Positions 1-64,000 of a stretch of 64,000 nt of DNA are shown piece after piece. Below the pieces are notes generated by a model, which was given only the letters and a program-made list of their open reading frames with translations, searched no databases and was not told the DNA's origin. The stretch spans positions 64,001-128,000 of IMG/VR virus record IMGVR_UViG_3300049491_000383; one strand, written 5' to 3'. Positions within the stretch are counted from its first letter, which is position 1. The number at the start of each line of letters is the position of its first letter. The position numbers were made by a program, and so were the translations under genes. This DNA is from a virus.

Positions 1-216
1 GAGTTTGGTTGCCCACCATTCGTCAACTTGTTCACGCCACTCACGAGAATGCTTTGTGTCACCCTCGATCATATTACGGGGCCAATCAAACATTGATGCA
101 ACTGCGTCCTTTAGACTGGTAGCAAAGCTATCCTTTCTAAAGCCGAATTGATCTGTAAGCTGGTCTGCTACGGTGCTTTTTCCGCAGCCAATAAATCCTG
201 AAATTCCAACGAGCAT
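1..216 (-). CDS. deoxynucleoside monophosphate kinase (T4 gp1-like), N-terminal part; runs off the window
   Basis: Manual translation MLVGISGFIGCGKSTVADQL...SFATSLKDAVASMFDWPR..EGDT..SREWREQVD; P-loop plus dNMP kinase motifs. Confidence 0.8.
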   Translation of the reverse strand, partial: MLVGISGFIGCGKSTVADQLTDQFGFRKDSFATSLKDAVASMFDWPRNMIEGDTKHSREWREQVDEWWATKL

Positions 217-279
217 AAGAAAACCCCTAAGTTAGTTCTTGTAGTTATACAGAACCAGCCTAGGGGTTAGCGTTTTTTG

Positions 280-1032
280 TTAACCGATTACAAACGAATA
301 GCCGTCACTACTTGTAACTAAATCAAGAAGTTGCTTCTCTAGCTTCTCAATTTCAACTTGCGCTTCTTGCTTTAGAGTAGCTCCGTTTAGTGTCACATTA
401 CCGGTTGGACCCGGAAAACCTCCCGGGAATTTGTCTCTTGCCTCACCAAGCATATACTTTGCGTGAGCTGTAGCATAGGAACGCAACCAGGGTCCTGTAT
501 AAGGATCATTGATTAGATCATCTTCCGACTTTCTTGCATAGACGCGAACAACTACTTCCTCGTCAGCTGTTGGTCTACGAATGATTGTCAGCTTATGATT
601 ATTGACATCCCATGTGAAGTTCAATTGGCTTGCAAACACACGTTCTGTCGTCTCAAGGAACTGATTATAAAAATCCCACGTTGCCAATCCACCAGATCTA
701 TTTGGTTGTAGCAAATAGATATTATAGAATGCAGCATCTACCGGGTCGAAATTTATTCCACCGTTTGTGTATGCACCGACACCACGGCGGTATAGACGTC
801 TCACTTCTTGCACTTCTTCGGGGAGAGTGTACTCAACAATGTCTCGTGTAATGTGTAAGAAAATATCCTTCTCGAGATTAGCTCCGTCTGATTGCTGACG
901 CAATTTTTGGAGTCCTAATGTAATGGCAAAATTCAAGTGATCTACGTCTAATTCAACATCAACCATTTGCGCACCGAGGCCAAGCTCGATTTGCTTCATC
1001 AACAAAACTCTAGGGGTAATTTGTGCGGACAT
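280..1032 (-). CDS. neck/head-completion protein (T4 gp13-like)
   Basis: LGAQMVDVEL...LGEARDKF...G.VTLNGATLKQEA resembles jumbo-phage neck proteins; GATAAATA box and GGAG upstream of ATG at 1032. Confidence 0.75.
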   Translation of the reverse strand: MSAQITPRVLLMKQIELGLGAQMVDVELDVDHLNFAITLGLQKLRQQSDGANLEKDIFLHITRDIVEYTLPEEVQEVRRLYRRGVGAYTNGGINFDPVDAAFYNIYLLQPNRSGGLATWDFYNQFLETTERVFASQLNFTWDVNNHKLTIIRRPTADEEVVVRVYARKSEDDLINDPYTGPWLRSYATAHAKYMLGEARDKFPGGFPGPTGNVTLNGATLKQEAQVEIEKLEKQLLDLVTSSDGYSFVIG

Positions 1033-1062
1033 TGTGTATCTTCTCCAGCGATACACTATTTA

Positions 1063-1536
1063 TCAGATCTCCCAAGTCATTCCAATCTTGTGGGCAATGG
1101 CCATAGCGGCTGCATCATCCATTGCATTATGAATTTGGAGATTATATTCCTTGAAGATATAGTTGGCATCGTCATCCATGATAACAAATTTGAAGTAATC
1201 GCTTCTGCTTAGATTTTCGGGCCAACATTCGGAAAGTAAACTTTCAAGGTGCGGACGATCCCAGGAGATATTATCAAGTGCTAGAATGCAATCGGGTCCC
1301 CGATCTTCAATCCAGTTGCCAATGTTTAGAGCACACTCATATCTGGTCATGCGATATTTTCCACCCTTAAGGTAGGGAAGAACATGAAGCTTAACAAAGT
1401 CTGAACAATCCTTTAACTCGTATGTATCGGTTAATTCGGCATAAAAGAATTCCCCATCCTCAGATACCAGGGCAATGCTAATAAGCTTATTCCCCGGAAT
1501 CAAATCTGTAAATTCTGTATCCAAAAACAACTTCAT
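1063..1536 (-). CDS. DEDDh 3'-5' exoribonuclease (Rv2179c-like)
   Basis: FLDTEFT...LISIALV...HNAMDDA motifs. Confidence 0.8.
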   Translation of the reverse strand: MKLFLDTEFTDLIPGNKLISIALVSEDGEFFYAELTDTYELKDCSDFVKLHVLPYLKGGKYRMTRYECALNIGNWIEDRGPDCILALDNISWDRPHLESLLSECWPENLSRSDYFKFVIMDDDANYIFKEYNLQIHNAMDDAAAMAIAHKIGMTWEI

Positions 1537-2690
1537 TTGTCTATCCTAAGTATAACATGATGCTCATTGAGCTTGCCCTGTGCAGGTATATCTACAGTGC
1601 TTAAATCCTTCAAAAAGGTGCGAAGCTTCACCTTGCTTGCCTTCTTAAACTCTGCAAGAGTCTCTACGGGCTTACGTACAGTTTTTTCTGCAGAATCAGA
1701 TGAATAATTCTCTAAACTAGCGCCTTTAACAAGTAGGCCGCGCTCGTCAAGTGCCTTGTATTGGGCAATCTTACGTGTCTTTGTATTATACACCCAAACT
1801 TCTTTAGATCCAATGATCTGAATGGGACTCATGCTAACAATACCAAGAGATGTATCTTCCTTCTTATATTTGAGTTTGGATACTAACTTCTCTTGTGACA
1901 CCGGCTTCTTCTTACGTGGTGCTCGTTCAACCTTTGCCACTTCTTGCATCATAACACATGCACCAAGTATGTTCTTATAGAATTGACTGAACTTCTTTAA
2001 CTCGGGCTTTGTAAAATTGGAGTAACCTTCGTTTAAGTCTTTATCCTTACCTTCGACTGCAAGTTCAATCTCATTCGATCTACGTTCAAAAATTGTATGC
2101 ATGAATCTAACGTGTGGAGCCTTCAATTCATTTGCCTTAAACAGGTTTACAAATTCTTCTACAGTCTTTGGTTGTGCAGTCTTGCGTGCAAGGTAGTAAT
2201 CATCTATCCACCCCTCCACTTCCCCCGCAACCTCCCGTGTTTTTTCTTTGAGACGGTCTTGTATCGTAATAGTAGAAATTGTAGTAGACGCTTTTCCGAC
2301 CTCGCTATCAGCAACCTTTGGCGAGTTTTTTTCCTTCGTGGTGAGTCTGGTTTCTTCTTCTTCAATTGTCCTCTCCAGTGCTGGCATCATTCCTGCAAAG
2401 ATATCTTCGGGAAGTTCGCCGGCGTGGTTGAGTACATACATATACTTACCGATGGTACCAAACCTGTTCTCATCCATATCCTTAATACGGTCAAGAAATG
2501 AATGCTTCGCATCAAGTGTTTTTAGGTACTTGACAACTTCTTTCTTTAATTCAGCAGAAGTCAATTCATAGTGCGCGTACATCATCGCACCCTGATAGTT
2601 GGATCTGAAATATTTGTTAGTCTTTACTACCGTTGACCAGATTGGCTTGGGCCAACTAGCGTAAGAAGTAATCTTTTTCTTGCCTGCCAT
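1533..2690 (-). CDS. conserved hypothetical phage protein
   Basis: 385-aa ORF, ATGA-coupled to the next gene. Confidence 0.7.
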   Translation of the reverse strand: MAGKKKITSYASWPKPIWSTVVKTNKYFRSNYQGAMMYAHYELTSAELKKEVVKYLKTLDAKHSFLDRIKDMDENRFGTIGKYMYVLNHAGELPEDIFAGMMPALERTIEEEETRLTTKEKNSPKVADSEVGKASTTISTITIQDRLKEKTREVAGEVEGWIDDYYLARKTAQPKTVEEFVNLFKANELKAPHVRFMHTIFERRSNEIELAVEGKDKDLNEGYSNFTKPELKKFSQFYKNILGACVMMQEVAKVERAPRKKKPVSQEKLVSKLKYKKEDTSLGIVSMSPIQIIGSKEVWVYNTKTRKIAQYKALDERGLLVKGASLENYSSDSAEKTVRKPVETLAEFKKASKVKLRTFLKDLSTVDIPAQGKLNEHHVILRIDK

Positions 2691-2792
2691 GTTAATATCC
2701 TCGTGATACTTAGCTATTTTAGCTATACATAAAACAGAAACGCAACTAATCTTGGTTTAGTTGCGTTTTAGGATATTAAATCGGGGAAGAAT

Positions 2793-2960
2793 TTAGTCGT
2801 CTGCGAGCCTCTTTTCGTCTCGCTTTTCCTTCTTTTTCTTGGTGTTGTGCGCGCCTGCGCCGCTAGTTTGTGCGTTCTTTGCTACAAAATTTCGAGGTGG
2901 AAGTGCCTTAGCTACAACCTTCTTGGCGGGCTTGGCTTCAAACAGTTCAAATAATCTCAT
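2793..2960 (-). CDS. small basic late protein (55 aa, MRLFELFEAK...)
   Basis: Manual ORF with GGAG SD; late box at ~3058-3065. Confidence 0.6.
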   Translation of the reverse strand: MRLFELFEAKPAKKVVAKALPPRNFVAKNAQTSGAGAHNTKKKKEKRDEKRLADD

Positions 2961-3082
2961 AGCTTCTCCGTCTTAGAAAAATGCAGGAGTGGTAGCGAAT
3001 CACTCCTGCACGACGCCTGATCGGCGTAACAACGGTCCTAAAGGTAGTTGTTAATTGTATTTATCAAAACTTCTGAAAATTA

Positions 3083-3457
3083 TTAACCGGCCGTTTTCTT
3101 GTGACGCAAGTATCCTTCGAGTAGCTCTCGAATATTTTCTGAACCAATTGGGTTCTTGCTGTGAACTGTGAAGCTGAAGTTTGCCGGCATGGTTTTTGTA
3201 TCCATGTCATATTCAACAAGCCACTTAGCAAAATCGAAACCAGTCTTACCATCGTCGTAATCACCGGCATAATGGTCCATACCCAAGTCGTGATCAAAAC
3301 TAATCACATCCGGGAAGCCGTTCTCTAATACCCACTCCTTTGCTTCTTCGAGACTGCGAACAATCTCCCAGGTCGCACCCCAGCTACCGACTCCACCAAT
3401 AAGGACCCAGGTAACATCTTTCGGGAATCGTTCATCATCAAGGAAAAGGTACTTCAT
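3083..3457 (-). CDS. cyclic-phosphate-processing receiver-like domain protein
   Basis: LFLDDER...ISFDHDLG...TGFDFAKWL...VHSKNPIG motifs. Confidence 0.7.
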   Translation of the reverse strand: MKYLFLDDERFPKDVTWVLIGGVGSWGATWEIVRSLEEAKEWVLENGFPDVISFDHDLGMDHYAGDYDDGKTGFDFAKWLVEYDMDTKTMPANFSFTVHSKNPIGSENIRELLEGYLRHKKTAG

Positions 3458-3465
3458 ACCTTACT

Positions 3466-4323
3466 TTACTCGGGTTTGGTATTGCCTGTCAAGCGAATCT
3501 TGGTGTTGGCTACTTCTACTTCTCTAAGAACAGACAATCTTTCATTTACATCATATCCGATAATAGCCTTTACATCCTTAGGGAAGCAAGAACCACCATA
3601 CCCAAATTGACCATCTGGTCCAGGTACTAGGCTGTGACTATATCCAATGCGTAAATCCGTCTCAAGTATATCTGTAAATGCTTTCCATGTTTCGGGATGG
3701 ATTGGCGACTTCTCATACATATCGGCATAGAGTTGATATAGTTGATTCATAAATACAACCTTGCTGGCCAGGAATGTGTTTATTGCATACTTGGCAAGAG
3801 CAGCTTCTTTATAATCGCAAATATGAAATCTAGCATGTCGAATATGCGAATGATTTCTATATGCCTCTTCGAGCTCTTTGCAATCGTGGAACTCGCCAGC
3901 CATAATAATGTGTGGTGGCTTTAATGCATCTTCTTCCCAATAATCCTGACGCAAGAATTCGGGAGAATATACGTATCGTAGTGGCCCTTCCTTGTTGAAG
4001 ATTTTAGCCTTGCCGAATTTTACGTATAAATCGTGAACTACATCAGGTGGCAAAGTGCTCTTTAGCACTACGAGACCATCGTATTTTATGTCTGCTAATT
4101 GCTGGAAAACGTCGTAAATAATGCCTGCATCAACGCTTCTGTCATCTAGTGTAGGTGCGTTAATTGCCACAAAAGTGAGGCGCGGCCTAAACAAAGCCAA
4201 ATCCTCAATTCTATTCTCTGAATAAAGTGGATCGATGATAATGGCTTCACAGTTATGTTCAAAGGCCTTATGACATGCCTTTCCCACAAAACCATAACCT
4301 ATGAATGCTACTGAATTTAACAT
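3466..4323 (-). CDS. UDP-glucose/GDP-mannose 6-dehydrogenase family
   Basis: GYGFVG Rossmann motif, KST, SPEFLR, KYAINTFLA, GYGGSCFPKD. Confidence 0.9.
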   Translation of the reverse strand: MLNSVAFIGYGFVGKACHKAFEHNCEAIIIDPLYSENRIEDLALFRPRLTFVAINAPTLDDRSVDAGIIYDVFQQLADIKYDGLVVLKSTLPPDVVHDLYVKFGKAKIFNKEGPLRYVYSPEFLRQDYWEEDALKPPHIIMAGEFHDCKELEEAYRNHSHIRHARFHICDYKEAALAKYAINTFLASKVVFMNQLYQLYADMYEKSPIHPETWKAFTDILETDLRIGYSHSLVPGPDGQFGYGGSCFPKDVKAIIGYDVNERLSVLREVEVANTKIRLTGNTKPE

Positions 4324-4625
4324 TTATCTTACCTCAAAATTGTGTATAAGTCGTGGCGTTAGCACTAAGAAATGGCGTAGGCATTACACAAATCAAAAAA
4401 AATGCGGTAGCAAGTTTCCAAGCTACCGCACAAAGCATGCACCTAGGCACCCCACCTAAGCTCCCCGCCCTGTATTGCGGAACCTCCGCGGTTACATTCC
4501 CTATATAGAGGAAAGTGCCGCACCATCCTTAATAGACGTATGGAAGCCGTCGACAGCTTTTGATCCAGGAACGCTACGTATTGATTACAGGTACTCATCC
4601 GGCCCTATAAGACCACATGCTACAA

Positions 4626-5021
4626 CTATTTCAACACACCAATTGTATAATATGCTTCGCACTGGACTTTAGCCAATGCCTCGATCTTCTCATCATACGG
4701 AATATCATCCTCTGGAGGCTTCTTACCGTAGATCCTTGACGTTATCTTGTCAAAGTTATGTATCAAATCGTACAGATTGTTCTGTGCAATCTTGGCGTAC
4801 GATTTTGTCTGTTTCTTGATGTAGTCTTCGACGCAGACTCGTATTTTCTCTTCCTTCTCGACTAAGTCAATCAATCCCTCTAATCCGATTGAGTTAGACT
4901 TATCAAATAAGTTACTAACTTCAATCGGATTCAAAGTTTCGATATTTAAGTCAGAGCTTTCTGCGTATGAATTTACGGAAAAAGCAAGCAGCAGAGAAAA
5001 TATTATTCTTCTCATTATCAA
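4626..5021 (-). CDS. exported hypothetical protein
   Basis: N-terminal signal-peptide-like segment. Confidence 0.55.
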   Translation of the reverse strand: MIMRRIIFSLLLAFSVNSYAESSDLNIETLNPIEVSNLFDKSNSIGLEGLIDLVEKEEKIRVCVEDYIKKQTKSYAKIAQNNLYDLIHNFDKITSRIYGKKPPEDDIPYDEKIEALAKVQCEAYYTIGVLK

Positions 5022-5047
5022 ACGAAAGGGGCACTAGGCCCCGATCA

Positions 5048-6070
5048 TTAGACTTCTTCGTCGGTGCCGGCCTTGACAATTTTCAGTTGCGCCTTCTTCT
5101 GGCGCACGTTCTTCTCGACTTGTTCTTCGGCTTGTTCCAGGGTCAGATTCTCATACTCAACCCATTCGCCGTGAACACGTTGCAGGTCGTACAGTTGTTC
5201 ATCATCAACAACTTCTTCATCAGGCTCGTCGCCGTCTTCATGTACAACACCAGTAGAAAACGGCCACGCAGCTACTTGAGCAGCAGGAGCAACATACTTG
5301 TTGACTGGTGCCTGTGGCTTGCTGTAATCGCCGTTGACAGCCTTGGTGAATGCAACCGCTGGGTCACCTTCAACTTCAGCCACAACTTCATAGGCGCAGC
5401 AACGACCCTTGGCGCCATTGTAGTCGGTAGGGATGCTAACGACGTCGGCAGGATTGATCTTCAGGATCATCACTGGCTCGCTACCGCTACCAAAGTGACC
5501 CAGATAGCTTTCGCTGCAGAAATGCAGACCACTGGAGCAATGCGAATCCGGATTGTCATCGACGCCGTTGCGATCCATTTCCACGAATGCGCCAACGCTG
5601 TTATCGATTGTGCCGGTATGCTTGTCCTTGTAGTTGGAGCCAACACGCTTGTATGCGAGGAAATAGCCGTCTTCGGTGATCGGAAGCTTATTCTTTTCCA
5701 GGAAGCCGTAGACTTGATCCACGGAACGCTTGGATGGGTTGTCCATCAAGTTTTCCATGAAGCGCACCATCGGATCAATCGGGAATCCGTCTTGGTACAT
5801 TTCGATCATGCGTGTTGCCAGTGCATTGTGGAACGGCTTGCCCTTCCACAAAACCTTGTTGTCTTCGATCGACACGTAGCCGTAACCAAAGTTGACGATT
5901 GCCTTCTTCGGCTCAACTAGGTCGCGCAGGGCGTCCCAATCCTGGGCCTTGAGTGCATCGACAATCTTACCGTAGGCAATGTGTGTGTCTTTTGACACGG
6001 TATGAGATTTTCCATCCACAACTAAAATAATATTGCGACCCTGGAGTAAATAAGGCACTGCGTTTGTCAT
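5048..6070 (-). CDS. rIIB: rIIB-like protein
   Basis: FMENLMDNPS...PITEDGYFLAYK...CSSGLHFC...INPADVVSIPTDYNGAKGRCCAYEV; downstream of rIIA. Confidence 0.9.
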   Translation of the reverse strand: MTNAVPYLLQGRNIILVVDGKSHTVSKDTHIAYGKIVDALKAQDWDALRDLVEPKKAIVNFGYGYVSIEDNKVLWKGKPFHNALATRMIEMYQDGFPIDPMVRFMENLMDNPSKRSVDQVYGFLEKNKLPITEDGYFLAYKRVGSNYKDKHTGTIDNSVGAFVEMDRNGVDDNPDSHCSSGLHFCSESYLGHFGSGSEPVMILKINPADVVSIPTDYNGAKGRCCAYEVVAEVEGDPAVAFTKAVNGDYSKPQAPVNKYVAPAAQVAAWPFSTGVVHEDGDEPDEEVVDDEQLYDLQRVHGEWVEYENLTLEQAEEQVEKNVRQKKAQLKIVKAGTDEEV

Positions 6071-6079
6071 AATAAATCC

Positions 6080-6805
6080 TCAATCTGTGTTAATTAAAAT
6101 ACGCCATTTTTTCGATGTTTTTTGAGCACCGCTTACCAATGCATATACATCAACTGGTGTCAGTTTAGCATATGCCCTAAATTGTTGTCTAGTACCTTCA
6201 TAGATTTCATTAGTTTTTATATGCTGAAATCTAAAGATAATCATATCTATTTTCTGAACACGTAGTTTACCTTTACGTGTAGCCAATGCTTTTTCTTTTA
6301 TCCCCGGGCGATGCATAGGATTCTTATCACCTACCATATGCGGAGCTTCAATACCGACCAAAGAATCACTAAGTTTTTTCTTAGTTTCAGCCTTCATTGG
6401 ACCTTTCTTTATTCCCTTATTTCTACTCTTACCTAAATTCGATGCACTAATCTTTTCTTTTACTTCATTTGGTCTAGGTTTACCAAAATTTACATTATTC
6501 TCGCCACTTGTCGATTCCGAATGTTTTCTTCTTAACCATCCATATAATTTATTGGTCGGTCTATTGCCACCTGTATTCATACACATCATTACCGCTGCTT
6601 TTATCAATCCATATTCTGATGGATAAATTTTTACCAGTAATTGATGTGCTAGATAATGTTCTTCCGGAGTTAGATCAACTAAATTTTCTACAGAATTATC
6701 GCCATTCATACATTTTGGTATAATGTGGTGAGATTCGGTATAGATATCTAATTTTCTATCTTTTGCTCGGTTGATAAGATTTTCATAGATGAGTTTATAA
6801 TTCAT
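6080..6805 (-). mobile_element. free-standing HNH homing endonuclease with NUMOD3 repeats, between rIIA and rIIB
   Basis: ESHHIIPKCMNG...NLVDLTPEEHYLAHQLL; KEKIS/ETKKKLS repeats; more AT-rich than flanking genes. Confidence 0.85.
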
Positions 6806-6829
6806 CTTTTATTTATCTTCTACCTTGTA

Positions 6830-8992
6830 TTAGGTGTGGGATTGTTTATCAACCATTGTGATGTACGCGGCAATATCGGCTTCAGTGATGTCACTTTGGC
6901 CTTCTCTGATGATCTTCAAGAGCGGATACTTCTTGTAAAGCGCCGTCTTTGAATCTTCAATCTTCTTCTTTACTGTATCAACTTGCACGGATTTACCGTA
7001 CGAGCCACAGAGTGTCACTAATTGTGTCACGTTTCCTTGAACACGTGGTACGCCACCGATATCGGTAACATATTTAGCGTAGTCGGAATCGGTCCCAACC
7101 ATCTTTGCGACCTTCTTATTAGTATAGACTTTGTTGTAATAGGAGTCAAGCATCTCCGCGACAACCAGAGACGTGATGTGCTTGTCGGAGATTTTCGCCG
7201 TTTCCTCTTTCAACTTGTCCTCAAACCAGACCCAATTGTCCAATTCTTTGATTTCTGCAATTCGACTCTTACGAACGCCAAGAATTCTGATATCCTGGAT
7301 GTCCTTGACTCCACATTCGTCCATCATTGCCTTGGTGGCAAAGAGCGGAATAGATGTTGATCCGTCCAGAGACGTGGGTTCGTGGTTGCTCAGCGCCACG
7401 TAATAGTACGTCACGTTCTCGTCCAATTCTTCGCGGAACGGTTCCCACATGTACGAATCCATGTAACCGGGGCGTGCTTGCGACTTCAGGCGAATATACA
7501 TGATACCCTGGGAAGACACCGGCTTTGCCCGAGCCTGTTTTTCAAGTGTGCTCGCTTTCAGGATGGTCGGAGGATTGTGCAATTCGGCAATGAGCTTGTC
7601 GTATTCGACTTGACGCACTGCCGGATCCGGATCCGAATGAGAAATACAATAAACTTGTCCTTCGGTACGAAGCGTATTGAAGTGATATCGAGCACGCGAC
7701 ATGCAGCCAGTCTTCAAGTCATTCAAGACTAAGACAACAGTCTTCTCAACAGGAATCTGCCAGGCCTTAACATAGTTTGATGCACCATTTACCGGAGACT
7801 TCACATATGAAGAATGCTCAGTCATCTTGCTGGTGGAGCCGTGACGCGCTCGGAAAGCCTGCACGGTAAGTCCACGAGCGGCCAAATCATCCACTGTGTA
7901 TTCAAAAACCTTCACGCCATAGTGACCCTTAAGATCATACAGCGGAAACTTTGTATCAGCAACGTATTTGTCAACGGCGGCCTGGTAGAGTCGGCTTTCT
8001 CGTTCCTTGTACAGATAGAAAGCACGATCCCACAGTCCGGGAATTGCGTCAGCCTTGGCTGCCAAATGCTTTGCTAGGTTTGCATTCAGCAGTTCCAGCT
8101 TTGCTTTGATGCTGTTGATAGTCAGCGTGACGTAACTAAGTTGTTCTCTGGATGCAGCAAAGTCCAGATCGCCGATTCCAAACTCCAAAACAAGGCCGCA
8201 TTCGAGCAAGCTGGCAACACTACCAATGTTCTTGCTAGGATCCGGAATGTTGTTCAACGGATAGGCAATGTTGCCCATCAGCGCCATGCTGGCGTCGTGG
8301 TTGTAACCGCTCTTGGTGCGATAATGCACACCAGGAACAATATCCTTTTCCACATATTCGATGTTGCGGTGGTTGAATGATTCCACACCAGTGATAATCG
8401 GCTTCTTGTCGAACCATGCAAATACGGTATGTGCTTCGTTACGGAAGGACTGATAATCGTTGCGATCGGTAACGCTGAACTTAACTTCGACTCCGTTACC
8501 TTCGGTGGTGTCCGAAACAGCCATTTCCGCGATAGACGGGACACCGGATTCGTTGATGAATGCACTATAAATGCGTTGCTTGCCGTCCTTGATAGCAGTG
8601 ACGGTAAAGTTTTCCGTGTAACTGAAGGGTGACTTGGAACCAAGGCCCAGGGCGCCAATAAACGCATTGGAGTCAGTCTTGGTAGATTCAAAATAGGTGG
8701 TGTAAATGTTGACAACCTGATTGGCGTCAAGTCCCATACCAAAGTCCTTTACCGCAAACCACGGCTCAAGGATGGTGGGAAGATGTACTTCAAAGGGAAC
8801 ATCAGCCTTACCTGCGCCAACGTGGCTGTCTACTGCATTGCAGGAAAGCTCACGAATAATAGCGCGGATTTTGTTGGAGTAAAGTCCGTCCGAAAGGATC
8901 TTAAATGCCTTAGCGGAATTGCGGATCTTGAATTCACCGGTAGTGCCCACATTGGACAGAACTACCTCATTTACGTCAGCTGCAAGCTTCAT
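6830..8992 (-). CDS. rIIA: rIIA-like protein (N-terminal GHKL ATPase)
   Basis: ILSDGLYSNKIRAIIRELSCNAVDSH, DFGMGL, GALGLGSKSPFSY. Confidence 0.92.
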   Translation of the reverse strand: MKLAADVNEVVLSNVGTTGEFKIRNSAKAFKILSDGLYSNKIRAIIRELSCNAVDSHVGAGKADVPFEVHLPTILEPWFAVKDFGMGLDANQVVNIYTTYFESTKTDSNAFIGALGLGSKSPFSYTENFTVTAIKDGKQRIYSAFINESGVPSIAEMAVSDTTEGNGVEVKFSVTDRNDYQSFRNEAHTVFAWFDKKPIITGVESFNHRNIEYVEKDIVPGVHYRTKSGYNHDASMALMGNIAYPLNNIPDPSKNIGSVASLLECGLVLEFGIGDLDFAASREQLSYVTLTINSIKAKLELLNANLAKHLAAKADAIPGLWDRAFYLYKERESRLYQAAVDKYVADTKFPLYDLKGHYGVKVFEYTVDDLAARGLTVQAFRARHGSTSKMTEHSSYVKSPVNGASNYVKAWQIPVEKTVVLVLNDLKTGCMSRARYHFNTLRTEGQVYCISHSDPDPAVRQVEYDKLIAELHNPPTILKASTLEKQARAKPVSSQGIMYIRLKSQARPGYMDSYMWEPFREELDENVTYYYVALSNHEPTSLDGSTSIPLFATKAMMDECGVKDIQDIRILGVRKSRIAEIKELDNWVWFEDKLKEETAKISDKHITSLVVAEMLDSYYNKVYTNKKVAKMVGTDSDYAKYVTDIGGVPRVQGNVTQLVTLCGSYGKSVQVDTVKKKIEDSKTALYKKYPLLKIIREGQSDITEADIAAYITMVDKQSHT

Positions 8993-9026
8993 TGTGTGTC
9001 ATCTTTCTGTGTTAACAATGTCTCTC

Positions 9027-9057
9027 TATTATGTATGTGTTACAGATCTATGTCAAC
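9027..9057 (-). promoter_or_regulatory. sigma70-type early promoter of rIIA
   Basis: TTGACA-17 nt-CATAAT on the minus strand. Confidence 0.65.
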
Positions 9058-9118
9058 TGGATAAATAGTAGTCTATGCGGAAATAGTTCCACATATTAGA
9101 GTAAAGGAGAGGCCCATT

Positions 9119-9535
9119 ATGGGAAGACCTATTCAGAAAAAGTGGTTCGGTCCATCCGCTACAGCCGGTAACCAAATCGTCGTAAATGGTGTGCGTTGGG
9201 CAGACAACACAACATCAACAAGTGCCTACATTGTTAAGCAAACAGGTTTCAACGCCTATGTTGTAAGCAATGGTACAAAGAATGAAATCGTATTCATGGT
9301 AAATGCAAACGCAGTTGGAGCATTGCTTCCGGGCCAGTGTTTCATTACAGCAACACCGTTCGGTGGTGCAGCACTTCCATGCTACAAGATTGCACAGTTC
9401 CGCGTTGATATCTTCAACGTAGCAAATGCAGTTCCACGTGAGACAGGAGCTCCAGTTCCTGATGGAACAACAAGCTATAGCTGGTCAACCCAGCCTGCTG
9501 TTGCACCTGGACAAGCAGATTTGAACTTGGCGTAA
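9119..9535 (+). CDS. late-expressed hypothetical (possible virion) protein
   Basis: GATAAATA at 9060, AAGGAG SD, terminator downstream. Confidence 0.6.
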   Translation: MGRPIQKKWFGPSATAGNQIVVNGVRWADNTTSTSAYIVKQTGFNAYVVSNGTKNEIVFMVNANAVGALLPGQCFITATPFGGAALPCYKIAQFRVDIFNVANAVPRETGAPVPDGTTSYSWSTQPAVAPGQADLNLA

Positions 9536-9550
9536 TATCCACAGTCAAAA

Positions 9551-9575
9551 TAAAAGGGCCCTTGCGGCCCTTTTC
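9551..9575. terminator. bidirectional intrinsic terminator
   Basis: AAAAGGGCC-cttgc-GGCCCTTTT between convergent genes. Confidence 0.75.
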
Positions 9576-9591
9576 CTTTTGGAAGATTAAT

Positions 9592-9912
9592 CTACCGTTC
9601 TTTCATTACTTTACGAATAATGTATTCGTCGTTTGGACTGTATGTCTTCATCTTCTTTTCTAGACGATTCATAAAGTCAAAATCCGGAGCTATAAAATAA
9701 TAGTCTCCGGATTCTTCTTTAGCTTTGCTCATGATTCCTGCTAGAACACAAATTAGATATTCTGCTTCATCTGTAAATGTAATTGTTGCTGTTGATGGTT
9801 GTCCATCAAATGACAATGATGAATTCTTAATGCCATGGCAACGCATCAACCAGCCGATGAGTTCTAGCTCTCTGGTCGGTACTTTGACTTTTCTTTCAAA
9901 AATTGTTTCCAT
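9592..9912 (-). CDS. hypothetical protein
   Basis: 106-aa ORF in the operon direction. Confidence 0.55.
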   Translation of the reverse strand: METIFERKVKVPTRELELIGWLMRCHGIKNSSLSFDGQPSTATITFTDEAEYLICVLAGIMSKAKEESGDYYFIAPDFDFMNRLEKKMKTYSPNDEYIIRKVMKER

Positions 9913-9920
9913 TGTAGTTT

Positions 9921-9995
9921 TGGTCCCGCTTGCAGGAATCGAACCTGCGTCTAAGGTTTAGGAAACCCCTATACTCTCCACTGTACTAAAGCGAG
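9921..9995 (-). tRNA. tRNA-Arg(CCU)
   Basis: Cloverleaf, loop UUCCUAA, GUUCGA T-loop, CCA. Confidence 0.9.
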
Positions 9996-10000
9996 TTATT

Positions 10001-10090
10001 TGGAGGAAGATAATGGAATCGAACCATCCCCTGTTCTTCACAAAGGGCCGAGTTTTCGAGGCTCGTTATCGCCCAGCGATGCTATCTTCC
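10001..10090 (-). tRNA. tRNA-Ser(CGA), atypical D arm
   Basis: Loop CUCGAAA, long variable arm, CCA. Confidence 0.8.
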
Positions 10091-10210
10091 AGTTAACTAT
10101 TTATCCCAATTCGAAGAGAATTTCCTGCAACAAGTGAAGCCATACAAATCCGTTGATTATCGCTAGTATAACTATCGCTGCAAGTAACGCAAACCATTCA
10201 AGACCCGACA

Positions 10211-10381
10211 TTATCTTCTCTCGTCGTAGTCATGGTCTCGATCGAACTGTTCTTCTCGGTCCCGCTGGTGTTTTCTTTCCGCAGGATCGTCTTTCTTAAA
10301 TCTTCGAGGACCTCTTTTTGTATCCTCGTAATCGTCATCATCGTAATCGTAATCTTCGTCTGACGGTGATCTTCTTGGCAT
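10211..10381 (-). CDS. small highly charged protein (56 aa)
   Basis: Manual ORF MPRRSPSDEDYDYDDD... with AGAGGA SD. Confidence 0.55.
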   Translation of the reverse strand: MPRRSPSDEDYDYDDDDYEDTKRGPRRFKKDDPAERKHQRDREEQFDRDHDYDERR

Positions 10382-10390
10382 ATCCTCTAA

Positions 10391-10624
10391 TTAGTTTTTA
10401 GCTAATTCCTGTCTAAGTCCAGTAAATCCGCCAGGTACAAGTTGTCCATCTTTGAAAATTTGTGGAACAGAACGTACCTTGCTTCCAACCCTTTCTTCCA
10501 AACTTCTCATATTTGCAGTGTCGTCGATGTCGATATAATCGTATTCGATAGATTTCGATTCACAGAGTGAAACTGCCTGCTTACAAAAGGTGCACCATTC
10601 CGCACCATAAATCTCAATCTTCAT
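10391..10624 (-). CDS. glutaredoxin
   Basis: WCTFC, SVPQIF, GGF motifs. Confidence 0.92.
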   Translation of the reverse strand: MKIEIYGAEWCTFCKQAVSLCESKSIEYDYIDIDDTANMRSLEERVGSKVRSVPQIFKDGQLVPGGFTGLRQELAKN

Positions 10625-10698
10625 AGTAATATCTCCTTGGAGTATTACTTATCTCATCATACGCCATGACAAAACTATACAGATATCGTTGTTGCTTG

Positions 10699-10911
10699 TC
10701 AATCAATGACAGACATGAACTCTAAAGTGCCATCCGGGTATTCAAAAATACCAATTGTCTCCACCTTTCTTCCCGGGAATGGGTTTCTTGCTGGAAATTC
10801 CGCCACCTTCAAAACGATTACATTCTTGCGGTATGTTTCTGTAATTTTAATAATTGTGCCCTTAAAGCCGTTGAATGAGAGTCTTCCGCCCTCTCTGAAA
10901 AATGATGCCAT
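10699..10911 (-). CDS. hypothetical protein
   Basis: 70-aa ORF in the operon. Confidence 0.5.
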   Translation of the reverse strand: MASFFREGGRLSFNGFKGTIIKITETYRKNVIVLKVAEFPARNPFPGRKVETIGIFEYPDGTLEFMSVID

Positions 10912-10912
10912 G

Positions 10913-11434
10913 TTATCTCGGATATAATGTTACTATGGGTGTCCACAATGTACGATTCTTCATCTCAGTTAAATCTTTGATGTAGAGTGCCACTTCAGTT
11001 GGATCCATCTTAGTTGCGTTAATTTGTTGAACACGTGGAGTATCTATATACCCGGGCTTCACTAACATAACCTTACACGGTTGATATGCTTGCTGCAACT
11101 GGAGACAAGCATCTTGTAACGCTCTTTTCTGCACATTATATGGTCGTGCAAAATTTGGATTATAATCGGCTGCGTCAGACCCGATATTTACTATTAACTT
11201 TTCTTTATCCTTCCACTGTTCCCATAATTCGTAAAGGAGTGTTGTCTGTTCCCAACCTAAATCAGCATTGTTGATGAAAATATCACAATCCTGAATTGTC
11301 AGGAACATTCGTTGTCTATTAGCACGAAGACGTAGATCAAATCCATTAGTCCTTGAAAACCCAATTACATCTGTATACAGGTTGGATAACTCTTTTCCAA
11401 TGCCACTTGTGTGGCCAGTTATTGCAATCCTCAT
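10913..11434 (-). CDS. short-chain dehydrogenase/reductase
   Basis: ITGHTSGIG, FINNA, NIGS, YNVQK, PGYIDT. Confidence 0.88.
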   Translation of the reverse strand: MRIAITGHTSGIGKELSNLYTDVIGFSRTNGFDLRLRANRQRMFLTIQDCDIFINNADLGWEQTTLLYELWEQWKDKEKLIVNIGSDAADYNPNFARPYNVQKRALQDACLQLQQAYQPCKVMLVKPGYIDTPRVQQINATKMDPTEVALYIKDLTEMKNRTLWTPIVTLYPR

Positions 11435-11991
11435 ACTGGTTTCTTGAGTTCTAATAAGGAACTAAGATCGTCTAGAACTAAATGTATTCTACGATTCCTA
11501 CTACCATTTACAAATGTATGTTTCTTTCGTGTATCCACAATATAAAGATTGCCATCACAGGGAATGTGATAGAAGGATGCATCTTTTGGAAACAAAAACA
11601 AACAATCGGGATTCGTATCTATCACATAATGATAGCGCATAGATAAATCACCGTGTATGGTATAGCACTTAGGACCATCCATGGTCATAATTCTAAATCG
11701 TCCAATATTAGGTATAGACTGATACATTTCAAATAAGGATGTCGATTTGAATGCTTCGTTGAAGATTGTAAAATCCCTTTCTTCAAACTTGAATTCTTTT
11801 GATTCGTAATCAAAAATAGACCCGGTACACTCTAGTACCTTTTCTTCCATCGATAGCTCAAGAGTCTTTGGAGAATGAGTTAACCCAATCTGCGGTAAAT
11901 TAAACTCTTCGATAAGAGTTAATGTATCTTTCTTAATTCTTTCAAAGTCGAATTTATACTCGGGTAGTTTTGTTACTATGCGAGGATTCAT
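11431..11991 (-). CDS. 2OG-Fe(II) oxygenase, Asp/Asn beta-hydroxylase-like
   Basis: H-x-D (HGD), RYH, HTFVNGS..RIHLVLD. Confidence 0.75.
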   Translation of the reverse strand: MNPRIVTKLPEYKFDFERIKKDTLTLIEEFNLPQIGLTHSPKTLELSMEEKVLECTGSIFDYESKEFKFEERDFTIFNEAFKSTSLFEMYQSIPNIGRFRIMTMDGPKCYTIHGDLSMRYHYVIDTNPDCLFLFPKDASFYHIPCDGNLYIVDTRKKHTFVNGSRNRRIHLVLDDLSSLLELKKPV

Positions 11992-11992
11992 C

Positions 11993-12067
11993 TGGTGCCC
12001 CTAGCAGGAATCGAACCTGCATCTAATATTTCGGAAATACTTATTCTATCCATTGAACTATAGGGAC
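11993..12067 (-). tRNA. tRNA-Arg(CCG)
   Basis: Loop UUCCGAA, CCA. Confidence 0.9.
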
Positions 12068-12522
12068 GTTGTCTGCCTTGCGGATTCTAGATATATCTCA
12101 TCATATTTCCTACGATAGGATCTAGTTCCTTTGCCCTTATTTCTCCCGGCAAATGTTGGAGTCTGTGAATGGCAGTTTGGACACAGGAGTGTTAAATTTT
12201 CTTCCTTACTGTTAAGTCCATTACCATCAATGTGTTCTAAGGTAAGTGATAATGGTAAGCCTCTCCAGTCGGAAATACCACATCCAGTACATTTATTCTC
12301 AAATTTTTCTTCTATATATCGACGTATATGTCTACTTATTCCATAAATTACATCACCGGTAATCGATCCGGATTTCCATTGCTCTATGAAAATCCTGTGT
12401 TCTTCATCCTTTTGACATTTCTTACTGCAATATAAATTTGCATTACCGTGCTTAAAGTAATTCTCTTCATTACAATACAAACATCTATATGTTTTCTTAC
12501 TTCCCACTATTCCGGTTGGCAT
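12058..12522 (-). mobile_element. HNH endonuclease between tRNA genes
   Basis: CxxC, LEHIDGN...NLTLLCPNCHSQT; stop codon lies inside the tRNA-Arg 5' end. Confidence 0.85.
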
Positions 12523-12563
12523 AAGGTATTACTCCTACTACAAAGTAGTATTTATACCTTTAG

Positions 12564-12637
12564 TGGTGCTGGATGAGAGAATCGGACTCTCGTTCTTTCT
12601 TTACGAGGGAAATGTAATGCCACTATACTAATCCAGC
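12564..12637 (-). tRNA. tRNA-Thr(CGU)
   Basis: Loop CUCGUAA, CCA. Confidence 0.85.
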
Positions 12638-12792
12638 TTATCTTCTTCGGTAACCTGTTCTACAAGTTGCTGCCACCAGTTCTCAATTGAACCGTATTTT
12701 AATTTCCATGCTGTGTGATCTTCCGAACCTTCAACCATATTTACCGATCGGTTGACAGACATGGCCCACTCGGGAATTTCTTCTTCTGGCAT

Positions 12793-13032
12793 TTATTTCT
12801 TACTTGCTGCTATCATTAATGCTGCAATTCTTGCTGCCTCATCTTCGGCATAAGTTCCGTTGCGCTTTTTCAATTCAATTAATTGTTCCTTGACCCACAA
12901 AGGAAAGTGTGATCCGGATAAGTTATTTATATCCTCTTCGGAATAATTTTCTATGTTGTCGATTACTTCCTGCTGTGCAGGTTTCTTCTTCATTTTCTTG
13001 AAGAACTTGTCCGGATTATAGAAACTACGCAT
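12793..13032 (-). CDS. hypothetical protein
   Basis: 79-aa ORF with a late box upstream. Confidence 0.5.
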   Translation of the reverse strand: MRSFYNPDKFFKKMKKKPAQQEVIDNIENYSEEDINNLSGSHFPLWVKEQLIELKKRNGTYAEDEAARIAALMIAASKK

Positions 13033-13058
13033 CTCTATATTTATGACATAAATATTGT

Positions 13059-13532
13059 ATGCTCTTCAAATATTTAAGTCTACCAAAAATCCCGGACGAA
13101 TTACTTCTTCACAACGAAGAAGATTTTACCGAGATGGAAAACATCTTCAAAAATAAAGGTTCCAGATTCTATAAACAACACCTTGTTACCAATCCGGAAC
13201 TAAAAAAATTCATTGAGGACATTTTTGGCTGTCCCTGTTTCTGCACTTATCAGGTAATCAAAAATGGCATACCAGTACATAAAGATTCAGGAAGAACTGA
13301 ATGTATCAATTACCTAATTACCACAGGTGGTCCCGATGCAGCACTGGACTTCTACAATAATAGATTCAAGGTAGAACATTCAGAAAAATTACCTGCCCAT
13401 GTATGGCATTGGCTTAATGTTTCCGGACTACACGGTGTGTCGGGCCTAACATCAACACGGATTTCAATATCTATCGAATTACGCGGTGAAAGTAATGTAC
13501 TTGCACAAACCAGTAACGATTCCATTCTCTAA
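13059..13532 (+). CDS. 2OG-Fe(II) oxygenase-like protein
   Basis: VHKD..R..INY, LNVSGLHGV..R.SISI. Confidence 0.6.
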   Translation: MLFKYLSLPKIPDELLLHNEEDFTEMENIFKNKGSRFYKQHLVTNPELKKFIEDIFGCPCFCTYQVIKNGIPVHKDSGRTECINYLITTGGPDAALDFYNNRFKVEHSEKLPAHVWHWLNVSGLHGVSGLTSTRISISIELRGESNVLAQTSNDSIL

Positions 13533-14055
13533 AATACTCATTGACTTAACGGAAGAATATCTTAAGGATATGAATTCTGAAATGCTCTATGTTAAGGTTA
13601 TTCCATTACCTAATATAGTACGAGATGGGATTAATGAATACCTACGAAGTAAAAATGTAGGAGATATCTTATCAGCACTTGCATTCAAGAGAAAGAATGT
13701 AACTGCATCCTATGTCTACAGCCATATTGATTGGTCATCAAAATGGGGAATAATGAATTGTTCTGTTGTTATTCCCACCTCGGGCCTGGGTGGGCAAGTC
13801 TGGTATGACGGCGATTACGATTTCAAAGGTGAGCAGGTCGCGGGTGCAAACGGTCTTGTTGATTACGGGAAGATAACCTGGAATGGGGTTGGTAATCTTT
13901 TAGAATCAGCAGATATCGTTGATGGACCGGAACTTGTTAGGACCGATCTTCCACATAATGCGTATTGTGATGGAAACGGATATCGCACAACCTGCACAAT
14001 TCGTTTTCACGGAAACGAAGACTTTGATACCTTATATAGGAAACTTAGTACCTAA
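13486..14055 (+). CDS. 2OG-Fe(II) oxygenase-like protein
   Basis: SHID, LVRTDLPHNA...R..TIRF. Confidence 0.6.
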   Translation: MKVMYLHKPVTIPFSKILIDLTEEYLKDMNSEMLYVKVIPLPNIVRDGINEYLRSKNVGDILSALAFKRKNVTASYVYSHIDWSSKWGIMNCSVVIPTSGLGGQVWYDGDYDFKGEQVAGANGLVDYGKITWNGVGNLLESADIVDGPELVRTDLPHNAYCDGNGYRTTCTIRFHGNEDFDTLYRKLST

Positions 14056-14521
14056 TCTTTGTTTCATCAAACTCAAAGTAATATACGTTTCCATACCCGT
14101 ATGCATTACTCATGAATTTATTACCAATGCAATCTGTATCTTTGTAGAAATACATCTTACCTTCATACATAAAAATAATCATTAGGTAATCTAATTGCTT
14201 GATTTGGACTATGCGCTTATAGTCTTCAAACTTCTTATCGACTGTAAAACACTGCTTACCCTTAAATGGATAGAGTGATGATTTCACTTTTACATCAACT
14301 GCAAATCTACCTTTTGGAGAGCCGGGTTTATTGTAAACACAGAAATCCGGTTGTATAACCTTTCCTTCTGTGCCTATCATACGAGGCCCATATCCGTCGC
14401 CGTGGACTTGGCTTCGCGTATCTTCAACCAGACCGAAGTTCTTTATCAGATATTCAAAAACTGCATCTTCACCGGCTATGCCGATAGCAAGGCTTTCCTG
14501 AAATTTATCGTCCGTTGACAA
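14045..14521 (-). CDS. PD-(D/E)xK nuclease-like protein
   Basis: GE..V, QPDF, VDVKVK motif. Confidence 0.55.
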   Translation of the reverse strand: MSTDDKFQESLAIGIAGEDAVFEYLIKNFGLVEDTRSQVHGDGYGPRMIGTEGKVIQPDFCVYNKPGSPKGRFAVDVKVKSSLYPFKGKQCFTVDKKFEDYKRIVQIKQLDYLMIIFMYEGKMYFYKDTDCIGNKFMSNAYGYGNVYYFEFDETKIRY

Positions 14522-14987
14522 TTATTTCTCTCGCTTTCATAAGCACAACACCAAGAAGATTCTGTCCATCCCACTGTGTCGGATCAGTTGCACGTGGATC
14601 GTTCTGTGTCATACCAATTCCCCACACCTTGTCATAGGGACTGGCTTCAACAATGATAGAATCACCAGTATCAAGCATGCAATTCAAACTGTAGGTATCT
14701 TGTGTGAATTTTGAAACAAGTGCCGGGACCATGATTTCTTGGCACGCGGCCATCCAGACTTCTTGATCAAACCCACGAACCTGACGACCGAGGAATTTCT
14801 GTTTGCGTGGATGAGCCTGTTCCATAATCATTTCAGCAACATCAATGTCTTTGAAGAGCATTGCCTTCTTGTACATCATATATTGTTCGGAACAATTGTA
14901 TCTGTGTCCTTCGTGATCAAAGGACTGTGGATACCAGTTGGAGAATGGGCTGTCAGATTCCCAGAAGAATGTGAATTTTTGTGTCAT
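14505..14987 (-). CDS. NADAR (YbiA-like) family protein
   Basis: FSNWY, SEQYMMYKKAMLF, EASPYDKVWGIG, GQNLLG. Confidence 0.9.
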   Translation of the reverse strand: MTQKFTFFWESDSPFSNWYPQSFDHEGHRYNCSEQYMMYKKAMLFKDIDVAEMIMEQAHPRKQKFLGRQVRGFDQEVWMAACQEIMVPALVSKFTQDTYSLNCMLDTGDSIIVEASPYDKVWGIGMTQNDPRATDPTQWDGQNLLGVVLMKAREIIVNGR

Positions 14988-15180
14988 AGTGCTGATGCAA
15001 TAAACATGACAACTGAAATTACTGAAAGAACTGCGGTAGCAATTGCTCCCCAGATCATCATAAATCCCCAAACAGTTTCGTAGTTGCCGACTTTGTTAAC
15101 CATGTATAGGCCGAAGAAGGCCACAACCAAGGCGATAACAATCAATATTGCTAATATCATGTGTGTCTTTCAAAGTGAAA

Positions 15181-15254
15181 TGGTCCCTCGTGAAGGAGTC
15201 GAACCCTCCGAACCTGGTTTAGAAGACCTGGTGCCAAAATCCGTTGGACGAGAG
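15181..15254 (-). tRNA. tRNA-Arg(UCU)
   Basis: Loop CUUCUAA, CCA. Confidence 0.8.
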
Positions 15255-15261
15255 AAATGTA

Positions 15262-15336
15262 TGGTAGGACTTACAGGGTTCGAACCTGTGACCTTCACAA
15301 TGTCAATGTGATATTCTACCGCTGAAATAAAGTCCT
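15262..15336 (-). tRNA. tRNA-Val(GAC)
   Basis: Loop UUGACAU, CCA. Confidence 0.9.
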
Positions 15337-15562
15337 ATATTCTATTTACCTGATACGTGTCTTTGATGTTGTTATGAAAGAAAAAGCCTTTCGACGGTGC
15401 TTTCAACCAACGCTCAAATATTGTACGACTAATACCAGGGATTGAATATGAAATGCCGTTTGACAATCTCATAGTCAATACCTTGTTGGGTCTATTATAT
15501 GTTAGATCGGAAATCCAGGCCGACATCACCTGCTTTTCATTAATGACTTCCGATGCTCTCAT
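15335..15562 (-). CDS. KTSC domain protein
   Basis: SAWISDLTYN...L...Y...APSKGFFFHNNIKDTY. Confidence 0.8.
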   Translation of the reverse strand: MRASEVINEKQVMSAWISDLTYNRPNKVLTMRLSNGISYSIPGISRTIFERWLKAPSKGFFFHNNIKDTYQVNRI

Positions 15563-16022
15563 TTCTTAAATATTCAACAAACCTATAATTATAGTTTTCG
15601 TTGCTCCCTGCTAGTGTACTATTTATCTTCCACTTTGTCAAGTCGATGCCAGGGAAAAATACATCGGCTTCAAAGTCTTGGTCAATGTGTGTAATGACTA
15701 ACTTAGTTGCCAAATCAATTGTCTGTCTATAAATCGATGCACCACCAATCACCACAAGCTCATTGTAACAATGCTCAACAGACAATGCGGATTCAATATC
15801 TTTTGCAACTACCACACCCATCATTTCCTGATGTGTTACAACAATATTCTTACGTCCCGGGAGTGGTCTTCCAATGCTTACAAAAGTATTGGAGCCCATA
15901 ATAACTACCTTACCCATTGTGTAAGACTTAAAATGTTTCATATCCTCCGGAATTTTCCAAAGAAGCTGATTTTTGAGTCCTAACTCATTATTCCGCCCAA
16001 TAGCGGCGATAAGGGTAATCAT
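15540..16022 (-). CDS. folA: dihydrofolate reductase
   Basis: LLWKIPEDMKHFK, VIMG, RPLPGRKNIV, VIGGASIY, ADVFFP. Confidence 0.95.
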   Translation of the reverse strand: MITLIAAIGRNNELGLKNQLLWKIPEDMKHFKSYTMGKVVIMGSNTFVSIGRPLPGRKNIVVTHQEMMGVVVAKDIESALSVEHCYNELVVIGGASIYRQTIDLATKLVITHIDQDFEADVFFPGIDLTKWKINSTLAGSNENYNYRFVEYLRNESIGSH

Positions 16023-16196
16023 AGCGGCCAGCGAACATCCTTGATGTCGTCGGACTTAAGATCCTTCAGAATCTGGCGTTTTACCGGACCTAAACTCTGA
16101 ATTAGCTCACCGGGCTTTGCATGGTTGTTTGTCGAGCTCAATACGTGATGCATCATAGCACCCTCGGCTAATTTCTGCATTACTTCCTTAGCTTGA

Positions 16197-16493
16197 TTAC
16201 GCTTTGTCTTCATTTGAATCCTCAACCATTTCCCTTAGCTCAGTAAGGTTTGCTCTAAGATGCTTTAGTTTTTCAACCAGAAGCTCTGTAATCTTAACTA
16301 ATGCTTCCATGGGAGGATACATTTTACGAATAGTATCACATTCAAGTTGAATCATTCTCATAGCTGCACGATTTTGAATTGGTGCAGCCATGATTGATGC
16401 ATTCAAATATTCTGTGCGCCGCCTCTCGAACTCAGCAGGGTCGGTTTCGTAAAGCCTTGACCATTCATCAAAGTTGAATTTATCCATAGACAT
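16197..16493 (-). CDS. DUF3135-like protein
   Basis: FDEW..L...DPAEFERRR pattern. Confidence 0.55.
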   Translation of the reverse strand: MSMDKFNFDEWSRLYETDPAEFERRRTEYLNASIMAAPIQNRAAMRMIQLECDTIRKMYPPMEALVKITELLVEKLKHLRANLTELREMVEDSNEDKA

Positions 16494-16505
16494 AGTGTAA
16501 TATAT

Positions 16506-17036
16506 TTAGCCTAGGAAGTCAATAATCTTACCGACTGCGTCTCTGCCAGTTTCGATAATATGATAAGGAACTCCTTGACTATTTAACATATTCTTAACGT
16601 CAATATCAAGTTCCTTAGCTTCATCCTCTGTCTGGAAACGACCTTTAGGATTGTAGGGCTTATTACGTACTAGGAAAATATTCAAGTTGTCATATATGTT
16701 GTATGCTTCTCGAATAGCTGTGCGCAATGAAGGGATTGGAAAATCGTCGGGCATATAGATTAGCCCAAGGAATAAAGGACAGTCGGTAACGATTACATCT
16801 ACATCCTGAGCGCATCTACGCAGGCGGAAATGTTGCTTACCGAAAATATATTCCTGTGCTTGGAAAACTTTGGGGACACCTAAATGGTTTGTTCCAAATT
16901 CCCATGCTTTATCTTTTGCGTACTCTTGAACGTATTCGCAGTTTACACCACGAAACTTTAGCTCAGCAAAAACCGCCGCAGCGGTTGTTGATTTGCCTGT
17001 ACCCGGACCACCATACAGATTTATTACCTTAGTCAT
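16506..17036 (-). CDS. P-loop kinase (NadR/AAA_28-like)
   Basis: NLYGGPGTGKST, EYAKD, VIVTDCP, GRFQTE. Confidence 0.75.
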   Translation of the reverse strand: MTKVINLYGGPGTGKSTTAAAVFAELKFRGVNCEYVQEYAKDKAWEFGTNHLGVPKVFQAQEYIFGKQHFRLRRCAQDVDVIVTDCPLFLGLIYMPDDFPIPSLRTAIREAYNIYDNLNIFLVRNKPYNPKGRFQTEDEAKELDIDVKNMLNSQGVPYHIIETGRDAVGKIIDFLG

Positions 17037-17052
17037 TACTGACCTTTCACAA

Positions 17053-17142
17053 TGGAGGAAGCAGTGAGATTCGAACTCACGGACCCGATTAAGAGTCGCT
17101 AGTTTTCAAGACTAGAGCCATCAGCCGCTCGGCCATACTTCC
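17053..17142 (-). tRNA. tRNA-Ser(UGA)
   Basis: Loop CUUGAAA, long variable arm, CCA. Confidence 0.9.
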
Positions 17143-17147
17143 ATTTT

Positions 17148-17246
17148 TGGTAGGAGAACTTGGAATCGAACCAAGGACGTGCCCCTATCTGGGGCCACGG
17201 AGTGCCGGTGTATAAGGCCGGTGTTTTACCACTAAACTATTCTCCC
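17148..17246 (-). tRNA. tRNA with UAU anticodon (Ile) and long variable arm
   Basis: Loop CUUAUAC, ~29-nt variable region, CCA. Confidence 0.8.
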
Positions 17247-17253
17247 GAATACT

Positions 17254-17376
17254 TTACTTCTTTGCTTTGAATGCTGCCCACTTTGCTGCAATTGCATTCT
17301 GAACCATCTTTGCCCAGAACGGTTGTGGGAAGTTCCATCCAATAAATGCACCAAGTGCAATCCATACTAATGTCAT
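17254..17376 (-). CDS. small membrane protein (40 aa)
   Basis: MTLVWIALGAFIGWNFPQPFWAK...; AGGAG SD and late box. Confidence 0.6.
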   Translation of the reverse strand: MTLVWIALGAFIGWNFPQPFWAKMVQNAIAAKWAAFKAKK

Positions 17377-17409
17377 GATAAACTCCTAGCACAAAATTGT
17401 GCTTAGTAT

Positions 17410-17688
17410 TTATCCTTTTGCAATTTTCCTGGCTGCAGAAATCTCGTTTTGGAACTCTTCTCTATTTCTAGCAAACAGATCCCTGACTTCATCTCCAGTT
17501 AGTTCCCTGAATCTTCCGTCGGTCCATTCACTGTATGGACGAATCCATGCTTCTCGATCAAATGGCCAAACATGATTATATACAGTCCAGAGACTTTTGT
17601 CAACGGTACTCTTTGCCTCTGGCACAAGAACTTCATAGACACCACCATACCGGTGTTGGTAATATTTGTATACTTGTGGTTTTGTCAT
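17410..17688 (-). CDS. DUF1653-like protein
   Basis: YQHRYGGVYEV...A....VY...WIRP..EW. Confidence 0.65.
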   Translation of the reverse strand: MTKPQVYKYYQHRYGGVYEVLVPEAKSTVDKSLWTVYNHVWPFDREAWIRPYSEWTDGRFRELTGDEVRDLFARNREEFQNEISAARKIAKG

Positions 17689-17884
17689 TTCTTGATCGGG
17701 GTTGCAGGTGTGATAGTAACCGCACTGGCTGCCTGTGCAGGAGCAATAGCCTTCTGTTCCTTAACTTCCGGTTTTGGATAAACTTTGATTGTTGGAATCA
17801 ATCCGAGATCCTTGATAGGAAGTGTTGGTTGTGTTTGGGCAAGGGAGCAAACAGGAATCAATGCAACAATTAGAAAATATTTCA

Positions 17885-18625
17885 TTATTGATTAGGTACA
17901 ACTGTTGTATCTCTCCTTGGTCCGGTTAATGGTGGTAAATCAGTACGTTTTCCATCCCAATTTACTCCGTTGCATAATTGGTATGTGGTGGAACCAATTC
18001 GTGCATTTGCACAAAGGTCTGCAAGCTGAGCTCTAATTTGAGCATTCCTTGCCTCGACTGCAATTTTTCTATCATTAGCAATATTGAATTGATCAAAATT
18101 GCTCTTCATAGTATCGGAAATTTGATTAATTCGATCTGTTTGGCGCTTGATAACATCACGAATTGGAGCAAGTCTTGAACGATCTAAATCTGTTACCATA
18201 CCACGGATGGTTGCATCCCCGGATGATTTCATGTTGTTGATTCTTGCAGTGTAGGTTGCATTCATTGACATACACCAATCATATCGAGCCTGCGGCAATT
18301 GACCGGTGCAACCAAACCCGTTGTATTCTGCCACTACTGCATCAATGCCAGCTTGTAAGGCTGCCTTCTTATCGTCAATTTCTTTCTGCGCTACCACTGT
18401 AGCAGAAGCAAGGTTCTTATTCTGTTGATCTCTATTATCAGCCAGTACCCTGTTTTCCTTCATCAGGCGTTCATTTTCAAGAGTAAATCCCGAAAGTGTT
18501 CCTTGTAATGAAGTTGATTCCTGCAGACCGGCGCTTAAATCCGACATAAGGCTCGGAACAGTTACCTGCGAATACGCGGCAACAGATACAAAGCAGAGTG
18601 CAATCAGGGACATTTTGAATTTCAT
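17885..18625 (-). CDS. exported coiled-coil protein
   Basis: Signal peptide, heptad-rich sequence, Cys pairs. Confidence 0.6.
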   Translation of the reverse strand: MKFKMSLIALCFVSVAAYSQVTVPSLMSDLSAGLQESTSLQGTLSGFTLENERLMKENRVLADNRDQQNKNLASATVVAQKEIDDKKAALQAGIDAVVAEYNGFGCTGQLPQARYDWCMSMNATYTARINNMKSSGDATIRGMVTDLDRSRLAPIRDVIKRQTDRINQISDTMKSNFDQFNIANDRKIAVEARNAQIRAQLADLCANARIGSTTYQLCNGVNWDGKRTDLPPLTGPRRDTTVVPNQ

Positions 18626-18644
18626 AAGTTCACCTTTGTGTGTA

Positions 18645-18718
18645 TGGAGCGGGATAGGAGAATCGAACTCCTTTGACTAGCTTGGAAGGCTAGGACACAA
18701 CCAATATGCCAATCCCGC
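18645..18718 (-). tRNA. tRNA-Gly(UCC)
   Basis: Loop CUUCCAA, U73-CCA. Confidence 0.9.
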
Positions 18719-18719
18719 G

Positions 18720-19817
18720 TTATTTAAGATATTCTTTTAGATACTCTTCTGTTCTCTCAGCTAATACTGGATCAAAAGTAACATTCTGTAAGAAGCTATT
18801 AAACTGCTCAATTGTATTTAGTTCTTTCTGATCCAACAATTTTTGCAATCGGTCGTTAATTTCAATTCGGGCCATTTGATCAACTATACCCGATTTCATC
18901 GAAGTTACATCAGTCTCAGAAATCGGGTTGATGTCAAATGTTATACCCTTAAACCCTTCTTGTCTAAGCTTCAATACATATTCCATTATATCTCTAACAT
19001 TCATATAATTCATAATATTCATTGTGAACTTTATGATAATATTAGTATTTGGGTATTGTTTTCTTCTTTCCTGTAAACCCGACACAATGATCTTAAAATT
19101 TCGATCCCAGAGATTCCAGTTTAAATATTTGCGTGTTGGATTTTCACCAATTGCATCAAGACTACACATTAATACGATGTTAGGATGCTTATCAACAATA
19201 CCATTTAGGATACCAAGTACGGCAGATCCATAAGATAGATTTGTAATAATAGAAATATACCTATTAGAATCAAATGGCAGAGCCATCATAAAATCAATGC
19301 AATCTTGGTCAAGCATTGGTTCACCACCAGTTACTTGCACGTTTTTAAGCAAGTTTACATCAAGTATATCGTGTATTCTTCTTGCTTCTGCAGGTCTTAC
19401 TGCAATGCCTTTGAATTTAGTAAATCTCGATTGCTGATCTTCCCACATCGATGATACAGTCGGGTAGCAATAAACGCACATCAATTGACACTTGTTTGAA
19501 AATGCAATTTCAGCATTTCTAACAGGTTGATATACATCCAGATTTTTCCAATCTAATGGTCTACTGTCGTGGTGTGAGTGGCGGCGCCTGTATGATGGAC
19601 CACCATCGTCGTCAATTTTCCAGCAAGAAGTGCATTGCGCATTCCTCTTGTTATCCTTAATGTCCCGACGAAGTTCAATAAACTTCTTATTCAGTACACC
19701 TGTAACAGGATCAATTGGACTTGAACGAACTTTACAACAGGGAGAAACACTGTTGTCATAGAGATGAATCTGAGGCAATCCAGTAAATGGAATTGTGCAA
19801 CGATTATCTTGTGTCAT
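18720..19817 (-). CDS. radical SAM protein with N-terminal SPASM/twitch-like Cys cluster
   Basis: CQLMCVYC, TGGEP, PCC...CTSCW. Confidence 0.85.
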   Translation of the reverse strand: MTQDNRCTIPFTGLPQIHLYDNSVSPCCKVRSSPIDPVTGVLNKKFIELRRDIKDNKRNAQCTSCWKIDDDGGPSYRRRHSHHDSRPLDWKNLDVYQPVRNAEIAFSNKCQLMCVYCYPTVSSMWEDQQSRFTKFKGIAVRPAEARRIHDILDVNLLKNVQVTGGEPMLDQDCIDFMMALPFDSNRYISIITNLSYGSAVLGILNGIVDKHPNIVLMCSLDAIGENPTRKYLNWNLWDRNFKIIVSGLQERRKQYPNTNIIIKFTMNIMNYMNVRDIMEYVLKLRQEGFKGITFDINPISETDVTSMKSGIVDQMARIEINDRLQKLLDQKELNTIEQFNSFLQNVTFDPVLAERTEEYLKEYLK

Positions 19818-19929
19818 AAATGTGACCCCATTGCCTTGTTCCACACTTCCCGTAAGTAGGAGGCTAGAGGGGGCATTCACCTCTTAATGCAGATGCTTTT
19901 AGAAACGATGCGCATCCACAAAATGAATT

Positions 19930-20130
19930 CTATACTACCAGTATCTGGTCTTCTGTCAGACCAATATCAACGCCTGTGTCAAGTTCAATGAGTTTATTCA
20001 GTGATGGCACAATGTCTTTTCTTGCTTTTTCTTTGTCCTTACTTGCAACATAGAAACCAGGAAAATCATCACAGATATATATATGCCATCCATCAGTTTC
20101 CTTATGTTGAACTAGGACGGGAAAGTTCAT
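19930..20130 (-). CDS. HicB/DUF1902-like small protein
   Basis: W..ICDDFPGFYVASKDKE.A pattern. Confidence 0.45.
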   Translation of the reverse strand: MNFPVLVQHKETDGWHIYICDDFPGFYVASKDKEKARKDIVPSLNKLIELDTGVDIGLTEDQILVV

Positions 20131-20383
20131 GCAACCGAATTCCTAATGTCTTGTGCTGTACGGATTTCGTCTGCTTGACGGATTAGGAATCGACCAAGTT
20201 GCTCAACCTGAGTAGGTGTTAGAAACATTTCACTACATCCACGAATTTCTTCGGGAAGAACGTGACGATCAAACTTGACATAAACCGATTCGGAGTACTC
20301 GTCGCTTTCGCGAACAGTTACATCGATTGTGAATGTCGGATTTGCATTAATTCTGAGTTGTGCCATTTTGATTCCAAGTTAAT

Positions 20384-20459
20384 TGGTGCCCCCGCCATGA
20401 TTCGAACACGGGACCCCCGCATTACAAGTGCGGTGCTCTACCAGCTGAGCTACAAGGGC
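20384..20459 (-). tRNA. tRNA-Thr(UGU)
   Basis: Loop CUUGUAA, CCA. Confidence 0.9.
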
Positions 20460-20512
20460 ATATCCTTATTTAGTATCTTATTTTACAGCATTGTTCTTAT
20501 ATGGTCAAGCAC

Positions 20513-21334
20513 TCAATTAATTGAGCAAACTGCGCTCTTGGCCTTGTTAGCGCTCTTGGTCCGCGAGGGCCAAATTGTATCTGCAAATTTCGCCTGTTTT
20601 GGCATAGGAAACACAAGCTTAGAGTCCTTTTGTACCTGTGCCAAGCTCGTCACAAATTGGTTCAACGAACCTTTTCCAGTTTCGTGCTTAAATTCAAACA
20701 CAATAACTTCGTTGGTTTCAAGATCGACCAAAATCTTGTAGAATCCGTTTGGAACAGTTACCATGCTAGTACCGATTGTCTTATCTTGAGCTCTATTATA
20801 GACTGGGCCAGCATAGATTAGAATCCTGTGATCGCGATTAACTGCCCACGCGCGTGTCTGGGCTTCAAGCTTACTCCAAATTCCGCGATTGAATGCTGGC
20901 AACTGTGGAGTCATGTTTGAAAGGATAAAACTTTCACGAGCTACTTCTGGATCCCAACTCATGTCTGCCGAGTTAGCAATGTGACCCATATCATATCCGG
21001 ATTTACTGTAATCCTTAACTTCTGCACGTTTATCTGCTGGAAGTGATCGATCAGATTTGAATGCACTTAGGCGCTTTTCGCAACCGGTTGCATTTGCTGG
21101 AGTAAGGACATAGGCAACCCACTGTGGGATCTTTGCCTTGTTATCGTGCTCAAGGAAATACGCTTTTCTGCAAATTAGGGTTGTATCCTGTTTTGCACCT
21201 GTTGGTTGACCAAACGGAACCTGTGCAGCACATTGCTTCACATCCAATGGATCTGACTGTGATTGTGCATTGGCTGTTGAAGCGAACGCAACTAGAATGG
21301 TAAGGAGTATATTTTTGATCATAAAAAAGCCCAT
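20513..21334 (-). CDS. secreted DNA/RNA non-specific endonuclease (NucA family)
   Basis: Signal peptide; SGYDMGH, SFILSNMTPQ, FNRGIW..LE. Confidence 0.92.
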   Translation of the reverse strand: MGFFMIKNILLTILVAFASTANAQSQSDPLDVKQCAAQVPFGQPTGAKQDTTLICRKAYFLEHDNKAKIPQWVAYVLTPANATGCEKRLSAFKSDRSLPADKRAEVKDYSKSGYDMGHIANSADMSWDPEVARESFILSNMTPQLPAFNRGIWSKLEAQTRAWAVNRDHRILIYAGPVYNRAQDKTIGTSMVTVPNGFYKILVDLETNEVIVFEFKHETGKGSLNQFVTSLAQVQKDSKLVFPMPKQAKFADTIWPSRTKSANKAKSAVCSIN

Positions 21335-21384
21335 GTGATAATATACGTATTTATCACAGGGGCTGTCTACCTGGAGCGGGCAAG

Positions 21385-21573
21385 TTATTTCTTAGCAGGT
21401 GCTGCTACTTTCTTTGCCTTTTTTGCCTTCTTGACTTTCTTCTTTGCTGGTGTTGCCTTCTTGGCAGCGACAGCAGATGCTGCCTTTGCTGGTGCGGGTG
21501 CTACTGGAGCAGCAGCTGATGCACCAAACGACACTGCTAGTAGAACTGCAAGTGCTAATAGTGATTTCTTCAT
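21385..21573 (-). CDS. small exported Lys/Ala-rich protein
   Basis: MKKSLLALAVLLA...KKVKKAKKAKK; AAGGA SD. Confidence 0.6.
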   Translation of the reverse strand: MKKSLLALAVLLAVSFGASAAAPVAPAPAKAASAVAAKKATPAKKKVKKAKKAKKVAAPAKK

Positions 21574-21590
21574 ATAATTCCTTTTTGTTA

Positions 21591-21666
21591 TGGAGCGGGT
21601 AAGGAGGCTCGAACTCCTGACATCTTGCTTGGCAAGCAAGCTCTCTACCAACTGAGATACACCCGC
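21591..21666 (-). tRNA. tRNA-Gly(GCC)
   Basis: Loop UUGCCAA, CCA. Confidence 0.9.
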
Positions 21667-21682
21667 GGCAATCTATATTTAT

Positions 21683-22081
21683 CTAGTATAACGGAAGTCC
21701 CAATGATTTGCGACCTCTACCCTTATTTGCCGCACCACGATGTGGTGATTGACTGTGACAGTTGGGGCAGATTAGGCGAACATTAGATGGTTTATCATCT
21801 GCAGAATTTCCATCAATATGATCAACCTCAAGTGTGATAGATTTCCCTAACCAATCAGTTACTGTGCAACCTTCATTTTCACAATTATATCCACGGTCTT
21901 TTGTAAGATATTTTCGTATGGTGGGACGATCAATCTTCTTTTCTAATGTCCCCGAATACCAGGCCTCTTTGTGTAGCTTTGATTTGTGCAATCCTCTGCA
22001 TGTATTTGAACAATACTTTCCAGAAAACTGATGTGGAGAATATTCAAAATCTTTTTGACAATTAAGACAAGTAGCTTCCAT
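21683..22081 (-). mobile_element. HNH endonuclease (paralog of 12058-12522)
   Basis: YCSNTC, LEVDHIDGN...NVRLICPNCHSQ. Confidence 0.85.
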
Positions 22082-22174
22082 GGTAGAGTCCTTTTGATTT
22101 ATTTATCACTCTACCGCACTCACTCAGTCGAAAAGGAGAGTCTCCAGACTCTCCTGCTCTACGCTACCGACCTC

Positions 22175-23608
22175 TTAGAAGTCGTAACGCTGGACCATGA
22201 CGGTCTTCAGCATGATGCTGATCGGTGTCATTTCTTCACCACCTAGCACTGACTTAACAATGCTTGGAGAGAAGCCAGACACAAGAGCTGCACCAGCCTT
22301 GTTATAGGTCACCGGGCTGTTACCGGCGCGGCCGTTCAAGTTCCAGAATACAACCTGCGGTACCTTGTACCCTGCAGCCTGATATTCCTTCTCGATGAAC
22401 TCCATCGCCGATACGCTAACCGGGCCGCCGCCTGTCGAGTAACGACCGCTCTTACCAGTACCACCCGAAGTGATGCACTGGTCGAATTCCATGTCCGACA
22501 AGATCAAGACCTTTGTCGGCATTTCCTTCTGCGGAACCTTACCCTTGATTGCGGCAGACAAGATTAACTTGAATACTGCACCCAGGTCGGTGTTCATTCC
22601 CCAATCCGAACGTTCCATCTGGTTGAAACGCTGTTCCAAAGTACCAGACAACTTTACCATCTGTGGCGAACCAGAGAAAGTAACGAACTGATCCTTGAAC
22701 ACACCACCCATACGCTCGGAAGTGTACAGGCCAAGTGATACAGCTACGTCCAGCGCAGTTACGCTACCGGATACGGCCACACCGCTCATCGAGCCCGAAA
22801 CGTCAACAACCGGTAGGATGTTTTCGTCAGAACCTTCCAAGTAGTTAGGCAATGCCTTCCACTGTGCGTTTGCAACAGCCTTGTCACCGTTACGAAGCGA
22901 ACGGATCACATCGTAAGGGTACGCAACCGAAGCGTTGATCTTGGCTTCACCAGATTCCAACTTCTCCTTGTACTTTGCGTAACCGGCCGGGTCGTGCTTC
23001 AAGAATGCCTTCTGGTAACGACCAGCAGCAACTGAAGGAACGTGTGGGTACACGATTCCAGTCCAGTCCTGAGCGCACATCTTCTGTTCAACAGTGTTGG
23101 ACAGACCGACCAAAAGCTTACGGTAAGCCTTAGGAGTCAACTTCATGTACGAACGGATCTTGTTGGCTTGTTCGCCCTGACGCGGCATCCACTTCGCGCA
23201 CAGACCGTCTTGCACGTCGTTCAACGCGAAAGCAATCATGCGCAGAGCATCACGCTCCAGCACAGTACCAAAAGTCATCAAGACGTCGTCCCAACGACCA
23301 AGTTCGGGAACCTTCACCAACAGGCGTTCTGCAAGCTTCGGCTCGGAACGGATTACGTAACCGAACAGCTTACGGAAAGTTTCACGCTCACCCGCACCAC
23401 CACGTGCGTCACGAGCCCATTCAAGGACACGGATCGCAACTTCGGAGTCTTCCACCAAAGCACCTGCGAAAGTGCTTGTGATGTCCTTACCACGGCTTGC
23501 ACCGGCCAAGAAGAAGAGGTCCACGTTCTTGTTCAAAGACGAGGAGTTTGTAACTGCGCCGTTGGAAGTTACTGCGGATGCGTTTACGGCTTCAAATAGT
23601 GTTGTCAT
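22175..23608 (-). CDS. DUF2828-family helical + vWA protein (Ro60/TROVE-like architecture)
   Basis: RDARGGAGER, GRWDD, AKWMPR, MIDAS VVDVSGSM, ILSDMEFD, VFWNL, LVSGFSP. Confidence 0.85.
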   Translation of the reverse strand: MTTLFEAVNASAVTSNGAVTNSSSLNKNVDLFFLAGASRGKDITSTFAGALVEDSEVAIRVLEWARDARGGAGERETFRKLFGYVIRSEPKLAERLLVKVPELGRWDDVLMTFGTVLERDALRMIAFALNDVQDGLCAKWMPRQGEQANKIRSYMKLTPKAYRKLLVGLSNTVEQKMCAQDWTGIVYPHVPSVAAGRYQKAFLKHDPAGYAKYKEKLESGEAKINASVAYPYDVIRSLRNGDKAVANAQWKALPNYLEGSDENILPVVDVSGSMSGVAVSGSVTALDVAVSLGLYTSERMGGVFKDQFVTFSGSPQMVKLSGTLEQRFNQMERSDWGMNTDLGAVFKLILSAAIKGKVPQKEMPTKVLILSDMEFDQCITSGGTGKSGRYSTGGGPVSVSAMEFIEKEYQAAGYKVPQVVFWNLNGRAGNSPVTYNKAGAALVSGFSPSIVKSVLGGEEMTPISIMLKTVMVQRYDF

Positions 23609-23623
23609 TTTGTTTTTCCTTTA

Positions 23624-23746
23624 TCAGAATCAGTTTTACTTTGCCTGCTGCTCTACCAACTGAGCTACCTCACTATTTCTAGTGAAGGCGGGACTCGAAC
23701 CCACGACCGTCTGGTTATATTAAGTTTTGTTGCGGAATTGATTCTT
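23624..23746 (-). ncRNA. Y-RNA (YrlA)-like RNA with circularly permuted tRNA module; element copy A
   Basis: Closing stem AGAAUCA/UGAUUCU; T arm (GUGGGUUCGAGUCCCGC) precedes a loop-closed acceptor-like stem and a D arm (GCUCAGUUGGUAGAGC); abuts the Ro60-like gene. Confidence 0.8.
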
Positions 23747-23801
23747 TATTATAGAGAGGTATTCGATACAACTCAGTGTTCGGATACATCCATAAATAAA
23801 A

Positions 23802-23903
23802 TCAGATTAGCTTTTGGCGAGTTTTTGCTTTCCCCTCCGGAAAGGTTCTTTGACCCGAAGGCCAAATAGTTCATGGTTTTATTTTGTTGCTGTAACTAAT
23901 CTT
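23802..23903 (-). ncRNA. stem + NUWCMGCAA element, copy B
   Basis: AGAUUAG-UUACAGCAA...CUAAUCU-G; internal UUCG hairpin. Confidence 0.7.
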
Positions 23904-23924
23904 TAGTGTTTGCAAGTGTCTACT

Positions 23925-24305
23925 TTATACTTCTTCCACAATCTCGTCAATGAATTCAGTTACGTATCCGGGGTTTGGGCAACTTACAGCCGGGTCAACA
24001 AGAATTGTTGCTCCAATTGTAATCTCTTCATCGTCGGAATCAACCAACTCATAAGAGATATAGTAACCACCGGTGCCTGTAAACGAATGCCATTCATCGG
24101 GGAGTTCAACCTTGAGTTGCTTCTCTTTGATGATTACCTTAGCATTATTCATTGCACCCCTTCGAATCATCTCCTGAATGCTTTTCATTACATCAAAAAC
24201 ATTCTGGGGTTCCGAAGGCCATTTAGTAACGCTCGTATTCTTCTCCCAAATAAAGGCTGCGGCCTCGTGTAAGGCTGCGAGAGGATACGATACATTAACA
24301 ATCAT
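23925..24305 (-). CDS. hypothetical protein
   Basis: 126-aa ORF between element copies B and C. Confidence 0.6.
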   Translation of the reverse strand: MIVNVSYPLAALHEAAAFIWEKNTSVTKWPSEPQNVFDVMKSIQEMIRRGAMNNAKVIIKEKQLKVELPDEWHSFTGTGGYYISYELVDSDDEEITIGATILVDPAVSCPNPGYVTEFIDEIVEEV

Positions 24306-24329
24306 TGTGCTTCTTTCTAAAGTAGAAAA

Positions 24330-24591
24330 CAGAGTGATGTCAGGGACAAACTTTTCATCCGGAGATTACTAACTTTGCTAAGAGAGCCTAACCCCTCGTT
24401 CGAACCTTTTACATCGTCCTAGGATGTTTGCTGTACGTAACATCTGGTTTCAACGCCATGCTTCTTGAGGCTATAGCTCCACCAGAATTACTAATGCACA
24501 CCTTCAACGGGTTGCCCCTCCACTATGCATCTTTTAACCAGCGCCATGATACGGATTTTACGCCGTGAATTGGTTTGCTGTATTCACTCTT
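24330..24591 (-). ncRNA. stem + NUWCMGCAA element, copy C (long, ~260 nt)
   Basis: AGAGUGA-AUACAGCAA...UCACUCU-G; just downstream of a TTGACG/TATAAT promoter. Confidence 0.65.
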
Positions 24592-24606
24592 TGTATATAA
24601 CAAGTC

Positions 24607-24638
24607 TTATTATATAGTGTGTTTACTTATCCCGTCAA
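24607..24638 (-). promoter_or_regulatory. sigma70-type promoter upstream of the RNA/Ro60-like locus
   Basis: TTGACG...TATAAT on the minus strand. Confidence 0.6.
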
Positions 24639-24676
24639 CCTAAAACCGTTGCGATAATAGGTCAAAAATGACGGTT

Positions 24677-25423
24677 TTATTTTTGCGATTGGACGTGTTG
24701 TAACTCTTTGTCAATGAAATCTGCACCACGCTTCAAAAGCCGCTTATAATCCGGAGAATTATTTTTATCTCGGAACATGCCTGCTACGTCATGTACTTCT
24801 AATTCATACTTGAGCATTTTGTGTGCCTTGTTTCGTGCCTCAATCTGTGGCAGGGCTGCAAGACGTTTGATCTTTGGTACAAGAGAATTTAGGACTTGGA
24901 CAAATCTAGCATTTATTTCTGCAGGCTGCGCCAGATACTTCATATCTGGAGCATAAGGATCGTTCTTCGACTTTCTATATTCTTTATCTTTAGGAGTTGA
25001 ATATCGCTTACTTGCTGCTACTCTGTATTCAGATTTAACATCGTCCAACATGTGTCTAAGTTCATGAGCTATCGTAGACTTCATGAAATCCGATGATAGA
25101 TAATCAGAGTTAAATATCATTGATTTAGTATTTGCATCCCAGAGGCCGCCAGGTGCATCTTTAGTGCCCGGATTTTCTTTTCTGACACGATCCAATAATG
25201 CAGAGTCGGACATGATGACAATCTTTATGTCATCTATTCCCTCAAATGGTGTGTCGAGGATTTGCCCAATCTTCCCTACATACAATGTTTCAGTATTTTC
25301 GTCGTCCCAATCTAAATCCTGATCTGCATATTTTTGCAGGAAAGAATAAAGCGGGTCAGCTAGGGAGATTAGTGCCCTATCTTCTTCTGTAGTTTCAACT
25401 AGGAATAATTCTTGCAGTCTCAT
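24677..25423 (-). CDS. HExxH metallopeptidase-like late protein
   Basis: IAHELRHMLD, Y..QPAEINARF; MRLQELFLVE N-terminus. Confidence 0.6.
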   Translation of the reverse strand: MRLQELFLVETTEEDRALISLADPLYSFLQKYADQDLDWDDENTETLYVGKIGQILDTPFEGIDDIKIVIMSDSALLDRVRKENPGTKDAPGGLWDANTKSMIFNSDYLSSDFMKSTIAHELRHMLDDVKSEYRVAASKRYSTPKDKEYRKSKNDPYAPDMKYLAQPAEINARFVQVLNSLVPKIKRLAALPQIEARNKAHKMLKYELEVHDVAGMFRDKNNSPDYKRLLKRGADFIDKELQHVQSQK

Positions 25424-25454
25424 AGCGTATCCTTGATACGCTATTTATCACAAA

Positions 25455-25841
25455 TCAGGTAACAGCAACACCACGAAGAATGTCAAACTCGTTTGGACGA
25501 AGTTTGAGTTCAATCATGATATCGCGGCGCTCTTCGTCTGTCTTTTTGATCCAGGCAGTCATAGACTTTTCATCACCACGCATATAGGATGGCATATTGC
25601 CATCAATCCATTTAGCAAGGTCCTTGAAACTCCTACCGCTCCATGAACTATCAGCTCGTAGTATGGCTGTCTGAAAGTTATTCTTCAGCACTGCTTCCAG
25701 AAAGCTCCCTGGTGGCAATCCATAAGCCATGTAGTTCCACAATCCTTCCCGAATAGCATCTGGAACAGAATCAAAATAGGCAAATGTTGCCGTAAATTGC
25801 GGATGGATTGATCTGTAGTCCATAAGTGGCCTATATTCCAT
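25455..25841 (-). CDS. hypothetical protein
   Basis: 128-aa ORF containing PPGSFLEAVL.N. Confidence 0.6.
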   Translation of the reverse strand: MEYRPLMDYRSIHPQFTATFAYFDSVPDAIREGLWNYMAYGLPPGSFLEAVLKNNFQTAILRADSSWSGRSFKDLAKWIDGNMPSYMRGDEKSMTAWIKKTDEERRDIMIELKLRPNEFDILRGVAVT

Positions 25842-26018
25842 TAATGGATCTTGAATCCAGTAAGGTTAAGCAACCAGCCAAGAACGTAGAGCAGGGCCAA
25901 CAATGGCCACGCAATTCCGAGCAGTAACGAGTCCTGTTTGGAGACAGAACTCTCGCGTGTGCGGTAAGCAACGATTCCACCAATCAGAAAATAAATCAAC
26001 AGTGCAGTTAAAATCATA

Positions 26019-27104
26019 TCAATCCTCTTCCTTTAATAGGAATTTGTTGCTGATGGTTTTGAAACTAAAACCACCATCCATTCTCTTGTAAACAAGACCT
26101 TCACGAATCGCATGCTTGATGCTAGGACCTTCTGCAAATGCAAGCAACTTATCCACATCAAACAACCCGAATTCATACAATGGAACATCCATATGCAGAA
26201 CAGGGACATGATGTACCATCTCGCGATTTACACCTCGTGCCCAAAGCTCATCCAAAATCAGATGACGTTCTCTCGGAGGTACATAACCACCTGTGGTAAT
26301 ATTGAAGATGTCAAACACAAACAATTTATGCGAAGCAAATGCCTCACGATTCTTCTGTATACCCGGGCCCATGAGCTCAGCTTGTACAGCAAAATCTCTG
26401 TCAAAAGAGCGCATAATATCGTGTAGCCCGCTGTCTACAAACATGCGTACCAAACTATTGTGCTCGTTTTTAGGATCATCCAACTTCAGTTCCCAATTAC
26501 GACCGCAAACACCCGGAACACCATCCTTTACAAATGCAGTAAAGGAAGTACCATCGAACTTCATGCTGATTTCGTAACGTGCATCCGCGTTATCAACAAA
26601 GATATCGCGCTTCATGTTTTGGCAACGTTCCTGATCAGTCTTTCGAATGAATGCAGGGAAGTTACCCTTCACTTGACCAGCAAGTTCTGTAGGAATGGCA
26701 GCTTCATACTTCTGGATATCCAACAAGTCAGATACGTCGGTGCCGACCATAAAGAACTCTGAAAGTTCCTGTCCTTCATCTTCGTCGGAATCAATAAAGT
26801 CGTTGAAGAACAAATTCACAGGTAATGCAAGGCCCTGGCTGAGCTGACCACGCAACTTAATAGTCTTGATACGGAAACCCTCACGCTCTCCCATTCTCTT
26901 GGAGGAGTTTCTGCGCAAGATTTCGAATTCGGGACGGACAGGCAAATGGCTGTCGATTTCAAAGTAGACACACAAATCGCCCACATTGAATTCAGACTTC
27001 TTTACCACGCATTGCCAGCCATCAATTTTTGCCAGCTGAACTAAGTCCGCACCTTCGATAGGTAGCAGATCATCAATCCTACGTATTGTTGCAAGCTTTC
27101 TCAT
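26019..27104 (-). CDS. RNA ligase (Rnl2/DRB0094 family)
   Basis: MRKLATIRRI...IEGAD, KTDQER, KFDGTS, AELMGPGIQKN, EGLVYK, SFKTISN. Confidence 0.92.
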   Translation of the reverse strand: MRKLATIRRIDDLLPIEGADLVQLAKIDGWQCVVKKSEFNVGDLCVYFEIDSHLPVRPEFEILRRNSSKRMGEREGFRIKTIKLRGQLSQGLALPVNLFFNDFIDSDEDEGQELSEFFMVGTDVSDLLDIQKYEAAIPTELAGQVKGNFPAFIRKTDQERCQNMKRDIFVDNADARYEISMKFDGTSFTAFVKDGVPGVCGRNWELKLDDPKNEHNSLVRMFVDSGLHDIMRSFDRDFAVQAELMGPGIQKNREAFASHKLFVFDIFNITTGGYVPPRERHLILDELWARGVNREMVHHVPVLHMDVPLYEFGLFDVDKLLAFAEGPSIKHAIREGLVYKRMDGGFSFKTISNKFLLKEED

Positions 27105-27375
27105 AAGACACCTATTTTACATTAGTACAAATGGAAATGCTACCTTCCCAGGTAGCATTTCCGGCGAGTTAATTACTCGTCTTCATCGTCTCGGTAGTTG
27201 CGATAAGGACTTGCGTATCGAGCGTCTACCAATACTCCGGGCTGTCTTGGGTCTCTTACCCAAATCGCATTTTCACAGCTTGCGGACCATTTACATTTGT
27301 TGCAACCACTCCAGAAGTTGTCTTCCCACATGGTTGCTTCATCTGTATTCCCACACTTGGGGCAACGAACGCCCA

Positions 27376-28299
27376 TTACTTCTTCTTGGTAGCGACAGCC
27401 GGGGTCGGCAGGTCGTAGTAGGCCCACTTACCCTTGTTGGCTGCATCCACTTGTGCCCAGGCCGGGTGAGCGCCATCAGCATCTTGGAAGACACCGATGT
27501 TGTCATACACACACTTGCGGAAGCTGGCCAACATGCCAAGCTTGTCCGGAGTGTTGTAGGTACGTGTCACCAGCAGAGCTTCAGTGGCAATCGTGCCAAC
27601 TGCGGTCGGGCTCAGCTTCGGATACGACAGCTTGTCAGCCACATACACAGTCTTCAGCAGTTCCACAGTCTTCGGCTGGAAACCCACGAGCTTGAACTCG
27701 GCACCCAGCGCCTTGACGTTGCCCAGGGGTTGACCACCAACCATCATCACGCCTTGCACTTGACCAGCTTTCAACAGGGCGAGAGCTTCATCATTGTCCT
27801 TGGCAGGAACAACAGTGTAGTTCACCTGACCTTGCAGCTTCACCAGCTGGGCGGTAATCATGGAACCACCTGCGGCAGCAACCTTCATGTTGGCAAGGTC
27901 TTCCACAGTATTGAACACAACTTCCTTGCCGCCGAAGCCAGCAACGCCACCACTCTTCAGACCCGAAGCCGACAACACAACAACGTGAGCCGCTTCACGG
28001 TTGAAAGCAACCAGCGTCTTGATGTTGCCCAGGTCGCGGCCTTGTGCCGAAGCGAACAGTGCATCGGTCTGCATGAATGCAGCGCCAACTTCCTTGCCGC
28101 TCAGCTTGTCGAGGTTTTCCAGCGAACCGCTCGAAGGAACTTCGATCATCGCCATTTGGTCACCGCACTTTTCAGCAATGTTGGCGAACAGCGCGTGGTA
28201 AGTACCCTTCGGACCACCAGTTGCCACCTTCACTTGTTGAGCTTGTGCGGCCATTGCACATACAGCCAGCACGGCTGCAAAAATCATCTTTTGTTTCAT
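27376..28299 (-). CDS. TAXI-family TRAP solute-binding protein
   Basis: Signal peptide, VATGGPKGTY, SSGSLENL, AFMQTD, E.AHVV. Confidence 0.8.
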   Translation of the reverse strand: MKQKMIFAAVLAVCAMAAQAQQVKVATGGPKGTYHALFANIAEKCGDQMAMIEVPSSGSLENLDKLSGKEVGAAFMQTDALFASAQGRDLGNIKTLVAFNREAAHVVVLSASGLKSGGVAGFGGKEVVFNTVEDLANMKVAAAGGSMITAQLVKLQGQVNYTVVPAKDNDEALALLKAGQVQGVMMVGGQPLGNVKALGAEFKLVGFQPKTVELLKTVYVADKLSYPKLSPTAVGTIATEALLVTRTYNTPDKLGMLASFRKCVYDNIGVFQDADGAHPAWAQVDAANKGKWAYYDLPTPAVATKKK

Positions 28300-28477
28300 G
28301 TTACTCTTTCTGTGTTGAATGTGTTTAGTTAATCTTCAGGCCTTGCAACGCACCAGCATTGGGATCAACCTGTTGCGTATTGCTCGTTGGATGCGGTGCG
28401 CTGTCATCGTATGTCAAAACATACACCGCAACAAGAATTGCCAGAACAAACAATGTTCCAAAAATTCGTGCTTTCAT

Positions 28478-29293
28478 TTAGCGACTCACTTTCTGTGTTT
28501 CGCGAACTTGCGTTACAGGGATCTCCAGTACCACAGATTCACTATGACCTAATTGTGCTGCAGGTTGGGCAGGCTTGTCGACCGCATCTACATCCAGGGC
28601 CGCTGCAACTTCAAGTTGAGCGAATGCCATGTTCATGGATTCAAAGACCGCATCACATGCTGTATCAGCCTTCAACTTCTCGAATGCATCACCAGTGTCC
28701 ATACCAGCGGCACGGTTGGCTTCAATCGCGTCCTTGGACATTTCGTAATATGCCTTCATTTCTTCCAGCTTGTTGTCGCCGTCTTCCAGTGAAGTCTGTG
28801 CTTCGGAAAGCGCCTTCTTCTTGCGTTCAACCAAATCAGTCATACGTGCAAGTTGGGTCTCGAATTCATGGGCGCGGGCAGGATACTTCAATTTGAACTT
28901 TTCAACCTTGTCCTTGAAATTGGAGCGTGCAGTGATAGCTTGAGTTACCGAAGCCTTGAAGACATTGTATGCCTGCTTCTTTGCGATAAGCAATGCTGTC
29001 AATGTTTCAATTGGGTTCTGTTCCGCTGCGGCAGTAACCTTTTGAATGTGCTCAACCTTCTCAGCATCGATAAGGCGATACTTCCAGTTTGCAACCTTGA
29101 GTGCAAACCACGGAGAAAGCTGGACGAGGACAAATGCAATTGCGGCGGCAACGCCAAGACCTACCAAGCCGCCAATTGCCATGAAGATGAACGGCGCCAC
29201 GATTAGGCCGATAACACCCATGCCAGCAAGGGTGGCGATAAGCTTCAGACGGTTGTGTTTCTGTTCAATCAATGCGGGAGTTTGTGTTTCCAC
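28478..29293 (-). CDS. membrane-anchored coiled-coil protein (PspA-like fold possible)
   Basis: Two N-terminal TM segments followed by a long helical region. Confidence 0.55.
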   Translation of the reverse strand: METQTPALIEQKHNRLKLIATLAGMGVIGLIVAPFIFMAIGGLVGLGVAAAIAFVLVQLSPWFALKVANWKYRLIDAEKVEHIQKVTAAAEQNPIETLTALLIAKKQAYNVFKASVTQAITARSNFKDKVEKFKLKYPARAHEFETQLARMTDLVERKKKALSEAQTSLEDGDNKLEEMKAYYEMSKDAIEANRAAGMDTGDAFEKLKADTACDAVFESMNMAFAQLEVAAALDVDAVDKPAQPAAQLGHSESVVLEIPVTQVRETQKVSR

Positions 29294-29358
29294 TGTATGT
29301 CCTTTCTGTGTTAGACCATCATACTATATAAGTATGTCAATCTTGTGTCAATCAAACC

Positions 29359-29442
29359 TGGTACCCCAACCCGGACTCGAACCGGGACGCCTCTCAGCAG
29401 CAGATTTTGAGTCTGCCGTGTCTACCATTCCACCATCAGGGC
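29359..29442 (-). tRNA. tRNA-Leu(CAA)
   Basis: Loop CUCAAAA, variable arm, CCA. Confidence 0.92.
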
Positions 29443-29810
29443 ATTTTGAATAACGTCTTGTGTGCGTATTTATTCGTTTCTCTAACTTCGTTGTGCAATA
29501 AATGTTCCCACTCAATGCCCAATTCTTTCAACTTAGCAATTGCTTCATCTCGTGTGACTCTGATACGGAATCTCTTATCGGTTTCACTGTGTTCGTAAGG
29601 AGCAACATATCCTTCAGTATGACTACGTTCATACATAAGACCTTCTTTTGCAAGCAATGAAAGGCAACGATGAATATGTCCTCGATTTTCGCCTGGAAAA
29701 TGAAAGCAAAACTGTGATAGTCCAAAGCCAGAGCCATAGGCTGGATTATTTTGAAGTGCCCTGATTAGCAGCACCTCTTCACGAACTTTATCGAGGAGTT
29801 TTGGATCCAC
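29436..29810 (-). CDS. hypothetical protein
   Basis: 124-aa ORF. Confidence 0.5.
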   Translation of the reverse strand: MDPKLLDKVREEVLLIRALQNNPAYGSGFGLSQFCFHFPGENRGHIHRCLSLLAKEGLMYERSHTEGYVAPYEHSETDKRFRIRVTRDEAIAKLKELGIEWEHLLHNEVRETNKYAHKTLFKMP

Positions 29811-30040
29811 GTTGCTTCTCTTGTTGATAATTTACATAGCTAGTGCGAAATGCGTCAGAGAGAAATGCATACAAAATTGTGCCCCAGAAAGAAAGGGCTG
29901 CAATTGTAAGCACGACTCCAATAATGACATGGACTGCGTAAGAAGCTCCAACAACTAATACAGTTACCAGCATACACGGAAGTATCAATGCAGGATCCCT
30001 ACCAAATGCACGCTTAATAAGCCAACGAATGTGATCCATA

Positions 30041-30439
30041 TTAGAAGAGTGGCAGATTGCCAGTTATAAGGTTGATTTTGGCGGCGTCATCGGGACCGAC
30101 GCCTACAGCAGTAAGTGTAGGCACGCCATTAAATTCTGTCAAGCCTGCATCTGTAATCAATGCTGTAGCGATACCCGCCTTCTTTGCTTGATTGTAGATT
30201 TCGGCAAGTTGGTCATCTGTTTCTACATAACAGGTAATCTTTGTAAACCTACCAATGATCCATTCATAGACAAAGGGATTTTCAAGATTGATAACGAAAT
30301 TCTGGCACTCGGGATCCATCCGACCAAGTGATAACAGGGCACCAAGACTTGCATGGGCACCCTGTGCAACATATTTTCCTGTTCGTAGATTTTGCGATTT
30401 AGGAAACTTCTTCATTACCAATACTTGCTTACTCGCCAT
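30041..30439 (-). CDS. peptidyl-tRNA hydrolase, Pth2 family
   Basis: KQVLV, GKYVAQGAHAS, ITDAGLTEF...T.VGVGP...ITGNLPL. Confidence 0.92.
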   Translation of the reverse strand: MASKQVLVMKKFPKSQNLRTGKYVAQGAHASLGALLSLGRMDPECQNFVINLENPFVYEWIIGRFTKITCYVETDDQLAEIYNQAKKAGIATALITDAGLTEFNGVPTLTAVGVGPDDAAKINLITGNLPLF

Positions 30440-30693
30440 ACAATGTCCAGTATATTTTGAATGCGTTGAAATCGTCTTCAGTTTCAAATTCTAAAGCATC
30501 AACGTCTTCAGGATTATCATTATCAATAATCGAGCCGTGATATTTCTTAATAGCCTTATCGAGTTCAAAATTCATTAAGGCTTGTTTATGCGTAGGTATA
30601 TCTTTTGTAGTACACAAGACAAAGTTTCTCCACCAGACAGGGCAGGCGGAGAAACATGTGAACATGGTGAAGTCGATCTTCACCATGTTGGAC

Positions 30694-31311
30694 TTACTTC
30701 AGTGCAGCAACAGCCGAGTCGTACACCTTGTGGTACACGCCGCGGAAGAACTTGGTTACCAGCAGTTGGATACCGTTGATCAGGTCGCCGACGATGTTTT
30801 CCACCATGGAGAACGGCCAAATCATGATCCACGCAGTGATGGTGCCAAGCATTGCCTTCGGATGAAGTTGTGCCAGAACACGTTCCTTGTTGGAGGCACT
30901 GGTGTCACGGTTGGCTTCAACCACCTTCTCGGCGTGACGCTTGTATCGCCAGAAGCTCCAGAACAGGCCGATTGCAATGTAAGCAACAGCACCAATTCCA
31001 AGCGCGATCAGGGAGACGTTGAAGAACAGGTATGCGACGCCCATCGAAACCAACGCAGCAAACACAGCCCAGCCACGTGCGCCGTTGTGTTCAAACAAAA
31101 TGCCAAGCACGATCAGCGCAATCAGCGCCGGCCATGTAAGCAGGAAGCCTGCAGCGAAGGCAAAGAGAGAAGCGAAGAAGCCGACTTCAACGGCAGTAGT
31201 GACAGCACCAACAACTGGTGCAGATGCTGCAACAGCCGGAGCAACCGTACCAGCGAATGCAGCCGATGCGCCCAACATAGCGGTCAGAGCCGCCAGAGAT
31301 TTCTTAAACAT
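30694..31311 (-). CDS. multi-pass membrane protein
   Basis: Several TM segments; own TTGACA/TATAGT promoter at ~31360-31388. Confidence 0.65.
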   Translation of the reverse strand: MFKKSLAALTAMLGASAAFAGTVAPAVAASAPVVGAVTTAVEVGFFASLFAFAAGFLLTWPALIALIVLGILFEHNGARGWAVFAALVSMGVAYLFFNVSLIALGIGAVAYIAIGLFWSFWRYKRHAEKVVEANRDTSASNKERVLAQLHPKAMLGTITAWIMIWPFSMVENIVGDLINGIQLLVTKFFRGVYHKVYDSAVAALK

Positions 31312-31394
31312 GTGTATCCTTTGTGTGTTAATAAGTGAGCGCACCTATTGCGCCCACTAACTATAAGTGCAGTCGACCTTAATGTCAACGTGGT

Positions 31395-31784
31395 TTAGAA
31401 TGCACCAGCCTTGTAGGACATTGTGGCTGCGGTGAAACTACGCTTCCACGACCACTCGTCAAGAACAAGTTGGTTGAACACGTCTTCTTCAACTTCAATA
31501 ACATCCTCTACCGACAATTCCAACATACGGATTGCACGCTTGTAATCATTCTCGTAGGACACGGGTGCGCCGGGCATGCTCTTCATCTTCTTGAAGTCTT
31601 CCAGATCAGCAGTCTTGGCAAGCTTTACATTGCCTTGTGCAATCTGCAGTACCAACTTCTTGTAATCCTCAACGGATTCAACAAATTGTGCAACGTGTGT
31701 AATCTTGTTGGCTTGCACAATGGCAAGCAACTCAAGACGATTCATTTTGATGGCGTTCATAACATTCCTCGATGGGTTTAGCAT
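31395..31784 (-). CDS. conserved hypothetical phage protein
   Basis: P.SYENDYKRAIRMLELSV..F..LVLDEWSWK. Confidence 0.65.
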   Translation of the reverse strand: MLNPSRNVMNAIKMNRLELLAIVQANKITHVAQFVESVEDYKKLVLQIAQGNVKLAKTADLEDFKKMKSMPGAPVSYENDYKRAIRMLELSVEDVIEVEEDVFNQLVLDEWSWKRSFTAATMSYKAGAF

Positions 31785-31800
31785 ATTTGATCTTTCTTGA

Positions 31801-31893
31801 TGGCGGATGGGTAGGGAATCGAACCCTCGGCAGTTTTCACCACTCCACTTACTTTCCAAGTAAGGCTTGTATCCCAGACAAGATACCGCATCC
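31801..31893 (-). tRNA. tRNA-Ser(GGA), atypical acceptor and D arm
   Basis: Loop UUGGAAA, long variable arm, G73-CCA. Confidence 0.75.
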
Positions 31894-32180
31894 AGATATG
31901 AAAGTATACACGAACGTGATACTTATGTCAACCTTTTAGCCAAGCAATGCTGCTACCAAAAGATACTCTTCTACTAACTCTATGTCGTTATTTATTCTTA
32001 TTAACAGGGCATCAGCACGATGTTTCTGCCCCTGTCTAACCAATACTTCTGCTCTCGAAAGTTCAGTAACTTGGTGCTGAATATTACCAATCATCTTCTT
32101 TACATCAGCACCGTGAACCAAAGAGGATGCCTTTCGAAGCAATGTTACTTCGATTGGCGGCCAATCAAGACTGTTCTGAA

Positions 32181-32837
32181 TCATCTGTTATTGATATCAT
32201 TTATCGTCTTGGATAGAAGAATCAAATCTAACTTCAAAACCTCAACTTCGTAATCAGTTAGTTTCTTTGTTACGTGAACTACCATGTATCCGGGAATATT
32301 ATTTCCAAACACCGGAGGAATCGGAACTCGGCAAGACATTGTTAGTTTAGTAGCAAGGTCCGGCCAGACGCGAGCCAAACCACCACCGGTAAATGGATCA
32401 CAATGTGTTTCCCCGGTTATCAATGCAATTACCTGTGCATTATTCGAAGAATCATTCTTAATGAACATTGGCAGTGCGCCATCGCCTCCGTTAAGTCTTT
32501 CGTAGATGATCTTCTTTAGTTCATCACTGTTGAAGGCACGGTATATTGGAAGGCGCGTGTTCTTTTCAAATTGGAAGGTTAGAACTGTGAGATAAACCAC
32601 CTCTGTATGCTTTCGCATAAAGATACCTATGGTTTGTTCCGATTCCGGTGGAATATGAACAAACGGTTTATTTCCAGTTGATGATTCAGACGAAAATAAA
32701 AACTTCCCTAATGCCGGTGCCTGAGTATATCCTATATATCCTATTAGTCCAAACATGATTAGAAGTCCGACAGCTAATACCCTTTTAAAGGTTGCCTTTT
32801 CTAATATTGGTACTATAGATGCAAAAAACTTTTCCAT
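32181..32837 (-). CDS. possible T4 T-like holin (one TM plus periplasmic GAF-like domain)
   Basis: Size and topology like T4 gpt; SCRVPI...GYMVV; late box upstream. Confidence 0.45.
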   Translation of the reverse strand: MEKFFASIVPILEKATFKRVLAVGLLIMFGLIGYIGYTQAPALGKFLFSSESSTGNKPFVHIPPESEQTIGIFMRKHTEVVYLTVLTFQFEKNTRLPIYRAFNSDELKKIIYERLNGGDGALPMFIKNDSSNNAQVIALITGETHCDPFTGGGLARVWPDLATKLTMSCRVPIPPVFGNNIPGYMVVHVTKKLTDYEVEVLKLDLILLSKTINDINNR

Positions 32838-32926
32838 GAATCTCCGATGCACTAAAATTGTGCAACTATGTGGGTTTATGCACATATTTATCGGATGTAC
32901 TTGGATATACTCTGTAGGGATTTATC

Positions 32927-33011
32927 TGGTGCGGATAAGAGGACTCGAACCTCCACGCCTTTCGGCACAAGCACCTCAAGCTTGCGTGACTACCAATTCC
33001 ACCATATCCGC
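32927..33011 (-). tRNA. tRNA-Leu(GAG)
   Basis: Loop UUGAGGU, CCA. Confidence 0.92.
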
Positions 33012-33017
33012 AGGTGT

Positions 33018-33461
33018 TTATTTCTTATCTAGATAGGTGAATTCTCGCCTAAAATAAATTAGACTCATTACCCATCCTATATTAACTAGATAATTTAGGA
33101 TTACGGGCCAGGCTACTATAGGATTTAGAATAGCTAGAACAATAAGGGATCCGTAAAGAACAAATGTTCCCGACATTAAAAGATAGGCAATCTTCGAAAT
33201 CTTTTCTTCACATTCCTTCTTACCATATGTACCGTAAATCAATGTAAAGGTCATCCCGACAATACACAATACCCAGAGCGCTATAATATAAGGAGAAAAC
33301 ATGGCGCCTATACCTGTAAGTGCCAGGGCTCTTTGAGAGGTCTGAAAACCAACAGTGAGGAAGAAATCCCAGGTTAGTGTTATTGTGAAGAGAACACGTA
33401 ACATGATTAGCATTTTGTATGCTAATTCTTTCCAGACAATTTGATCTTCTCGTAGGTCCAT
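33018..33461 (-). CDS. 4-TM membrane protein, late
   Basis: Hydrophobic segments; GATAAATA immediately upstream. Confidence 0.55.
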   Translation of the reverse strand: MDLREDQIVWKELAYKMLIMLRVLFTITLTWDFFLTVGFQTSQRALALTGIGAMFSPYIIALWVLCIVGMTFTLIYGTYGKKECEEKISKIAYLLMSGTFVLYGSLIVLAILNPIVAWPVILNYLVNIGWVMSLIYFRREFTYLDKK

Positions 33462-33490
33462 GATATATTTATCATTATGGATCCAAAATA

Positions 33491-33569
33491 TGGTTGCAGT
33501 GCCTCGAGAGTCGAACCGAGCTTTTCCCTGGCTTATGAGACCTGGTGCGTCTGCCGGACGCCCGCCTGC
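33491..33569 (-). tRNA. tRNA(CAU), non-canonical
   Basis: Loop CUCAUAA, 5-bp D stem, CCA. Confidence 0.65.
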
Positions 33570-33859
33570 TATTGATCATGGAGTTGGGTGTCGCAGCAAA
33601 ACAAACTCCAAGTCTTGCATAAGAATCGCCGGGCTTCGATTCACGCGCCGTACCCATTACAGGATGGTTGCCACCATTTAACCAGCATATCAATTTTACG
33701 TGAAAAATGACAAATATGTCAAGTGATAGTCGGTATCATATATCAGAGGCTGATTCACAGCTTCAAGCATCGTTAGAACCTATTGCATATCACTCAACAA
33801 AAATAGTAATTGGTAGAACATATACCAATGGTGCTATTAACACTATCATAAAATAATTC

Positions 33860-33933
33860 TGGTTGCGTGGCCTCGGAATCGAACCGGCCCTTAAGGTTAT
33901 GAGCCTCACGTGCTACCATCACACTCGCCCGCA
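33860..33933 (-). tRNA. tRNA-Met(CAU)
   Basis: Loop CUCAUAA, CCA. Confidence 0.75.
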
Positions 33934-34399
33934 ATTGTTATTTTTCTATTATACTTGCACTTAGGACACGAGTCAACATGGTTGTGACTTCGAGTCTAAT
34001 TATTTGACTTTTCTTTAGATCTTTGAAATTTATTCCCGGTGTATTCGGATGAAGATGATAAACATTTCCATTGGACACTTTTACGTAGGCGATATTGTAC
34101 CCTGCCGAGACTTCGACAACTTGCCCCTCAATAAAGAATGGACGTTCACCTGACATCCACTATTTATACTTTTTCTGAAATTTTATCTCCGAACCGAAGT
34201 ATTAATGCTGTCTCTTGTTCTGGTGTAACAAGGCATTCTAATGTGTCTTGATTGCTTAAAACTCGGCAGCCAGTTGCCATATCGTTCAAATAAAAACTGC
34301 CGTTGTCAACAATATCAAGTCCAACGACATTCTCTTCAAGTATTTCAAAATACTCAGATCCAACATCGGAAAATTTAATGTATAGTTTCTTCATGTGTT

Positions 34400-34473
34400 T
34401 GGTGCTCTTAGCAGTAATCGAAACTGCGATACTATCGTACCAAGATAGTGTTATGCCACTTAACTATAAGAGC
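34400..34473 (-). tRNA. tRNA-Thr(GGU)
   Basis: Loop UUGGUAC, CCA. Confidence 0.88.
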
Positions 34474-34926
34474 GAAAATGTAGAGCAGTGTCCGAAGCCG
34501 TTACTGCCGAGGCTATGAAGTGCGTCAAGGGCTATCTTCACAACATACTTATCTCTAAAGGGATGATAGACCGCAACTATAGCGTGATCAAGGATAACTT
34601 ATCCTTCGACATATCAAACTCATCAGATAAAATGTGGTAGGATATAATTCAATTTAATATTATATCACTGGCTTACGAGTGTAATTTCAAATAACTCAGA
34701 AAGCATACCACTAAAACTTATTCCGGTGCTACGGCACCACGTGATCTACTGGCTGCGCCCTTATCGTTGTCCTTTGACTTGAGTGCTGCACGACGCGCGG
34801 CTTCTTCATGAAGTTGGGCGTCAATCATCATCCTCTTGAATGCACCCTTTTCGTGTGCATCCTTAAACGTTCCGAGAGCCAATGCAGTCTTGGTAGAACG
34901 CAGCATACGGAAGTTCTTATCTGGTG

Positions 34927-35280
34927 TCATGTTGTATCTTTCGTTTTAGGTGTGTTTTGTCTAATGTGCTGTCTAATCGTTATCGCTTGTTCTCGAAGAG
35001 CCTTTGTTCTCTTCTCCTGCAAGTCCTGTCTCTTGTTGGTCTCTAATATAGCACGCTGCATCTCTTTAAGTCTATCTCCAAAACCATCTTCTAGGGTCTT
35101 GGCCTTCATTTGATTCTGCGTGACTTCAATTATAACTGCATTCTGCATCGGAACAAAAGTCCTGGATTTAACTCTCCAATCTTCTTCATCCAATGTAATT
35201 GTATCACCTATCGTGGGGACATGGCTTCCTTCACTAAGGAACAAATCTTCACCATATTCGTCAACGTATAATACTTGCAT
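34927..35280 (-). CDS. hypothetical protein
   Basis: 117-aa ORF, AAGGA SD, coupled to 34718-34930. Confidence 0.55.
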   Translation of the reverse strand: MQVLYVDEYGEDLFLSEGSHVPTIGDTITLDEEDWRVKSRTFVPMQNAVIIEVTQNQMKAKTLEDGFGDRLKEMQRAILETNKRQDLQEKRTKALREQAITIRQHIRQNTPKTKDTT

Positions 35281-35288
35281 CTTTTCCT

Positions 35289-35364
35289 TGGCTCCCCGAC
35301 GTGGGCTCGAACCACGGACCTACGGATTAACAGTCCGACGCTCTACCGACTGAGCTATCGGGGA
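35289..35364 (-). tRNA. tRNA-Asn(GUU)
   Basis: Loop CUGUUAA, CCA. Confidence 0.95.
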
Positions 35365-35372
35365 ATTGTCTT

Positions 35373-35448
35373 TGGTGGAGGTGACAGGACTCGAACCCGC
35401 TACCTACTGCTTGCAAAGCAGCCGCTCTCCCAGCTGAGCTACACCCCC
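35373..35448 (-). tRNA. tRNA-Ala(UGC)
   Basis: Loop UUUGCAA, G3-U70, CCA. Confidence 0.95.
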
Positions 35449-35453
35449 AAATT

Positions 35454-35822
35454 CTACTCGATAAGAAAACAAAGTCCGTTTTGGAAAACTAATTCCTTTG
35501 CCTTATCTATCCGTTTTCCATCACACACAAAATATGCAGCGGAATAAGGATTATAACTTACACAACCCTCTCTGTCAAGTAGTCTACTATTCAGAATAGG
35601 ATATTTTTTAACAGTATATTTATCCGCTACGACGAAAGCATGCACGTTCTTCTGATGCTCTTTAAGAACTTTCTGCCTACCCTTTTCATTGACCTTGAAT
35701 TCTACATCCTCAGCGGTAAATGTAAAAGGTCTGTCAATTACCCTCCCATTATAACGTACAGAAAATCCCTTTGTTCTAAGGTTTCTATAAATGTAGTATC
35801 GCGCTTTCATTCTATCTCGCAA
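35454..35822 (-). CDS. conserved hypothetical phage protein
   Basis: YRNL...F.V...GRQKVLKE.QKNVHAFV...SYNPY. Confidence 0.65.
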   Translation of the reverse strand: MRDRMKARYYIYRNLRTKGFSVRYNGRVIDRPFTFTAEDVEFKVNEKGRQKVLKEHQKNVHAFVVADKYTVKKYPILNSRLLDREGCVSYNPYSAAYFVCDGKRIDKAKELVFQNGLCFLIE

Positions 35823-36211
35823 TGCATTGATACGGTTGTCAATCCTACACCGTTTGCAAGAACACCATTTTGTAATAGGTATTCTTTCTGCACACCGTAA
35901 GCTTCTCTCTCAAGTTCAATGATGTGCTGGCAGGTACGATGTGGCTTACCATTCTTTTCTTGCAGATAATGCACATCTTCATGAACCACAATAGACGCAG
36001 CAATCTGGTTACCTTCCACATCAAGTTTATCCCAAATATAAACAGTGTCGCCACCACGGAACCAACCTACAACTTTGCAGTTCGGGCTACCGCCACATGC
36101 TTCTTTGACAAAGAATTCTTTAGGCTTGAACTCTACCTTTGGTGGTTCGGCATTTGGGTAGCCACTTAAAGTGACTGCCCAAGAAAACAAAATTGAATAA
36201 AGCTCAGTCAC
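35807..36211 (-). CDS. HExxH-containing protein
   Basis: SIVVHEDVHYLQ...LEREAY. Confidence 0.55.
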   Translation of the reverse strand: MTELYSILFSWAVTLSGYPNAEPPKVEFKPKEFFVKEACGGSPNCKVVGWFRGGDTVYIWDKLDVEGNQIAASIVVHEDVHYLQEKNGKPHRTCQHIIELEREAYGVQKEYLLQNGVLANGVGLTTVSMHCEIE

Positions 36212-36908
36212 GTTCGCCGGTTGCCAAATTAATGTGTTCTTCTTTCATCAGTACAACCCAATCATGCCCTGGTTCCCAGCCATCCATACGAATGCACTTT
36301 TGCAATGGTAGTGACGGTAGTTCCCAATAACCAAACTTTTCTGTGATGGTTAGAATCTTCTCTGGAATCTTGGATAGGTCAACGTAACGAAGCTTCCACG
36401 ACGTATCATCTCCCCAAACGCATCCGCACAAGAATCCAAAATTGCAATACTGAAGACTAACAAAATCATCGCTTTCGATTTCTGATTTGAATTCTTCTGG
36501 TTCCGAGTCACAATCTACATAGTAGGAATCATATGTATCATCCTTACCCTGTATATTCATTGTGTGCTTAGAATGCACATACTGTGGAATATAGATTTCT
36601 GTCGGGCAAAATCCGTGAGCAGATTCATTCTCTCCGCACCAATCCTCGATTCGATCATCGTGCAATTTCATCACACGGGTGGCTGTATAGCTGGCACTGT
36701 AGAGTGCATACCATTCATTGTTTACTTGAAACGGATAGAAGGTCTGTGATCCGAAACTTGAATAGTTCCGAAGATACTCTCCTGTGAGTTTGTCATCTCT
36801 AAAGATTGAAACTTTAGTGGAGTTCCATGTCCCTGGTCTATTTTGTACTTGTGACAAAACAACCGAAAATGGAGTATGTGCGTATTTTTTGATTATATCG
36901 AGTTGCAT
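36204..36908 (-). CDS. hypothetical protein
   Basis: ~235-aa ORF; start uncertain. Confidence 0.6.
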   Translation of the reverse strand: MQLDIIKKYAHTPFSVVLSQVQNRPGTWNSTKVSIFRDDKLTGEYLRNYSSFGSQTFYPFQVNNEWYALYSASYTATRVMKLHDDRIEDWCGENESAHGFCPTEIYIPQYVHSKHTMNIQGKDDTYDSYYVDCDSEPEEFKSEIESDDFVSLQYCNFGFLCGCVWGDDTSWKLRYVDLSKIPEKILTITEKFGYWELPSLPLQKCIRMDGWEPGHDWVVLMKEEHINLATGERD

Positions 36909-37188
36909 ATTAAAAATTAGGTGAGTGTTTTGCTGACCGGTCACTAAGTTACCTGCATGGCTCAAACGGTTTTCAACAAGATAAATTAATATCCAGCTAC
37001 TTTGCCAGACCTTGCCGCGCTTTCATCCTATAGTGAATGTCCTATAGTTCTTTTGCCCATTTTCCCAACACCCGGGAGGAGACCTATTAAGAAAAGATTA
37101 TAGGCTGGAGATCACTTTATCATTATGGTCCAACATAATCACCGGCAAGTCTCTTTCTTGGCTGCCCTTTACCCAATAACAGTGTATG

Positions 37189-37812
37189 CTATTTACGACC
37201 AAAGCGCAATGACAAACCAAGTTTCTGGCCTTTGAACTTACTTGTACAATGTACCAATCTGTTGTCAAAAACAATCATGCTTGTAGGCTGAAATAGAAAT
37301 GCTTCTCCACTCAACCCAAAATAACAATCAATAGGGTAGTGAGATAGATATTTCTTATGGAATTTCTTATCAATTGGTTTGTATGTGTGGTTTACAAGTT
37401 GCCAATGATCGCATGGTCGTCCAGGAACGCCAGTGTTTACTTCAAAATGGATAATATCGTGTGTTAGGCACCAAGTAACTGAATCTACATACCAGGCTTG
37501 GTCAAACACCACAAGACTTGCTTGTTGTCCGCTGTATTCTAACGGAATTACTACATTGATTTCATTGCCCTGGCTAACTCTGTAATCAGTATGCGGAAGA
37601 TAGGGTTGCGTGTGTTTGTAGAAATTTCCACTCTTAAATTCGAGATCAGTACCTAATGCTTTTTCACAATAAGGTAGAACTAAAGACAACGAAAGGCCGG
37701 GGTCGGCCTTATTCATTGTTGATGTTTGATAATCACTACGAGAATTGTAATCTTTAATAACTTCGTCGATTACAATTTGTGGAATTATGTTTTGATGATA
37801 TTCTCGTAGCAT
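37189..37812 (-). CDS. 2OG-Fe(II) oxygenase-like protein
   Basis: PHTD, NVVIPL, IVFDNRLVHCT..K.GLSLRF. Confidence 0.65.
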   Translation of the reverse strand: MLREYHQNIIPQIVIDEVIKDYNSRSDYQTSTMNKADPGLSLSLVLPYCEKALGTDLEFKSGNFYKHTQPYLPHTDYRVSQGNEINVVIPLEYSGQQASLVVFDQAWYVDSVTWCLTHDIIHFEVNTGVPGRPCDHWQLVNHTYKPIDKKFHKKYLSHYPIDCYFGLSGEAFLFQPTSMIVFDNRLVHCTSKFKGQKLGLSLRFGRK

Positions 37813-38043
37813 AGGAATTAGTGCTATGGATGGTTAATCCTTTTCACTATTCATTTTACACGATCCCAAATCGTGACCTACTGACTGGCTCGAGCGTCCG
37901 AGGCACTAGAATAGCAACAGCCTAACACGAGGCTGGCATGAATACTCCATGCTGTAGTTTTTGCCCCGTAAATCCGGCAACCCGATACCAGTTAGACTCC
38001 GGCGGAGTATTGAGGGACCTTTACGGTCAACCATCCTCAAGAT

Positions 38044-38121
38044 TGGTCGGAGTACAAGGATTCGAACCTTGGACCCTCTGCTCCCAAAGCAGATGCGCTA
38101 ACCAGGCTGCGCTACACTCCG
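38044..38121 (-). tRNA. tRNA-Pro(UGG)
   Basis: Loop UUUGGGA, CCA. Confidence 0.95.
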
Positions 38122-38315
38122 AATAAGGTATTTATGTTTCGCCGCGGTGTTTTCGAAGTACCAAAGCTAACGTTTCAACTCACGTATCAATAGTGTTTTA
38201 AGATGCCATGATAAGGACACTCAAGATGTATAGACCTACGCCTATTACCGAGATTTAAGAGTGCTGCAATGTTACTCTGACAGAAATTTTAACGTCCCCT
38301 GCCTGACGCGAAATC

Positions 38316-38391
38316 TGGTGGGCGATGAGAGATTCGAACTCCCGACCCGCTCCATGTAAAAGAGCTATTCTAACCGCTGAAATAATCGCCC
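38316..38391 (-). tRNA. tRNA-Val(UAC)
   Basis: Loop UUUACAU, CCA. Confidence 0.9.
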
Positions 38392-38975
38392 AAATCTCTT
38401 AACTTACTTCTATTTTAACTTCTAAGTATCAGGACTGTCAAGTCTGGATCATCTAATGTTCCGGTCAATAAACGAACAGAACAGACAGTCTCCCTTCTTT
38501 CTTGTATTTCCCAGGTGCAATTTTTCCATAAAAATTCACCAACCGATTCATCAACAAATGTAGAACACTCTCCCCAAACAACTCTATCCTCTACTACAGC
38601 GTCTGCTATAGCTGGTAGAATTTTTTGGTTAAATCCGTAACACTTAATGAATCTTAAATCTTGTGGCCAGGACATATTATGAATGTTGTAGTGTCGAAAT
38701 CTTCAGAATGTGTGGGCTCATCGACTAAGCTAAGGGACTTGCACCCTATCCGATATACTATTTCTAGTAGTGACCATTGCTTCTGCTAGACATTTTCTAC
38801 AACGAAATTTTTACTCAATAGCCGAAAGTTGATCAAGGGTGATCTTGTATCCGTTATACACAAAATAGGGGCCTGTATCATCCACTCTGTGAGCGTCAAC
38901 CTTCTCTGCTTCCGTCAATTTCTTAAATTCTTTTACGTCTTCTAACGATGCTTGTTCCATTTTTTTATCCTTATA

Positions 38976-39031
38976 TCAGAATGCTTATTTTCAAATTACA
39001 AGTTTGATTTTTAGTTGCTGAACGCATTCTT
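38976..39031 (-). ncRNA. stem + NUWCMGCAA element, copy D (Thr-UGU anticodon-loop hairpin)
   Basis: AGAAUGC-GUUCAGCAA...UCAAA-CUUGUAA-UUUGA...GCAUUCU-G. Confidence 0.75.
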
Positions 39032-40099
39032 CAAGACTTCGTAACTGCGTCGTCTGTATTTATCACATTTCTACGGTTAAATTAGAATGACTTAAACCGC
39101 TTTTTCACCAATTCTACAATGTACAAGGACTCTTAGAAATTCCAGATGTGCGCCGGATATTCGCCTGCACTCAATGGGCCAATTATTCCCACATACCAAC
39201 CGCCAACTTATTACACAATTTAGATCAGCGCGATGGGCACTTCGATATAATCACCTCGGTCGATAACCGATACTAATTAGGGTGAAAGATTTATATCAAA
39301 ACGTTTTGGTATCGGTCGGGCCGTACCGGTCACTCTAAACCTTTCTATCTATCCATTCTTCCCACTCTTTACAACCGGTGGGTGGACCATCAATTAAATC
39401 ATCATCAAATGGGCCTTGATTTTCTGCTAACGCAATCGGCCCAAATGGAGGATCCTCAATGAACTCGACGTTACCATCGAAATCATCATCAAATTCAAAA
39501 CCTGTTTCACCTACGTGATTCTTACCAACCCAATCCGACATTATAATAATCGGACCTGCAACTACCAGAAGGTAAACAGACATCAATGCTGCACCAATGG
39601 GTGTAATACCACTGGATCTTAACATCCTGTAGTCATCGAACATTAAAGCTTTACCTTGGTGTCGTGAACAATCAGTTCAATCTTTTCACGGATGACAGGG
39701 ACTTCAAAATTCTCAAACATTGCAACGGTCGAACGAAGTCTTTCCCACATGTCCTTATAGTCTTTAGAGTGCGATGTGAGGTAGAAAAAGTTCTTATCAC
39801 CGAGCACTGGATCGCGAGCAATCTCGGATGTCTTCCAATGACAAAGTTTTGCAATGTTGGTGGCTGTTGCTGCGTCGTCTGTGGATACAGTAATGTGGCA
39901 TTCAAACATTTTAGTCTTTCAGGTAGATTGTGGATTCATCTCTTGCAGTCTTAACAAGAAGTTCTCTCAGCACAGCAAGGTGACCAGAATCGCGAGTGTA
40001 CTTCAATTCTTCTCTTTCAAATTTTTGACGTGTCTGGATGGCCTCGTACAACATCATTTGAAACGTGCTTCTATAGACTTCCATATGTTTCTTTCTGTG

Positions 40100-40183
40100 T
40101 GGTGCCCAAGGTGAGATTCGAACTCACAATCCTCGCGGCGCTGGCTTCTAAGACCAGAGTGTATCCCGTTCCACCACTTGGGC
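40100..40183 (-). tRNA. tRNA-Leu(UAG)
   Basis: Loop CUUAGAA, CCA. Confidence 0.92.
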
Positions 40184-40593
40184 AATATTATGTCAAATCC
40201 CGAACTGAAACTTCTGTATCTGCCGTGACAAGTTCAATAGTGGGTTCAACCACATAGAACTGCCCATGTCCGTCCCGCCTGATATTTCCCATAATCTGCT
40301 GCGTAAGTACATCAACAGTTTCGGAAGCTCTCAAAGGAGCGGTTGCAGTTGTCAAGTTGTTCATTATAGATTCTATTCCTTATTTATGCAAGTTCACCAG
40401 CCGTGCTTGCGTTCTTCCTCTTCTTCCATTTCTGAAAGCATTTTTCGCCAGTTGTACCTGTTTCTTTCGTCACATTCTACATCACCGCAAAGGGCAACGC
40501 TTGTATCGCCAAACCAAAATGCTGCTGGCTTTTTTCTGCACATGTCGCAAAGACCCTTCGGACCTGACCAACCTTTTGTTTGAATTGTTTCAC

Positions 40594-40788
40594 TCATAGT
40601 CCAGACCTTTCTACTTCAGAACGAATTTTTTCTGTTAGATTCGTAATGATAATAGCACCTTCTCTAATCTCAAACTCAAGTTCATCGCCTTCTATCCAAC
40701 CATTCTTTTCAATGAGTTCTGGAGGAAATGGGAGAATCAATTCACCGTGCTCATCTTCCTCGATTGTCACTTCCCAAGAATTGTTCAT
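40594..40788 (-). CDS. AbrB/MazE-like small protein
   Basis: LILPFPPELIEKNGWIEGDELEF..REGAIII. Confidence 0.55.
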   Translation of the reverse strand: MNNSWEVTIEEDEHGELILPFPPELIEKNGWIEGDELEFEIREGAIIITNLTEKIRSEVERSGL

Positions 40789-41128
40789 TTTAGACCTGCT
40801 AGTTTTTCTATGTATGCTTTCGAAACCATTGGAGATATTCCCGACATTGCCATTGCCGAAGTAACATTCATCTCGGCTTGTTCGCCGCGACCCTGTTTCT
40901 CTTGATTTCTTAACTTCTCGACTACCAAGTCGGATTCATCGTATTCAAGTACAACTGTACCGGCAGGATTCTTTGAGTTTCGTTCTGTAGCATCCCTGAC
41001 GAAGGTTAAGGCTTCGTGATACCTCTTGCACTTGGTTACTTTTCGCCAAATGGAAAAGAAAGATTTTTCATTCTTCCTCTGAATCTTATATGGAAGCAAA
41101 TCATTATTGGTAGCAACAATTCTGTATT

Positions 41129-41524
41129 TCATCGCTCTAATATCCTGCGTGGCTTATTTGTTTTTCTAGAATAACGAATAGTGGCCCACGTACCACTTCT
41201 TAATACTTCATTATCTGTTTTTGGAGAACCAATAAGAAAATCAGTCTCATCAACTATTTTATGATCACGGGCCAAATAGGGCAAGGGATCGCGATATTCA
41301 TCACATTTCTTGAATGCTCTTTTCCCGTCTGATTGCGGGAGGTGACCTACAATCTTCACTTCAGGGAAGAATAGCCTGACAATGTCGTGCGCATCGGCGT
41401 CTGCACCAATACAATCTCCGTGGTGAAATTCAGTCACACCAAGTTCTTCCAACTTTAGAACAAACTGTTCTTTCTGGTGTTGGCTCATTCCTGCTTGTGT
41501 ACCTGTAAATCCTACCTTAGACAT
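41129..41524 (-). CDS. SLOG-superfamily (YspA/DprA-like) protein
   Basis: VGFTGT, HGDCIGAD, R...IVD, SGTWATIRY. Confidence 0.7.
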   Translation of the reverse strand: MSKVGFTGTQAGMSQHQKEQFVLKLEELGVTEFHHGDCIGADADAHDIVRLFFPEVKIVGHLPQSDGKRAFKKCDEYRDPLPYLARDHKIVDETDFLIGSPKTDNEVLRSGTWATIRYSRKTNKPRRILER

Positions 41525-41882
41525 ATCCGTGTATGCCTGCCAATTTCATTACTAAATAATCACCTTCTTCAAACTGACCAGCACCTTCACAATATTTGCA
41601 CTCAACGTGAACTTCCGAGTATCCCCACGGGCGTTGATGTGCTTCCATTTGTTCACCGGATCCATCGCAGTCCGGACATACAACGTATTTGAGTTCTTCA
41701 GTCATCCGAATGTTATTTTGAATGCTGTGGCATCGTCTTCATTCCTGAAGGCATATTGAAGATACGTGAAATTATCTTTACCCTTTCGGTATTGATAATT
41801 ACCATCACCGGCGCGAGTCTTTAGCCAATAACGAACGCCAGGATTCCAGTCCTGGCGTTTCATCTTTACCTTGTACGGAAAT

Positions 41883-42320
41883 TCAGACAAGGTCACGAAG
41901 TTCCAAATACATCTTGTGGTACTTTTCGATTCGCTTGACGTCTTTTTCGGTAACACCCTTCAAACGACGAATATCACTATTATGACGCAAATCGGCAAGC
42001 TTCACACGGATAGCATCCGGATTGGCCTTAATCTTTGCCAAGTATTCGTCATTGGTTTCTCCGGGCACTTTTGTCATTGAGCGAATGCCTTCAATGACAC
42101 GCTCGGAAAATCCCATCTCACGAAGCAGAGCATACGTAATGTTCTTGCGATCTTCAATCAGGTCATGACCTACAGCAATTTGCTGAAGCTCGTCATCATC
42201 CGACTTCAGATAATGCATAACCTTCAGACAATGAAGCACGTAAGGAACACCACCCTTGTCATAGATGCCATCGAATTCGGTTGTAACCAAAACGATCATT
42301 TTGTTCAGGTTATGCTTCAT
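41883..42320 (-). CDS. HD-domain small alarmone hydrolase-like (Mesh1/SpoT) protein
   Basis: DKGGVPYVLH, GHDLIED, VKLADLRHN. Confidence 0.8.
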   Translation of the reverse strand: MKHNLNKMIVLVTTEFDGIYDKGGVPYVLHCLKVMHYLKSDDDELQQIAVGHDLIEDRKNITYALLREMGFSERVIEGIRSMTKVPGETNDEYLAKIKANPDAIRVKLADLRHNSDIRRLKGVTEKDVKRIEKYHKMYLELRDLV

Positions 42321-42343
42321 AGAGTTCTCCTAGTGCTTACAGT

Positions 42344-42823
42344 TTAGCACTCAGAGTTCAATGTGTCAACAAGAACTTGGAAGGTGTATCTATCCGAGAA
42401 GAAACTAGGTGGCTTGATTTCGCCGTAATGTCGATACCAATCCGGACGTTGATTTAATCGTTCGATAATCCGATTAACATTTACCTTGATTTCATCGGGC
42501 GTGGGAAACCAATCATTACCAATATGTTCATCCGGCATCTCATGTAAGAAGGCTTCGAACGCATTGAAATCTGATATGTTGAAGTTTCTCTTCTTTAATT
42601 CTCGAGTAAGATTTTGATGGCGAATATACAACCAGCCCATCTTATTGTAGAAGAATTTGACATGCCCGGTTGAAAGTGTGTACTTTGCAGGTATGTCAGC
42701 CATTGAAACTGCTTTGGCTAGATTCTTTCTAACCTTTGCCGGAATCATCTTGAGCTCGCGCCATTCGGCAAATAAATGCTGATCGGCTAAATCTTCGGGC
42801 GGAACTAAATTTACTCTTGTCAT
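42344..42823 (-). CDS. denV: pyrimidine-dimer DNA glycosylase / endonuclease V
   Basis: MTRVNLV...LADQHLFAEWREL, GHVKFFYNK, WYR. Confidence 0.93.
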   Translation of the reverse strand: MTRVNLVPPEDLADQHLFAEWRELKMIPAKVRKNLAKAVSMADIPAKYTLSTGHVKFFYNKMGWLYIRHQNLTRELKKRNFNISDFNAFEAFLHEMPDEHIGNDWFPTPDEIKVNVNRIIERLNQRPDWYRHYGEIKPPSFFSDRYTFQVLVDTLNSEC

Positions 42824-42981
42824 ATGTTGGAACGAGGACTCGAACCTCGACTATTATAAAATAGGGACCGTGCTACCTTTACACTATTCCAAACTAAAAA
42901 GTTACTGCGTAGAGACTCGAACTCTATATACCATCCTTACATGCACGAGTGCAGTGGAGGAGCATCCAAGGCAGTAATAAT

Positions 42982-43057
42982 TGGCGCGTTGTCGGGGGAT
43001 CGAACCCCGTCACCTTCAGATTTAGAATCCGCCGCTCTCCCACTGAGCTAACAACGC
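42982..43057 (-). tRNA. amber suppressor tRNA (anticodon CUA)
   Basis: GCGUUGU/ACAACGC acceptor, loop UUCUAAA, G73-CCA. Confidence 0.85.
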
Positions 43058-43090
43058 ATGAGCCCATTTTACAGGCTCTTTCTCTTACTG

Positions 43091-43417
43091 TCAATAGGTG
43101 TGGCGATACAAATCCCATTTACGGAAAAATGCTCGTTCACGATCATTTATAACAGGTCGGGTACAGATTGCACTGTAACCCATACCATTATCGGGTTCAT
43201 AGAACATATAATGGTCGATTCCAGCACAATCAATCTTTCGTGAAATCATCTTCAAATCATCCTCATCTCTTGCGGAGAGAAGGATGAGACTTGAGACATC
43301 TTTATACTCCGAATGCGGAAGCATTTTGCCTGCTTCATGACAGGCATGTCCAAGTTGCACAATCTTCTGTTCAGGAGAAAGATCTTCCCGAATAAAAGTG
43401 TAGATGTATGAATTCAT
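43091..43417 (-). CDS. Pth2-like (peptidyl-tRNA hydrolase fold) protein
   Basis: YTFIREDL..EQKIVQLGHAC...LILL...FYEPD...SAIC. Confidence 0.7.
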   Translation of the reverse strand: MNSYIYTFIREDLSPEQKIVQLGHACHEAGKMLPHSEYKDVSSLILLSARDEDDLKMISRKIDCAGIDHYMFYEPDNGMGYSAICTRPVINDRERAFFRKWDLYRHTY

Positions 43418-43803
43418 TTGATTCCCGCATTCTTTGTTGTCTTTGCTGCTTCGAGCAACTGCTTCATTTCGTCTTCATCCAACCACTTTGCAAAGTTAGA
43501 ATACTTAATAGAATTCAATGCCGTCTCCAGTGCTCCGTAAGGGTATGCACCGTTCTCGAGCTTTACTTTGTTTGTGATGGGCTTGAAGGATCTATGCAGA
43601 CGCGACTTTGCACCTTCGGGCACCTGTTCCTTACGGAGAGCTCGATAGACGCACAATGCGGCAATATCTTCTTTGGTTACTTCGCGGGAGGCAGCAAGTG
43701 CTTTCCACTGTGGACGAATGTCCTTGATTGGCTTTGCAGCCTCCGGAGCTTGGGTTGTTGCTTCGGTCTTGGCCTCATCGGCCTTCTTCAAAAAGTTAAA
43801 CAT
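43414..43803 (-). CDS. hypothetical protein
   Basis: 129 aa, SFKPITN.VKLENG; coupled to the Pth2-like gene. Confidence 0.65.
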   Translation of the reverse strand: MFNFLKKADEAKTEATTQAPEAAKPIKDIRPQWKALAASREVTKEDIAALCVYRALRKEQVPEGAKSRLHRSFKPITNKVKLENGAYPYGALETALNSIKYSNFAKWLDEDEMKQLLEAAKTTKNAGIK

Positions 43804-44231
43804 GATTTATTCCTTAAAAATTAGTTTGATTAGATAACAAAATTGCAATGCATACGATCAAACGTTTTTAGGAACTATCTTCAAAAACCTACATCATGGT
43901 AGTATTCTCCGTTGGTTAATAGATTACAGTGTAGTAGAACTTTTCGGGTATAAACCGACTGTGCAAGAGGCTTTCACCATACACTCCTATACTACAACTG
44001 TATTTATGTCTTGAGTAAATTCTCCCGGTTCAAAGACGGGCGGGCAAGCCAGTGCTAATGCACTCCCCTAGCATACTCAAGACATAAACACAGATTATCA
44101 CTTTTAATGATAACATAGATCCTATCCGGTATCGCGCTTGCCGGCCTCCTGTTTCCAGGCGAACACTTGTTCTAAAGGATATGTGTTTATGAGCCACTAC
44201 TTTAACAATAGTGGCTCTACCTGTCAACTGG

Positions 44232-45173
44232 TTAGACTATTTCCAAACCAGTACCGCATTCACTGCAAAATTTAGCATTCGCCTTATTCACGTGTCCGCA
44301 TGTTGTGCATTTTTGCTTGGCTCTCGCAACCACTGGTGCAACAATATTGATTGCCCCGGCGCGGCCGGCCAAACGAAGAATGATAACGTGGGATTGTGCT
44401 TCAGACTTGAATCCATAGACTGTGTGGAACTTTTGTTCAACCTTTGAACCTGGTACAGTAATACCGACATCATTGGTAACAGTTACTTCTGCAGGTGCAG
44501 CAGTTTCTGTTGAGTCAAGTGTTGAGAAACTATCCATTGTTGCAGAGTTGTATGCTGCGTTTGATCCACTTACTGCATTTGCAGAAAATGTGGCATTCAT
44601 TGCCTGGGCCATTCCGCCACCATCATCGACGGCACCACGAATATTTGCAGACTTTACCGAAGCTGATCCAAGTTTCACATTGGACAGATTACCAGAGGTG
44701 CTCGATACAGAACCATAGTACGGACCGTTGAATGGTGGTGACCAGAACGACCTTCTATAGGTTGGATAATACCAATCATCGTAATGATGATGAACTGTAG
44801 TGGTAACAACTGGTTCTTCTTGTTCGAACCAAAACTCAACACGGACAACGCCGTCATCCATCTTGATACCACGTGGGCCATCTTCGATCTTTTGTGTGCG
44901 TTCAATGAACTTAAAGGCGTTGCCTTCGTCCATATTTCCGTTGCGGATAAAACGCTTCATTTCAACTTCAGCGTTTGCATTCACAATAATATTTTCACCA
45001 TCAAGGACATCTTGTCCATCGATGTGTAATGTGAACTTTGCTCTACGGGAGTTGAGGTTTTTAACTAGAACGCTGAATTCACTTCCAAACGGTAAGTGAA
45101 CTAGGTCTTTTGCTTCTTTGAGAATTTTGCCGTTGGCCTTGATAGCCACGACGAATTTTGAATCGTACATCAT
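44232..45173 (-). CDS. conserved phage protein with C-terminal zinc ribbon
   Basis: CTTCG...FCSECG; AAAGGA SD. Confidence 0.7.
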   Translation of the reverse strand: MMYDSKFVVAIKANGKILKEAKDLVHLPFGSEFSVLVKNLNSRRAKFTLHIDGQDVLDGENIIVNANAEVEMKRFIRNGNMDEGNAFKFIERTQKIEDGPRGIKMDDGVVRVEFWFEQEEPVVTTTVHHHYDDWYYPTYRRSFWSPPFNGPYYGSVSSTSGNLSNVKLGSASVKSANIRGAVDDGGGMAQAMNATFSANAVSGSNAAYNSATMDSFSTLDSTETAAPAEVTVTNDVGITVPGSKVEQKFHTVYGFKSEAQSHVIILRLAGRAGAINIVAPVVARAKQKCTTCGHVNKANAKFCSECGTGLEIV

Positions 45174-45282
45174 GTTTTCCTTTCTTACAGCACACTGAGT
45201 AAGTGCTCAATAGTTTAAAACTCAGTTAGGTACCCACTGTGGGCAAAACTATTTATCACCGGCACAAAATTATGCCAAAGAA

Positions 45283-45303
45283 AATGGGGCCGAAGCCCCA
45301 TGG
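45283..45303 (-). terminator. terminator after tmRNA
   Basis: UGGGGC-UUCG-GCCCCA followed by a U-tract. Confidence 0.7.
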
Positions 45304-45304
45304 T

Positions 45305-45683
45305 ATTTTGGTTTACAAGGTATAACCTACCCCGGAGTCTAGTGTTTCTTAGGCAGCTAGGAGCATCATGTCGCTATCAGCCAAGGCTGAAAGGTCAAGA
45401 GCTGTCTCAGTTGTAATTGCGTTTGCTTTTACGGTTTGTGCTTGATTTACGGTCATCGCCTACCGTGTTGTCCACTCTCGTACTCTTTACCCCGTCGAAT
45501 ACCTGGTCCGCCCCATTATTAAACATACCGTGAAAAATTCGAATTCTCTTTCCTGCCCATACAACAGGTGACCGTCTTTAAGCTGGAGTCGAACCAGCAA
45601 TAACCCATTCGATATGTTTAATGGTGGAGCGGGCGGGAATCGAACCCGCGTCCGGAACACTTTTCTGTTCGCTTCATACAACA
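45305..45683 (-). ncRNA. ssrA: two-piece (circularly permuted) tmRNA
   Basis: Acceptor piece ending GGUUCGAUUCCCGCCCGCUCCACCA (45622) precedes the coding piece starting GGGGCGGA..UUCGACGGG (45514); G3-U70; tag ANAITTETALDLSALADSDMMLLAA*. Confidence 0.9.
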
Positions 45684-45718
45684 ATAACTAACTACTTTAT
45701 AGCATTCTATTTATCTTG

Positions 45719-46228
45719 TCAACCATCCTGAAAGCAGATCTTATCCACTTTTACGTTGAATTCTAACTGTGCATGTGAACGCACAACAAAGAAATGTATG
45801 CGATCGTTACTGATAGGATTTTCTGGATTTATTACCATATCACCTTTTCTCATACCTGCTTGATATGCGGGATAAAATTCAGGAATATGTGTTATCACAT
45901 TTGTTTGCGGATTCCAAATAAATCCAACACCCTTATATGACTTATCCTTACCGTCACATACTCGTTCGTCTGTTTTATAGGTCGGCTTTGGAATTGGCAA
46001 ATCACTCTTTAATGGAAGAAGATTATCAATAACGGGTTGCGGTTTTTCTTTTGGTAGTAACCTAACCTCTATACGCTTCTCTTCTTTTTTTGGAACTGTT
46101 GCTTCCGGAACAGGCGGAGTTGAAGTCACAACATACTTCTTTGGAAAATGTATTAGGTGATAAAACATTATCGTCGCATGGATAGCGATTGATAAACTCA
46201 ACCACGGAAGAATAGACTTTTTCTCCAA
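45719..46228 (-). CDS. membrane-anchored protein with Pro-rich linker and PDZ-like domain
   Basis: SIAIHA TM segment, GVGF...PAYQAGMRKGD. Confidence 0.55.
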   Translation of the reverse strand: MEKKSILPWLSLSIAIHATIMFYHLIHFPKKYVVTSTPPVPEATVPKKEEKRIEVRLLPKEKPQPVIDNLLPLKSDLPIPKPTYKTDERVCDGKDKSYKGVGFIWNPQTNVITHIPEFYPAYQAGMRKGDMVINPENPISNDRIHFFVVRSHAQLEFNVKVDKICFQDG

Positions 46229-46238
46229 CTCGTTCCCC

Positions 46239-46907
46239 TTACCACATTAAATCGAAGTAACCTCTCATTACCTTACTAACTGTAGCACTTGCACCAGTGT
46301 TGTGATCTTTTACACTATCATCCTGAAAACGATATGTACGGATCTTATCACCACGCATGCCAGATCCGACCTGTTGTTTACGATCACTATCTAGGTTCTG
46401 TTTGAACTCTCTGCGTGCTTGTGAACTAAGTGTCTCTAGCAGTGCTTGTTTCGCCGATTCTAGGCTATTTTGCCTAGAACGACATTGTGCTGTGGCAGTC
46501 TGGCCTGTAGGCAAATACGTCATACGACACGAATTTTGATGTTTATTTCTGTGTTGGCCGCCTGCACCTGTGCCGCTATACCATTCAATTCTAAAATCAG
46601 ATTCCTTGTATTCTTCTACACGCAATTCGGGATCAGTGATCGCAACTGTTACGGTGCTGGTATGAACTCTGCCTTTGCGCTCTGTTGGAGGTACTCGTTG
46701 AATACGGTGACCACCTGCCTCATTCTGTAACTTAGATAAATCTGTGCCAACTACTTCTAAAAAGATTTCGCCCGGCACTTCCTTAACTATGCGATTGATT
46801 CAGCCGACTCTATCGCAGTGTCGTTGGTATGCTTGAGCAAGATCCATTGCGAATAGCTTGCTATCTTCTCCGCCTTCGGCGGCACGTATTTCAATAACTC
46901 TCTTCAT
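46239..46907 (-). CDS. RF1-like peptide chain release factor (domain 1 missing), in-frame UGA at codon 36
   Basis: EIRAAEGGEDSKLFA..G*..EAGGHRIQRVPPTERKGRVHTS, GAGGQH, IRTY; GGAGG SD before ATG 46907. Confidence 0.85.
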
Positions 46908-46925
46908 ATTGCCTCCATAAAAACT

Positions 46926-47003
46926 TGGCGGGGCGTACGGGATTCGAACCCGTGGTCTCTGACGTGACAGGCCAGCGCATTAGGCCAACTATGCTAACGC
47001 CCC
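46926..47003 (-). tRNA. tRNA-Asp(GUC)
   Basis: Loop CUGUCAC, CCA. Confidence 0.93.
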
Positions 47004-47006
47004 AAA

Positions 47007-47345
47007 TTTGATTACCCTATAGCCGGGGTTCTGTGCCTCTTTCGAGCGACAATCATTCATCTACGGTATTTAGCCGTCCTCCCCAGGTTTCAATCTGGAT
47101 CATAGGTGCCACAACCCGAACCCTCGGCGAACAGCGTCAACGAGTTCTGTTTGTGTTACTGCGGGATCGTTGTGGTACAAGCGTGTTATGAACGTATAGT
47201 GCAGGGTCTCATCGACCTGGGGCCACTCTATCCATTTCCTTATGGGCGTTCTATAGCGTATAACACTTCCACAGAGCGATGAACCCTGTTCTATGCAGGC
47301 CCGAACTTCCTCTACCTTTCAGCAGCGATTGTCCAGGTAATCAAA
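47007..47345 (-). ncRNA. rnpB: RNase P RNA
   Basis: P1 UUUGAUUACC/GGUAAUCAAA; GAGGAAGUUCGGGC (CR-I); AGAUGAAUGAUUGUC; ACAGAACCCCGGCUAUA (CR-V). Confidence 0.88.
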
Positions 47346-47658
47346 TATTGTAATAATCAAACTTCTCTAGTCTTCTAAGTAACTCGTCTCTCAGAGCATC
47401 CAGTGCGTATGGGGCACGTGGTGGGGTCTGAACAGGGTCGTAATGATGAATTTTAACTTCATCCTCATACCATTCGAGAAGCTTTTTGCTTGTTTCATTT
47501 TCTATTGTCATGATTATTTGTTCGGTTGAGATACCACCGGGCGTCGACTAACGCCCTGCTGTATATTCACTCTCGGAATGCAGTCCTAAAGCATGGAATC
47601 GCTACCAACCTAAAATGTAGTCTTAGCGGTACCTCAGGACTAAGTGTAGCTGTAATCG

Positions 47659-47928
47659 CTACTTGATGCAAGAATTCAGTGCAGCCAAAAGCTCTTCCTC
47701 GTATCCGAGATGTAACTTTCTATCTGCAAGTGTTGCCTTTGTCTTTTCAAAAACATCCTGATCTTCGGATAATTTGTCAAAACTAAACTCTGGCTTTGTT
47801 GGAACGGTAGCCTTGCAAGGCATTGCTACCGGAACTTCAACGCGCTGAATTACTGTGTTGATAAGTGGTGCATCTGTTGCACAACCTGCAAGAAACAATG
47901 CTGCTACCAATACGAGTTTATTTTGCAT
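47659..47928 (-). CDS. o-spanin (Rz1-like lipoprotein)
   Basis: Lipobox LAGC, Pro-rich, overlaps the i-spanin gene. Confidence 0.75.
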   Translation of the reverse strand: MQNKLVLVAALFLAGCATDAPLINTVIQRVEVPVAMPCKATVPTKPEFSFDKLSEDQDVFEKTKATLADRKLHLGYEEELLAALNSCIK

Positions 47929-48304
47929 TTTTAATCTCCTCGTTAATTAGTTGATTAGCTGCATCGCATTTTGACACATTCTGTGGGGAGACTCTTTTTA
48001 GAAGTGCATCTGCCTGTTTCTTAAAACTGTCAGCTTTGACTTTTGCCTTTGCGACTTCAGCAGCACCAGCTTTCTCGCGTGCGTCAGAATCGGCCTTTAG
48101 TTTATCAATCGCAGCATTTTGTTCTGTGATTGCACCTTGCAGACTCTTAACAGATGCCTGAGAAATAGCAAGCTCAGCAACAAGATTTTTCTTCTCGGTT
48201 TCACAGTGTTTAAGCTCGGTTTTTATAAAAGCAATGTATATACCCAGGGCAACAACTATCACCCCGATGATAACATACTTATTTGTTAGCAATGATAACC
48301 ACAT
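47918..48304 (-). CDS. i-spanin (Rz-like)
   Basis: N-terminal TM plus coiled coil; late box upstream. Confidence 0.75.
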   Translation of the reverse strand: MWLSLLTNKYVIIGVIVVALGIYIAFIKTELKHCETEKKNLVAELAISQASVKSLQGAITEQNAAIDKLKADSDAREKAGAAEVAKAKVKADSFKKQADALLKRVSPQNVSKCDAANQLINEEIKNAK

Positions 48305-48325
48305 AATAGAACCTCTTCGTTTCTA

Positions 48326-49096
48326 TTATTTATCAGATCCTAGACGTAATAGTGGGATGAAGATACGGCAGGGATCATATTCCCACCATTTAGATCCGAA
48401 ATCAAACTTAGCTGGGTATTTGTGATGATTATTGTGCCAGCCCTGTCCCCAACCTAAATACCCAAGTGGTACAAAGTTAGAACTGATATCATCTGTGTCA
48501 AAGTTTCTGTATCCAAGACTTGGCCAATGTCCAAAGACATTTACTGAAAAATCTTGAAGCATTGATATTGTTGCTGCAATGCAGTATCCAAATAGAAGTG
48601 CTTTCCAACTTACAAGTCCAAGAAGGATAACAAATATCCATACAAGTTTGAAGTAATGTTTATGTGCAAATACGTGATTGGGTTTACGCAGTAGTTTCAC
48701 AGCATATTTGTGATTCACAGATTGTGCTGTAACATGAAATATCCAACCAATAAATGCATACCATTTTCCCTTGTTAGGTGTATGTGGATCTTTTTCGGTA
48801 TCGGCATGTGGGTGGTGATAACCCATATGTGTTGCTACCCAGGTGATTGAACTACTCTGGCAGGCAAGTGTTCCACATGTAAGAATAACATTATCAAGCC
48901 AAGGTTTCAATATATAACAACGGTGACTATATACTCTGTGAAATCCGGTAGCAATACCGAGCCCACTGAGTAATACCCAGAAGATAAAAGTAAGCAGGAG
49001 CCACGCATATGCCCCCGTTATTATCATTGTTGTAAGACCGATAATGCCCAATAGTGTTATCGGTAATACAATTAACCCGAAGTACCTAAAATTCAT
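48326..49096 (-). CDS. membrane acyl desaturase (delta9-type)
   Basis: His boxes HRVYSH, HMGYHH, HNNHH. Confidence 0.92.
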   Translation of the reverse strand: MNFRYFGLIVLPITLLGIIGLTTMIITGAYAWLLLTFIFWVLLSGLGIATGFHRVYSHRCYILKPWLDNVILTCGTLACQSSSITWVATHMGYHHPHADTEKDPHTPNKGKWYAFIGWIFHVTAQSVNHKYAVKLLRKPNHVFAHKHYFKLVWIFVILLGLVSWKALLFGYCIAATISMLQDFSVNVFGHWPSLGYRNFDTDDISSNFVPLGYLGWGQGWHNNHHKYPAKFDFGSKWWEYDPCRIFIPLLRLGSDK

Positions 49097-49716
49097 AAAA
49101 ATCCTGCTATTGGCAACTCCGTTGGTCTATGTTCAGACTTCAAAAACGCGCATCGTACAAGTGAATCAACCGGCATAAGTGTCCTGTTGAACAATATTTG
49201 CCAAGGAACAAGATAGATGCACTTTGTCTTGGCTGGTACAACAAACTCATTAACAAAATCGTATCTTTCTCTATTGTATTTACTAAATGCAAGACGTCGG
49301 TATGTTGCCTCATACTTAAGATTAAACATAGAGAAGAATTTATATCTTCCATTATCTTCGTTATATTTGATTGCTGCATCTAGGGCATATTTGATATGAG
49401 ATTGATTCTTACTTCTAACTTGTGTCCAAAACCAATCCGGTGTTTCTACAGACTCATAAAAAGAAACGTAAGATGTAATAATACCATCCTCGTCAAATGT
49501 TCCGAATGCTTTAAAGTTTTGAAGATTGGTAAGGTACGTATCGCAGAATACCGAATAGGCCATATATAGGAAATCCGGATCTGATTTACTAAATGATCCG
49601 CTGGCATCGGGAGTTTCTTCCGATAACTTTACTCCCATATATTTGTTCCTGTAGAACAGATGAGCTATGGATTCCCGATGTGTTTTATTTAATAGTTCAA
49701 CTCTCATATTCACCAT
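49093..49716 (-). CDS. hypothetical protein, possibly GNAT-like
   Basis: 207 aa, coupled within the cluster; fold guessed from pattern only. Confidence 0.4.
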   Translation of the reverse strand: MVNMRVELLNKTHRESIAHLFYRNKYMGVKLSEETPDASGSFSKSDPDFLYMAYSVFCDTYLTNLQNFKAFGTFDEDGIITSYVSFYESVETPDWFWTQVRSKNQSHIKYALDAAIKYNEDNGRYKFFSMFNLKYEATYRRLAFSKYNRERYDFVNEFVVPAKTKCIYLVPWQILFNRTLMPVDSLVRCAFLKSEHRPTELPIAGFL

Positions 49717-50623
49717 TCAACATTTTAATTACAGTCTTTAATGAAATCCCGTCTAGGCTAGGTTCAAACCTCTTTGTTTGATCTAGCGAAATTCCCTTAT
49801 ATGCTTCATAATTGAATCCCAGAAGCCTTTCAAACCCGTGTGTCTTTTTCTTTACTCTTAGGCCAGGGTACAATCTACGAAGAACATTATTCTTTGTTGA
49901 GACTGAGCTTAGTTTATAATTGTACCTCTCGCTGAACAAATTTTGCATTGTTTCGTCTTCAAGGTAATACATAAGCAATTCAGGAGTATAGGAAAACCAC
50001 TCATTTACTAAAGGTATATTATACTTTTCTGAAAATCTCATTGCTGATGCGTCTTCATTTTCTCTAAATGTGTAGTACCAGTCAGTACCGAGTTTACTAA
50101 CACCACGAGTAAATAGGGCTTCGCCGCCCATTACAGATGGCATACCTAATTTTAGAATGTGGTAATAAACAAGCAGGTATGTTACCTGTGTGCATTGTAT
50201 AGTTTTTCCAAACTCGGCGGCGGCGCCCGAATAATAAAAATCCTTAACATCGAAATCTAAGATTTCGAGATCAATACTAAGGTCTTTAGCAATTTCAATC
50301 GCTTCAAGAATATCGGGCGCATTGTAATCATCCTTAAATCTAACCGCTGCACATTTTGGCTTAATTCCAATATCAAGAAAATTTCTTAGTACAATCTCAC
50401 TGTCAGTACCACCGGACAGGAAGATAACTAAGTCTTTCCCAAATTCATTATAGACAGAATCAGCGGTACGCCTTAATTCAGAACAATAATTACTTCGTTG
50501 ATAATGATCAAAATCAATGGTGCCAAGCTGAACTGAAAACTTCTCAGATGCGTTCTCTCTATATCCGAACTCTCTTCCGCCAATAGAATAGCGTAAGTGA
50601 TTATTCAGAGTATAATTGGTCAT
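49697..50623 (-). CDS. asparagine-synthase-like adenylating (PP-loop) protein
   Basis: IFLSGGTDSE PP-loop, VMGGE, K.HGFE. Confidence 0.65.
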   Translation of the reverse strand: MTNYTLNNHLRYSIGGREFGYRENASEKFSVQLGTIDFDHYQRSNYCSELRRTADSVYNEFGKDLVIFLSGGTDSEIVLRNFLDIGIKPKCAAVRFKDDYNAPDILEAIEIAKDLSIDLEILDFDVKDFYYSGAAAEFGKTIQCTQVTYLLVYYHILKLGMPSVMGGEALFTRGVSKLGTDWYYTFRENEDASAMRFSEKYNIPLVNEWFSYTPELLMYYLEDETMQNLFSERYNYKLSSVSTKNNVLRRLYPGLRVKKKTHGFERLLGFNYEAYKGISLDQTKRFEPSLDGISLKTVIKMLNGEYES

Positions 50624-50844
50624 TTCATTAACTGTAATAGATCACCAACTGTAAGTATTGGTGTGTCTGGATCGTCAATTGTCACATTCATTTCGTCTTC
50701 GTAGGCCATCTGCAATTCAACAATATCAAGTGAGTCCAAATTTAGGTCACTTAGAAGTGTATCTTCAGTGAAGTTGGGAACATCACCTCCCTGCATTTCA
50801 GCAATGGTCTTTTGTAGAAAACTTTTCTTTGAATCAAGGTTCAT
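50620..50844 (-). CDS. acyl carrier protein
   Basis: LNLDSLDIVEL.M..EDE...I......TVGDL; acidic, 74 aa. Confidence 0.92.
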   Translation of the reverse strand: MNLDSKKSFLQKTIAEMQGGDVPNFTEDTLLSDLNLDSLDIVELQMAYEDEMNVTIDDPDTPILTVGDLLQLMK

Positions 50845-50845
50845 T

Positions 50846-51373
50846 TTATTTCCTTAGCTGAACTACATATTGTTCAGTGTTGTAAACGGATTTTATACCG
50901 ATGGGTTGAAATTGTCTGTAGATATCCGGCCAGTTGTTGAACAGTGCAGGTCTCTTTCCTTTTTCTGCCAAACAAAACCAGTCGTATATTGTCTTGTTAT
51001 ATTTATTGCAGGTTATCCACACTTTGTCAAAGTCTGAACAGGCTTCGAGCATTTTGGGTAAACACGTTTCTGCAAAAATGTATTTTGCACGATGTGATTT
51101 TGAAATGAATGCTCTTGTTAAGACTAGAGCTGTAGAGTCATCATATTGATTCCATCCTGCACTTGCAAGATACTCTCCGTTCTCTTCCATAACGTAATAC
51201 ATTCCATTCTTGTATCTTCCATCTTTAAGTACATAAAATAGATTTGAATTTACTTCCGAGAATGTAGGGGAGTAATTTTCTATAATTCTCTCATCATCAA
51301 TATTACTAAGTCCTTGCTTAAGGATATTGATCACATGCTCATTCGAAAGATCTTGAATTTCGTGTATGTTCAT
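50846..51373 (-). CDS. GNAT-like acyltransferase
   Basis: YYVMEENGEYLASAG...LTRAFISKSHRA. Confidence 0.55.
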   Translation of the reverse strand: MNIHEIQDLSNEHVINILKQGLSNIDDERIIENYSPTFSEVNSNLFYVLKDGRYKNGMYYVMEENGEYLASAGWNQYDDSTALVLTRAFISKSHRAKYIFAETCLPKMLEACSDFDKVWITCNKYNKTIYDWFCLAEKGKRPALFNNWPDIYRQFQPIGIKSVYNTEQYVVQLRK

Positions 51374-51403
51374 AGCCCATATTTATACCCGGTAAATAAC
51401 GAC

Positions 51404-52297
51404 ATGACTAACATTGAAACAAAGTTTGCACATAGGGCTAGAAAAATACTCAACTTCAAAAAGGCCTATCTTCAACTTCCAAACACACCCATAATGATGT
51501 TGGGAAAAATTGATGTTGCCAAGTTAACAGAATTTTTACAAAAGTTGCCTATGATGAAAGCATTCCCGAGTAGGTCAACAGGATTCGCAAACATGTCCGA
51601 GTATCTAACAAAGAATGATTTAGATCCGGATTCACTCTATACAAGCGATGTTGCTCGCCAGTTGGACAATCTAATAGATCCAATCTCCGACGAAGTCCGC
51701 AGATGCATCTCCCGTACACTTGATCACACCGTAATGATTGTTAGGGGAGTAATTGATACTATTGACGAGAACTCCTGCATTATTCCGCACAGTGACGGAT
51801 TTGTTTTTCACAAACTATCATTTCGCGTGCATATCCCGTTGTTTGTTACAGAAAAATCTATAGGTGTAAATTTTAATCCGTGGACCTGTAAACCCTATAG
51901 TTGGAAGATGGAAACTGTGGGCGGCATCTATCTTTTCAATAATTTTGAGCCACATACTGTTTCTGTACTTGACACCGGCACTAGGGCACACCTAATATTT
52001 GATGTATCAGTTGGTGATTTAATTAGTGATTGTGATTCCGAAGGCGGGTATATTGAGGCAAAAAGAGTATTAGCAAGCAGGGGAGATTTGACTACAGATT
52101 CCTATAGCCCCAACACAATTACTCATACAGTTTCTAACTTTACAATTAGAAACAAATTGAGTTCTATCTATGCAGGATTAGAGCCAAAGAAAAGCCTGCT
52201 TGAGCAGGCTTCAATTGAATCGGTTGCAGAATCTCGTCTGTGGATTAAGCAACTTTTAAATTTTGAATTAGATAACGGAAACGTCAGGCATATCTGA
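51404..52297 (+). CDS. 2OG-Fe(II) oxygenase, AspH-like
   Basis: IIPHSD, RVHIPL, FNNFEPHTV...RAHLIFD. Confidence 0.8.
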   Translation: MTNIETKFAHRARKILNFKKAYLQLPNTPIMMLGKIDVAKLTEFLQKLPMMKAFPSRSTGFANMSEYLTKNDLDPDSLYTSDVARQLDNLIDPISDEVRRCISRTLDHTVMIVRGVIDTIDENSCIIPHSDGFVFHKLSFRVHIPLFVTEKSIGVNFNPWTCKPYSWKMETVGGIYLFNNFEPHTVSVLDTGTRAHLIFDVSVGDLISDCDSEGGYIEAKRVLASRGDLTTDSYSPNTITHTVSNFTIRNKLSSIYAGLEPKKSLLEQASIESVAESRLWIKQLLNFELDNGNVRHI

Positions 52298-52858
52298 TTT
52301 AAAGGCTTTCTTTAAGGCCACATCATAGGGCTTTACTTTACCTGCAATCCATTGGTCGAGACCGTTAGTTGGAATTTCTCCTGCCTTAACAATCGCGTAG
52401 GTATGAATAGTATATTGCTTCCAAATCCTGGAAGTTTTCTTTGTCTTCTCCTGGGTCTGCGCCCATTCTAGCGGAAGCGACCATCTAATAATTGTTCTTC
52501 CCTTTTCTTCGGCAAGTTTGATTGCTGCTTCCCATGCTTCGTCAAGCCCATTCTTTGAATAGTTCCATGGATATCTTGATTTCGGGTTTACGGTCAGATA
52601 AGACATCAGCCAATCGCGCTCGCATGGTGTTGCAAATGTCTGCACCAAAACTGCGGAAAGTAGATTGCCATCAAAAGAACCCCAGACAAAGTTCTTACCG
52701 TCTGGAGTTGTGACTAATAACGAAAGCTTAACAAAGGTTTCTCTAGCGTCTTCTAGCGAGATAGGATGAACTCCCATACGTTTGCGGGAGAGTACAATTT
52801 CCTCAAGCTGCGGTAGTGAATCAACTTCAAGCAATCTTACTTGAAATTGATTTACCAT
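52268..52858 (-). CDS. hypothetical protein, possibly GNAT-like
   Basis: VWGSFDGNLLSA...W.MSYLTVNP. Confidence 0.4.
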   Translation of the reverse strand: MVNQFQVRLLEVDSLPQLEEIVLSRKRMGVHPISLEDARETFVKLSLLVTTPDGKNFVWGSFDGNLLSAVLVQTFATPCERDWLMSYLTVNPKSRYPWNYSKNGLDEAWEAAIKLAEEKGRTIIRWSLPLEWAQTQEKTKKTSRIWKQYTIHTYAIVKAGEIPTNGLDQWIAGKVKPYDVALKKAFKSDMPDVSVI

Positions 52859-53157
52859 TATACCTGTTGTCTAGTAATGCTGATGCTATTAGCCGAGCAG
52901 TATGCATCTCTATCAGCGAAGAATGTCGGAAGAGCTGCGTCTAGATCAGCCAAGAAGCCGTCGAGTTCCGTTTGATTTCCGTATTCTGCAACAGATGTGC
53001 AAGTAAGCATATCTCCGGAATATTCGTAAGAATATACAGGTGAATGCGAACTGTCAATCATAACTTGCTGAAATGCTGCTGCAACTGTTGGTGCCGAATC
53101 AAGATAAAACTTTACTTCGACTGCTGGACGAACATAAGTTGTGGTTACTGTGATCAT
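52858..53157 (-). CDS. small hypothetical protein in the enzyme cluster
   Basis: 99 aa, AAGGA SD. Confidence 0.6.
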   Translation of the reverse strand: MITVTTTYVRPAVEVKFYLDSAPTVAAAFQQVMIDSSHSPVYSYEYSGDMLTCTSVAEYGNQTELDGFLADLDAALPTFFADRDAYCSANSISITRQQV

Positions 53158-53166
53158 TTTATTTCC

Positions 53167-53976
53167 TTAAATCAATTTTGCTGTTTTTACATTGGTAGCA
53201 AGACCAATTTTCTCTAACAGAGTGATAACAATAAAGCTAATGTCTACCTCTTTAGTAGATAATCCGAAACGTGCGCTGCCGGGATACTTGTGATGGTTAT
53301 TGTGCCATCCTTCTCCAAAAATAGCTAATCCAAGAATTGGATTATTTTGACTCTTATCTGGCACTTCTTCAAAGTTTCTGTAACTCACAGAACTCTTTGA
53401 ATGGCCAAACCAATTCAAGATATTACTTGCCAAAATTGACATGACTACTGGGATTACGAATACGTAGAAAAACATTGTATAGCTAATGAGTGCAAGTACC
53501 AATCCAATTGATCCAAGAATCCCAAAATAGTATCTGTGCCAGAATCTAAAATATGGATCCCTGGCAATATCCTTAATACCTTGTGCGCTAACTCTCGGGT
53601 ATGCACCAAACAATGTTTTCCACACACTTGTTGGTGGATGTGGATCTAAATTCTTATCAGAATATCTGTGATGCTGACGGTGAGTCATAACCCACATAAT
53701 TGGGCTGCCGGTACCAGCCATACACGCAAAGGTAGCAAATACTTTTTGGACTACCGGATGAAGCTTAACTGCCTTGTGAGTTAGTGTTCTGTGGTACGTA
53801 ATACTTACGCCTAAACAGATAAAACAGAAATACAATACTAAAGAAGCGGCTATACCAATCCAACTAAATGCTACAGTAAACGGAGATAGCAAAACTAAGA
53901 TGAAAAGAAAAATATTGAAGGTAAGGAGAGTAGCAGGGTTGTTACCCTTAATGATTCCCTTAATTGTGTTGATCAT
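53167..53976 (-). CDS. membrane acyl desaturase (delta9-type), second copy
   Basis: HRTLTH, HRQHH, GEGWHNNHH. Confidence 0.93.
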   Translation of the reverse strand: MINTIKGIIKGNNPATLLTFNIFLFILVLLSPFTVAFSWIGIAASLVLYFCFICLGVSITYHRTLTHKAVKLHPVVQKVFATFACMAGTGSPIMWVMTHRQHHRYSDKNLDPHPPTSVWKTLFGAYPRVSAQGIKDIARDPYFRFWHRYYFGILGSIGLVLALISYTMFFYVFVIPVVMSILASNILNWFGHSKSSVSYRNFEEVPDKSQNNPILGLAIFGEGWHNNHHKYPGSARFGLSTKEVDISFIVITLLEKIGLATNVKTAKLI

Positions 53977-54794
53977 TCAGTTCTCCTTGTAGCATAATGC
54001 TCTTCAAGTCCTGTTTTTTGTAAAAATTCTGGTGAAAATTTGCCATCAACTCTAATAGAGAAAGTTGATGTATCTACAATATCCGAACCGTGCCATGTGC
54101 CGTTATCAAACGTATTTATCACTCCGTTGGTATATTGTTTTTCAAAGTTCTCATCTAATACAAACATTTTCTTAATTTTCTTGGGTATGATTAATAAGAA
54201 CTGGTCTTTTCTACTTTGTAAATCAGCGTAATCACAATGAACTTCGGTACACGTTCTACGCTCAGTAATAAAAAGCATCACTCTGCCAATCTCACTAAAG
54301 GCTCCGCTATCTTCAATCCATTTACGGAGTTCCGGAAATAGCTCATACGCCTCTGTATCGTGATTCATTGCTGCGATATGTTTTGCAGCAAACATTCCAA
54401 CATAATTTTTGTAGGTTCTAAGTAAGAGCTTCTTGCCAAGCCCAATTGTGGGATATGCAAACTTTGTATATTCATAAATTTCTCTATCGTTCAACCCTTC
54501 ATTCTTTAGCTGATCAATCATACCAGACTCTTTCATTGCTCCCTGCTGATATACTGTGACCTCTGGTACTGTTTGATTATAGAGAGCATATTTAGATCCA
54601 ATAATAACTGGTTCCCAATACTTTTCTGCCTTCACCACTGATTTAATCAAATCGTGATGAATATTCTCAAGTCCTGCGACATCAAGATATTCATCAAAAT
54701 TTACTGTCCACTGCCCCTTAATCTTAAACGGCAGGGCTCGGCGATTAGCCAAGACTTGCTTGGTAGATAAGTCTGAGTGCATCTTCGTCCCCAT
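53973..54794 (-). CDS. 2OG-Fe(II) oxygenase-like protein
   Basis: IGRVMLF, VHCD, FDNGTWHG, SIRVDG. Confidence 0.6.
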   Translation of the reverse strand: MGTKMHSDLSTKQVLANRRALPFKIKGQWTVNFDEYLDVAGLENIHHDLIKSVVKAEKYWEPVIIGSKYALYNQTVPEVTVYQQGAMKESGMIDQLKNEGLNDREIYEYTKFAYPTIGLGKKLLLRTYKNYVGMFAAKHIAAMNHDTEAYELFPELRKWIEDSGAFSEIGRVMLFITERRTCTEVHCDYADLQSRKDQFLLIIPKKIKKMFVLDENFEKQYTNGVINTFDNGTWHGSDIVDTSTFSIRVDGKFSPEFLQKTGLEEHYATRRTE

Positions 54795-55455
54795 ATTTTT
54801 CAGTGATTTTATTTACATGGTACTTGTATTGATCCATAATTCTTGTCGGTGTATGATTCGTATCTTTTTTCCATAGTTCTGCATGTTTTTCTACATGCTC
54901 GTTTGCCATAATATCAAGTATGATATGTAGTCTATCATCTGTTCCATAATTAAATGCAGCGTGCGGAACAATATTATCTAAGTCAAAAAGATATCCCTGA
55001 CGCATGTGATAATAGACAATTTCATAATCCTTGTCTGGAATAAAGTGAAAATTTCTACATCTGTTATTTGTCTTAAGGACGCAATGTACTCTATGTGAAA
55101 GTTCATGATACAGGCGAGGATCTAAGTGTGGCAAGACCTGTGCGTTGACTGGTGAGAGTAAAACCTGCGATCTAAAAATTGTGTGATTGTTGAAATGTGT
55201 ATTAATCAACCAATCATACAAAGGGGAAAGTTGATACTTAAGTCTATCAACTGGTGGTATTAGACTTCCAAAATAATTTGCTGGCGTAAAGAAATCTGTT
55301 GTGGCATCATACCTAAACACCGCATTAAAGAATGCGTGTTCTTGTGTTTTGGAACTTTCGTCGTGCAAATCAAGTGTATCTGCAACACCAATACAATACT
55401 GAATAAGATCTTCGGGAATCTTCCCCATTTCTATTGTCAGTTCAGGTAATCTCAT
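54745..55455 (-). CDS. 2OG-Fe(II) oxygenase, AspH-like
   Basis: VLPHLD, RVHCVLKTN, LDNIVPHAAFNYG..RLHIILD. Confidence 0.82.
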   Translation of the reverse strand: MRLPELTIEMGKIPEDLIQYCIGVADTLDLHDESSKTQEHAFFNAVFRYDATTDFFTPANYFGSLIPPVDRLKYQLSPLYDWLINTHFNNHTIFRSQVLLSPVNAQVLPHLDPRLYHELSHRVHCVLKTNNRCRNFHFIPDKDYEIVYYHMRQGYLFDLDNIVPHAAFNYGTDDRLHIILDIMANEHVEKHAELWKKDTNHTPTRIMDQYKYHVNKITEKYGDEDALRLIYQASLG

Positions 55456-55532
55456 GTTTCGCCATAATAGTATCTTATATTTATCAAGCCAAAAACTTTG
55501 GTCCGATAAATACACAACCAGGAGGACAAGGC

Positions 55533-56843
55533 ATGTTTTGTAACACAGTTTGGAATGGTTTATACATTCTTCCCTACGGAGATATTAGACTCTGCTCAAT
55601 CGGAAATAACCAAGATCCGACATTAGAAATGAATGCTGCAAGGGACAGAGATGGTAATATCATGAACATTCTGACTCATGATATTAAAGAGATTATGAAC
55701 TCGGATAAACATCGAGAAGTTCGTAGAGTCAACATGGCTGATCCAACTGCCTGGAGTCCACATTGCTCATGTTGTGAAAATAGAGAGATTGTTACAAACT
55801 TCAATCGTGAACATAAAAATAAGAGTAGACGCATCTATCTTATGCAGGTAGACACAAATGGCGTTGCCTCTGAAAATGATTTTCAAAACAAGGCCACAGA
55901 AGATGGTTCTGTAGATTGGTATCCACGAAGCCTGGACATTCGCTTTGGTAATTTATGTAATCAGAAATGTGTTATGTGCAGTCCAGAATTTAGTCACTTG
56001 TGGTATGATGATCAGAATGCATGGAATGAAAAGAAAGGCGTTAAGAAAATAGAATTTCATAATGGCCAACCGATGACATTATTGAAGAATAAACATGATA
56101 AATGGATTCAGCCTACAGAAATGCAATGGTATGATGATCCGCGTTGGTGGCCAAAATTTGAAGAAATGATGCCACACCTACGTCACATCTATATCACCGG
56201 TGGTGAACCAATGATTACACCGGGCCACGACACTATGCTTGATAAGCTTATTGAATCTGGTAATGCCAAGAATATTTTGTTAGAATACGATACAAATTGC
56301 AGTGTGGTAAATGACAAGATTGCTGGCCGTTGGGTCCACTTTAAGAAAGTTGACCTGCGTGGTAGTATGGATGCTATTGGTGCAGAGTATGAACTCATCC
56401 GTTCGGGCGGTAAGTGGGACCGCTTTGTTACAAATGTCAAGAAACTTAAAGAATACGAAAAAGATTCAAATAAGAAAATTACACTGAGTGCGCTTACCTC
56501 TTGTGTTCAAACTAGCACAGCCTACAGCATTGTTGAGTCCGAAGAATGGTGTAAGTCTATCGGCATTGGTTATCATATTCGTTTCCTTGAAGGACCTCCA
56601 CGTCATAGTGCAACAAATCTTCCAAGAGAGGCAAAGCTTGAACTCATCGAATACTATAGAAGTAAGGACACTGACAAATCAAAATTGGTTGTTGCGTTTC
56701 TAAAGAAACAACTAGAATTGGGCGACACAAAACATATGAAGAGCTATATTGAATTTATGGACTTCCTCGATGTTCGAAGGAAGACAAATTGGAGAGAAAC
56801 TCTTCCTAAGATTAGTGACTTGTTAGAAAGAACAATGAAATGA
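55533..56843 (+). CDS. radical SAM protein with twitch/SPASM domain
   Basis: CNQKCVMC, ITGGEP, N-terminal C..W..L..G..RLC; GGAGG SD and late box. Confidence 0.9.
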   Translation: MFCNTVWNGLYILPYGDIRLCSIGNNQDPTLEMNAARDRDGNIMNILTHDIKEIMNSDKHREVRRVNMADPTAWSPHCSCCENREIVTNFNREHKNKSRRIYLMQVDTNGVASENDFQNKATEDGSVDWYPRSLDIRFGNLCNQKCVMCSPEFSHLWYDDQNAWNEKKGVKKIEFHNGQPMTLLKNKHDKWIQPTEMQWYDDPRWWPKFEEMMPHLRHIYITGGEPMITPGHDTMLDKLIESGNAKNILLEYDTNCSVVNDKIAGRWVHFKKVDLRGSMDAIGAEYELIRSGGKWDRFVTNVKKLKEYEKDSNKKITLSALTSCVQTSTAYSIVESEEWCKSIGIGYHIRFLEGPPRHSATNLPREAKLELIEYYRSKDTDKSKLVVAFLKKQLELGDTKHMKSYIEFMDFLDVRRKTNWRETLPKISDLLERTMK

Positions 56844-57352
56844 CAAATCTGATTAGGCGTGTGGAAAAAGAGGATGCTGCAAAGATGCTCTCCGAAATTT
56901 CTACTATAGAAGATCTATTTGGTAATCATTATCGTGGAAACACCGCATACAAAGGCAGTGCTCTCGATGATGGGAAGTCCGTATGGATACACGAAGGAAA
57001 GCTCGATGATATTTTCCTTCTTGATGATAAGCTTCCCTTTGTATCTTCATACATTCGTGACACTCTAAATCTATTAGATTCAAAGAAGGTGGGTCGTGCC
57101 TATGTCTACAATTTGGGTCCAGGACTCGAAATATTTGAACACGTAGATAGGCAACAATACTATCACATTACAAAAAGATACCATATCTACTTTGATGTCA
57201 CAGATATTGAAATTAGACATAGTGGTCCTCCTGTTGAGTCGAATACCGTTATCTTTTTCAATCCTCTAGAACCACACGCATACAAGAACAATTCAGACAA
57301 ACCGCTAATCTTTATAGTATTCGATACTTACAATGAAACAAGAAATATTTAA
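56840..57352 (+). CDS. 2OG-Fe(II) oxygenase, AspH-like
   Basis: EHVD, RYHI, FNPLEPHAYKN..IVFD. Confidence 0.75.
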   Translation: MTNLIRRVEKEDAAKMLSEISTIEDLFGNHYRGNTAYKGSALDDGKSVWIHEGKLDDIFLLDDKLPFVSSYIRDTLNLLDSKKVGRAYVYNLGPGLEIFEHVDRQQYYHITKRYHIYFDVTDIEIRHSGPPVESNTVIFFNPLEPHAYKNNSDKPLIFIVFDTYNETRNI

Positions 57353-58229
57353 GGTACAAGAGCTGTATCCAAAAGAGGGAATGCTTGTCATTTGGTCATT
57401 GGGCAATTTCTGCCCATACAAGTGTACCTATTGCAGTCCGCACTATAATGATGGACGAGATCCATATCACTCTTTAGAAAATATTAATTCTACATTGGCT
57501 CTGATTCCAAAGCAGTCTAGGATTATATTTTCGGGTGGTGAGCCAACCTATCATCCTAACTTTGAAGAAATATTAGATAACAAACCCGACCATTTTACAT
57601 ATGGTGTAATCAGTAATGGCGCAAGACCGTATGCGTTTTGGGAAAGGGTATTATCAAAACTATCACCAATCATTCTTACATTCCATTCCGAATTTGCAAC
57701 ACTAGATCGATTTCTAGAAACTGCAATGCTTTGCAAGCCCAGACTTCAGAGAATTAATCTAACAATGATTCCATGGATGTGGGAAGAGAGTGTGAATGCA
57801 TATGAGACATTTACAAAATTCGGATTACCTGTATCTCCAAAACCACTTGTGAAAGATTTTGGATTTAAATCAAGTTCTCTAATTGATCAATACCTACCCG
57901 AACAGGTAGAGTGGATTAAGAGCAAGAACAACGACGGTGAATTAAAGTACATCGGGCTGTATAATTCAAAAGGCGATCTTCTAAAGAAGACTAATCCATC
58001 TGAGATGTTATCCTCTGGAGAGACAAACTTCCTCGGGTGGCAATGCCATACCCCATCAAAAACTTTGTACATAAACACCGACGGGAAAATCTATGACACC
58101 TCGTGCAAGCAGAGACGCCTTTTAGGCACAGTATCCACCGGTTTTACGCTACAAACAGACCCTGTCACCTGCCAGCAAGACTTCTGCTGGTGTCACCCAG
58201 ACATAGCTCCACTAAAAATCAAGCCATAA
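57333..58229 (+). CDS. radical SAM protein with C-terminal Cys cluster
   Basis: CPYKCTYC, FSGGEPT, GWQC...SC...C...CWC. Confidence 0.9.
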   Translation: MKQEIFKVQELYPKEGMLVIWSLGNFCPYKCTYCSPHYNDGRDPYHSLENINSTLALIPKQSRIIFSGGEPTYHPNFEEILDNKPDHFTYGVISNGARPYAFWERVLSKLSPIILTFHSEFATLDRFLETAMLCKPRLQRINLTMIPWMWEESVNAYETFTKFGLPVSPKPLVKDFGFKSSSLIDQYLPEQVEWIKSKNNDGELKYIGLYNSKGDLLKKTNPSEMLSSGETNFLGWQCHTPSKTLYINTDGKIYDTSCKQRRLLGTVSTGFTLQTDPVTCQQDFCWCHPDIAPLKIKP

Positions 58230-58260
58230 AAAAAGCTCGTTACCTTTCGATAACGAGCTA
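58229..58260. terminator. terminator hairpin between convergent units
   Basis: AAAAAA-AGCTCGTTA...TAACGAGCT. Confidence 0.65.
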
Positions 58261-58263
58261 GAA

Positions 58264-58339
58264 TGGCACCCCGCTAGGGATTCGAACCCCAACCGCGCAG
58301 CTTTGGAGGCCGGCATGCTGCCAATAACACTTGCGAGAT
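58264..58339 (-). tRNA. tRNA-Trp(CCA)
   Basis: Loop CUCCAAA, G73-CCA. Confidence 0.88.
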
Positions 58340-58344
58340 ATATG

Positions 58345-58419
58345 TGGAGCCGCCAAGAGGAATCGAACCCCTATTTGAACGTTCGTAGCGTTCTGTCCTA
58401 TCCGTTGAACGATGGCGAC
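58345..58419 (-). tRNA. tRNA-Arg(ACG)
   Basis: Loop CUACGAA, CCA. Confidence 0.9.
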
Positions 58420-58437
58420 ATGTAATTATTTATGATT

Positions 58438-58512
58438 TGGCAGGGGAGGAAGGGATCGAACCTTCTAACCTGGTTTCAAAGACCAGTATGCATACCATTG
58501 CATATCACCCCA
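58438..58512 (-). tRNA. tRNA-Gln(UUG)
   Basis: Loop CUUUGAA, CCA. Confidence 0.85.
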
Positions 58513-58522
58513 ACTGTATAGA

Positions 58523-58581
58523 CAGAATACGTTTTATTTTCAATTAAAAGTTGATTTTTTGAAATTGCTGAATGTATTCTT
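58523..58581 (-). ncRNA. stem + NUWCMGCAA element, copy E (Lys-UUU anticodon-loop hairpin)
   Basis: AGAAUAC-AUUCAGCAA...UCAA-CUUUUAA-UUGA...GUAUUCU-G. Confidence 0.75.
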
Positions 58582-58910
58582 TAGAAAACTTTACTTTACG
58601 AAGTTGGGTTGACCTTCTCGGGCTTTCCACTTCAAATGGATCCATCCTTTTGGTACATAATGACTAATTCCAGTCTCGTCAAACAGACGATGACCTCCTG
58701 CACTAACCGATAACTTCGATGGCTTTGAAATTGTTACAACTTCTCCGCCAGGAAATGTGTATGAGCGGTAATCTTCGCTCGAAATATCTGAAAAGATATT
58801 GCTTGATTCATTAACAAATGGTGTCATAAGACCTCCTAATTGATTAAAACACTTACTTGCCTTGGAAATCAAGGACGAAGTGTATTGAATCATATTTATC
58901 TGATTTCTAT

Positions 58911-58987
58911 TGGTACCCCTAGTTGGATTCGAACCTACAACCAACAGATTTTAAGTCTGTCCGCACTACCGATTAGCGTATAGGGGC
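58911..58987 (-). tRNA. tRNA-Leu(UAA), short variable region
   Basis: Loop CUUAAAA, 77 nt, CCA. Confidence 0.85.
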
Positions 58988-59172
58988 ATAAAAGATCAGT
59001 ATGAGTTCGAATTTTGCTGTGAACCTGCAGCCGGTTATTCCACAGTTGAGGGCTATGCCTTGCCACAGATGCACCCCGGCTCGACAATATTCGACCAACC
59101 TTCCAGGAGCTTGCTCACAATGTCCTGGATAAAGCCCGGTGTGACTGTGTCTCCCCATACTGAAGGGCAAAA

Positions 59173-59264
59173 TGGAGGCCAGGGTTGGATTCGAACCAAC
59201 GATGTATACCTGGGTAGTTTCCCGCTTTGCAGACGGGTGCGTTCGGCCGCTTTGCTACCTGGCC
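59173..59264 (-). tRNA. tRNA-Cys(GCA) with long variable arm
   Basis: Loop CUGCAAA, U73-CCA, ~20-nt variable region. Confidence 0.82.
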
Positions 59265-59414
59265 ATATTCTGACTGCTAATGTATTAGACCGTTGCAGTA
59301 CATATGCAACAGTATACCACCTGCATTGCAAGTGAGCAAGATCAATCTAATAACGTAGTAACTTCGTTTATAATCCGACGTATACCACCGCTGTAGCACA
59401 TACAGGTCGGCTTC

Positions 59415-59792
59415 TTAGGTTGCGTCTGCGCCCAATTCTTCCTGAAGCTTCTTGAACATTTTGATCTTGGATGCCTTATCCTTTAGTTCCTTCTTGAACT
59501 TACGCTCAAGTGCAGCTTCTTCTCTCTTCTTTTTTTCCTCTTCGGCCTTCTTGGCTTCAGCGTTAGCAATTGCTAAGTAATCCTTGAGGGTTCTTGCAAC
59601 GAATGCCTTTGTATCTAACGGCTGTTCAAGAATTTGAAATCCCATTCTTGGTGCTGCGAATTGCAGAGCCTTAAACTCTTCATCAGTAACTGATTCCCAT
59701 TCAGTAATGCTAGTTACAATCTTGTTGTAATCTTCACCATCATATCCAGAATAGAATTCACGTGATGTGATAATTGCAATCTTGTGTGTCAT
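59415..59792 (-). CDS. hypothetical protein
   Basis: MTHKIAIITS..., AAGGA SD; upstream in-frame extension overlaps RNA genes. Confidence 0.6.
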   Translation of the reverse strand: MTHKIAIITSREFYSGYDGEDYNKIVTSITEWESVTDEEFKALQFAAPRMGFQILEQPLDTKAFVARTLKDYLAIANAEAKKAEEEKKKREEAALERKFKKELKDKASKIKMFKKLQEELGADAT

Positions 59793-59808
59793 AGTTTTCC
59801 TTATATAG

Positions 59809-59873
59809 TCAGAGTGCGCTTTCTTTTCAAGATAATGGTTTGAAATTGTTTTAGGTTTGCGGTAAACACTCTT
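59809..59873 (-). ncRNA. stem + NUWCMGCAA element, copy G
   Basis: AGAGUGU-UUACCGCAA...UUUCAA-9 nt-UUGAAA...GCACUCU-G. Confidence 0.7.
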
Positions 59874-59880
59874 TAGAAAG

Positions 59881-59964
59881 TGGTGGGGCGTCCAGGTAAC
59901 GATCCTGGCGGGCCGAAGCAACGGATTTACAGTCCGCTCCATCTCCTTAGTGGTCTACCACCCC
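59881..59964 (-). tRNA. tRNA-Tyr(GUA)
   Basis: Loop CUGUAAA, variable arm, CCA. Confidence 0.88.
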
Positions 59965-60500
59965 GTATTGGTCAGCAGAACGTTGCCAGCGTGGAGAAAC
60001 ATTGTCTATGAGAACAAGCGGTTCTACTCCAATATCTATACACCATCTGCTTCAGCTATTGCTGCCATCAGGCATAATGCAAGAACTCTTCGCTTTTGGT
60101 TTGTTGGTTCCTTCGGTGAACCAAACGTTCCTCTATACAATGTATTATTGTATTTTTCATTTTGAAACAAGTAACACATCGCCATAGCTTCCGGAATGTT
60201 GTAGTTGAAGAATTCCATTGACATGGGCTTCTTATATTTCACCATGTAGATAGCTGTGCAACAAAACAAAGCCTTTCCAGACTCCACTAGCTTTGCTGCT
60301 TCAAGGTATAGTGTACTTGTCTTCATTTATCAATCTCAATGTCTTCGCCACGAAGTTTTGCAACTGTCGCAGCTTCTTTACACTTCTTTGATTTACAAAA
60401 GTAAGTCCTTCCTATGCCCTTGCGATCATTTGGCTGCAAGGAAAACATATACTTTCTGCAATTATCACAGTGAACATCAATTGTTCTGCTTGTCATATTA

Positions 60501-60576
60501 TGGTAGGCCCTGACAGCATCGAACTGTCATCACTCCGCTTAAAAGGCGGGTCTCTAGCCATTTGAGTTAAGGACCC
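60501..60576 (-). tRNA. tRNA-Lys(UUU)
   Basis: Loop CUUUUAA, CCA. Confidence 0.85.
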
Positions 60577-60585
60577 ATTGTATTG

Positions 60586-60660
60586 TGGTAGGACCGGGGA
60601 ATTTCGAAATCCCGACCAACGGATTAAAAGTCCGCTGCTCTTCCTCTGAGCTACGATCCC
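60586..60660 (-). tRNA. tRNA-Lys(UUU), second copy
   Basis: Loop CUUUUAA, CCA. Confidence 0.88.
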
Positions 60661-60974
60661 TCAGATTATTTCGATGGTTTAGTTAGGACTTCGTGTCCAT
60701 CTCCTTGTTGTCCCGGTGTTGCCATTGTAGTTCCTTGTGACGCGATGCGCCTGTTAAGTAATTCTCTTAAATCTTTCATGTTGCCTGCCTGTGCTCCGGT
60801 CATCCAATGATTAAGACTGGGTGAAAGATAATATGCAAGCTTTCTATATAGGTCGCTATCGCCTTCTGTCTCCTCAACATGCTTCTGAAGAAGCAATGCA
60901 TTAGACAGGGCAATACTGAGACTGTTCTCAATGTGATCGATATAATTCTTCACAACGTCCATTGTAATCCTTAG

Positions 60975-61063
60975 TGGCGGATGATAGAGGATTTGAACCT
61001 CTGGACCGTTTATAGGTCGACGGTTTAGCAAACCGTTGCAATAAGCCTCTCTGCCAATCATCC
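60975..61063 (-). tRNA. tRNA-Ser(GCU)
   Basis: Loop UUGCUAA, long variable arm, CCA. Confidence 0.9.
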
Positions 61064-61214
61064 AAATTTTAAATCCTTGTAGGGAGTCGAACCCTGAGAG
61101 TATCAGTCTCTAGACCTTAGCCGTGTACCTACTAGATTTCGGGTTGCCTTTCTCTGATACATACTCGGCATGCGGTCCTACTTCTCGTTCGGCGATCTAA
61201 CAAGGACAAGTCTA

Positions 61215-61457
61215 TTATAGAGTCGTTGCTTTCTCAGAAGCAATCGACTCCAGATGCTTGCGAATGTAACGCATGAATAGCATCGCTTTATCTTCTCTTA
61301 GAAATACACCGTCTCCCACATCCTCAATAGGAACAGGGAACTCAAAACCATCAACTTCTTTGTCAAATGCCTCAACGCGGTAGAATAATTCTCCCTTGCG
61401 GTACATTACAAATTGAACACGGTTACCAGAGGCAACGTATGATTTTAAAGTTGGCAT
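61215..61457 (-). CDS. conserved small phage protein
   Basis: FEFPVPIEDVGDGVFLREDKAMLFMRYIRK. Confidence 0.65.
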   Translation of the reverse strand: MPTLKSYVASGNRVQFVMYRKGELFYRVEAFDKEVDGFEFPVPIEDVGDGVFLREDKAMLFMRYIRKHLESIASEKATTL

Positions 61458-61579
61458 ATCTTTCCTTTATTATTGAATTCACAGCGCCAGGAATCGAACC
61501 TAGAGTACCAATATGAACGGAATCGAACCGTCTCTTCGGGCTGCGCGCGGTTCCCGGGCACCAAGCCTCACTGTGAAAC

Positions 61580-61656
61580 TGGCAAGGGATCTCGGACTCG
61601 AACCGAGGCTTTCATGGCTCAGAACCACGCTACTCTTCCCGTTAAGCTACTCCCCA
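61580..61656 (-). tRNA. tRNA-Gln(CUG)
   Basis: Loop UUCUGAG, CCA. Confidence 0.8.
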
Positions 61657-61741
61657 ATTGTCTTTGGTGCCCCCGGGCTTACACCTACTACCTCATGTGG
61701 CCTACATGAGCGTTCTTCCATTCCAGGATGAGAGCATTATT

Positions 61742-61817
61742 TGGCATGCCTACGGGGAATCGAACCCCGCTTTACACCGTGAAAGGGTGTCGTCCTAAAC
61801 CGATAGACGATAGGCAC
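61742..61817 (-). tRNA. tRNA-Glu(UUC)
   Basis: Loop CUUUCAC, CCA. Confidence 0.9.
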
Positions 61818-61823
61818 AATGTA

Positions 61824-61895
61824 TGGCAAGGGCGATGAGAATCGAACTCATTCCAACCAGGTTCAAAGCCTAGTGTCTCTCCAAGAGTCGCCCCA
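61824..61895 (-). tRNA. tRNA-Gln(UUG), minimal D arm
   Basis: Loop CUUUGAA, CCA. Confidence 0.7.
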
Positions 61896-61901
61896 ATTGT
61901 A

Positions 61902-61978
61902 TGGCATCCCCATTGGGATTCGAACCCAACTTTCCACCTTGAGAGGGTAGCGTCCTGAAACCACTAGACGATGGAGAT
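61902..61978 (-). tRNA. tRNA-Glu(CUC)
   Basis: Loop CUCUCAA, CCA. Confidence 0.88.
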
Positions 61979-61989
61979 ATAAATATATC

Positions 61990-62439
61990 GTGTTAAAACA
62001 AATAGATACAGATCCATTCATTGAATATCCAGAACTGCTCGACATCTGGCCACATAGGCGAGTCGAAATACTCCGTGATGTACAGGATTGTTTGGAACAT
62101 CCAGAACTTGAGCGAATGTTTCTAATAATTTACAACAACAAACCGGTAGGTATCACAGGTTATTACCAATATGATAACCAAGTCGGTCTAAACTGGCACG
62201 GTATTCTTAAAGAATACAGCGGGTATGGATACGGACTAGCAGCACTTAAGGAATTACTTCCTCTTGCCATTGCCCATTATCCCAATGCTACATATCTAAT
62301 TGAAGAATTACCTGCAATCTCTGAAAAAGAACTTAGTAGTTTCTTTCTAAAGGCCGGCTTTATGAAAACAAACATACTTGTTGATAAACCGTGGATCACA
62401 GACGATACCGATTGGATCGAATATCGTCTAAAACTCTAA
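61990..62439 (+). CDS. GNAT acetyltransferase
   Basis: KPVGITG, GILKEYSGYGYG, FFLKAGF; TATAAATA upstream. Confidence 0.75.
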   Translation: MLKQIDTDPFIEYPELLDIWPHRRVEILRDVQDCLEHPELERMFLIIYNNKPVGITGYYQYDNQVGLNWHGILKEYSGYGYGLAALKELLPLAIAHYPNATYLIEELPAISEKELSSFFLKAGFMKTNILVDKPWITDDTDWIEYRLKL

Positions 62440-62629
62440 TCCCAACCAAGCGTTACCTCTGTAACATACAGATGGCACATGACGCTCTTATAATTCAGCC
62501 TAATTAGGAGGTTGGCACCATTTTTATAAGTGATGACTCCACGATTATATCGTTTATGTATGGCCATCCACGTGGGGACCCGTACCTTGTCACCTACTTG
62601 AAATATGTGCCGTGCCATTGTTATCCTTA

Positions 62630-62700
62630 TGGACCCACCGGAGGGATTCGAACCCCCTACATGACGTTCGTAGCGTCTTGGCTATTCCAATAGCGGTGAG
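62630..62700 (-). tRNA. tRNA-Arg(ACG), short/atypical
   Basis: Loop CUACGAA, 71 nt, CCA. Confidence 0.65.
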
Positions 62701-62972
62701 ATTAATAATATTTATCAAATACAGTCAGTTGACGTCTTTGCTTACTATAGTATTCTCTCTCAAGTCTGTCAACATCGGCTGCGTCTTGCGGATGGCCGGC
62801 TGTGATGTAAGCTTCCAGGTTGTGATGGTAGCTAGGCTCTGCGAAAATTTCTTTGATGTAAGCGATAAAGTTTGAAAACATAATGTGCTCCTTAGTATTG
62901 ATAACTATTTACCAATATTTGCTGCATTGCAGCATTTATATCAGTATAAACACTAAGAACCACAAAAGTCAA

Positions 62973-63048
62973 TGGTCGCGTATGGTGGATTCGAACCACC
63001 GTATTCATTCTTATGAGGAATGCGCTCTAGCCTCTCTGCCAATACGCG
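62973..63048 (-). tRNA. tRNA(CAU) Met or Ile2
   Basis: Loop CUCAUAA, CCA. Confidence 0.85.
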
Positions 63049-63057
63049 ATAAAATAA

Positions 63058-63116
63058 TCAGGATACCTTTTTGCTTTTTTACAGAAAAGTTGATTTGGGT
63101 TGCGGAATGTATCCTT
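63058..63116 (-). ncRNA. stem + NUWCMGCAA element, copy F (Tyr-GUA-like loop)
   Basis: AGGAUAC-AUUCCGCAA...UUUU-CUGUAAA-AAAG...GUAUCCU-G. Confidence 0.72.
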
Positions 63117-63178
63117 TAGAAACAGTGACCGGCTTTATCATTATATCAGATAGTGATTATAAAGCTCTCGGCCGAAAA

Positions 63179-63273
63179 TGGCGGATGGTGATGGATTTGA
63201 ACCACAACCCTTTGGAAAGGGTCAAATATGATTCCAGTGATTTGCGTGCTTGCCTATCGCACTTCAACCATCC
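63179..63273 (-). tRNA. Ser-type class II tRNA with enlarged anticodon loop
   Basis: GGAUGGU/ACCAUCC-G-CCA, variable arm, CAAAU-12 nt-AUUUG. Confidence 0.6.
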
Positions 63274-63276
63274 AGA

Positions 63277-63768
63277 TTAAAGACTATTACTTACGAAATA
63301 ATCCCTTATGGTATTGTAGGTATGGGGCAATTTAAACCCTAACCCAAGAACATACCGTGTTTCACCTAAATTTAATACTGAATGAGTAGATTGAGTATTT
63401 AGCAGATACATTCCGCCGGGCTCATATACCAATTCTTCTATATTTTTCTTATTACTATGCTCTGCGTCTTCTCCATACACCGTATGTGAGTGACCAGACC
63501 ATATTTCAATGTTTAGTGCTGCTGTTCTATCTGCATCCACATGCCATTTATACCAATAATTAGCAGGTGTACGGAAAATGTTTGATTTTACACCAAACTC
63601 TTTCATTATTTTGTCTACAACAGGATCAATTATAACACCCTGCGATATGTTAAGTACATCAAAACCATAACCAATGTTGTTCCAGGTATGATCTTTTGAG
63701 AAAATGTATTCCCTAACTTCGTTTAAAGATTGAAACTGTGAGTTGAGCTTGATGAAATTGTTATTCAT
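63277..63768 (-). CDS. 2OG-Fe(II) oxygenase-like protein
   Basis: WHVD..R..ALN, LLNTQSTHSVLN...RYVL. Confidence 0.7.
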   Translation of the reverse strand: MNNNFIKLNSQFQSLNEVREYIFSKDHTWNNIGYGFDVLNISQGVIIDPVVDKIMKEFGVKSNIFRTPANYWYKWHVDADRTAALNIEIWSGHSHTVYGEDAEHSNKKNIEELVYEPGGMYLLNTQSTHSVLNLGETRYVLGLGFKLPHTYNTIRDYFVSNSL

Positions 63769-64000
63769 ATCTAACATACTTACTAAAAATTTCTAAACTC
63801 TCTGTAAGCGTTACCCAATTGTTATTCTTCTTAAAGAAAACACTTACACTCCATCGTTTCTCGTTGCTTGTGTTAAACACTGCATGTGGAGTACCGGCAT
63901 CTATCAGGCACCATCCAGATAATGCTTGTTCTTCTAGCTGAACACTATCTGCGAAATCAAAAGGTACATACACGGTACCGATAGCCGAATTCTTTGACAC
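63761..64000 (-). CDS. 2OG-Fe(II) oxygenase-like protein, C-terminal part
   Basis: LIDAGTPHAVFN...RWSVSV; starts outside the window. Confidence 0.6.
   Translation of the reverse strand: MSKNSAIGTVYVPFDFADSVQLEEQALSGWCLIDAGTPHAVFNTSNEKRWSVSVFFKKNNNWVTLTESLEIFSKYVRYE

What the first reader, a model, noticed from the sequence alone, without database searches (positions are those of the whole stretch)
22175..63116. Ro60-like (DUF2828/vWA) protein with a seven-member family of modular RNAs sharing one candidate binding handle
Seen: seven minus-strand non-coding elements (23624-23746, 23802-23903, 24330-24591, 38976-39031, 58523-58581, 59809-59873, 63058-63116) share one architecture. Each has a 7-bp closing stem, a fixed-spacing NUWCMGCAA motif right after the 5' strand, a variable cargo and a 3' strand ending CUG. 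The stems covary: AGAAUCA/UGAUUCU, AGAUUAG/CUAAUCU, AGAGUGA/UCACUCU, AGAAUGC/GCAUUCU, AGAAUAC/GUAUUCU, AGAGUGU/GCACUCU, AGGAUAC/GUAUCCU. Three copies lie directly upstream of the DUF2828/vWA gene, downstream of one promoter. Known: Ro60/Rsr proteins (TROVE + vWA) bind the terminal stem of Y RNAs, which carry variable effector modules. Inference: this is a divergent Ro/Y-RNA system in which one protein docks several RNAs with different cargoes. I know of no description of this motif, but could not search for one.
Basis: partly seen in the sequence, partly recalled or inferred. Interest (0 to 1): 0.92.

Follow-up and report, generated by a model that had tools for sequence, protein, structure and literature searches.

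The report
Phage Ro60-like protein's partner RNAs
A giant freshwater phage encodes a ring-shaped Ro60-like protein and at least ten small RNA genes that share one conserved "handle" and carry tRNA look-alike parts, a protein-RNA pairing that recurs in many phages and bacteria and is probably an undescribed branch of the Ro60/Y-RNA particle.

Summary
All seven minus-strand elements have a 7-bp closing stem, N-UWCMGCAA directly after the 5' strand, and a 3' CUG. Three more copies lie just beyond the window in the same 136-kb phage record.

The 477-aa DUF2828/DUF7788 protein folds (pLDDT 90.9) as a full-length Ro60: VIA Z 22.7 to 1yvr, and the 13 best Foldseek hits are all Ro60/TROVE.

The handle travels with this gene, on the gene's strand:
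- 200 copies against 3 on the opposite strand in 110 viral loci.
- 93 against 4 in 80 bacterial or archaeal loci.
- Control motifs gave 3-19.
- T4, T5, phiKZ and phage G lack the gene and have no model hit better than E 0.05. KVP40 has both.

Cargoes mimic tRNA parts: YrlA-type permuted tRNA bodies, bare anticodon loops, and a CCA-ending tRNA with the handle inserted.

The nearest Rfam families are YrlA and Dictyostelium Class I RNA. Both score below threshold.

Binding, expression and function are untested. Earlier runs of this scan reported the same pairing on other DNA. I judge it a new variant of the known Ro60/Y-RNA kind.

The parts
22175..23608 (-). Ro60-like protein gene (477 aa; Pfam DUF2828 + DUF7788; PHROG 850 'RNA-binding protein')
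   Evidence: Pfam and PHROG hits. AF2 with an 84-sequence alignment gave pLDDT 90.9, pTM 0.90. Foldseek top 13 are all Ro60/TROVE. VIA Z 22.7, rmsd 3.9 A, 402 residues aligned to 1yvr. MIDAS-type residues D269, S271, S273, T340 and D372 are invariant in 84 sequences.
23624..23746 (-). Handle RNA 1: YrlA-type permuted tRNA body (T arm, acceptor stem sealed by GAAA, D arm). It ends 16 nt before the start codon.
   Evidence: Sequence. Rfam YrlA 35.8 bits, E 7e-6, model positions 27-81. R1 27.9 bits, E 3.9e-5.
23802..23903 (-). Handle RNA 2: two-hairpin cargo with a conserved 3' half
   Evidence: R1 31.5 bits, E 3.9e-6. Ten aligned orthologues keep the closing stem and a CCUUUCC/GGGAAAG-type hairpin, with compensatory changes.
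24330..24591 (-). Handle RNA 3: conserved structured cargo of about 210-270 nt, of unknown type
   Evidence: 7/7 stem. Nine orthologues give 26 predicted pairs, 13 of them with compensatory changes. No Rfam match in 23550-24700 apart from noise. R1 misses it.
24609..24638 (-). Sigma-70-like promoter match (TTGACG, 18 nt, TATAAT) upstream of RNA 3
   Evidence: 11 of 12 matches. This is a consensus match only.
38976..39031 (-). Handle mini-RNA with a 5-bp hairpin whose 7-nt loop is CUUGUAA, the same as the phage tRNA-Thr(UGU) anticodon loop
   Evidence: R1 52.3 bits, E 6.6e-12. Loop identity.
58523..58581 (-). Handle mini-RNA with loop CUUUUAA, the same as the phage tRNA-Lys(UUU) anticodon loop. 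It lies directly upstream of tRNA-Gln.
   Evidence: R1 57.7 bits, E 2e-13. Rfam Dicty_Class_I_RNA 34.8 bits against a gathering score of 41.5. Loop identity.
59809..59873 (-). Handle mini-RNA with a 6-bp hairpin and a 9-nt loop. It lies directly downstream of tRNA-Tyr.
   Evidence: R1 42.8 bits, E 2.7e-9. Fold.
63058..63116 (-). Handle mini-RNA with loop CUGUAAA, the same as the phage tRNA-Tyr(GUA) anticodon loop. It lies directly upstream of tRNA-Met.
   Evidence: R1 53.6 bits, E 2.9e-12. Loop identity.
26019..27104 (-). RNA ligase gene (context only; membership of the system is uncertain)
   Evidence: Pfam RNA_ligase PF09414 and PHA02142 OB domain. It lies within 3 kb of the Ro60-like gene in only 12 of 110 related viral loci, all close relatives.

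Best explanation
This is a divergent Ro60/Y-RNA particle of a jumbo phage. The DUF2828/DUF7788 protein is a Ro60-type ring: a HEAT-repeat TROVE-like domain plus a vWA domain with a MIDAS site.

Inferred: the protein docks on a shared RNA handle. The handle is a 7-bp helix that begins A-G and ends C-U, is flanked by a conserved A and G, and is followed on the 5' strand side by single-stranded (N)UWCMGCAA. This plays the part that the GGUCCGA and GNCGAA stems play in animal and bacterial Y RNAs.

Shown by sequence: at least ten RNAs in this record carry the handle and display different cargoes, most of them pieces of tRNA:
- permuted tRNA bodies, as in YrlA;
- bare anticodon stem-loops;
- one complete permuted tRNA;
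- one normal CCA-ending tRNA with the handle hairpin inserted between the D and anticodon arms;
- two conserved cargoes of unknown type.

Inferred: the cargo connects the ring to proteins that recognise tRNA. It could tether tRNA-handling or RNA-repair/decay enzymes, or act as a decoy for host enzymes that attack anticodon loops.

Inferred: a handle copy just upstream of the gene's ribosome-binding site may let the protein regulate its own mRNA.
For: Protein:
- AF2 pLDDT 90.9.
- The 13 best Foldseek hits are all Ro60/TROVE, including Thermus phage phiLo Ro60, Xenopus and human Ro60 and Deinococcus Rsr.
- VIA Z 22.7 over residues 6-459, against about 10 for vWA-only chains.
- A profile of 84 relatives finds TROVE/Ro60 chains first in the PDB, weakly (E 0.016-0.07, MIDAS region only).
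- Pfam vWA_Ro60 matches 18 of 84 relatives.

Linkage, viral loci:
- In 110 viral loci (741 kb) that encode a relative (41-87% identity), the handle (motif + 7 bp + G) occurs 200 times on the gene's strand in 87 loci, against 3 on the other strand. Four control motifs gave 4-19.
- 169 of 273 on-strand TWCMGCAA sites have a perfect partner, against 25-32 with a reversed or shuffled 7-mer.
- Of 168 AG-starting copies, 121 lie upstream of the gene, 47 downstream and 0 inside it. In 31 of 110 loci a copy ends 10-30 nt before the ATG.

Linkage, cellular contigs and whole genomes:
- In 80 bacterial/archaeal contigs (34-51% identity): 93 on-strand copies in 53 loci against 4 on the other strand; controls 3-10.
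- Complete 363-385-kb relatives have 3-6 R1 hits each at E <= 0.01, all on the gene's strand.
- T4, T5, phiKZ and phage G lack PF11443 and have no R1 hit better than E 0.05.
- KVP40 has the gene, an R1 hit at E 1.3e-9 in an unannotated gap of its tRNA cluster, and further copies found by script.
- The KVP40 gene's own leader holds the motif, with a stem that reaches the AUG.

Cargo:
- YrlA hit, 35.8 bits. Relatives score 40.1, 32.4 and 28.7 bits.
- 14 of 55 short members have a 5-bp hairpin with loop CUNNNAA, against 0.02 in shuffles.
- The loops of three window members equal the anticodon loops of the phage's own tRNA-Thr, -Lys and -Tyr.

Precedent:
- Y RNAs lie next to Ro60 genes in over 250 bacteria and phages (Chen 2014, PMC4201824, passages read).
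- phiLo Ro60 binds two adjacent Y-like RNAs (PMC12135203, passages read).
Against: - No experiment or RNA-seq shows that the RNAs are made or that the protein binds them.
- Pfam TROVE (PF05731) is not among the 25 families listed for 84 relatives (37 matched in all), and there is no NCBIfam hit. Homology to Ro60 therefore rests on fold and on weak profile signals.
- The handle differs from the published Ro60 motifs (GNCGAA, GGUCCGA, CGAA). The Rfam YrlA model matches only the tRNA-like core, not the stem.
- 23 of 110 viral loci and 27 of 80 cellular loci showed no copy under my strict rule, and one 246-kb relative (77% complete) had no R1 hit.
- The gene usually sits in tRNA arrays, so part of the linkage could come from shared location.
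- In Dictyostelium, the look-alike Class I RNAs are reported to bind an RRM protein, Rnp1A (PMC7919456, passages read), not a Ro60-like one.
- Only four negative-control phage genomes were searched.
Confidence: 0.75

Rival explanations
1. The handle is a maturation or stability signal for small RNAs made from phage tRNA arrays. Some other factor recognises it (a ribonuclease, a ligase, or an RRM protein as in Dictyostelium). The Ro60-like gene is merely a frequent resident of the same arrays.
For: - Four of the seven window copies abut tRNA genes.
- The conserved bases sit exactly at the predicted RNA ends (A-AG ... CUG-A/U).
- The related loci are dense in tRNAs.
- Class I RNAs with the same plan bind Rnp1A (PMC7919456, passages read).
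Against: - tRNA-rich phages without the gene (T4, T5, phage G) have no R1 hit better than E 0.05.
- Copies cluster within 400 nt of the gene. They often end 10-30 nt before its ATG, also in loci at 34-50% identity.
- Ro60 proteins are known to bind adjacent stem-closed RNAs (PMC4201824, PMC12135203).
- The two readings are not exclusive.
Confidence: 0.12
2. The handle is mainly a cis-acting operator in the leader of the Ro60-like mRNA. The dispersed copies would be decayed or incidental duplicates.
For: - 31 of 110 viral loci have a copy ending 10-30 nt before the start codon.
- In KVP40 the motif lies in the leader and its stem overlaps the AUG.
- Some relatives have a 34-nt mini-copy at positions -47 to -14.
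Against: - Copies tens of kb from the gene keep stem, motif and strand: this record and complete relatives at 13-43 kb, and KVP40 at about 7 kb.
- Stems covary while cargoes are conserved structured RNAs or tRNA mimics.
- 47 of 168 copies lie downstream of the gene.
Confidence: 0.05
3. The elements are a selfish repeat (miniature mobile element) or a chance cluster of a short motif.
For: There are many copies per genome, and HNH endonuclease genes lie nearby.
Against: - Copies share only the handle, not flanks or cargo.
- Strand bias is strict: 8 against 0, 200 against 3, 93 against 4.
- The pairing excess over controls is large.
- Shuffles and backwards controls give almost nothing.
Confidence: 0.02

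Closest known systems
Bacterial and phage Ro60 (Rsr) with the Y RNAs YrlA/YrlB (Rfam RF02553; Chen et al. 2014, PMC4201824)
   Same: - A ring protein of the Ro60 fold with a vWA/MIDAS domain.
- Stem-closed small RNAs encoded next to the gene.
- A conserved short motif just after the 5' strand of the closing stem.
- A tRNA-like cargo in the order T arm, sealed acceptor stem, D arm.
   Different: - The protein belongs to Pfam DUF2828/DUF7788, not TROVE.
- The motif is UWCMGCAA, not GNCGAA.
- The YrlA model scores 35.8 bits against a threshold of 69, and only on the tRNA-like core.
- There are at least ten RNAs in 136 kb, scattered through tRNA arrays.
- Some cargoes have not been described for Y RNAs: bare anticodon loops and a whole CCA-ending tRNA.
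Thermus phage phiLo Ro60 with Yrl1/Yrl2 (PDB 9KOP, 9L5Y; PMC12135203)
   Same: - A phage-encoded Ro60 with two Y-like RNAs directly upstream of its gene.
- It is the best Foldseek hit of the model (E 1.8e-9).
- Binding of RNA to protein was shown there by EMSA and cryo-EM (passages read).
   Different: - 18% identity; VIA Z 16.6 against 22.7 for Xenopus Ro60.
- The phiLo RNAs were picked by a CGAA motif.
- No tRNA-part cargoes or large RNA family are reported in the passages I read.
Class I RNAs of dictyostelid social amoebae (Rfam RF01414; Kjellin et al. 2021, PMC7919456)
   Same: - About 55-60 nt long.
- A short stem joins the 5' and 3' ends. It begins with a conserved G and is followed at the 3' end by CUG(U).
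- A conserved motif CUUACAGCAA lies directly after the 5' strand.
- The rest of the RNA is variable (alignment; paper passages).
- Element 58523-58579 matches the whole model at 34.8 bits.
   Different: - All scores are below the gathering score of 41.5: 34.8, 20.7 and 32.2 bits.
- Class I RNAs are reported only in Dictyostelia, have their own promoter element, and bind the RRM protein Rnp1A.
- No link to a Ro60-like protein is stated in the passages read.
- Whether amoebae have a DUF2828 protein was not tested here.
Circularly permuted tRNA genes (red alga Cyanidioschyzon; recalled, no call)
   Same: The 3' half of a tRNA is encoded before the 5' half, and the outer ends pair in a helix.
   Different: In the alga the helix is a splicing motif and a normal tRNA results. 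Here the acceptor stem is sealed by a short loop, there is no CCA, and the helix carries the handle. These look like stable mimics rather than tRNA precursors. This is an inference.

Membership tests
Ro60 / TROVE protein family | HEAT-repeat ring (TROVE fold) followed by a vWA domain, over the full length | tested here: met
   The AF2 model (pLDDT 90.9) aligns to 1yvr at Z 22.7, rmsd 3.9 A, 402 residues (model residues 6-459). All top 13 Foldseek hits are Ro60/TROVE. vWA-only chains score Z about 10.
Ro60 / TROVE protein family | Sequence match to Pfam TROVE (PF05731) | tested here: not met
   No TROVE hit for the window protein at E <= 1, and TROVE is not among the 25 families listed for 84 relatives (37 matched in all). 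Only vWA_Ro60 (PF25045) matched, in 18 of 84 (best E 7e-4). The profile against PDB sequences reaches TROVE chains at E 0.016-0.07 in the MIDAS region only.
Ro60 / TROVE protein family | MIDAS motif (DxSxS ... T ... D) in the vWA domain | tested here: met
   D269, S271, S273, T340 and D372 are invariant in the 84-sequence alignment. This segment aligns with the DVSxS segment of Ro60 chains.
Ro60 / TROVE protein family | Binds Y RNAs on the outer surface and misfolded RNA ends in the central hole | not testable with these tools
   No tool here handles a protein-RNA complex. No RNA run is on record.
YrlA Y RNA (Rfam RF02553) | Score at or above the gathering score (69 bits) | tested here: not met
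   35.8 bits for 23650-23708, model positions 27-81 only. Relatives score 40.1, 32.4 and 28.7 bits. The second tRNA-like member (G000 130560-130678) has no hit at E <= 1.
YrlA Y RNA (Rfam RF02553) | tRNA-like domain (T arm, sealed acceptor stem, D arm) closed by a terminal stem, encoded next to a Ro60 gene | tested here: met
   Sequence and fold of 23624-23746 and of G000 130560-130678. The first ends 16 nt before the gene's ATG.
YrlA Y RNA (Rfam RF02553) | GNCGAA(N)G motif near the 5' end (Chen 2014) | tested here: not met
   The conserved motif in all copies is (N)UWCMGCAA.
Dictyostelium Class I RNA (Rfam RF01414) | Score at or above the gathering score (41.5 bits) | tested here: not met
   34.8 bits (58523-58579), 20.7 bits (59810-59871) and 32.2 bits (L037). 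No hit appeared in the gathering-threshold scan of the window.
Dictyostelium Class I RNA (Rfam RF01414) | Short stem joining the ends + conserved motif after the 5' strand + 3' CUG(U) + variable rest, about 60 nt | tested here: met
   Full-length alignment to the model consensus. Four window members are 56-65 nt.
Dictyostelium Class I RNA (Rfam RF01414) | Dictyostelid origin with a DUSE promoter about 60 nt upstream | tested here: not met
   The record is a phage contig and the elements sit in bacterial-type tRNA arrays. I did not search for DUSE itself.

The most novel reading that the evidence does not exclude
The stem + CAGCAA handle is an ancient, portable docking tag for a second, unstudied lineage of Ro60 rings (DUF2828), shared from phages and bacteria to social amoebae. 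On this reading the unexplained Class I RNAs would be its Y RNAs.

In phages the tag would be fused to tRNA parts so that the ring can do one of two things. It could present decoy anticodon loops (Lys, Thr, Tyr, Arg, Asn and others) to host anticodon nucleases. Or it could escort and quality-control the phage's own tRNAs, including chargeable CCA-ending tRNAs that carry the tag inside their body.
Probability: 0.25. Interest if true: 0.9.

Novelty: new variant of a known kind. Interest (0 to 1): 0.8.

Why it matters
Ro60 and its Y RNAs are a long-studied particle, important in human autoimmunity, whose function in bacteria and phages is still unclear.

**A large overlooked lineage.** This protein family had 6177 hits among cluster representatives at E <= 0.001. 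It has its own RNA handle, which would greatly enlarge the known set of Y-like RNAs.

**A clue to function.** The cargoes found here are bare anticodon loops identical to those of the phage's own tRNAs, permuted tRNA bodies, and a handle-tagged tRNA. They suggest that the particle deals with proteins that read tRNAs. In a phage with 55 tRNA genes in 136 kb, this points to the tRNA-centred conflict between phages and bacterial defences.

**An experimental entry point.** The same system is present in the cultured Vibrio phage KVP40, so the ideas are directly testable.

**A possible link to amoebae.** The likeness to Dictyostelium Class I RNAs offers a candidate explanation for an abundant RNA class of unknown mechanism.

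Tried and rejected
- my first window pattern had one N too many. It found only chance-level matches and is void. The corrected pattern was used.
- AF2 on the single sequence failed (pLDDT 35). I repeated it with an alignment.
- phmmer of the protein against PDB sequences found nothing meaningful.
- no NCBIfam family matched.
- the second tRNA-like member (G000 130560-130678) gave no Rfam YrlA hit at E <= 1.
- no RNA holder is listed among the public runs. 14 DNA runs were listed, one of which may be the source. Expression therefore could not be examined, and read laying was not used.
- **Inner motif of element 24330-24591:** I considered the inner UACAGCAA to be a second handle. It is not conserved among nine orthologues, so I dropped the idea.
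- **RNA ligase as a fixed partner:** I considered the ligase at 26019-27104 to be a fixed partner, as rtcB is in the Salmonella rsr operon. It is a neighbour in only 12 of 110 loci, so it is listed as context only.
- **Ribozyme or known cis-element:** no Rfam family reached its gathering score at any element.
- **Splicing (bulge-helix-bulge) precursor of permuted tRNAs:** I saw no such motif by eye, and the acceptor stems are sealed. I did not test this further.
- **Amoebal DUF2828 protein:**
- **Papers:** Avesson et al. 2011 (the proteins bound to Class I RNA) is not in the library. Supplements of Chen 2014 (lists of phage Y RNAs) and of Kjellin 2021 were not seen and could bear on novelty.
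- **Literature searches for a prior description:** (DUF2828; Ro60/TROVE/Y RNA/phage/KVP40). None links DUF2828 proteins or KVP40 to Y-like RNAs. I read only search listings and the passages named.

Full report
**Setting.** The window is bases 64001-128000 of a 136,079-base virus record that CheckV rates 35% complete. That implies a jumbo phage. ARAGORN finds 33 tRNA genes and a permuted tmRNA in the window, and 55 tRNAs plus the tmRNA in the whole record, all on the minus strand. Rfam at gathering thresholds finds only tRNAs and the permuted tmRNA, and nothing at the seven elements.

**Observation.** Read on the minus strand, each of the seven elements begins A-AG. Each has a 7-nt 5' strand, one spacer base and then T-W-C-M-G-C-A-A. 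Each ends with the complementary 7-nt strand followed by G, then usually A or U.
- A script that demands the motif, seven pairs and nothing else recovers all seven. It also recovers a few unrelated hits that lack the AG start. Shuffled windows give 2.9 such hits on average.
- The sharper pattern AGRRTNNNTWCMGCAA occurs 8 times on the minus strand of the record, never on the plus strand, and never when read backwards.
- Three more members lie beyond the window's end. G000 130691-130797 has a 6/7 stem and a T-loop-like cargo. G000 130560-130678 is described below. A third lies at G000 133508-133655.
- Covariance model R1, built from 40 short members (4 from this window, 36 from other loci), finds 6 of the 7 window elements at E 2e-13 to 3.9e-5. 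It finds nothing else in 64 kb on either strand at E <= 1. The 262-nt element is too long for it.

**The protein.** ORF 22175-23608 (477 aa) matches Pfam DUF7788 (E 3.8e-51), Pfam DUF2828 (E 1e-26) and PHROG 850 'RNA-binding protein'.
- It has 6177 relatives at E <= 0.001 among 1.84 billion cluster representatives.
- A single-sequence fold failed. With an 84-sequence alignment, AF2 gave pLDDT 90.9 and pTM 0.90.
- The 13 best Foldseek matches in the PDB are all Ro60/TROVE proteins: Thermus phage phiLo Ro60, Xenopus and human Ro60, and Deinococcus Rsr. The matches after those cover only the vWA domain.
- VIA-align gives Z 22.7, rmsd 3.9 A and 402 aligned residues to 1yvr across model residues 6-459. 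vWA-only chains give about 10.
- The MIDAS residues are invariant in the family.
- Sequence evidence is weak. A family profile ranks TROVE/Ro60 chains first, but at E 0.016-0.07 and only around the MIDAS site. Pfam TROVE is not among the families listed for 84 relatives, and vWA_Ro60 matches 18 of them.
- I conclude that the protein has the Ro60 architecture and is a very distant relative, or a separate lineage, of TROVE proteins.

**Linkage of handle and gene, viral loci.** Two scans of IMG/VR gave 110 distinct loci encoding a relative at 41-87% identity, each with up to 3 kb of flanks.
- The handle (motif, seven pairs, leading A, trailing G) occurs 200 times on the gene's strand in 87 loci and 3 times on the other strand.
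- Four control motifs of the same composition, under the same pairing rule, gave 4 to 19.
- Taking the motif alone, 273 copies lie on the gene's strand and 89 on the other. Of the 273, 169 have a perfect partner within 330 nt, against 25 and 32 when the 7-mer is reversed or shuffled.
- Stems differ freely between copies while the A-G ... C-U-G frame stays fixed.
- Of 168 AG-starting copies, 121 lie upstream of the gene, 47 downstream and none inside. 31 of 110 loci have a copy ending 10-30 nt before the start codon, as in the window.

**Linkage of handle and gene, cellular contigs and whole genomes.**
- 80 contigs of bacterial and archaeal genome assemblies encode relatives at 34-51% identity. 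Many are metagenome bins, so some may be phage DNA. They show the same pattern: 93 copies on the gene's strand in 53 loci, 4 on the other strand, controls 3-10.
- Four complete relatives of 363-385 kb have 3-6 R1 hits each at E <= 0.01, all on the gene's strand and up to tens of kb from it. A fifth record (246 kb, 77% complete) has none. These are lower bounds, because only 150 candidates per genome were scored.
- As negative controls, T4, T5, phiKZ and Bacillus phage G lack PF11443 and have no R1 hit better than E 0.05.
- KVP40 has the gene and an R1 hit at E 1.3e-9 (176662-176724). The hit lies in an unannotated gap of its tRNA cluster, on the gene's strand.
- My script finds further KVP40 copies of about 90 and 214 nt.
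- The leader of the KVP40 gene itself holds UACAGCAA, flanked by a stem whose 3' strand reaches the AUG.
- Four controls are few. A full census is still needed.

**The cargoes.**
- **Element 23624-23746** reads: handle, linker, T arm, acceptor stem sealed by GAAA, D arm, linker, handle. This is the order of YrlA. The Rfam YrlA model matches its core at 35.8 bits (E 7e-6), below the threshold of 69. Relatives score 40.1, 32.4 and 28.7 bits.
- **G000 130560-130678** adds an anticodon-like arm (loop CUUGAAA), so it is a complete permuted tRNA.
- **G000 133508-133655** is the un-permuted form. It has a cloverleaf with a paired acceptor stem and ACCA end, a D arm, an anticodon-like arm (loop AUUACAA) and a T arm. 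About 45 nt are inserted between the D and anticodon arms. The insert consists of the handle helix closed by a small loop, followed by the motif. The same gene, with a nearly identical insert but loops AUGAUAA and CUCAUAA, exists in two complete relatives.
- **The four short window members** carry a small AU-rich hairpin. In three of them the 7-nt loop is identical to the anticodon loop of the phage's own tRNA-Thr(UGU), tRNA-Lys(UUU) or tRNA-Tyr(GUA), while the stems differ.
- **Short members across all loci:** 20 of 55 have a 5-bp/7-nt hairpin, and 14 of those loops read CUNNNAA. Shuffles give 0.02.
- **Elements 23802-23903 and 24330-24591** carry cargoes that are conserved and show compensatory changes in orthologues, but match nothing in Rfam. 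Their nature is unexplained.

**Comparison with what is known.**
- Y RNAs next to Ro60 genes, with a tRNA-like module, are known in over 250 bacteria and phages (Chen 2014, PMC4201824, passages read). That study started from genomes annotated with a TROVE domain, which would not include DUF2828 proteins.
- Its Ro60-contact motif is GNCGAA(N)G, near the 5' end.
- phiLo Ro60 binds two upstream Y-like RNAs with a CGAA motif, and host PNPase (PMC12135203, passages read).
- A review of jumbo phages notes TROVE proteins with a tRNA-like partner in a few of them (PMC7824862, passage read).
- A Vibrio jumbo-phage paper mentions a Ro60-related ORF without RNAs (PMC7765460, passages read).
- None of my six searches found a paper that ties DUF2828 proteins or KVP40 to such RNAs.
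- Following a lead from earlier notes of this scan, I tested the likeness to Dictyostelium Class I RNAs. Rfam RF01414 aligns over its full length to element 58523-58579 at 34.8 bits, against a threshold of 41.5. Its consensus has the same plan: a stem starting with G, then CUUACAGCAA, a variable middle, the 3' strand, and UG.
- The published description agrees: a stem joining the ends, an 11-nt motif, and a transcribed 3' CUGU whose C pairs with the conserved 5' G (PMC7919456, passages read). That paper reports an RRM protein as the direct binder and found no Class I RNAs outside Dictyostelia.

**Mechanism.**
- Shown: the fold of the protein, the anatomy and covariation of the handle, its strand-specific linkage to the gene family, and the tRNA-part nature of most cargoes.
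- Inferred: that the protein binds the handle, by analogy with Ro60 and because the motif follows the gene, including into its own leader. Also inferred: that the RNAs are stable products, and that the cargo connects the ring to tRNA-recognising proteins.
- Between a tether role (repair, decay, quality control of the phage's many tRNAs) and a decoy role (titrating enzymes that attack anticodon loops) I cannot decide. The bare anticodon loops fit the decoy idea best. The tagged, CCA-ending tRNA fits escort or quality control best.
- The leader copies suggest feedback on the protein's own translation.

**Verdict.** It is a new variant of a known kind. Earlier follow-ups of this scan reached the same reading on other genomes: 248 notes in at least 193 genomes hold the search words. 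I did not count those as evidence.

Noticed in passing
G000 133508-133655 (5.5 kb beyond the window's end); L125 and L129: A CCA-ending tRNA-like gene with the handle hairpin and motif inserted between the D and anticodon arms. It is conserved in two complete relatives, with different anticodon-like loops (UAC, GAU, CAU). ARAGORN does not call it.
   Followed up: partly
G000 130560-130797 (2.6 kb beyond the window's end): Two more family members in tandem between tRNA genes. One is a complete permuted tRNA with a sealed acceptor stem and a UGA anticodon-like loop.
   Followed up: partly
window 42982-43057 (-): A tRNA with anticodon CUA, which ARAGORN labels Pyl. It is an amber-suppressor-type tRNA and could mean that the phage reads TAG as a residue in some genes. 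I did not test this.
   Followed up: no
window 45258-45714 (-): A phage-encoded permuted tmRNA (Rfam tmRNA_permuted, 115 bits) with the tag ANAITTETALDLSALADSDMMLLAA.
   Followed up: no
window 17151-17246 (-): A 96-nt match to the Rfam tRNA model (58.2 bits) that ARAGORN did not report. It lies next to tRNA-Ser 17053-17142. It may be a long-arm or intron-bearing tRNA.
   Followed up: no
window 20513-22081 (-): Directly downstream of the Ro60-like gene lie an HNH endonuclease ORF (21683-22081) and a DNA/RNA non-specific endonuclease (20513-21334, Pfam PF01223, E 3e-40), with tRNA-Gly between them.
   Followed up: partly
L124 (KVP40 record 175581-175655, 177438-177519, 179301-179416): Three annotated 'pseudo-tRNAs' in the KVP40 tRNA cluster. 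The 116-nt one is a cloverleaf with a long insertion after the D arm. Unannotated handle RNAs lie in neighbouring gaps.
   Followed up: partly
window 23925-24305 (-): A 126-aa ORF with no Pfam or PHROG match sits between handle RNAs 3 and 2. It recurs in only 4 of 110 related loci.
   Followed up: partly
G000 129651-129721 (-): ARAGORN reports a tRNA with a two-base anticodon ('ca'), an odd anticodon loop inside the tRNA array.
   Followed up: no

What the first reader, a model, noticed from the sequence alone, without database searches (positions are those of the whole stretch)
38976..63116. Mini-RNAs displaying bare Thr, Lys and Tyr anticodon loops: candidate decoys for anticodon nucleases
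Seen: the cargo of three ~57-nt copies is a single hairpin with a 7-nt loop. Copy D has UCAAA-CUUGUAA-UUUGA, copy E has UCAA-CUUUUAA-UUGA and copy F has UUUU-CUGUAAA-AAAG (weak stem, register ambiguous). The loops match exactly the anticodon loops of this phage's own tRNA-Thr(UGU) at 20384, tRNA-Lys(UUU) at 60501/60586 and tRNA-Tyr(GUA) at 59881. Known: PrrC and PARIS AriB cut tRNA-Lys, and colicin E5 and some retron effectors target tRNA-Tyr. Inference: these may be protein-stabilised anticodon mimics that titrate or sense host tRNA-cleaving defences or tRNA-modifying enzymes. Copy G has a 9-nt non-canonical loop.
Basis: partly seen in the sequence, partly recalled or inferred. Interest (0 to 1): 0.88.

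Follow-up and report, generated by a model that had tools for sequence, protein, structure and literature searches.

The report
Anticodon-arm mimics on phage Ro60-partner RNAs
Four roughly 60-base RNA genes in this giant phage's tRNA cluster share a conserved "handle" that travels with a Ro60-shaped phage protein, and three of them display exact copies of the threonine, lysine and tyrosine tRNA anticodon loops, so they look like protein-docked baits for enzymes that read or cut tRNA anticodons, a use that is still untested.

Summary
Copies D, E and F carry small hairpins whose 7-nt loops equal the anticodon loops of the phage's own tRNA-Thr(UGU), tRNA-Lys(UUU) and tRNA-Tyr(GUA). Copy G has a 9-nt loop.

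All four belong to one RNA family: AAAG start, 7-bp covarying terminal stem, UUCAGCAA/UACAGCAA motif, variable cargo, CUGA/CUGU end. A covariance model found this family beside homologues of the window's DUF2828/vWA gene in 36 of 37 related viral loci, always on the gene's strand. That protein is predicted with high confidence to fold like Ro60.

Among 43 distinct minis from this and related phages, 22 carry a hairpin with a canonical 7-nt loop (U33, purine 37), against a mean of 1.95 in shuffles. Lys, Thr, Tyr and Asn loops persist while stems change. Some long members are complete tRNAs permuted at position 26/27.

The best reading is Y-RNA-like partner RNAs of a phage Ro60 paralogue that display tRNA parts. 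The decoy role for anticodon nucleases is plausible but untested. It is weakened by variable position 33, non-anticodon and empty members, and AriB's need for D-loop contact.

This scan found the same family and idea before on other DNA. I found no published description.

The parts
38976..39032 (-). Mini RNA D (57 nt): handle plus hairpin UCAAA-CUUGUAA-UUUGA (hairpin 38991-39007), a Thr(UGU)-type loop. The handle's 3' end is followed by an AAGGA ribosome-binding-site-like sequence and the ATG at 38960 of a 49-aa ORF.
   Evidence: covariance models R1 59.0 bits and R2 48.9 bits; Rfam RF01414 25.6 bits; loop equals own tRNA-Thr loop; ORF.
58522..58582 (-). Mini RNA E (61 nt): handle plus hairpin UCAA-CUUUUAA-UUGA (hairpin 58540-58554), a Lys(UUU)-type loop. 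tRNA-Gln starts 10 nt downstream.
   Evidence: R1 61.4 bits; Rfam RF01414 34.8 bits, E 0.0083, full length; loop equals own tRNA-Lys loops; orthologues keep the loop with changed stems.
59809..59874 (-). Mini RNA G (66 nt): handle plus hairpin UUCAA-ACCAUUAUC-UUGAA with a 9-nt non-anticodon loop. It starts 7 nt after tRNA-Tyr and is followed by a ribosome-binding-site-like sequence and an ATG.
   Evidence: 29.4 bits, E 7.5e-4; 37.2 bits; the same 9-nt loop occurs in two relatives (L070, L101).
63058..63117 (-). Mini RNA F (60 nt): handle plus hairpin UUUU-CUGUAAA-AAAG (hairpin 63074-63088), a Tyr(GUA)-type loop with a weak stem. It lies between a tRNA-like gene and tRNA-Met.
   Evidence: R1 59.9 bits; loop equals own tRNA-Tyr loop.
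23624..23747 (-). Family member A (124 nt): the same handle with a cargo of T arm, acceptor-like stem closed by a loop, and D arm (YrlA topology). It lies directly upstream of the Ro60-like gene.
   Evidence: R1 58.1 bits; Rfam YrlA RF02553 35.8 bits, E 3.9e-4, below the gathering score of 69.
23802..23904 (-). Family member B (103 nt): the same handle with a non-tRNA cargo whose 3' part is conserved in relatives.
   Evidence: R1 59.7 bits; relatives.
24331..24590 (-). Probable third upstream member (260 nt). It has an AAAG start, a 7-bp end pairing, a UACAGCAA motif and a CUGU end. Neither covariance model reported it.
   Evidence: Script scan and reading only; absent.
22175..23608 (-). DUF2828 + DUF7788 (vWA) protein of 477 aa, predicted to have a Ro60 fold with an invariant MIDAS motif. 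It is the presumed protein partner of the handle.
   Evidence: D269, S271, S273, T340, D372 invariant; pLDDT 93.3, pTM 0.92; top 12 listed PDB matches all Ro60/TROVE, E 7.6e-10 to 4.3e-6.
26019..27104 (-). RNA ligase gene (PF09414 with a PHA02142 OB-fold domain), 2.4 kb upstream of the Ro60-like gene on the same strand. Listed as context only.
   Evidence: E 3.6e-16 and 1.5e-39.

Best explanation
D, E, F and G are small RNAs of about 57-66 nt, probably cut out of the phage's long tRNA-cluster transcripts. They belong to a Y-RNA-like family. A conserved handle most likely docks them onto the phage's Ro60-fold protein (DUF2828/vWA, window 22175-23608). The handle consists of an AAAG start, a 7-bp terminal stem, a single-stranded UUCAGCAA motif, an A-rich 3' linker and a CUGA/CUGU end.

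The variable part of each RNA displays a piece of tRNA. In D, E and F it is a bare anticodon arm (Thr UGU, Lys UUU, Tyr GUA). In other members it is a tRNA elbow or a whole tRNA permuted at position 26/27.

The displayed arm most likely acts as bait. It would bring a protein that recognises that anticodon arm to the Ro60-like ring or hold it there. That protein could be a host tRNA-cutting defence enzyme or a tRNA-modifying or repair enzyme.

Shown: the sequences, the family, its structure by covariation, its linkage to the gene, the protein's predicted fold, and the conservation of the loops. Inferred: RNA-protein binding, processing into discrete RNAs, and the bait function.
For: Family and structure:
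- The terminal stem is paired in 98.1% of cells, with 109 cells changed on both sides (shuffles: mean 29.4; 0 of 500 reached 109). Slid controls pair in 28-40% of cells (on a model-fitted alignment of 59 members).
- Among 99 distinct members, 56 start with AAAG, 48 end in CTGA and 34 in CTGT. The motif is TTCAGCAA in 33 and TACAGCAA in 23.

Linkage to the gene:
- Model R1 gave 112 matches at E<=1 in 37 viral loci chosen only for a DUF2828 homologue (41-87% identity). All 112 are on the gene's strand.
- The matches cluster just before or just after the gene. 31 of 37 loci have a match at E<=0.01 and 36 of 37 at E<=1.
- Four complete 363-385 kb relatives have 6-8 copies each.

Protein:
- The AlphaFold2 model built on 139 sequences has pLDDT 93.3.
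- The 12 best listed Foldseek PDB matches are all Ro60/TROVE over the full length (TM 0.36-0.63). The next matches are bare vWA domains at E>=4e-3.
- A profile search of PDB sequences puts TROVE/Ro60 in the top 4.

Anticodon arms:
- The Lys loop CUUUUAA is kept in 5 distinct copies with three different stems (UCAA/UUGA, UUUGA/UCAAA, UUUCA/UGAAA).
- The Thr, Tyr and Asn loops recur in the same way.
- 7 of 31 long members with a T loop have a canonical anticodon arm 4-5 nt before the T stem (shuffles: mean 0.76, maximum 5).
- One orthologous permuted tRNA shows Ser UGA, Thr UGU or Tyr GUA in three phages.

Context and precedent:
- An RNA ligase gene lies 2.4 kb away.
- The Ro60 of Thermus phage phiLo binds phage Y-like RNAs and host PNPase and dampens it (passages of PMC12135203).
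Against: - There is no evidence that the RNAs are made or processed. No RNA run is listed for this DNA.
- No binding data exist for any DUF2828 protein.
- Minis D-G lie 15-40 kb from the gene, so their link to it rests on the shared handle alone.
- The hairpins are thermodynamically weak.
- Some minis have no anticodon-like loop. G and its orthologues have a conserved 9-nt loop, several have 5-, 8- or 9-nt loops, and 5 relatives have empty 36-37-nt handles.
- Position 33, invariant U in tRNAs, is C or A in three Tyr-type relatives.
- D's orthologue in one relative has a 9-nt loop instead.
- The mycobacteriophage locus tested has the protein but no handle RNA within 2.5 kb. One complete 110-kb relative has no match at E<=0.01.
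- The shuffle control keeps composition only, and the minis are related to each other.
Confidence: 0.6

Rival explanations
1. Decoy or sponge in the narrow sense. The bare anticodon arms titrate host anticodon nucleases such as PrrC, PARIS AriB or retron-Eco7 PtuAB and so protect host and phage tRNAs. The Ro60-like protein stabilises the RNAs.
For: - The recurrent mini types in this phage group are Lys UUU, Thr UGU, Asn GUU and Tyr GUA.
- AriB's main targets are exactly tRNA-Lys(UUU), Thr(UGU) and Asn(GUU).
- Retron-Eco7 degrades tRNA-Tyr (abstract start only).
- All 10 distinct Lys, Thr(CUUGUAA) and Asn minis that I read keep U39, giving the UAAU that AriB needs. Two read UAAUCA, the same letters as the E. 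coli cleavage site quoted (read by eye).
- Anticodon letters swap between orthologues while the loop frame is kept, as expected in an arms race.
Against: - AriB also contacts the D loop, and a U16C change impairs cleavage. A bare arm may therefore bind poorly.
- A decoy must compete with abundant host tRNAs.
- Position 33 varies.
- Many members display other anticodons (Pro, Gly, Phe, Glu, Ser, Ile, Cys, Met, Arg), a non-anticodon loop or nothing.
- The host of this phage and its defence systems are unknown.
- A/U-rich loops may be favoured by composition alone.
- Nothing was tested at the bench.
Confidence: 0.25
2. tRNA repair or quality-control scaffold. The Ro60-like ring with its tRNA-like RNAs recruits tRNA-handling enzymes (RNA ligase, end-healing, modification enzymes, exonucleases) to damaged or misfolded phage or host tRNAs. 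The anticodon arms are docking sites for such enzymes rather than traps for nucleases.
For: - An RNA ligase gene lies 2.4 kb upstream on the same strand.
- The window also carries about 40 tRNA genes, a permuted tmRNA and an RNase P RNA-like gene.
- Bacterial Ro60 and YrlA genes lie beside the RtcB ligase gene. This is recalled, and it fits the title and abstract start of PMC7790460.
- In Deinococcus, Y RNA tethers Ro60 to PNPase (abstract start of PMC4201824).
Against: The diversity of displayed anticodons does not point to one enzyme. No end-healing enzyme was looked for. There are no data on binding.
Confidence: 0.15
3. Cis-acting leader or operator. The handle in front of a gene lets the Ro60-like protein, or RNA processing, control translation or stability of the downstream message. 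The apical hairpin is a structural cap inherited from a tRNA-derived ancestor.
For: - D, G and A end a few bases before an AAGGA-type ribosome-binding-site-like sequence and an ATG.
- In 5 relatives an empty 36-37-nt handle sits 13-14 nt before the start of the DUF2828 gene. This arrangement resembles an autoregulatory operator.
Against: - E and F are followed by tRNA genes, not by coding genes.
- Loop letters are conserved while stems and linkers change, which a mere cap would not need.
- This reading can hold alongside the best explanation.
Confidence: 0.1
4. The anticodon look is chance or decay. The minis are eroded remnants of longer tRNA-like members, with AU-rich hairpins that happen to resemble anticodon loops.
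For: The cargo is very A/U-rich, the stems are short (4-5 bp) and the fold energies are not exceptional. Some orthologues have lost the canonical loop (G001 252771).
Against: 22 of 43 minis are canonical against a mean of 1.95 in shuffles (maximum 8 of 2000). Identical loops occur with different stems in several phages. Loops are identical to the phage's own tRNA loops in 3 of its 4 minis.
Confidence: 0.05

Closest known systems
Ro60 (Rsr) with Y RNAs, especially bacterial and phage YrlA/YrlB (Rfam RF02553; Chen et al. 2014, PMC4201824, passages read) and Thermus phage phiLo Ro60 with Yrl1/Yrl2 (PMC12135203, passages read)
   Same: - Small RNAs are encoded beside, and on the strand of, a ring-protein gene with a Ro60 fold plus vWA domain.
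- The 5' and 3' ends pair into a stem next to a conserved single-stranded motif.
- A second, variable module mimics tRNA (T arm, D arm, acceptor-like stem closed by a loop).
- Several RNAs accompany each protein gene.
   Different: - The protein belongs to Pfam DUF2828/DUF7788, not TROVE. PF05731 finds nothing in this genome.
- The handle motif is UUCAGCAA/UACAGCAA. The YrlA motif GNCGAAN0-1G occurs in 0 of 99 members.
- YrlA model scores stay below the gathering score of 69 (35.8, 40.1 and 28.7 bits).
- Cargo types include bare anticodon arms, complete permuted tRNAs and empty handles.
- Members are scattered through the tRNA cluster up to 40 kb from the gene.
Class I RNAs of dictyostelid social amoebae (Rfam RF01414; Kjellin et al. 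2021, PMC7919456, passages read)
   Same: - Length is about 60 nt, with an AAG start and a short covarying stem joining the 5' and 3' ends.
- A conserved motif of about 11 nt sits right after the 5' stem strand.
- The remainder is variable, and the end is CUGU, with its C paired to the conserved 5' G.
- The Rfam model matches minis full length: E 34.8 bits (E 0.0083) and D 25.6 bits, and 8 further minis of relatives at 26.7-33.7 bits.
   Different: - All scores are below the gathering score of 41.5.
- The hosts are phages of bacteria, not amoebae.
- The amoebal RNAs have their own upstream promoter element and a known RRM-protein partner (Rnp1A).
- The paper reports them as unique to Dictyostelia.
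- I could not test whether dictyostelids have a DUF2828-type protein, so common descent is open and convergence is at least as likely.
Phage-encoded escape tRNAs against tRNA-cutting defences (T5 tRNA-Lys/Thr/Asn against PARIS AriB; PMC12409363, passages)
   Same: Both concern the same anticodon identities (Lys UUU, Thr UGU, Asn GUU), are encoded in phage tRNA clusters, and plausibly answer the same host enzymes.
   Different: The escape tRNAs are complete, chargeable tRNAs that replace the cut ones. The minis have no acceptor end, T arm or D arm and cannot decode.

Membership tests
Y RNA / YrlA (Ro60 partner RNAs) | Encoded within about 4 kb of a Ro60 orthologue gene, on the same strand (Chen et al. 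2014) | tested here: met
   This is met for the family: all 112 matches in the 37 loci are on the gene's strand and cluster at the gene's ends. In the window, members A and B lie directly upstream. The minis D-G themselves lie 15-40 kb away and qualify only through the shared handle.
Y RNA / YrlA (Ro60 partner RNAs) | Partner protein is a TROVE-domain Ro60 | tested here: inconclusive
   Pfam TROVE gives no match. The predicted fold matches Ro60 over its full length, and the profile's best PDB sequence matches are TROVE/Ro60 at E 0.012-0.09. The fold is the same but the sequence family is different.
Y RNA / YrlA (Ro60 partner RNAs) | GNCGAAN0-1G motif near the 5' end (Rsr binding) | tested here: not met
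   0 of 99 distinct members carry it anywhere.
Y RNA / YrlA (Ro60 partner RNAs) | tRNA-like domain with T arm, D arm and acceptor-like stem-loop; score at or above the Rfam gathering score of 69 | tested here: not met
   Minis D-G have no T or D arm. Member A has the arms but scores 35.8 bits. The best relative scores 40.1 bits.
Y RNA / YrlA (Ro60 partner RNAs) | Physical binding to the Ro60 protein | not testable with these tools
   Needs EMSA, RIP or CLIP.
Dictyostelid Class I RNA (RF01414) | AAG start, short terminal stem, ~11-nt motif after the 5' stem strand, CUGU end, length about 60 nt | tested here: inconclusive
   All these features are visible in D-G and relatives. Model scores are 25.6-34.8 bits, below the gathering score of 41.5.
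Dictyostelid Class I RNA (RF01414) | DUSE promoter element about 60 nt upstream; dictyostelid genome | tested here: not met
   The DNA is a virus record from a freshwater sediment or lake metagenome. I did not search for DUSE.
tRNA anticodon stem-loop | 5-bp stem, 7-nt loop, U33, purine 37 | tested here: met
   D meets all four features. E has a 4-bp stem. F has a 4-bp stem including a G-U pair and an ambiguous register. G does not meet them because its loop is 9 nt.
tRNA anticodon stem-loop | Part of a complete tRNA with an acceptor end | tested here: not met
   Neither ARAGORN nor the Rfam tRNA model calls these sites. The cargo is a single hairpin.

The most novel reading that the evidence does not exclude
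The handle RNAs and the DUF2828 Ro60-like ring form a programmable display system. Phages would swap the displayed tRNA part, down to the three anticodon letters, to trap whichever anticodon-reading defence nuclease their hosts use. The unexplained Class I RNAs of Dictyostelium would be the eukaryotic branch of the same handle-protein partnership.
Probability: 0.1. Interest if true: 0.92.

Novelty: new variant of a known kind. Interest (0 to 1): 0.72.

Why it matters
Ro60-Y RNA particles are known, but what the tRNA-like half of bacterial Y RNAs binds is an open question. This family offers a natural series that runs from a whole tRNA through the elbow alone to the anticodon arm alone, all on one handle.

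The partner protein family is large. Homologues occur in 710 cultured-phage records, including E. coli Felixounavirus phages, and there are at least 6177 representative sequences in metagenomes.

If the anticodon arms are baits for tRNA-cutting defence enzymes, this would be a new RNA-based counter-defence alongside escape tRNAs. If they recruit repair or modification enzymes, they give a handle on phage control of the tRNA pool. Either way the hypothesis can be tested directly in laboratory E. coli systems.

Tried and rejected
- **Fold energies.** RNAfold on single copies gave weak, non-diagnostic folds.

- **Early scans.** Two script scans for the handle were far too permissive and produced only noise. 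A stricter scan and covariance models replaced them.

- **Structure prediction.** A single-sequence prediction of the protein failed (pLDDT 35.2). It was replaced by a model built on an alignment.

- **PDB sequence search.** phmmer of the protein against PDB sequences gave nothing meaningful.

- **Promoters and terminators.** Scans around the minis found no more sites than shuffles. I therefore claim no private transcription unit.

- **Expression.** No RNA holder was listed for this DNA. The three DNA holders are freshwater metagenomes, one of them possibly the source. I did not lay reads.

- **Permuted pre-tRNA idea.** I considered that the permuted members are true pre-tRNAs matured by circularisation, as in Cyanidioschyzon (recalled). 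I rejected this as the main reading: the acceptor-like stem is closed by a conserved loop, there is no CCA, and bacteria lack the splicing endonuclease. It is not excluded for every member.

- **Transposon idea.** I considered a miniature transposon with inverted ends. I rejected it because the end pairing covaries between copies.

- **Dictyostelium protein.** I could not test whether Dictyostelium has a DUF2828-type protein. The listed hits are all close phage or bacterial relatives. The literature searches gave nothing. Avesson et al. 2011, on Class I RNA-binding proteins, is not held.

- **Not in print.** This rests on searches (DUF2828: 5 papers, none on RNAs; Ro60, Y RNA, bacteriophage, YrlA, tRNA-like; Class I RNA). 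It also rests on the absence of an Rfam family. Supplements of the papers were not seen and could list such RNAs.

- **Cultured phages.** In E. coli phage garuso the three handle RNAs are not annotated. Their cargos are not canonical anticodon arms.

Full report
**Setting.** The window is bases 64001-128000 of a 136-kb viral contig that CheckV estimates as 35% complete. ARAGORN tRNA genes and a tmRNA, all on the minus strand. Rfam adds a permuted tmRNA and, below threshold, an RNase P RNA. Complete relatives are 363-385 kb with terminal repeats. This is therefore a giant, tRNA-rich phage.

**The observation.**
- D: UCAAA-CUUGUAA-UUUGA at 39007-38991.
- E: UCAA-CUUUUAA-UUGA at 58554-58540.
- F: UUUU-CUGUAAA-AAAG at 63088-63074.

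A fourth copy, G, lies at 59874-59809 and has a 9-nt loop. I extracted the anticodon loops of all 33 called tRNAs by coordinate. The three mini loops are identical to those of the phage's own tRNA-Thr(UGU), tRNA-Lys(UUU) (both copies) and tRNA-Tyr(GUA). The stems differ. Single-sequence folding does not single the hairpins out, so the case rests on comparison.

**One family with one handle.** D, E, F and G share the same frame:
- an AAAG start;
- a 7-nt strand that pairs with the 3' end;
- the motif (R)UUCMGCAAY;
- an A-rich linker;
- the 3' strand of the stem;
- a GA or GU end.

The same frame encloses larger cargos at 23747-23624 and 23904-23802, and at three places just beyond the window. 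A covariance model with only the terminal stem as structure (R1) recovered the seven training copies. It also found G (29.4 bits) and one more member in the contig.

On 59 members from this and related phages, the stem is paired in 98.1% of cells. There are 109 double-sided changes against 29.4 in shuffles, and pairing is 28-40% when the partner is slid. The alignment was fitted to the model, which favours pairing.

Across 99 distinct members:
- 56 start with AAAG.
- 82 end in CTGA or CTGT.
- The motif is TTCAGCAA in 33 and TACAGCAA in 23.

**Link to a protein gene.** The member at 23747-23624 ends 15 nt before the start of a 477-aa ORF. That ORF matches Pfam DUF2828 and DUF7788, the latter a vWA-type domain.

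I fetched 37 viral loci solely because they encode a relative of this protein at 41-87% identity. R1 found 112 matches at E<=1 in them:
- All 112 are on the gene's strand.
- They stack immediately upstream or downstream of the gene.
- 31 of 37 loci have a match at E<=0.01.
- 36 of 37 loci have a match at E<=1.

A second model (R2) found 6-8 copies in each of four complete relatives. In each genome the copies lie on one strand, partly at the gene and partly scattered in tRNA clusters. It found 0-9 copies in ten further records.

The protein family is large:
- at least 7999 sequences scored at E<=1e-5 in one database;
- 6177 representatives at E<=0.001 in another;
- matches in 710 cultured-phage records, some annotated "Ro-like RNA binding protein".

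In E. coli phage garuso, three handle RNAs sit unannotated in the tRNA cluster after the gene. A mycobacteriophage locus had none.

**The protein folds like Ro60.** With an alignment of 139 diverse homologues, the AlphaFold2 model reached pLDDT 93.3 and pTM 0.92.

The 12 best listed Foldseek matches in the PDB are all Ro60/TROVE proteins over the full length. They include Xenopus and human Ro60, Deinococcus Rsr and Thermus phage phiLo Ro60 (E 7.6e-10 to 4.3e-6). The next matches are isolated vWA domains.

The MIDAS residues of the vWA domain are invariant. Pfam's TROVE model itself does not match. I therefore call the protein a Ro60 paralogue of a separate sequence family. Binding of the handle to this protein is an inference from gene linkage and from the analogy with Ro60 and Y RNAs.

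**What the cargos are.** Member A has a T arm, an acceptor-like stem closed by a loop, and a D arm, in that order. Rfam's YrlA model matches it partially (35.8 bits, E 3.9e-4, gathering score 69).

Other long members are complete tRNAs permuted between D arm and anticodon arm:
- 7 of 31 members with a T loop carry a canonical anticodon arm exactly 4-5 nt before the T stem (shuffles: mean 0.76).
- One orthologous element with the same handle and the same conserved acceptor-closing loop shows Ser UGA in this phage, Thr UGU in a second and Tyr GUA in a third.
- Just beyond the window, a CCA-ending tRNA-like gene carries the handle inserted at the same 26/27 junction, with the terminal stem capped by a loop.

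The minis are the shortest cargo class, consisting of the anticodon arm alone.

**Are the mini loops more than chance?** I collected 43 distinct minis of 75 nt or less.
- 29 have a hairpin of at least 4 bp with a 7-nt loop (shuffles: mean 10.0, maximum 18 of 2000).
- 22 also have U at position 2 and a purine at position 6 (shuffles: mean 1.95, maximum 8).
- The script's choice missed copy E's true hairpin, so 22 is a slight undercount.
- The minis include orthologues, and the shuffle keeps only composition, so these are not probabilities.

The pattern within groups is more telling.
- The Lys loop CUUUUAA is identical in five distinct copies whose stems are UCAA/UUGA, UUUGA/UCAAA or UUUCA/UGAAA.
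- Thr CUUGUAA occurs with three different stems (UCAAA/UUUGA, UUCAA/UUGAA, UUUGA/UCAAA).
- Tyr CUGUAAA occurs with three stems (UUUU/AAAG, UUCA/UGAA, CCAA/UUGG) and Asn CUGUUAA with two (UUACA/UGUAA, UUUCA/UGAAA).
- Linkers vary freely.

Single examples show Gly UCC, Phe GAA, Glu UUC, Ser UGA, Pro UGG and Ile GAU-type loops.

Several things cut against a faithful mimic:
- Three Tyr-type relatives have C or A at position 33.
- D's orthologue in one relative has a 9-nt loop.
- G's 9-nt loop ACCAUUAUC is itself conserved in two relatives.
- Five relatives carry 36-37-nt empty handles directly before the DUF2828 start codon.

**Function.** The shown facts fit Y-RNA logic: a constant module docks on the ring protein and a variable module engages something else.

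For the phiLo phage, Ro60 and its Y-like RNAs bind host PNPase and reduce its activity. That is a precedent for a phage Ro60 particle holding a host enzyme.

AriB of PARIS depletes tRNA-Lys(UUU), Thr(UGU) and Asn(GUU), and retron-Eco7 degrades tRNA-Tyr (abstract start). These are the four recurrent mini types here.

It loses from several points:
- AriB relies on a D-loop contact and cuts in the stem.
- The family displays many other anticodons and non-anticodon cargos.
- A decoy must compete with abundant host tRNAs.
- The host is unknown.

PrrC and colicin E5 specificities are recalled, not checked.

A repair-scaffold role is suggested by the RNA ligase gene 2.4 kb away. A leader or operator role is suggested by the handles that sit just before ribosome-binding-site-like sequences and by the empty handles before the protein's own gene. 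These roles are not mutually exclusive. My odds are:
- about 0.6 that these are Ro60-paralogue partner RNAs displaying anticodon-arm baits;
- about 0.25 for the narrow anticodon-nuclease decoy reading.

**Comparison with known families.** The closest known kind is Ro60 with YrlA-type Y RNAs.
- The defining YrlA motif GNCGAAN0-1G is absent in 0 of 99 members.
- Rfam's YrlA model stays below threshold.
- The protein is not a Pfam TROVE member.

I therefore treat this as a new variant, not a member.

The handle also resembles dictyostelid Class I RNAs feature by feature: AAG start, short covarying end stem, motif after the 5' strand, variable rest, CUGU end, about 60 nt. Rfam's Class I model matches ten minis full length at 25.6-34.8 bits, below its gathering score of 41.5. 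Whether that reflects descent or convergence is open.

**Earlier notes of this scan.** First-stage notes on this genome already proposed the Ro60-like protein, the handle family, the permuted tRNA and the Lys decoy. Follow-up reports on at least eight other genomes reached the same family, the anticodon-arm cargo and the Class I resemblance. One later check gave the bold reading low odds, and I lowered my own odds for it accordingly.

Noticed in passing
window 47004-47344 (-): An RNase P RNA (bacterial class A) look-alike scores 68.5 bits (gathering score 100, E 1e-18, full-length model). It lies directly upstream of tRNA-Asp. A relative has one at 86 bits (L076 573-908).
   Followed up: no
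window 45349-45683 (-) and 42982-43057 (-): A permuted (two-piece) tmRNA scores 115.4 bits. A tRNA with a CUA anticodon, which would read the amber stop codon, is also present. Whether the phage recodes TAG was not examined.
   Followed up: no
window 31805-31893, 33864-33932, 42825-42893, 15183-15245, 62625-62700, 63180-63270, 61480-61560 (all -): Further tRNA-like genes were missed by ARAGORN. Three get weak Rfam tRNA or tRNA-Sec scores. The others were seen only by eye, including one stretch with two T-arm-like hairpins in a row.
   Followed up: partly
L007 2560-2679 and 2693-2798 (-) (contig 130560-130798, beyond the window): Two tandem family members. One is a complete tRNA permuted at position 26/27 with a Ser(UGA)-type anticodon arm and an acceptor-like stem closed by a loop that is conserved in two relatives.
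   Followed up: yes
L007 about 5535-5650 (-) (contig about 133535-133650): A CCA-ending tRNA-like gene with a Val(UAC)-type anticodon arm has the handle inserted between D arm and anticodon arm. The terminal stem is capped by a GUCA loop. This is the un-permuted counterpart of the family.
   Followed up: partly
relatives L022 2857-2892, L026 2952-2988, L027 2952-2987, L028 1762-1797, L029 2952-2988: Empty handles of 36-37 nt with no cargo lie 13-14 nt before the start codon of the DUF2828 gene. They may be an autoregulatory operator.
   Followed up: no
5' flanks of D, E, F, G (window) and of minis in relatives: A U-rich UUUCU-type stretch almost always precedes the AAAG start, often right after the CCA end of a tRNA. 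It may be a processing site.
   Followed up: no
window 23802-23904 (-) and relatives: Member B carries a non-tRNA cargo whose 3' part (CCUUUCYGGAGGGGAAAG...CUCGCC) is strongly conserved across relatives. Its structure and role are unknown.
   Followed up: no
L098 2238-2658 (-) (relative G010): A GOLLD RNA scores 196 bits (gathering score 150) inside a relative's tRNA cluster, near a Tyr-type mini. None passed threshold in this window.
   Followed up: no
L112 4875-4946 (+) (E. coli phage garuso): One handle RNA of this cultured phage carries a UUUCAA...UUUGAAA hairpin whose loop resembles copy G's 9-nt loop. The non-anticodon G-type cargo may therefore be old and widespread. This was read by eye.
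   Followed up: no
window 20513-21334, 21683-22081, 18720-19880 (all -): Downstream of the Ro60-like gene lie a DNA/RNA non-specific endonuclease (PF01223), an HNH endonuclease and a radical SAM protein.
   Followed up: no
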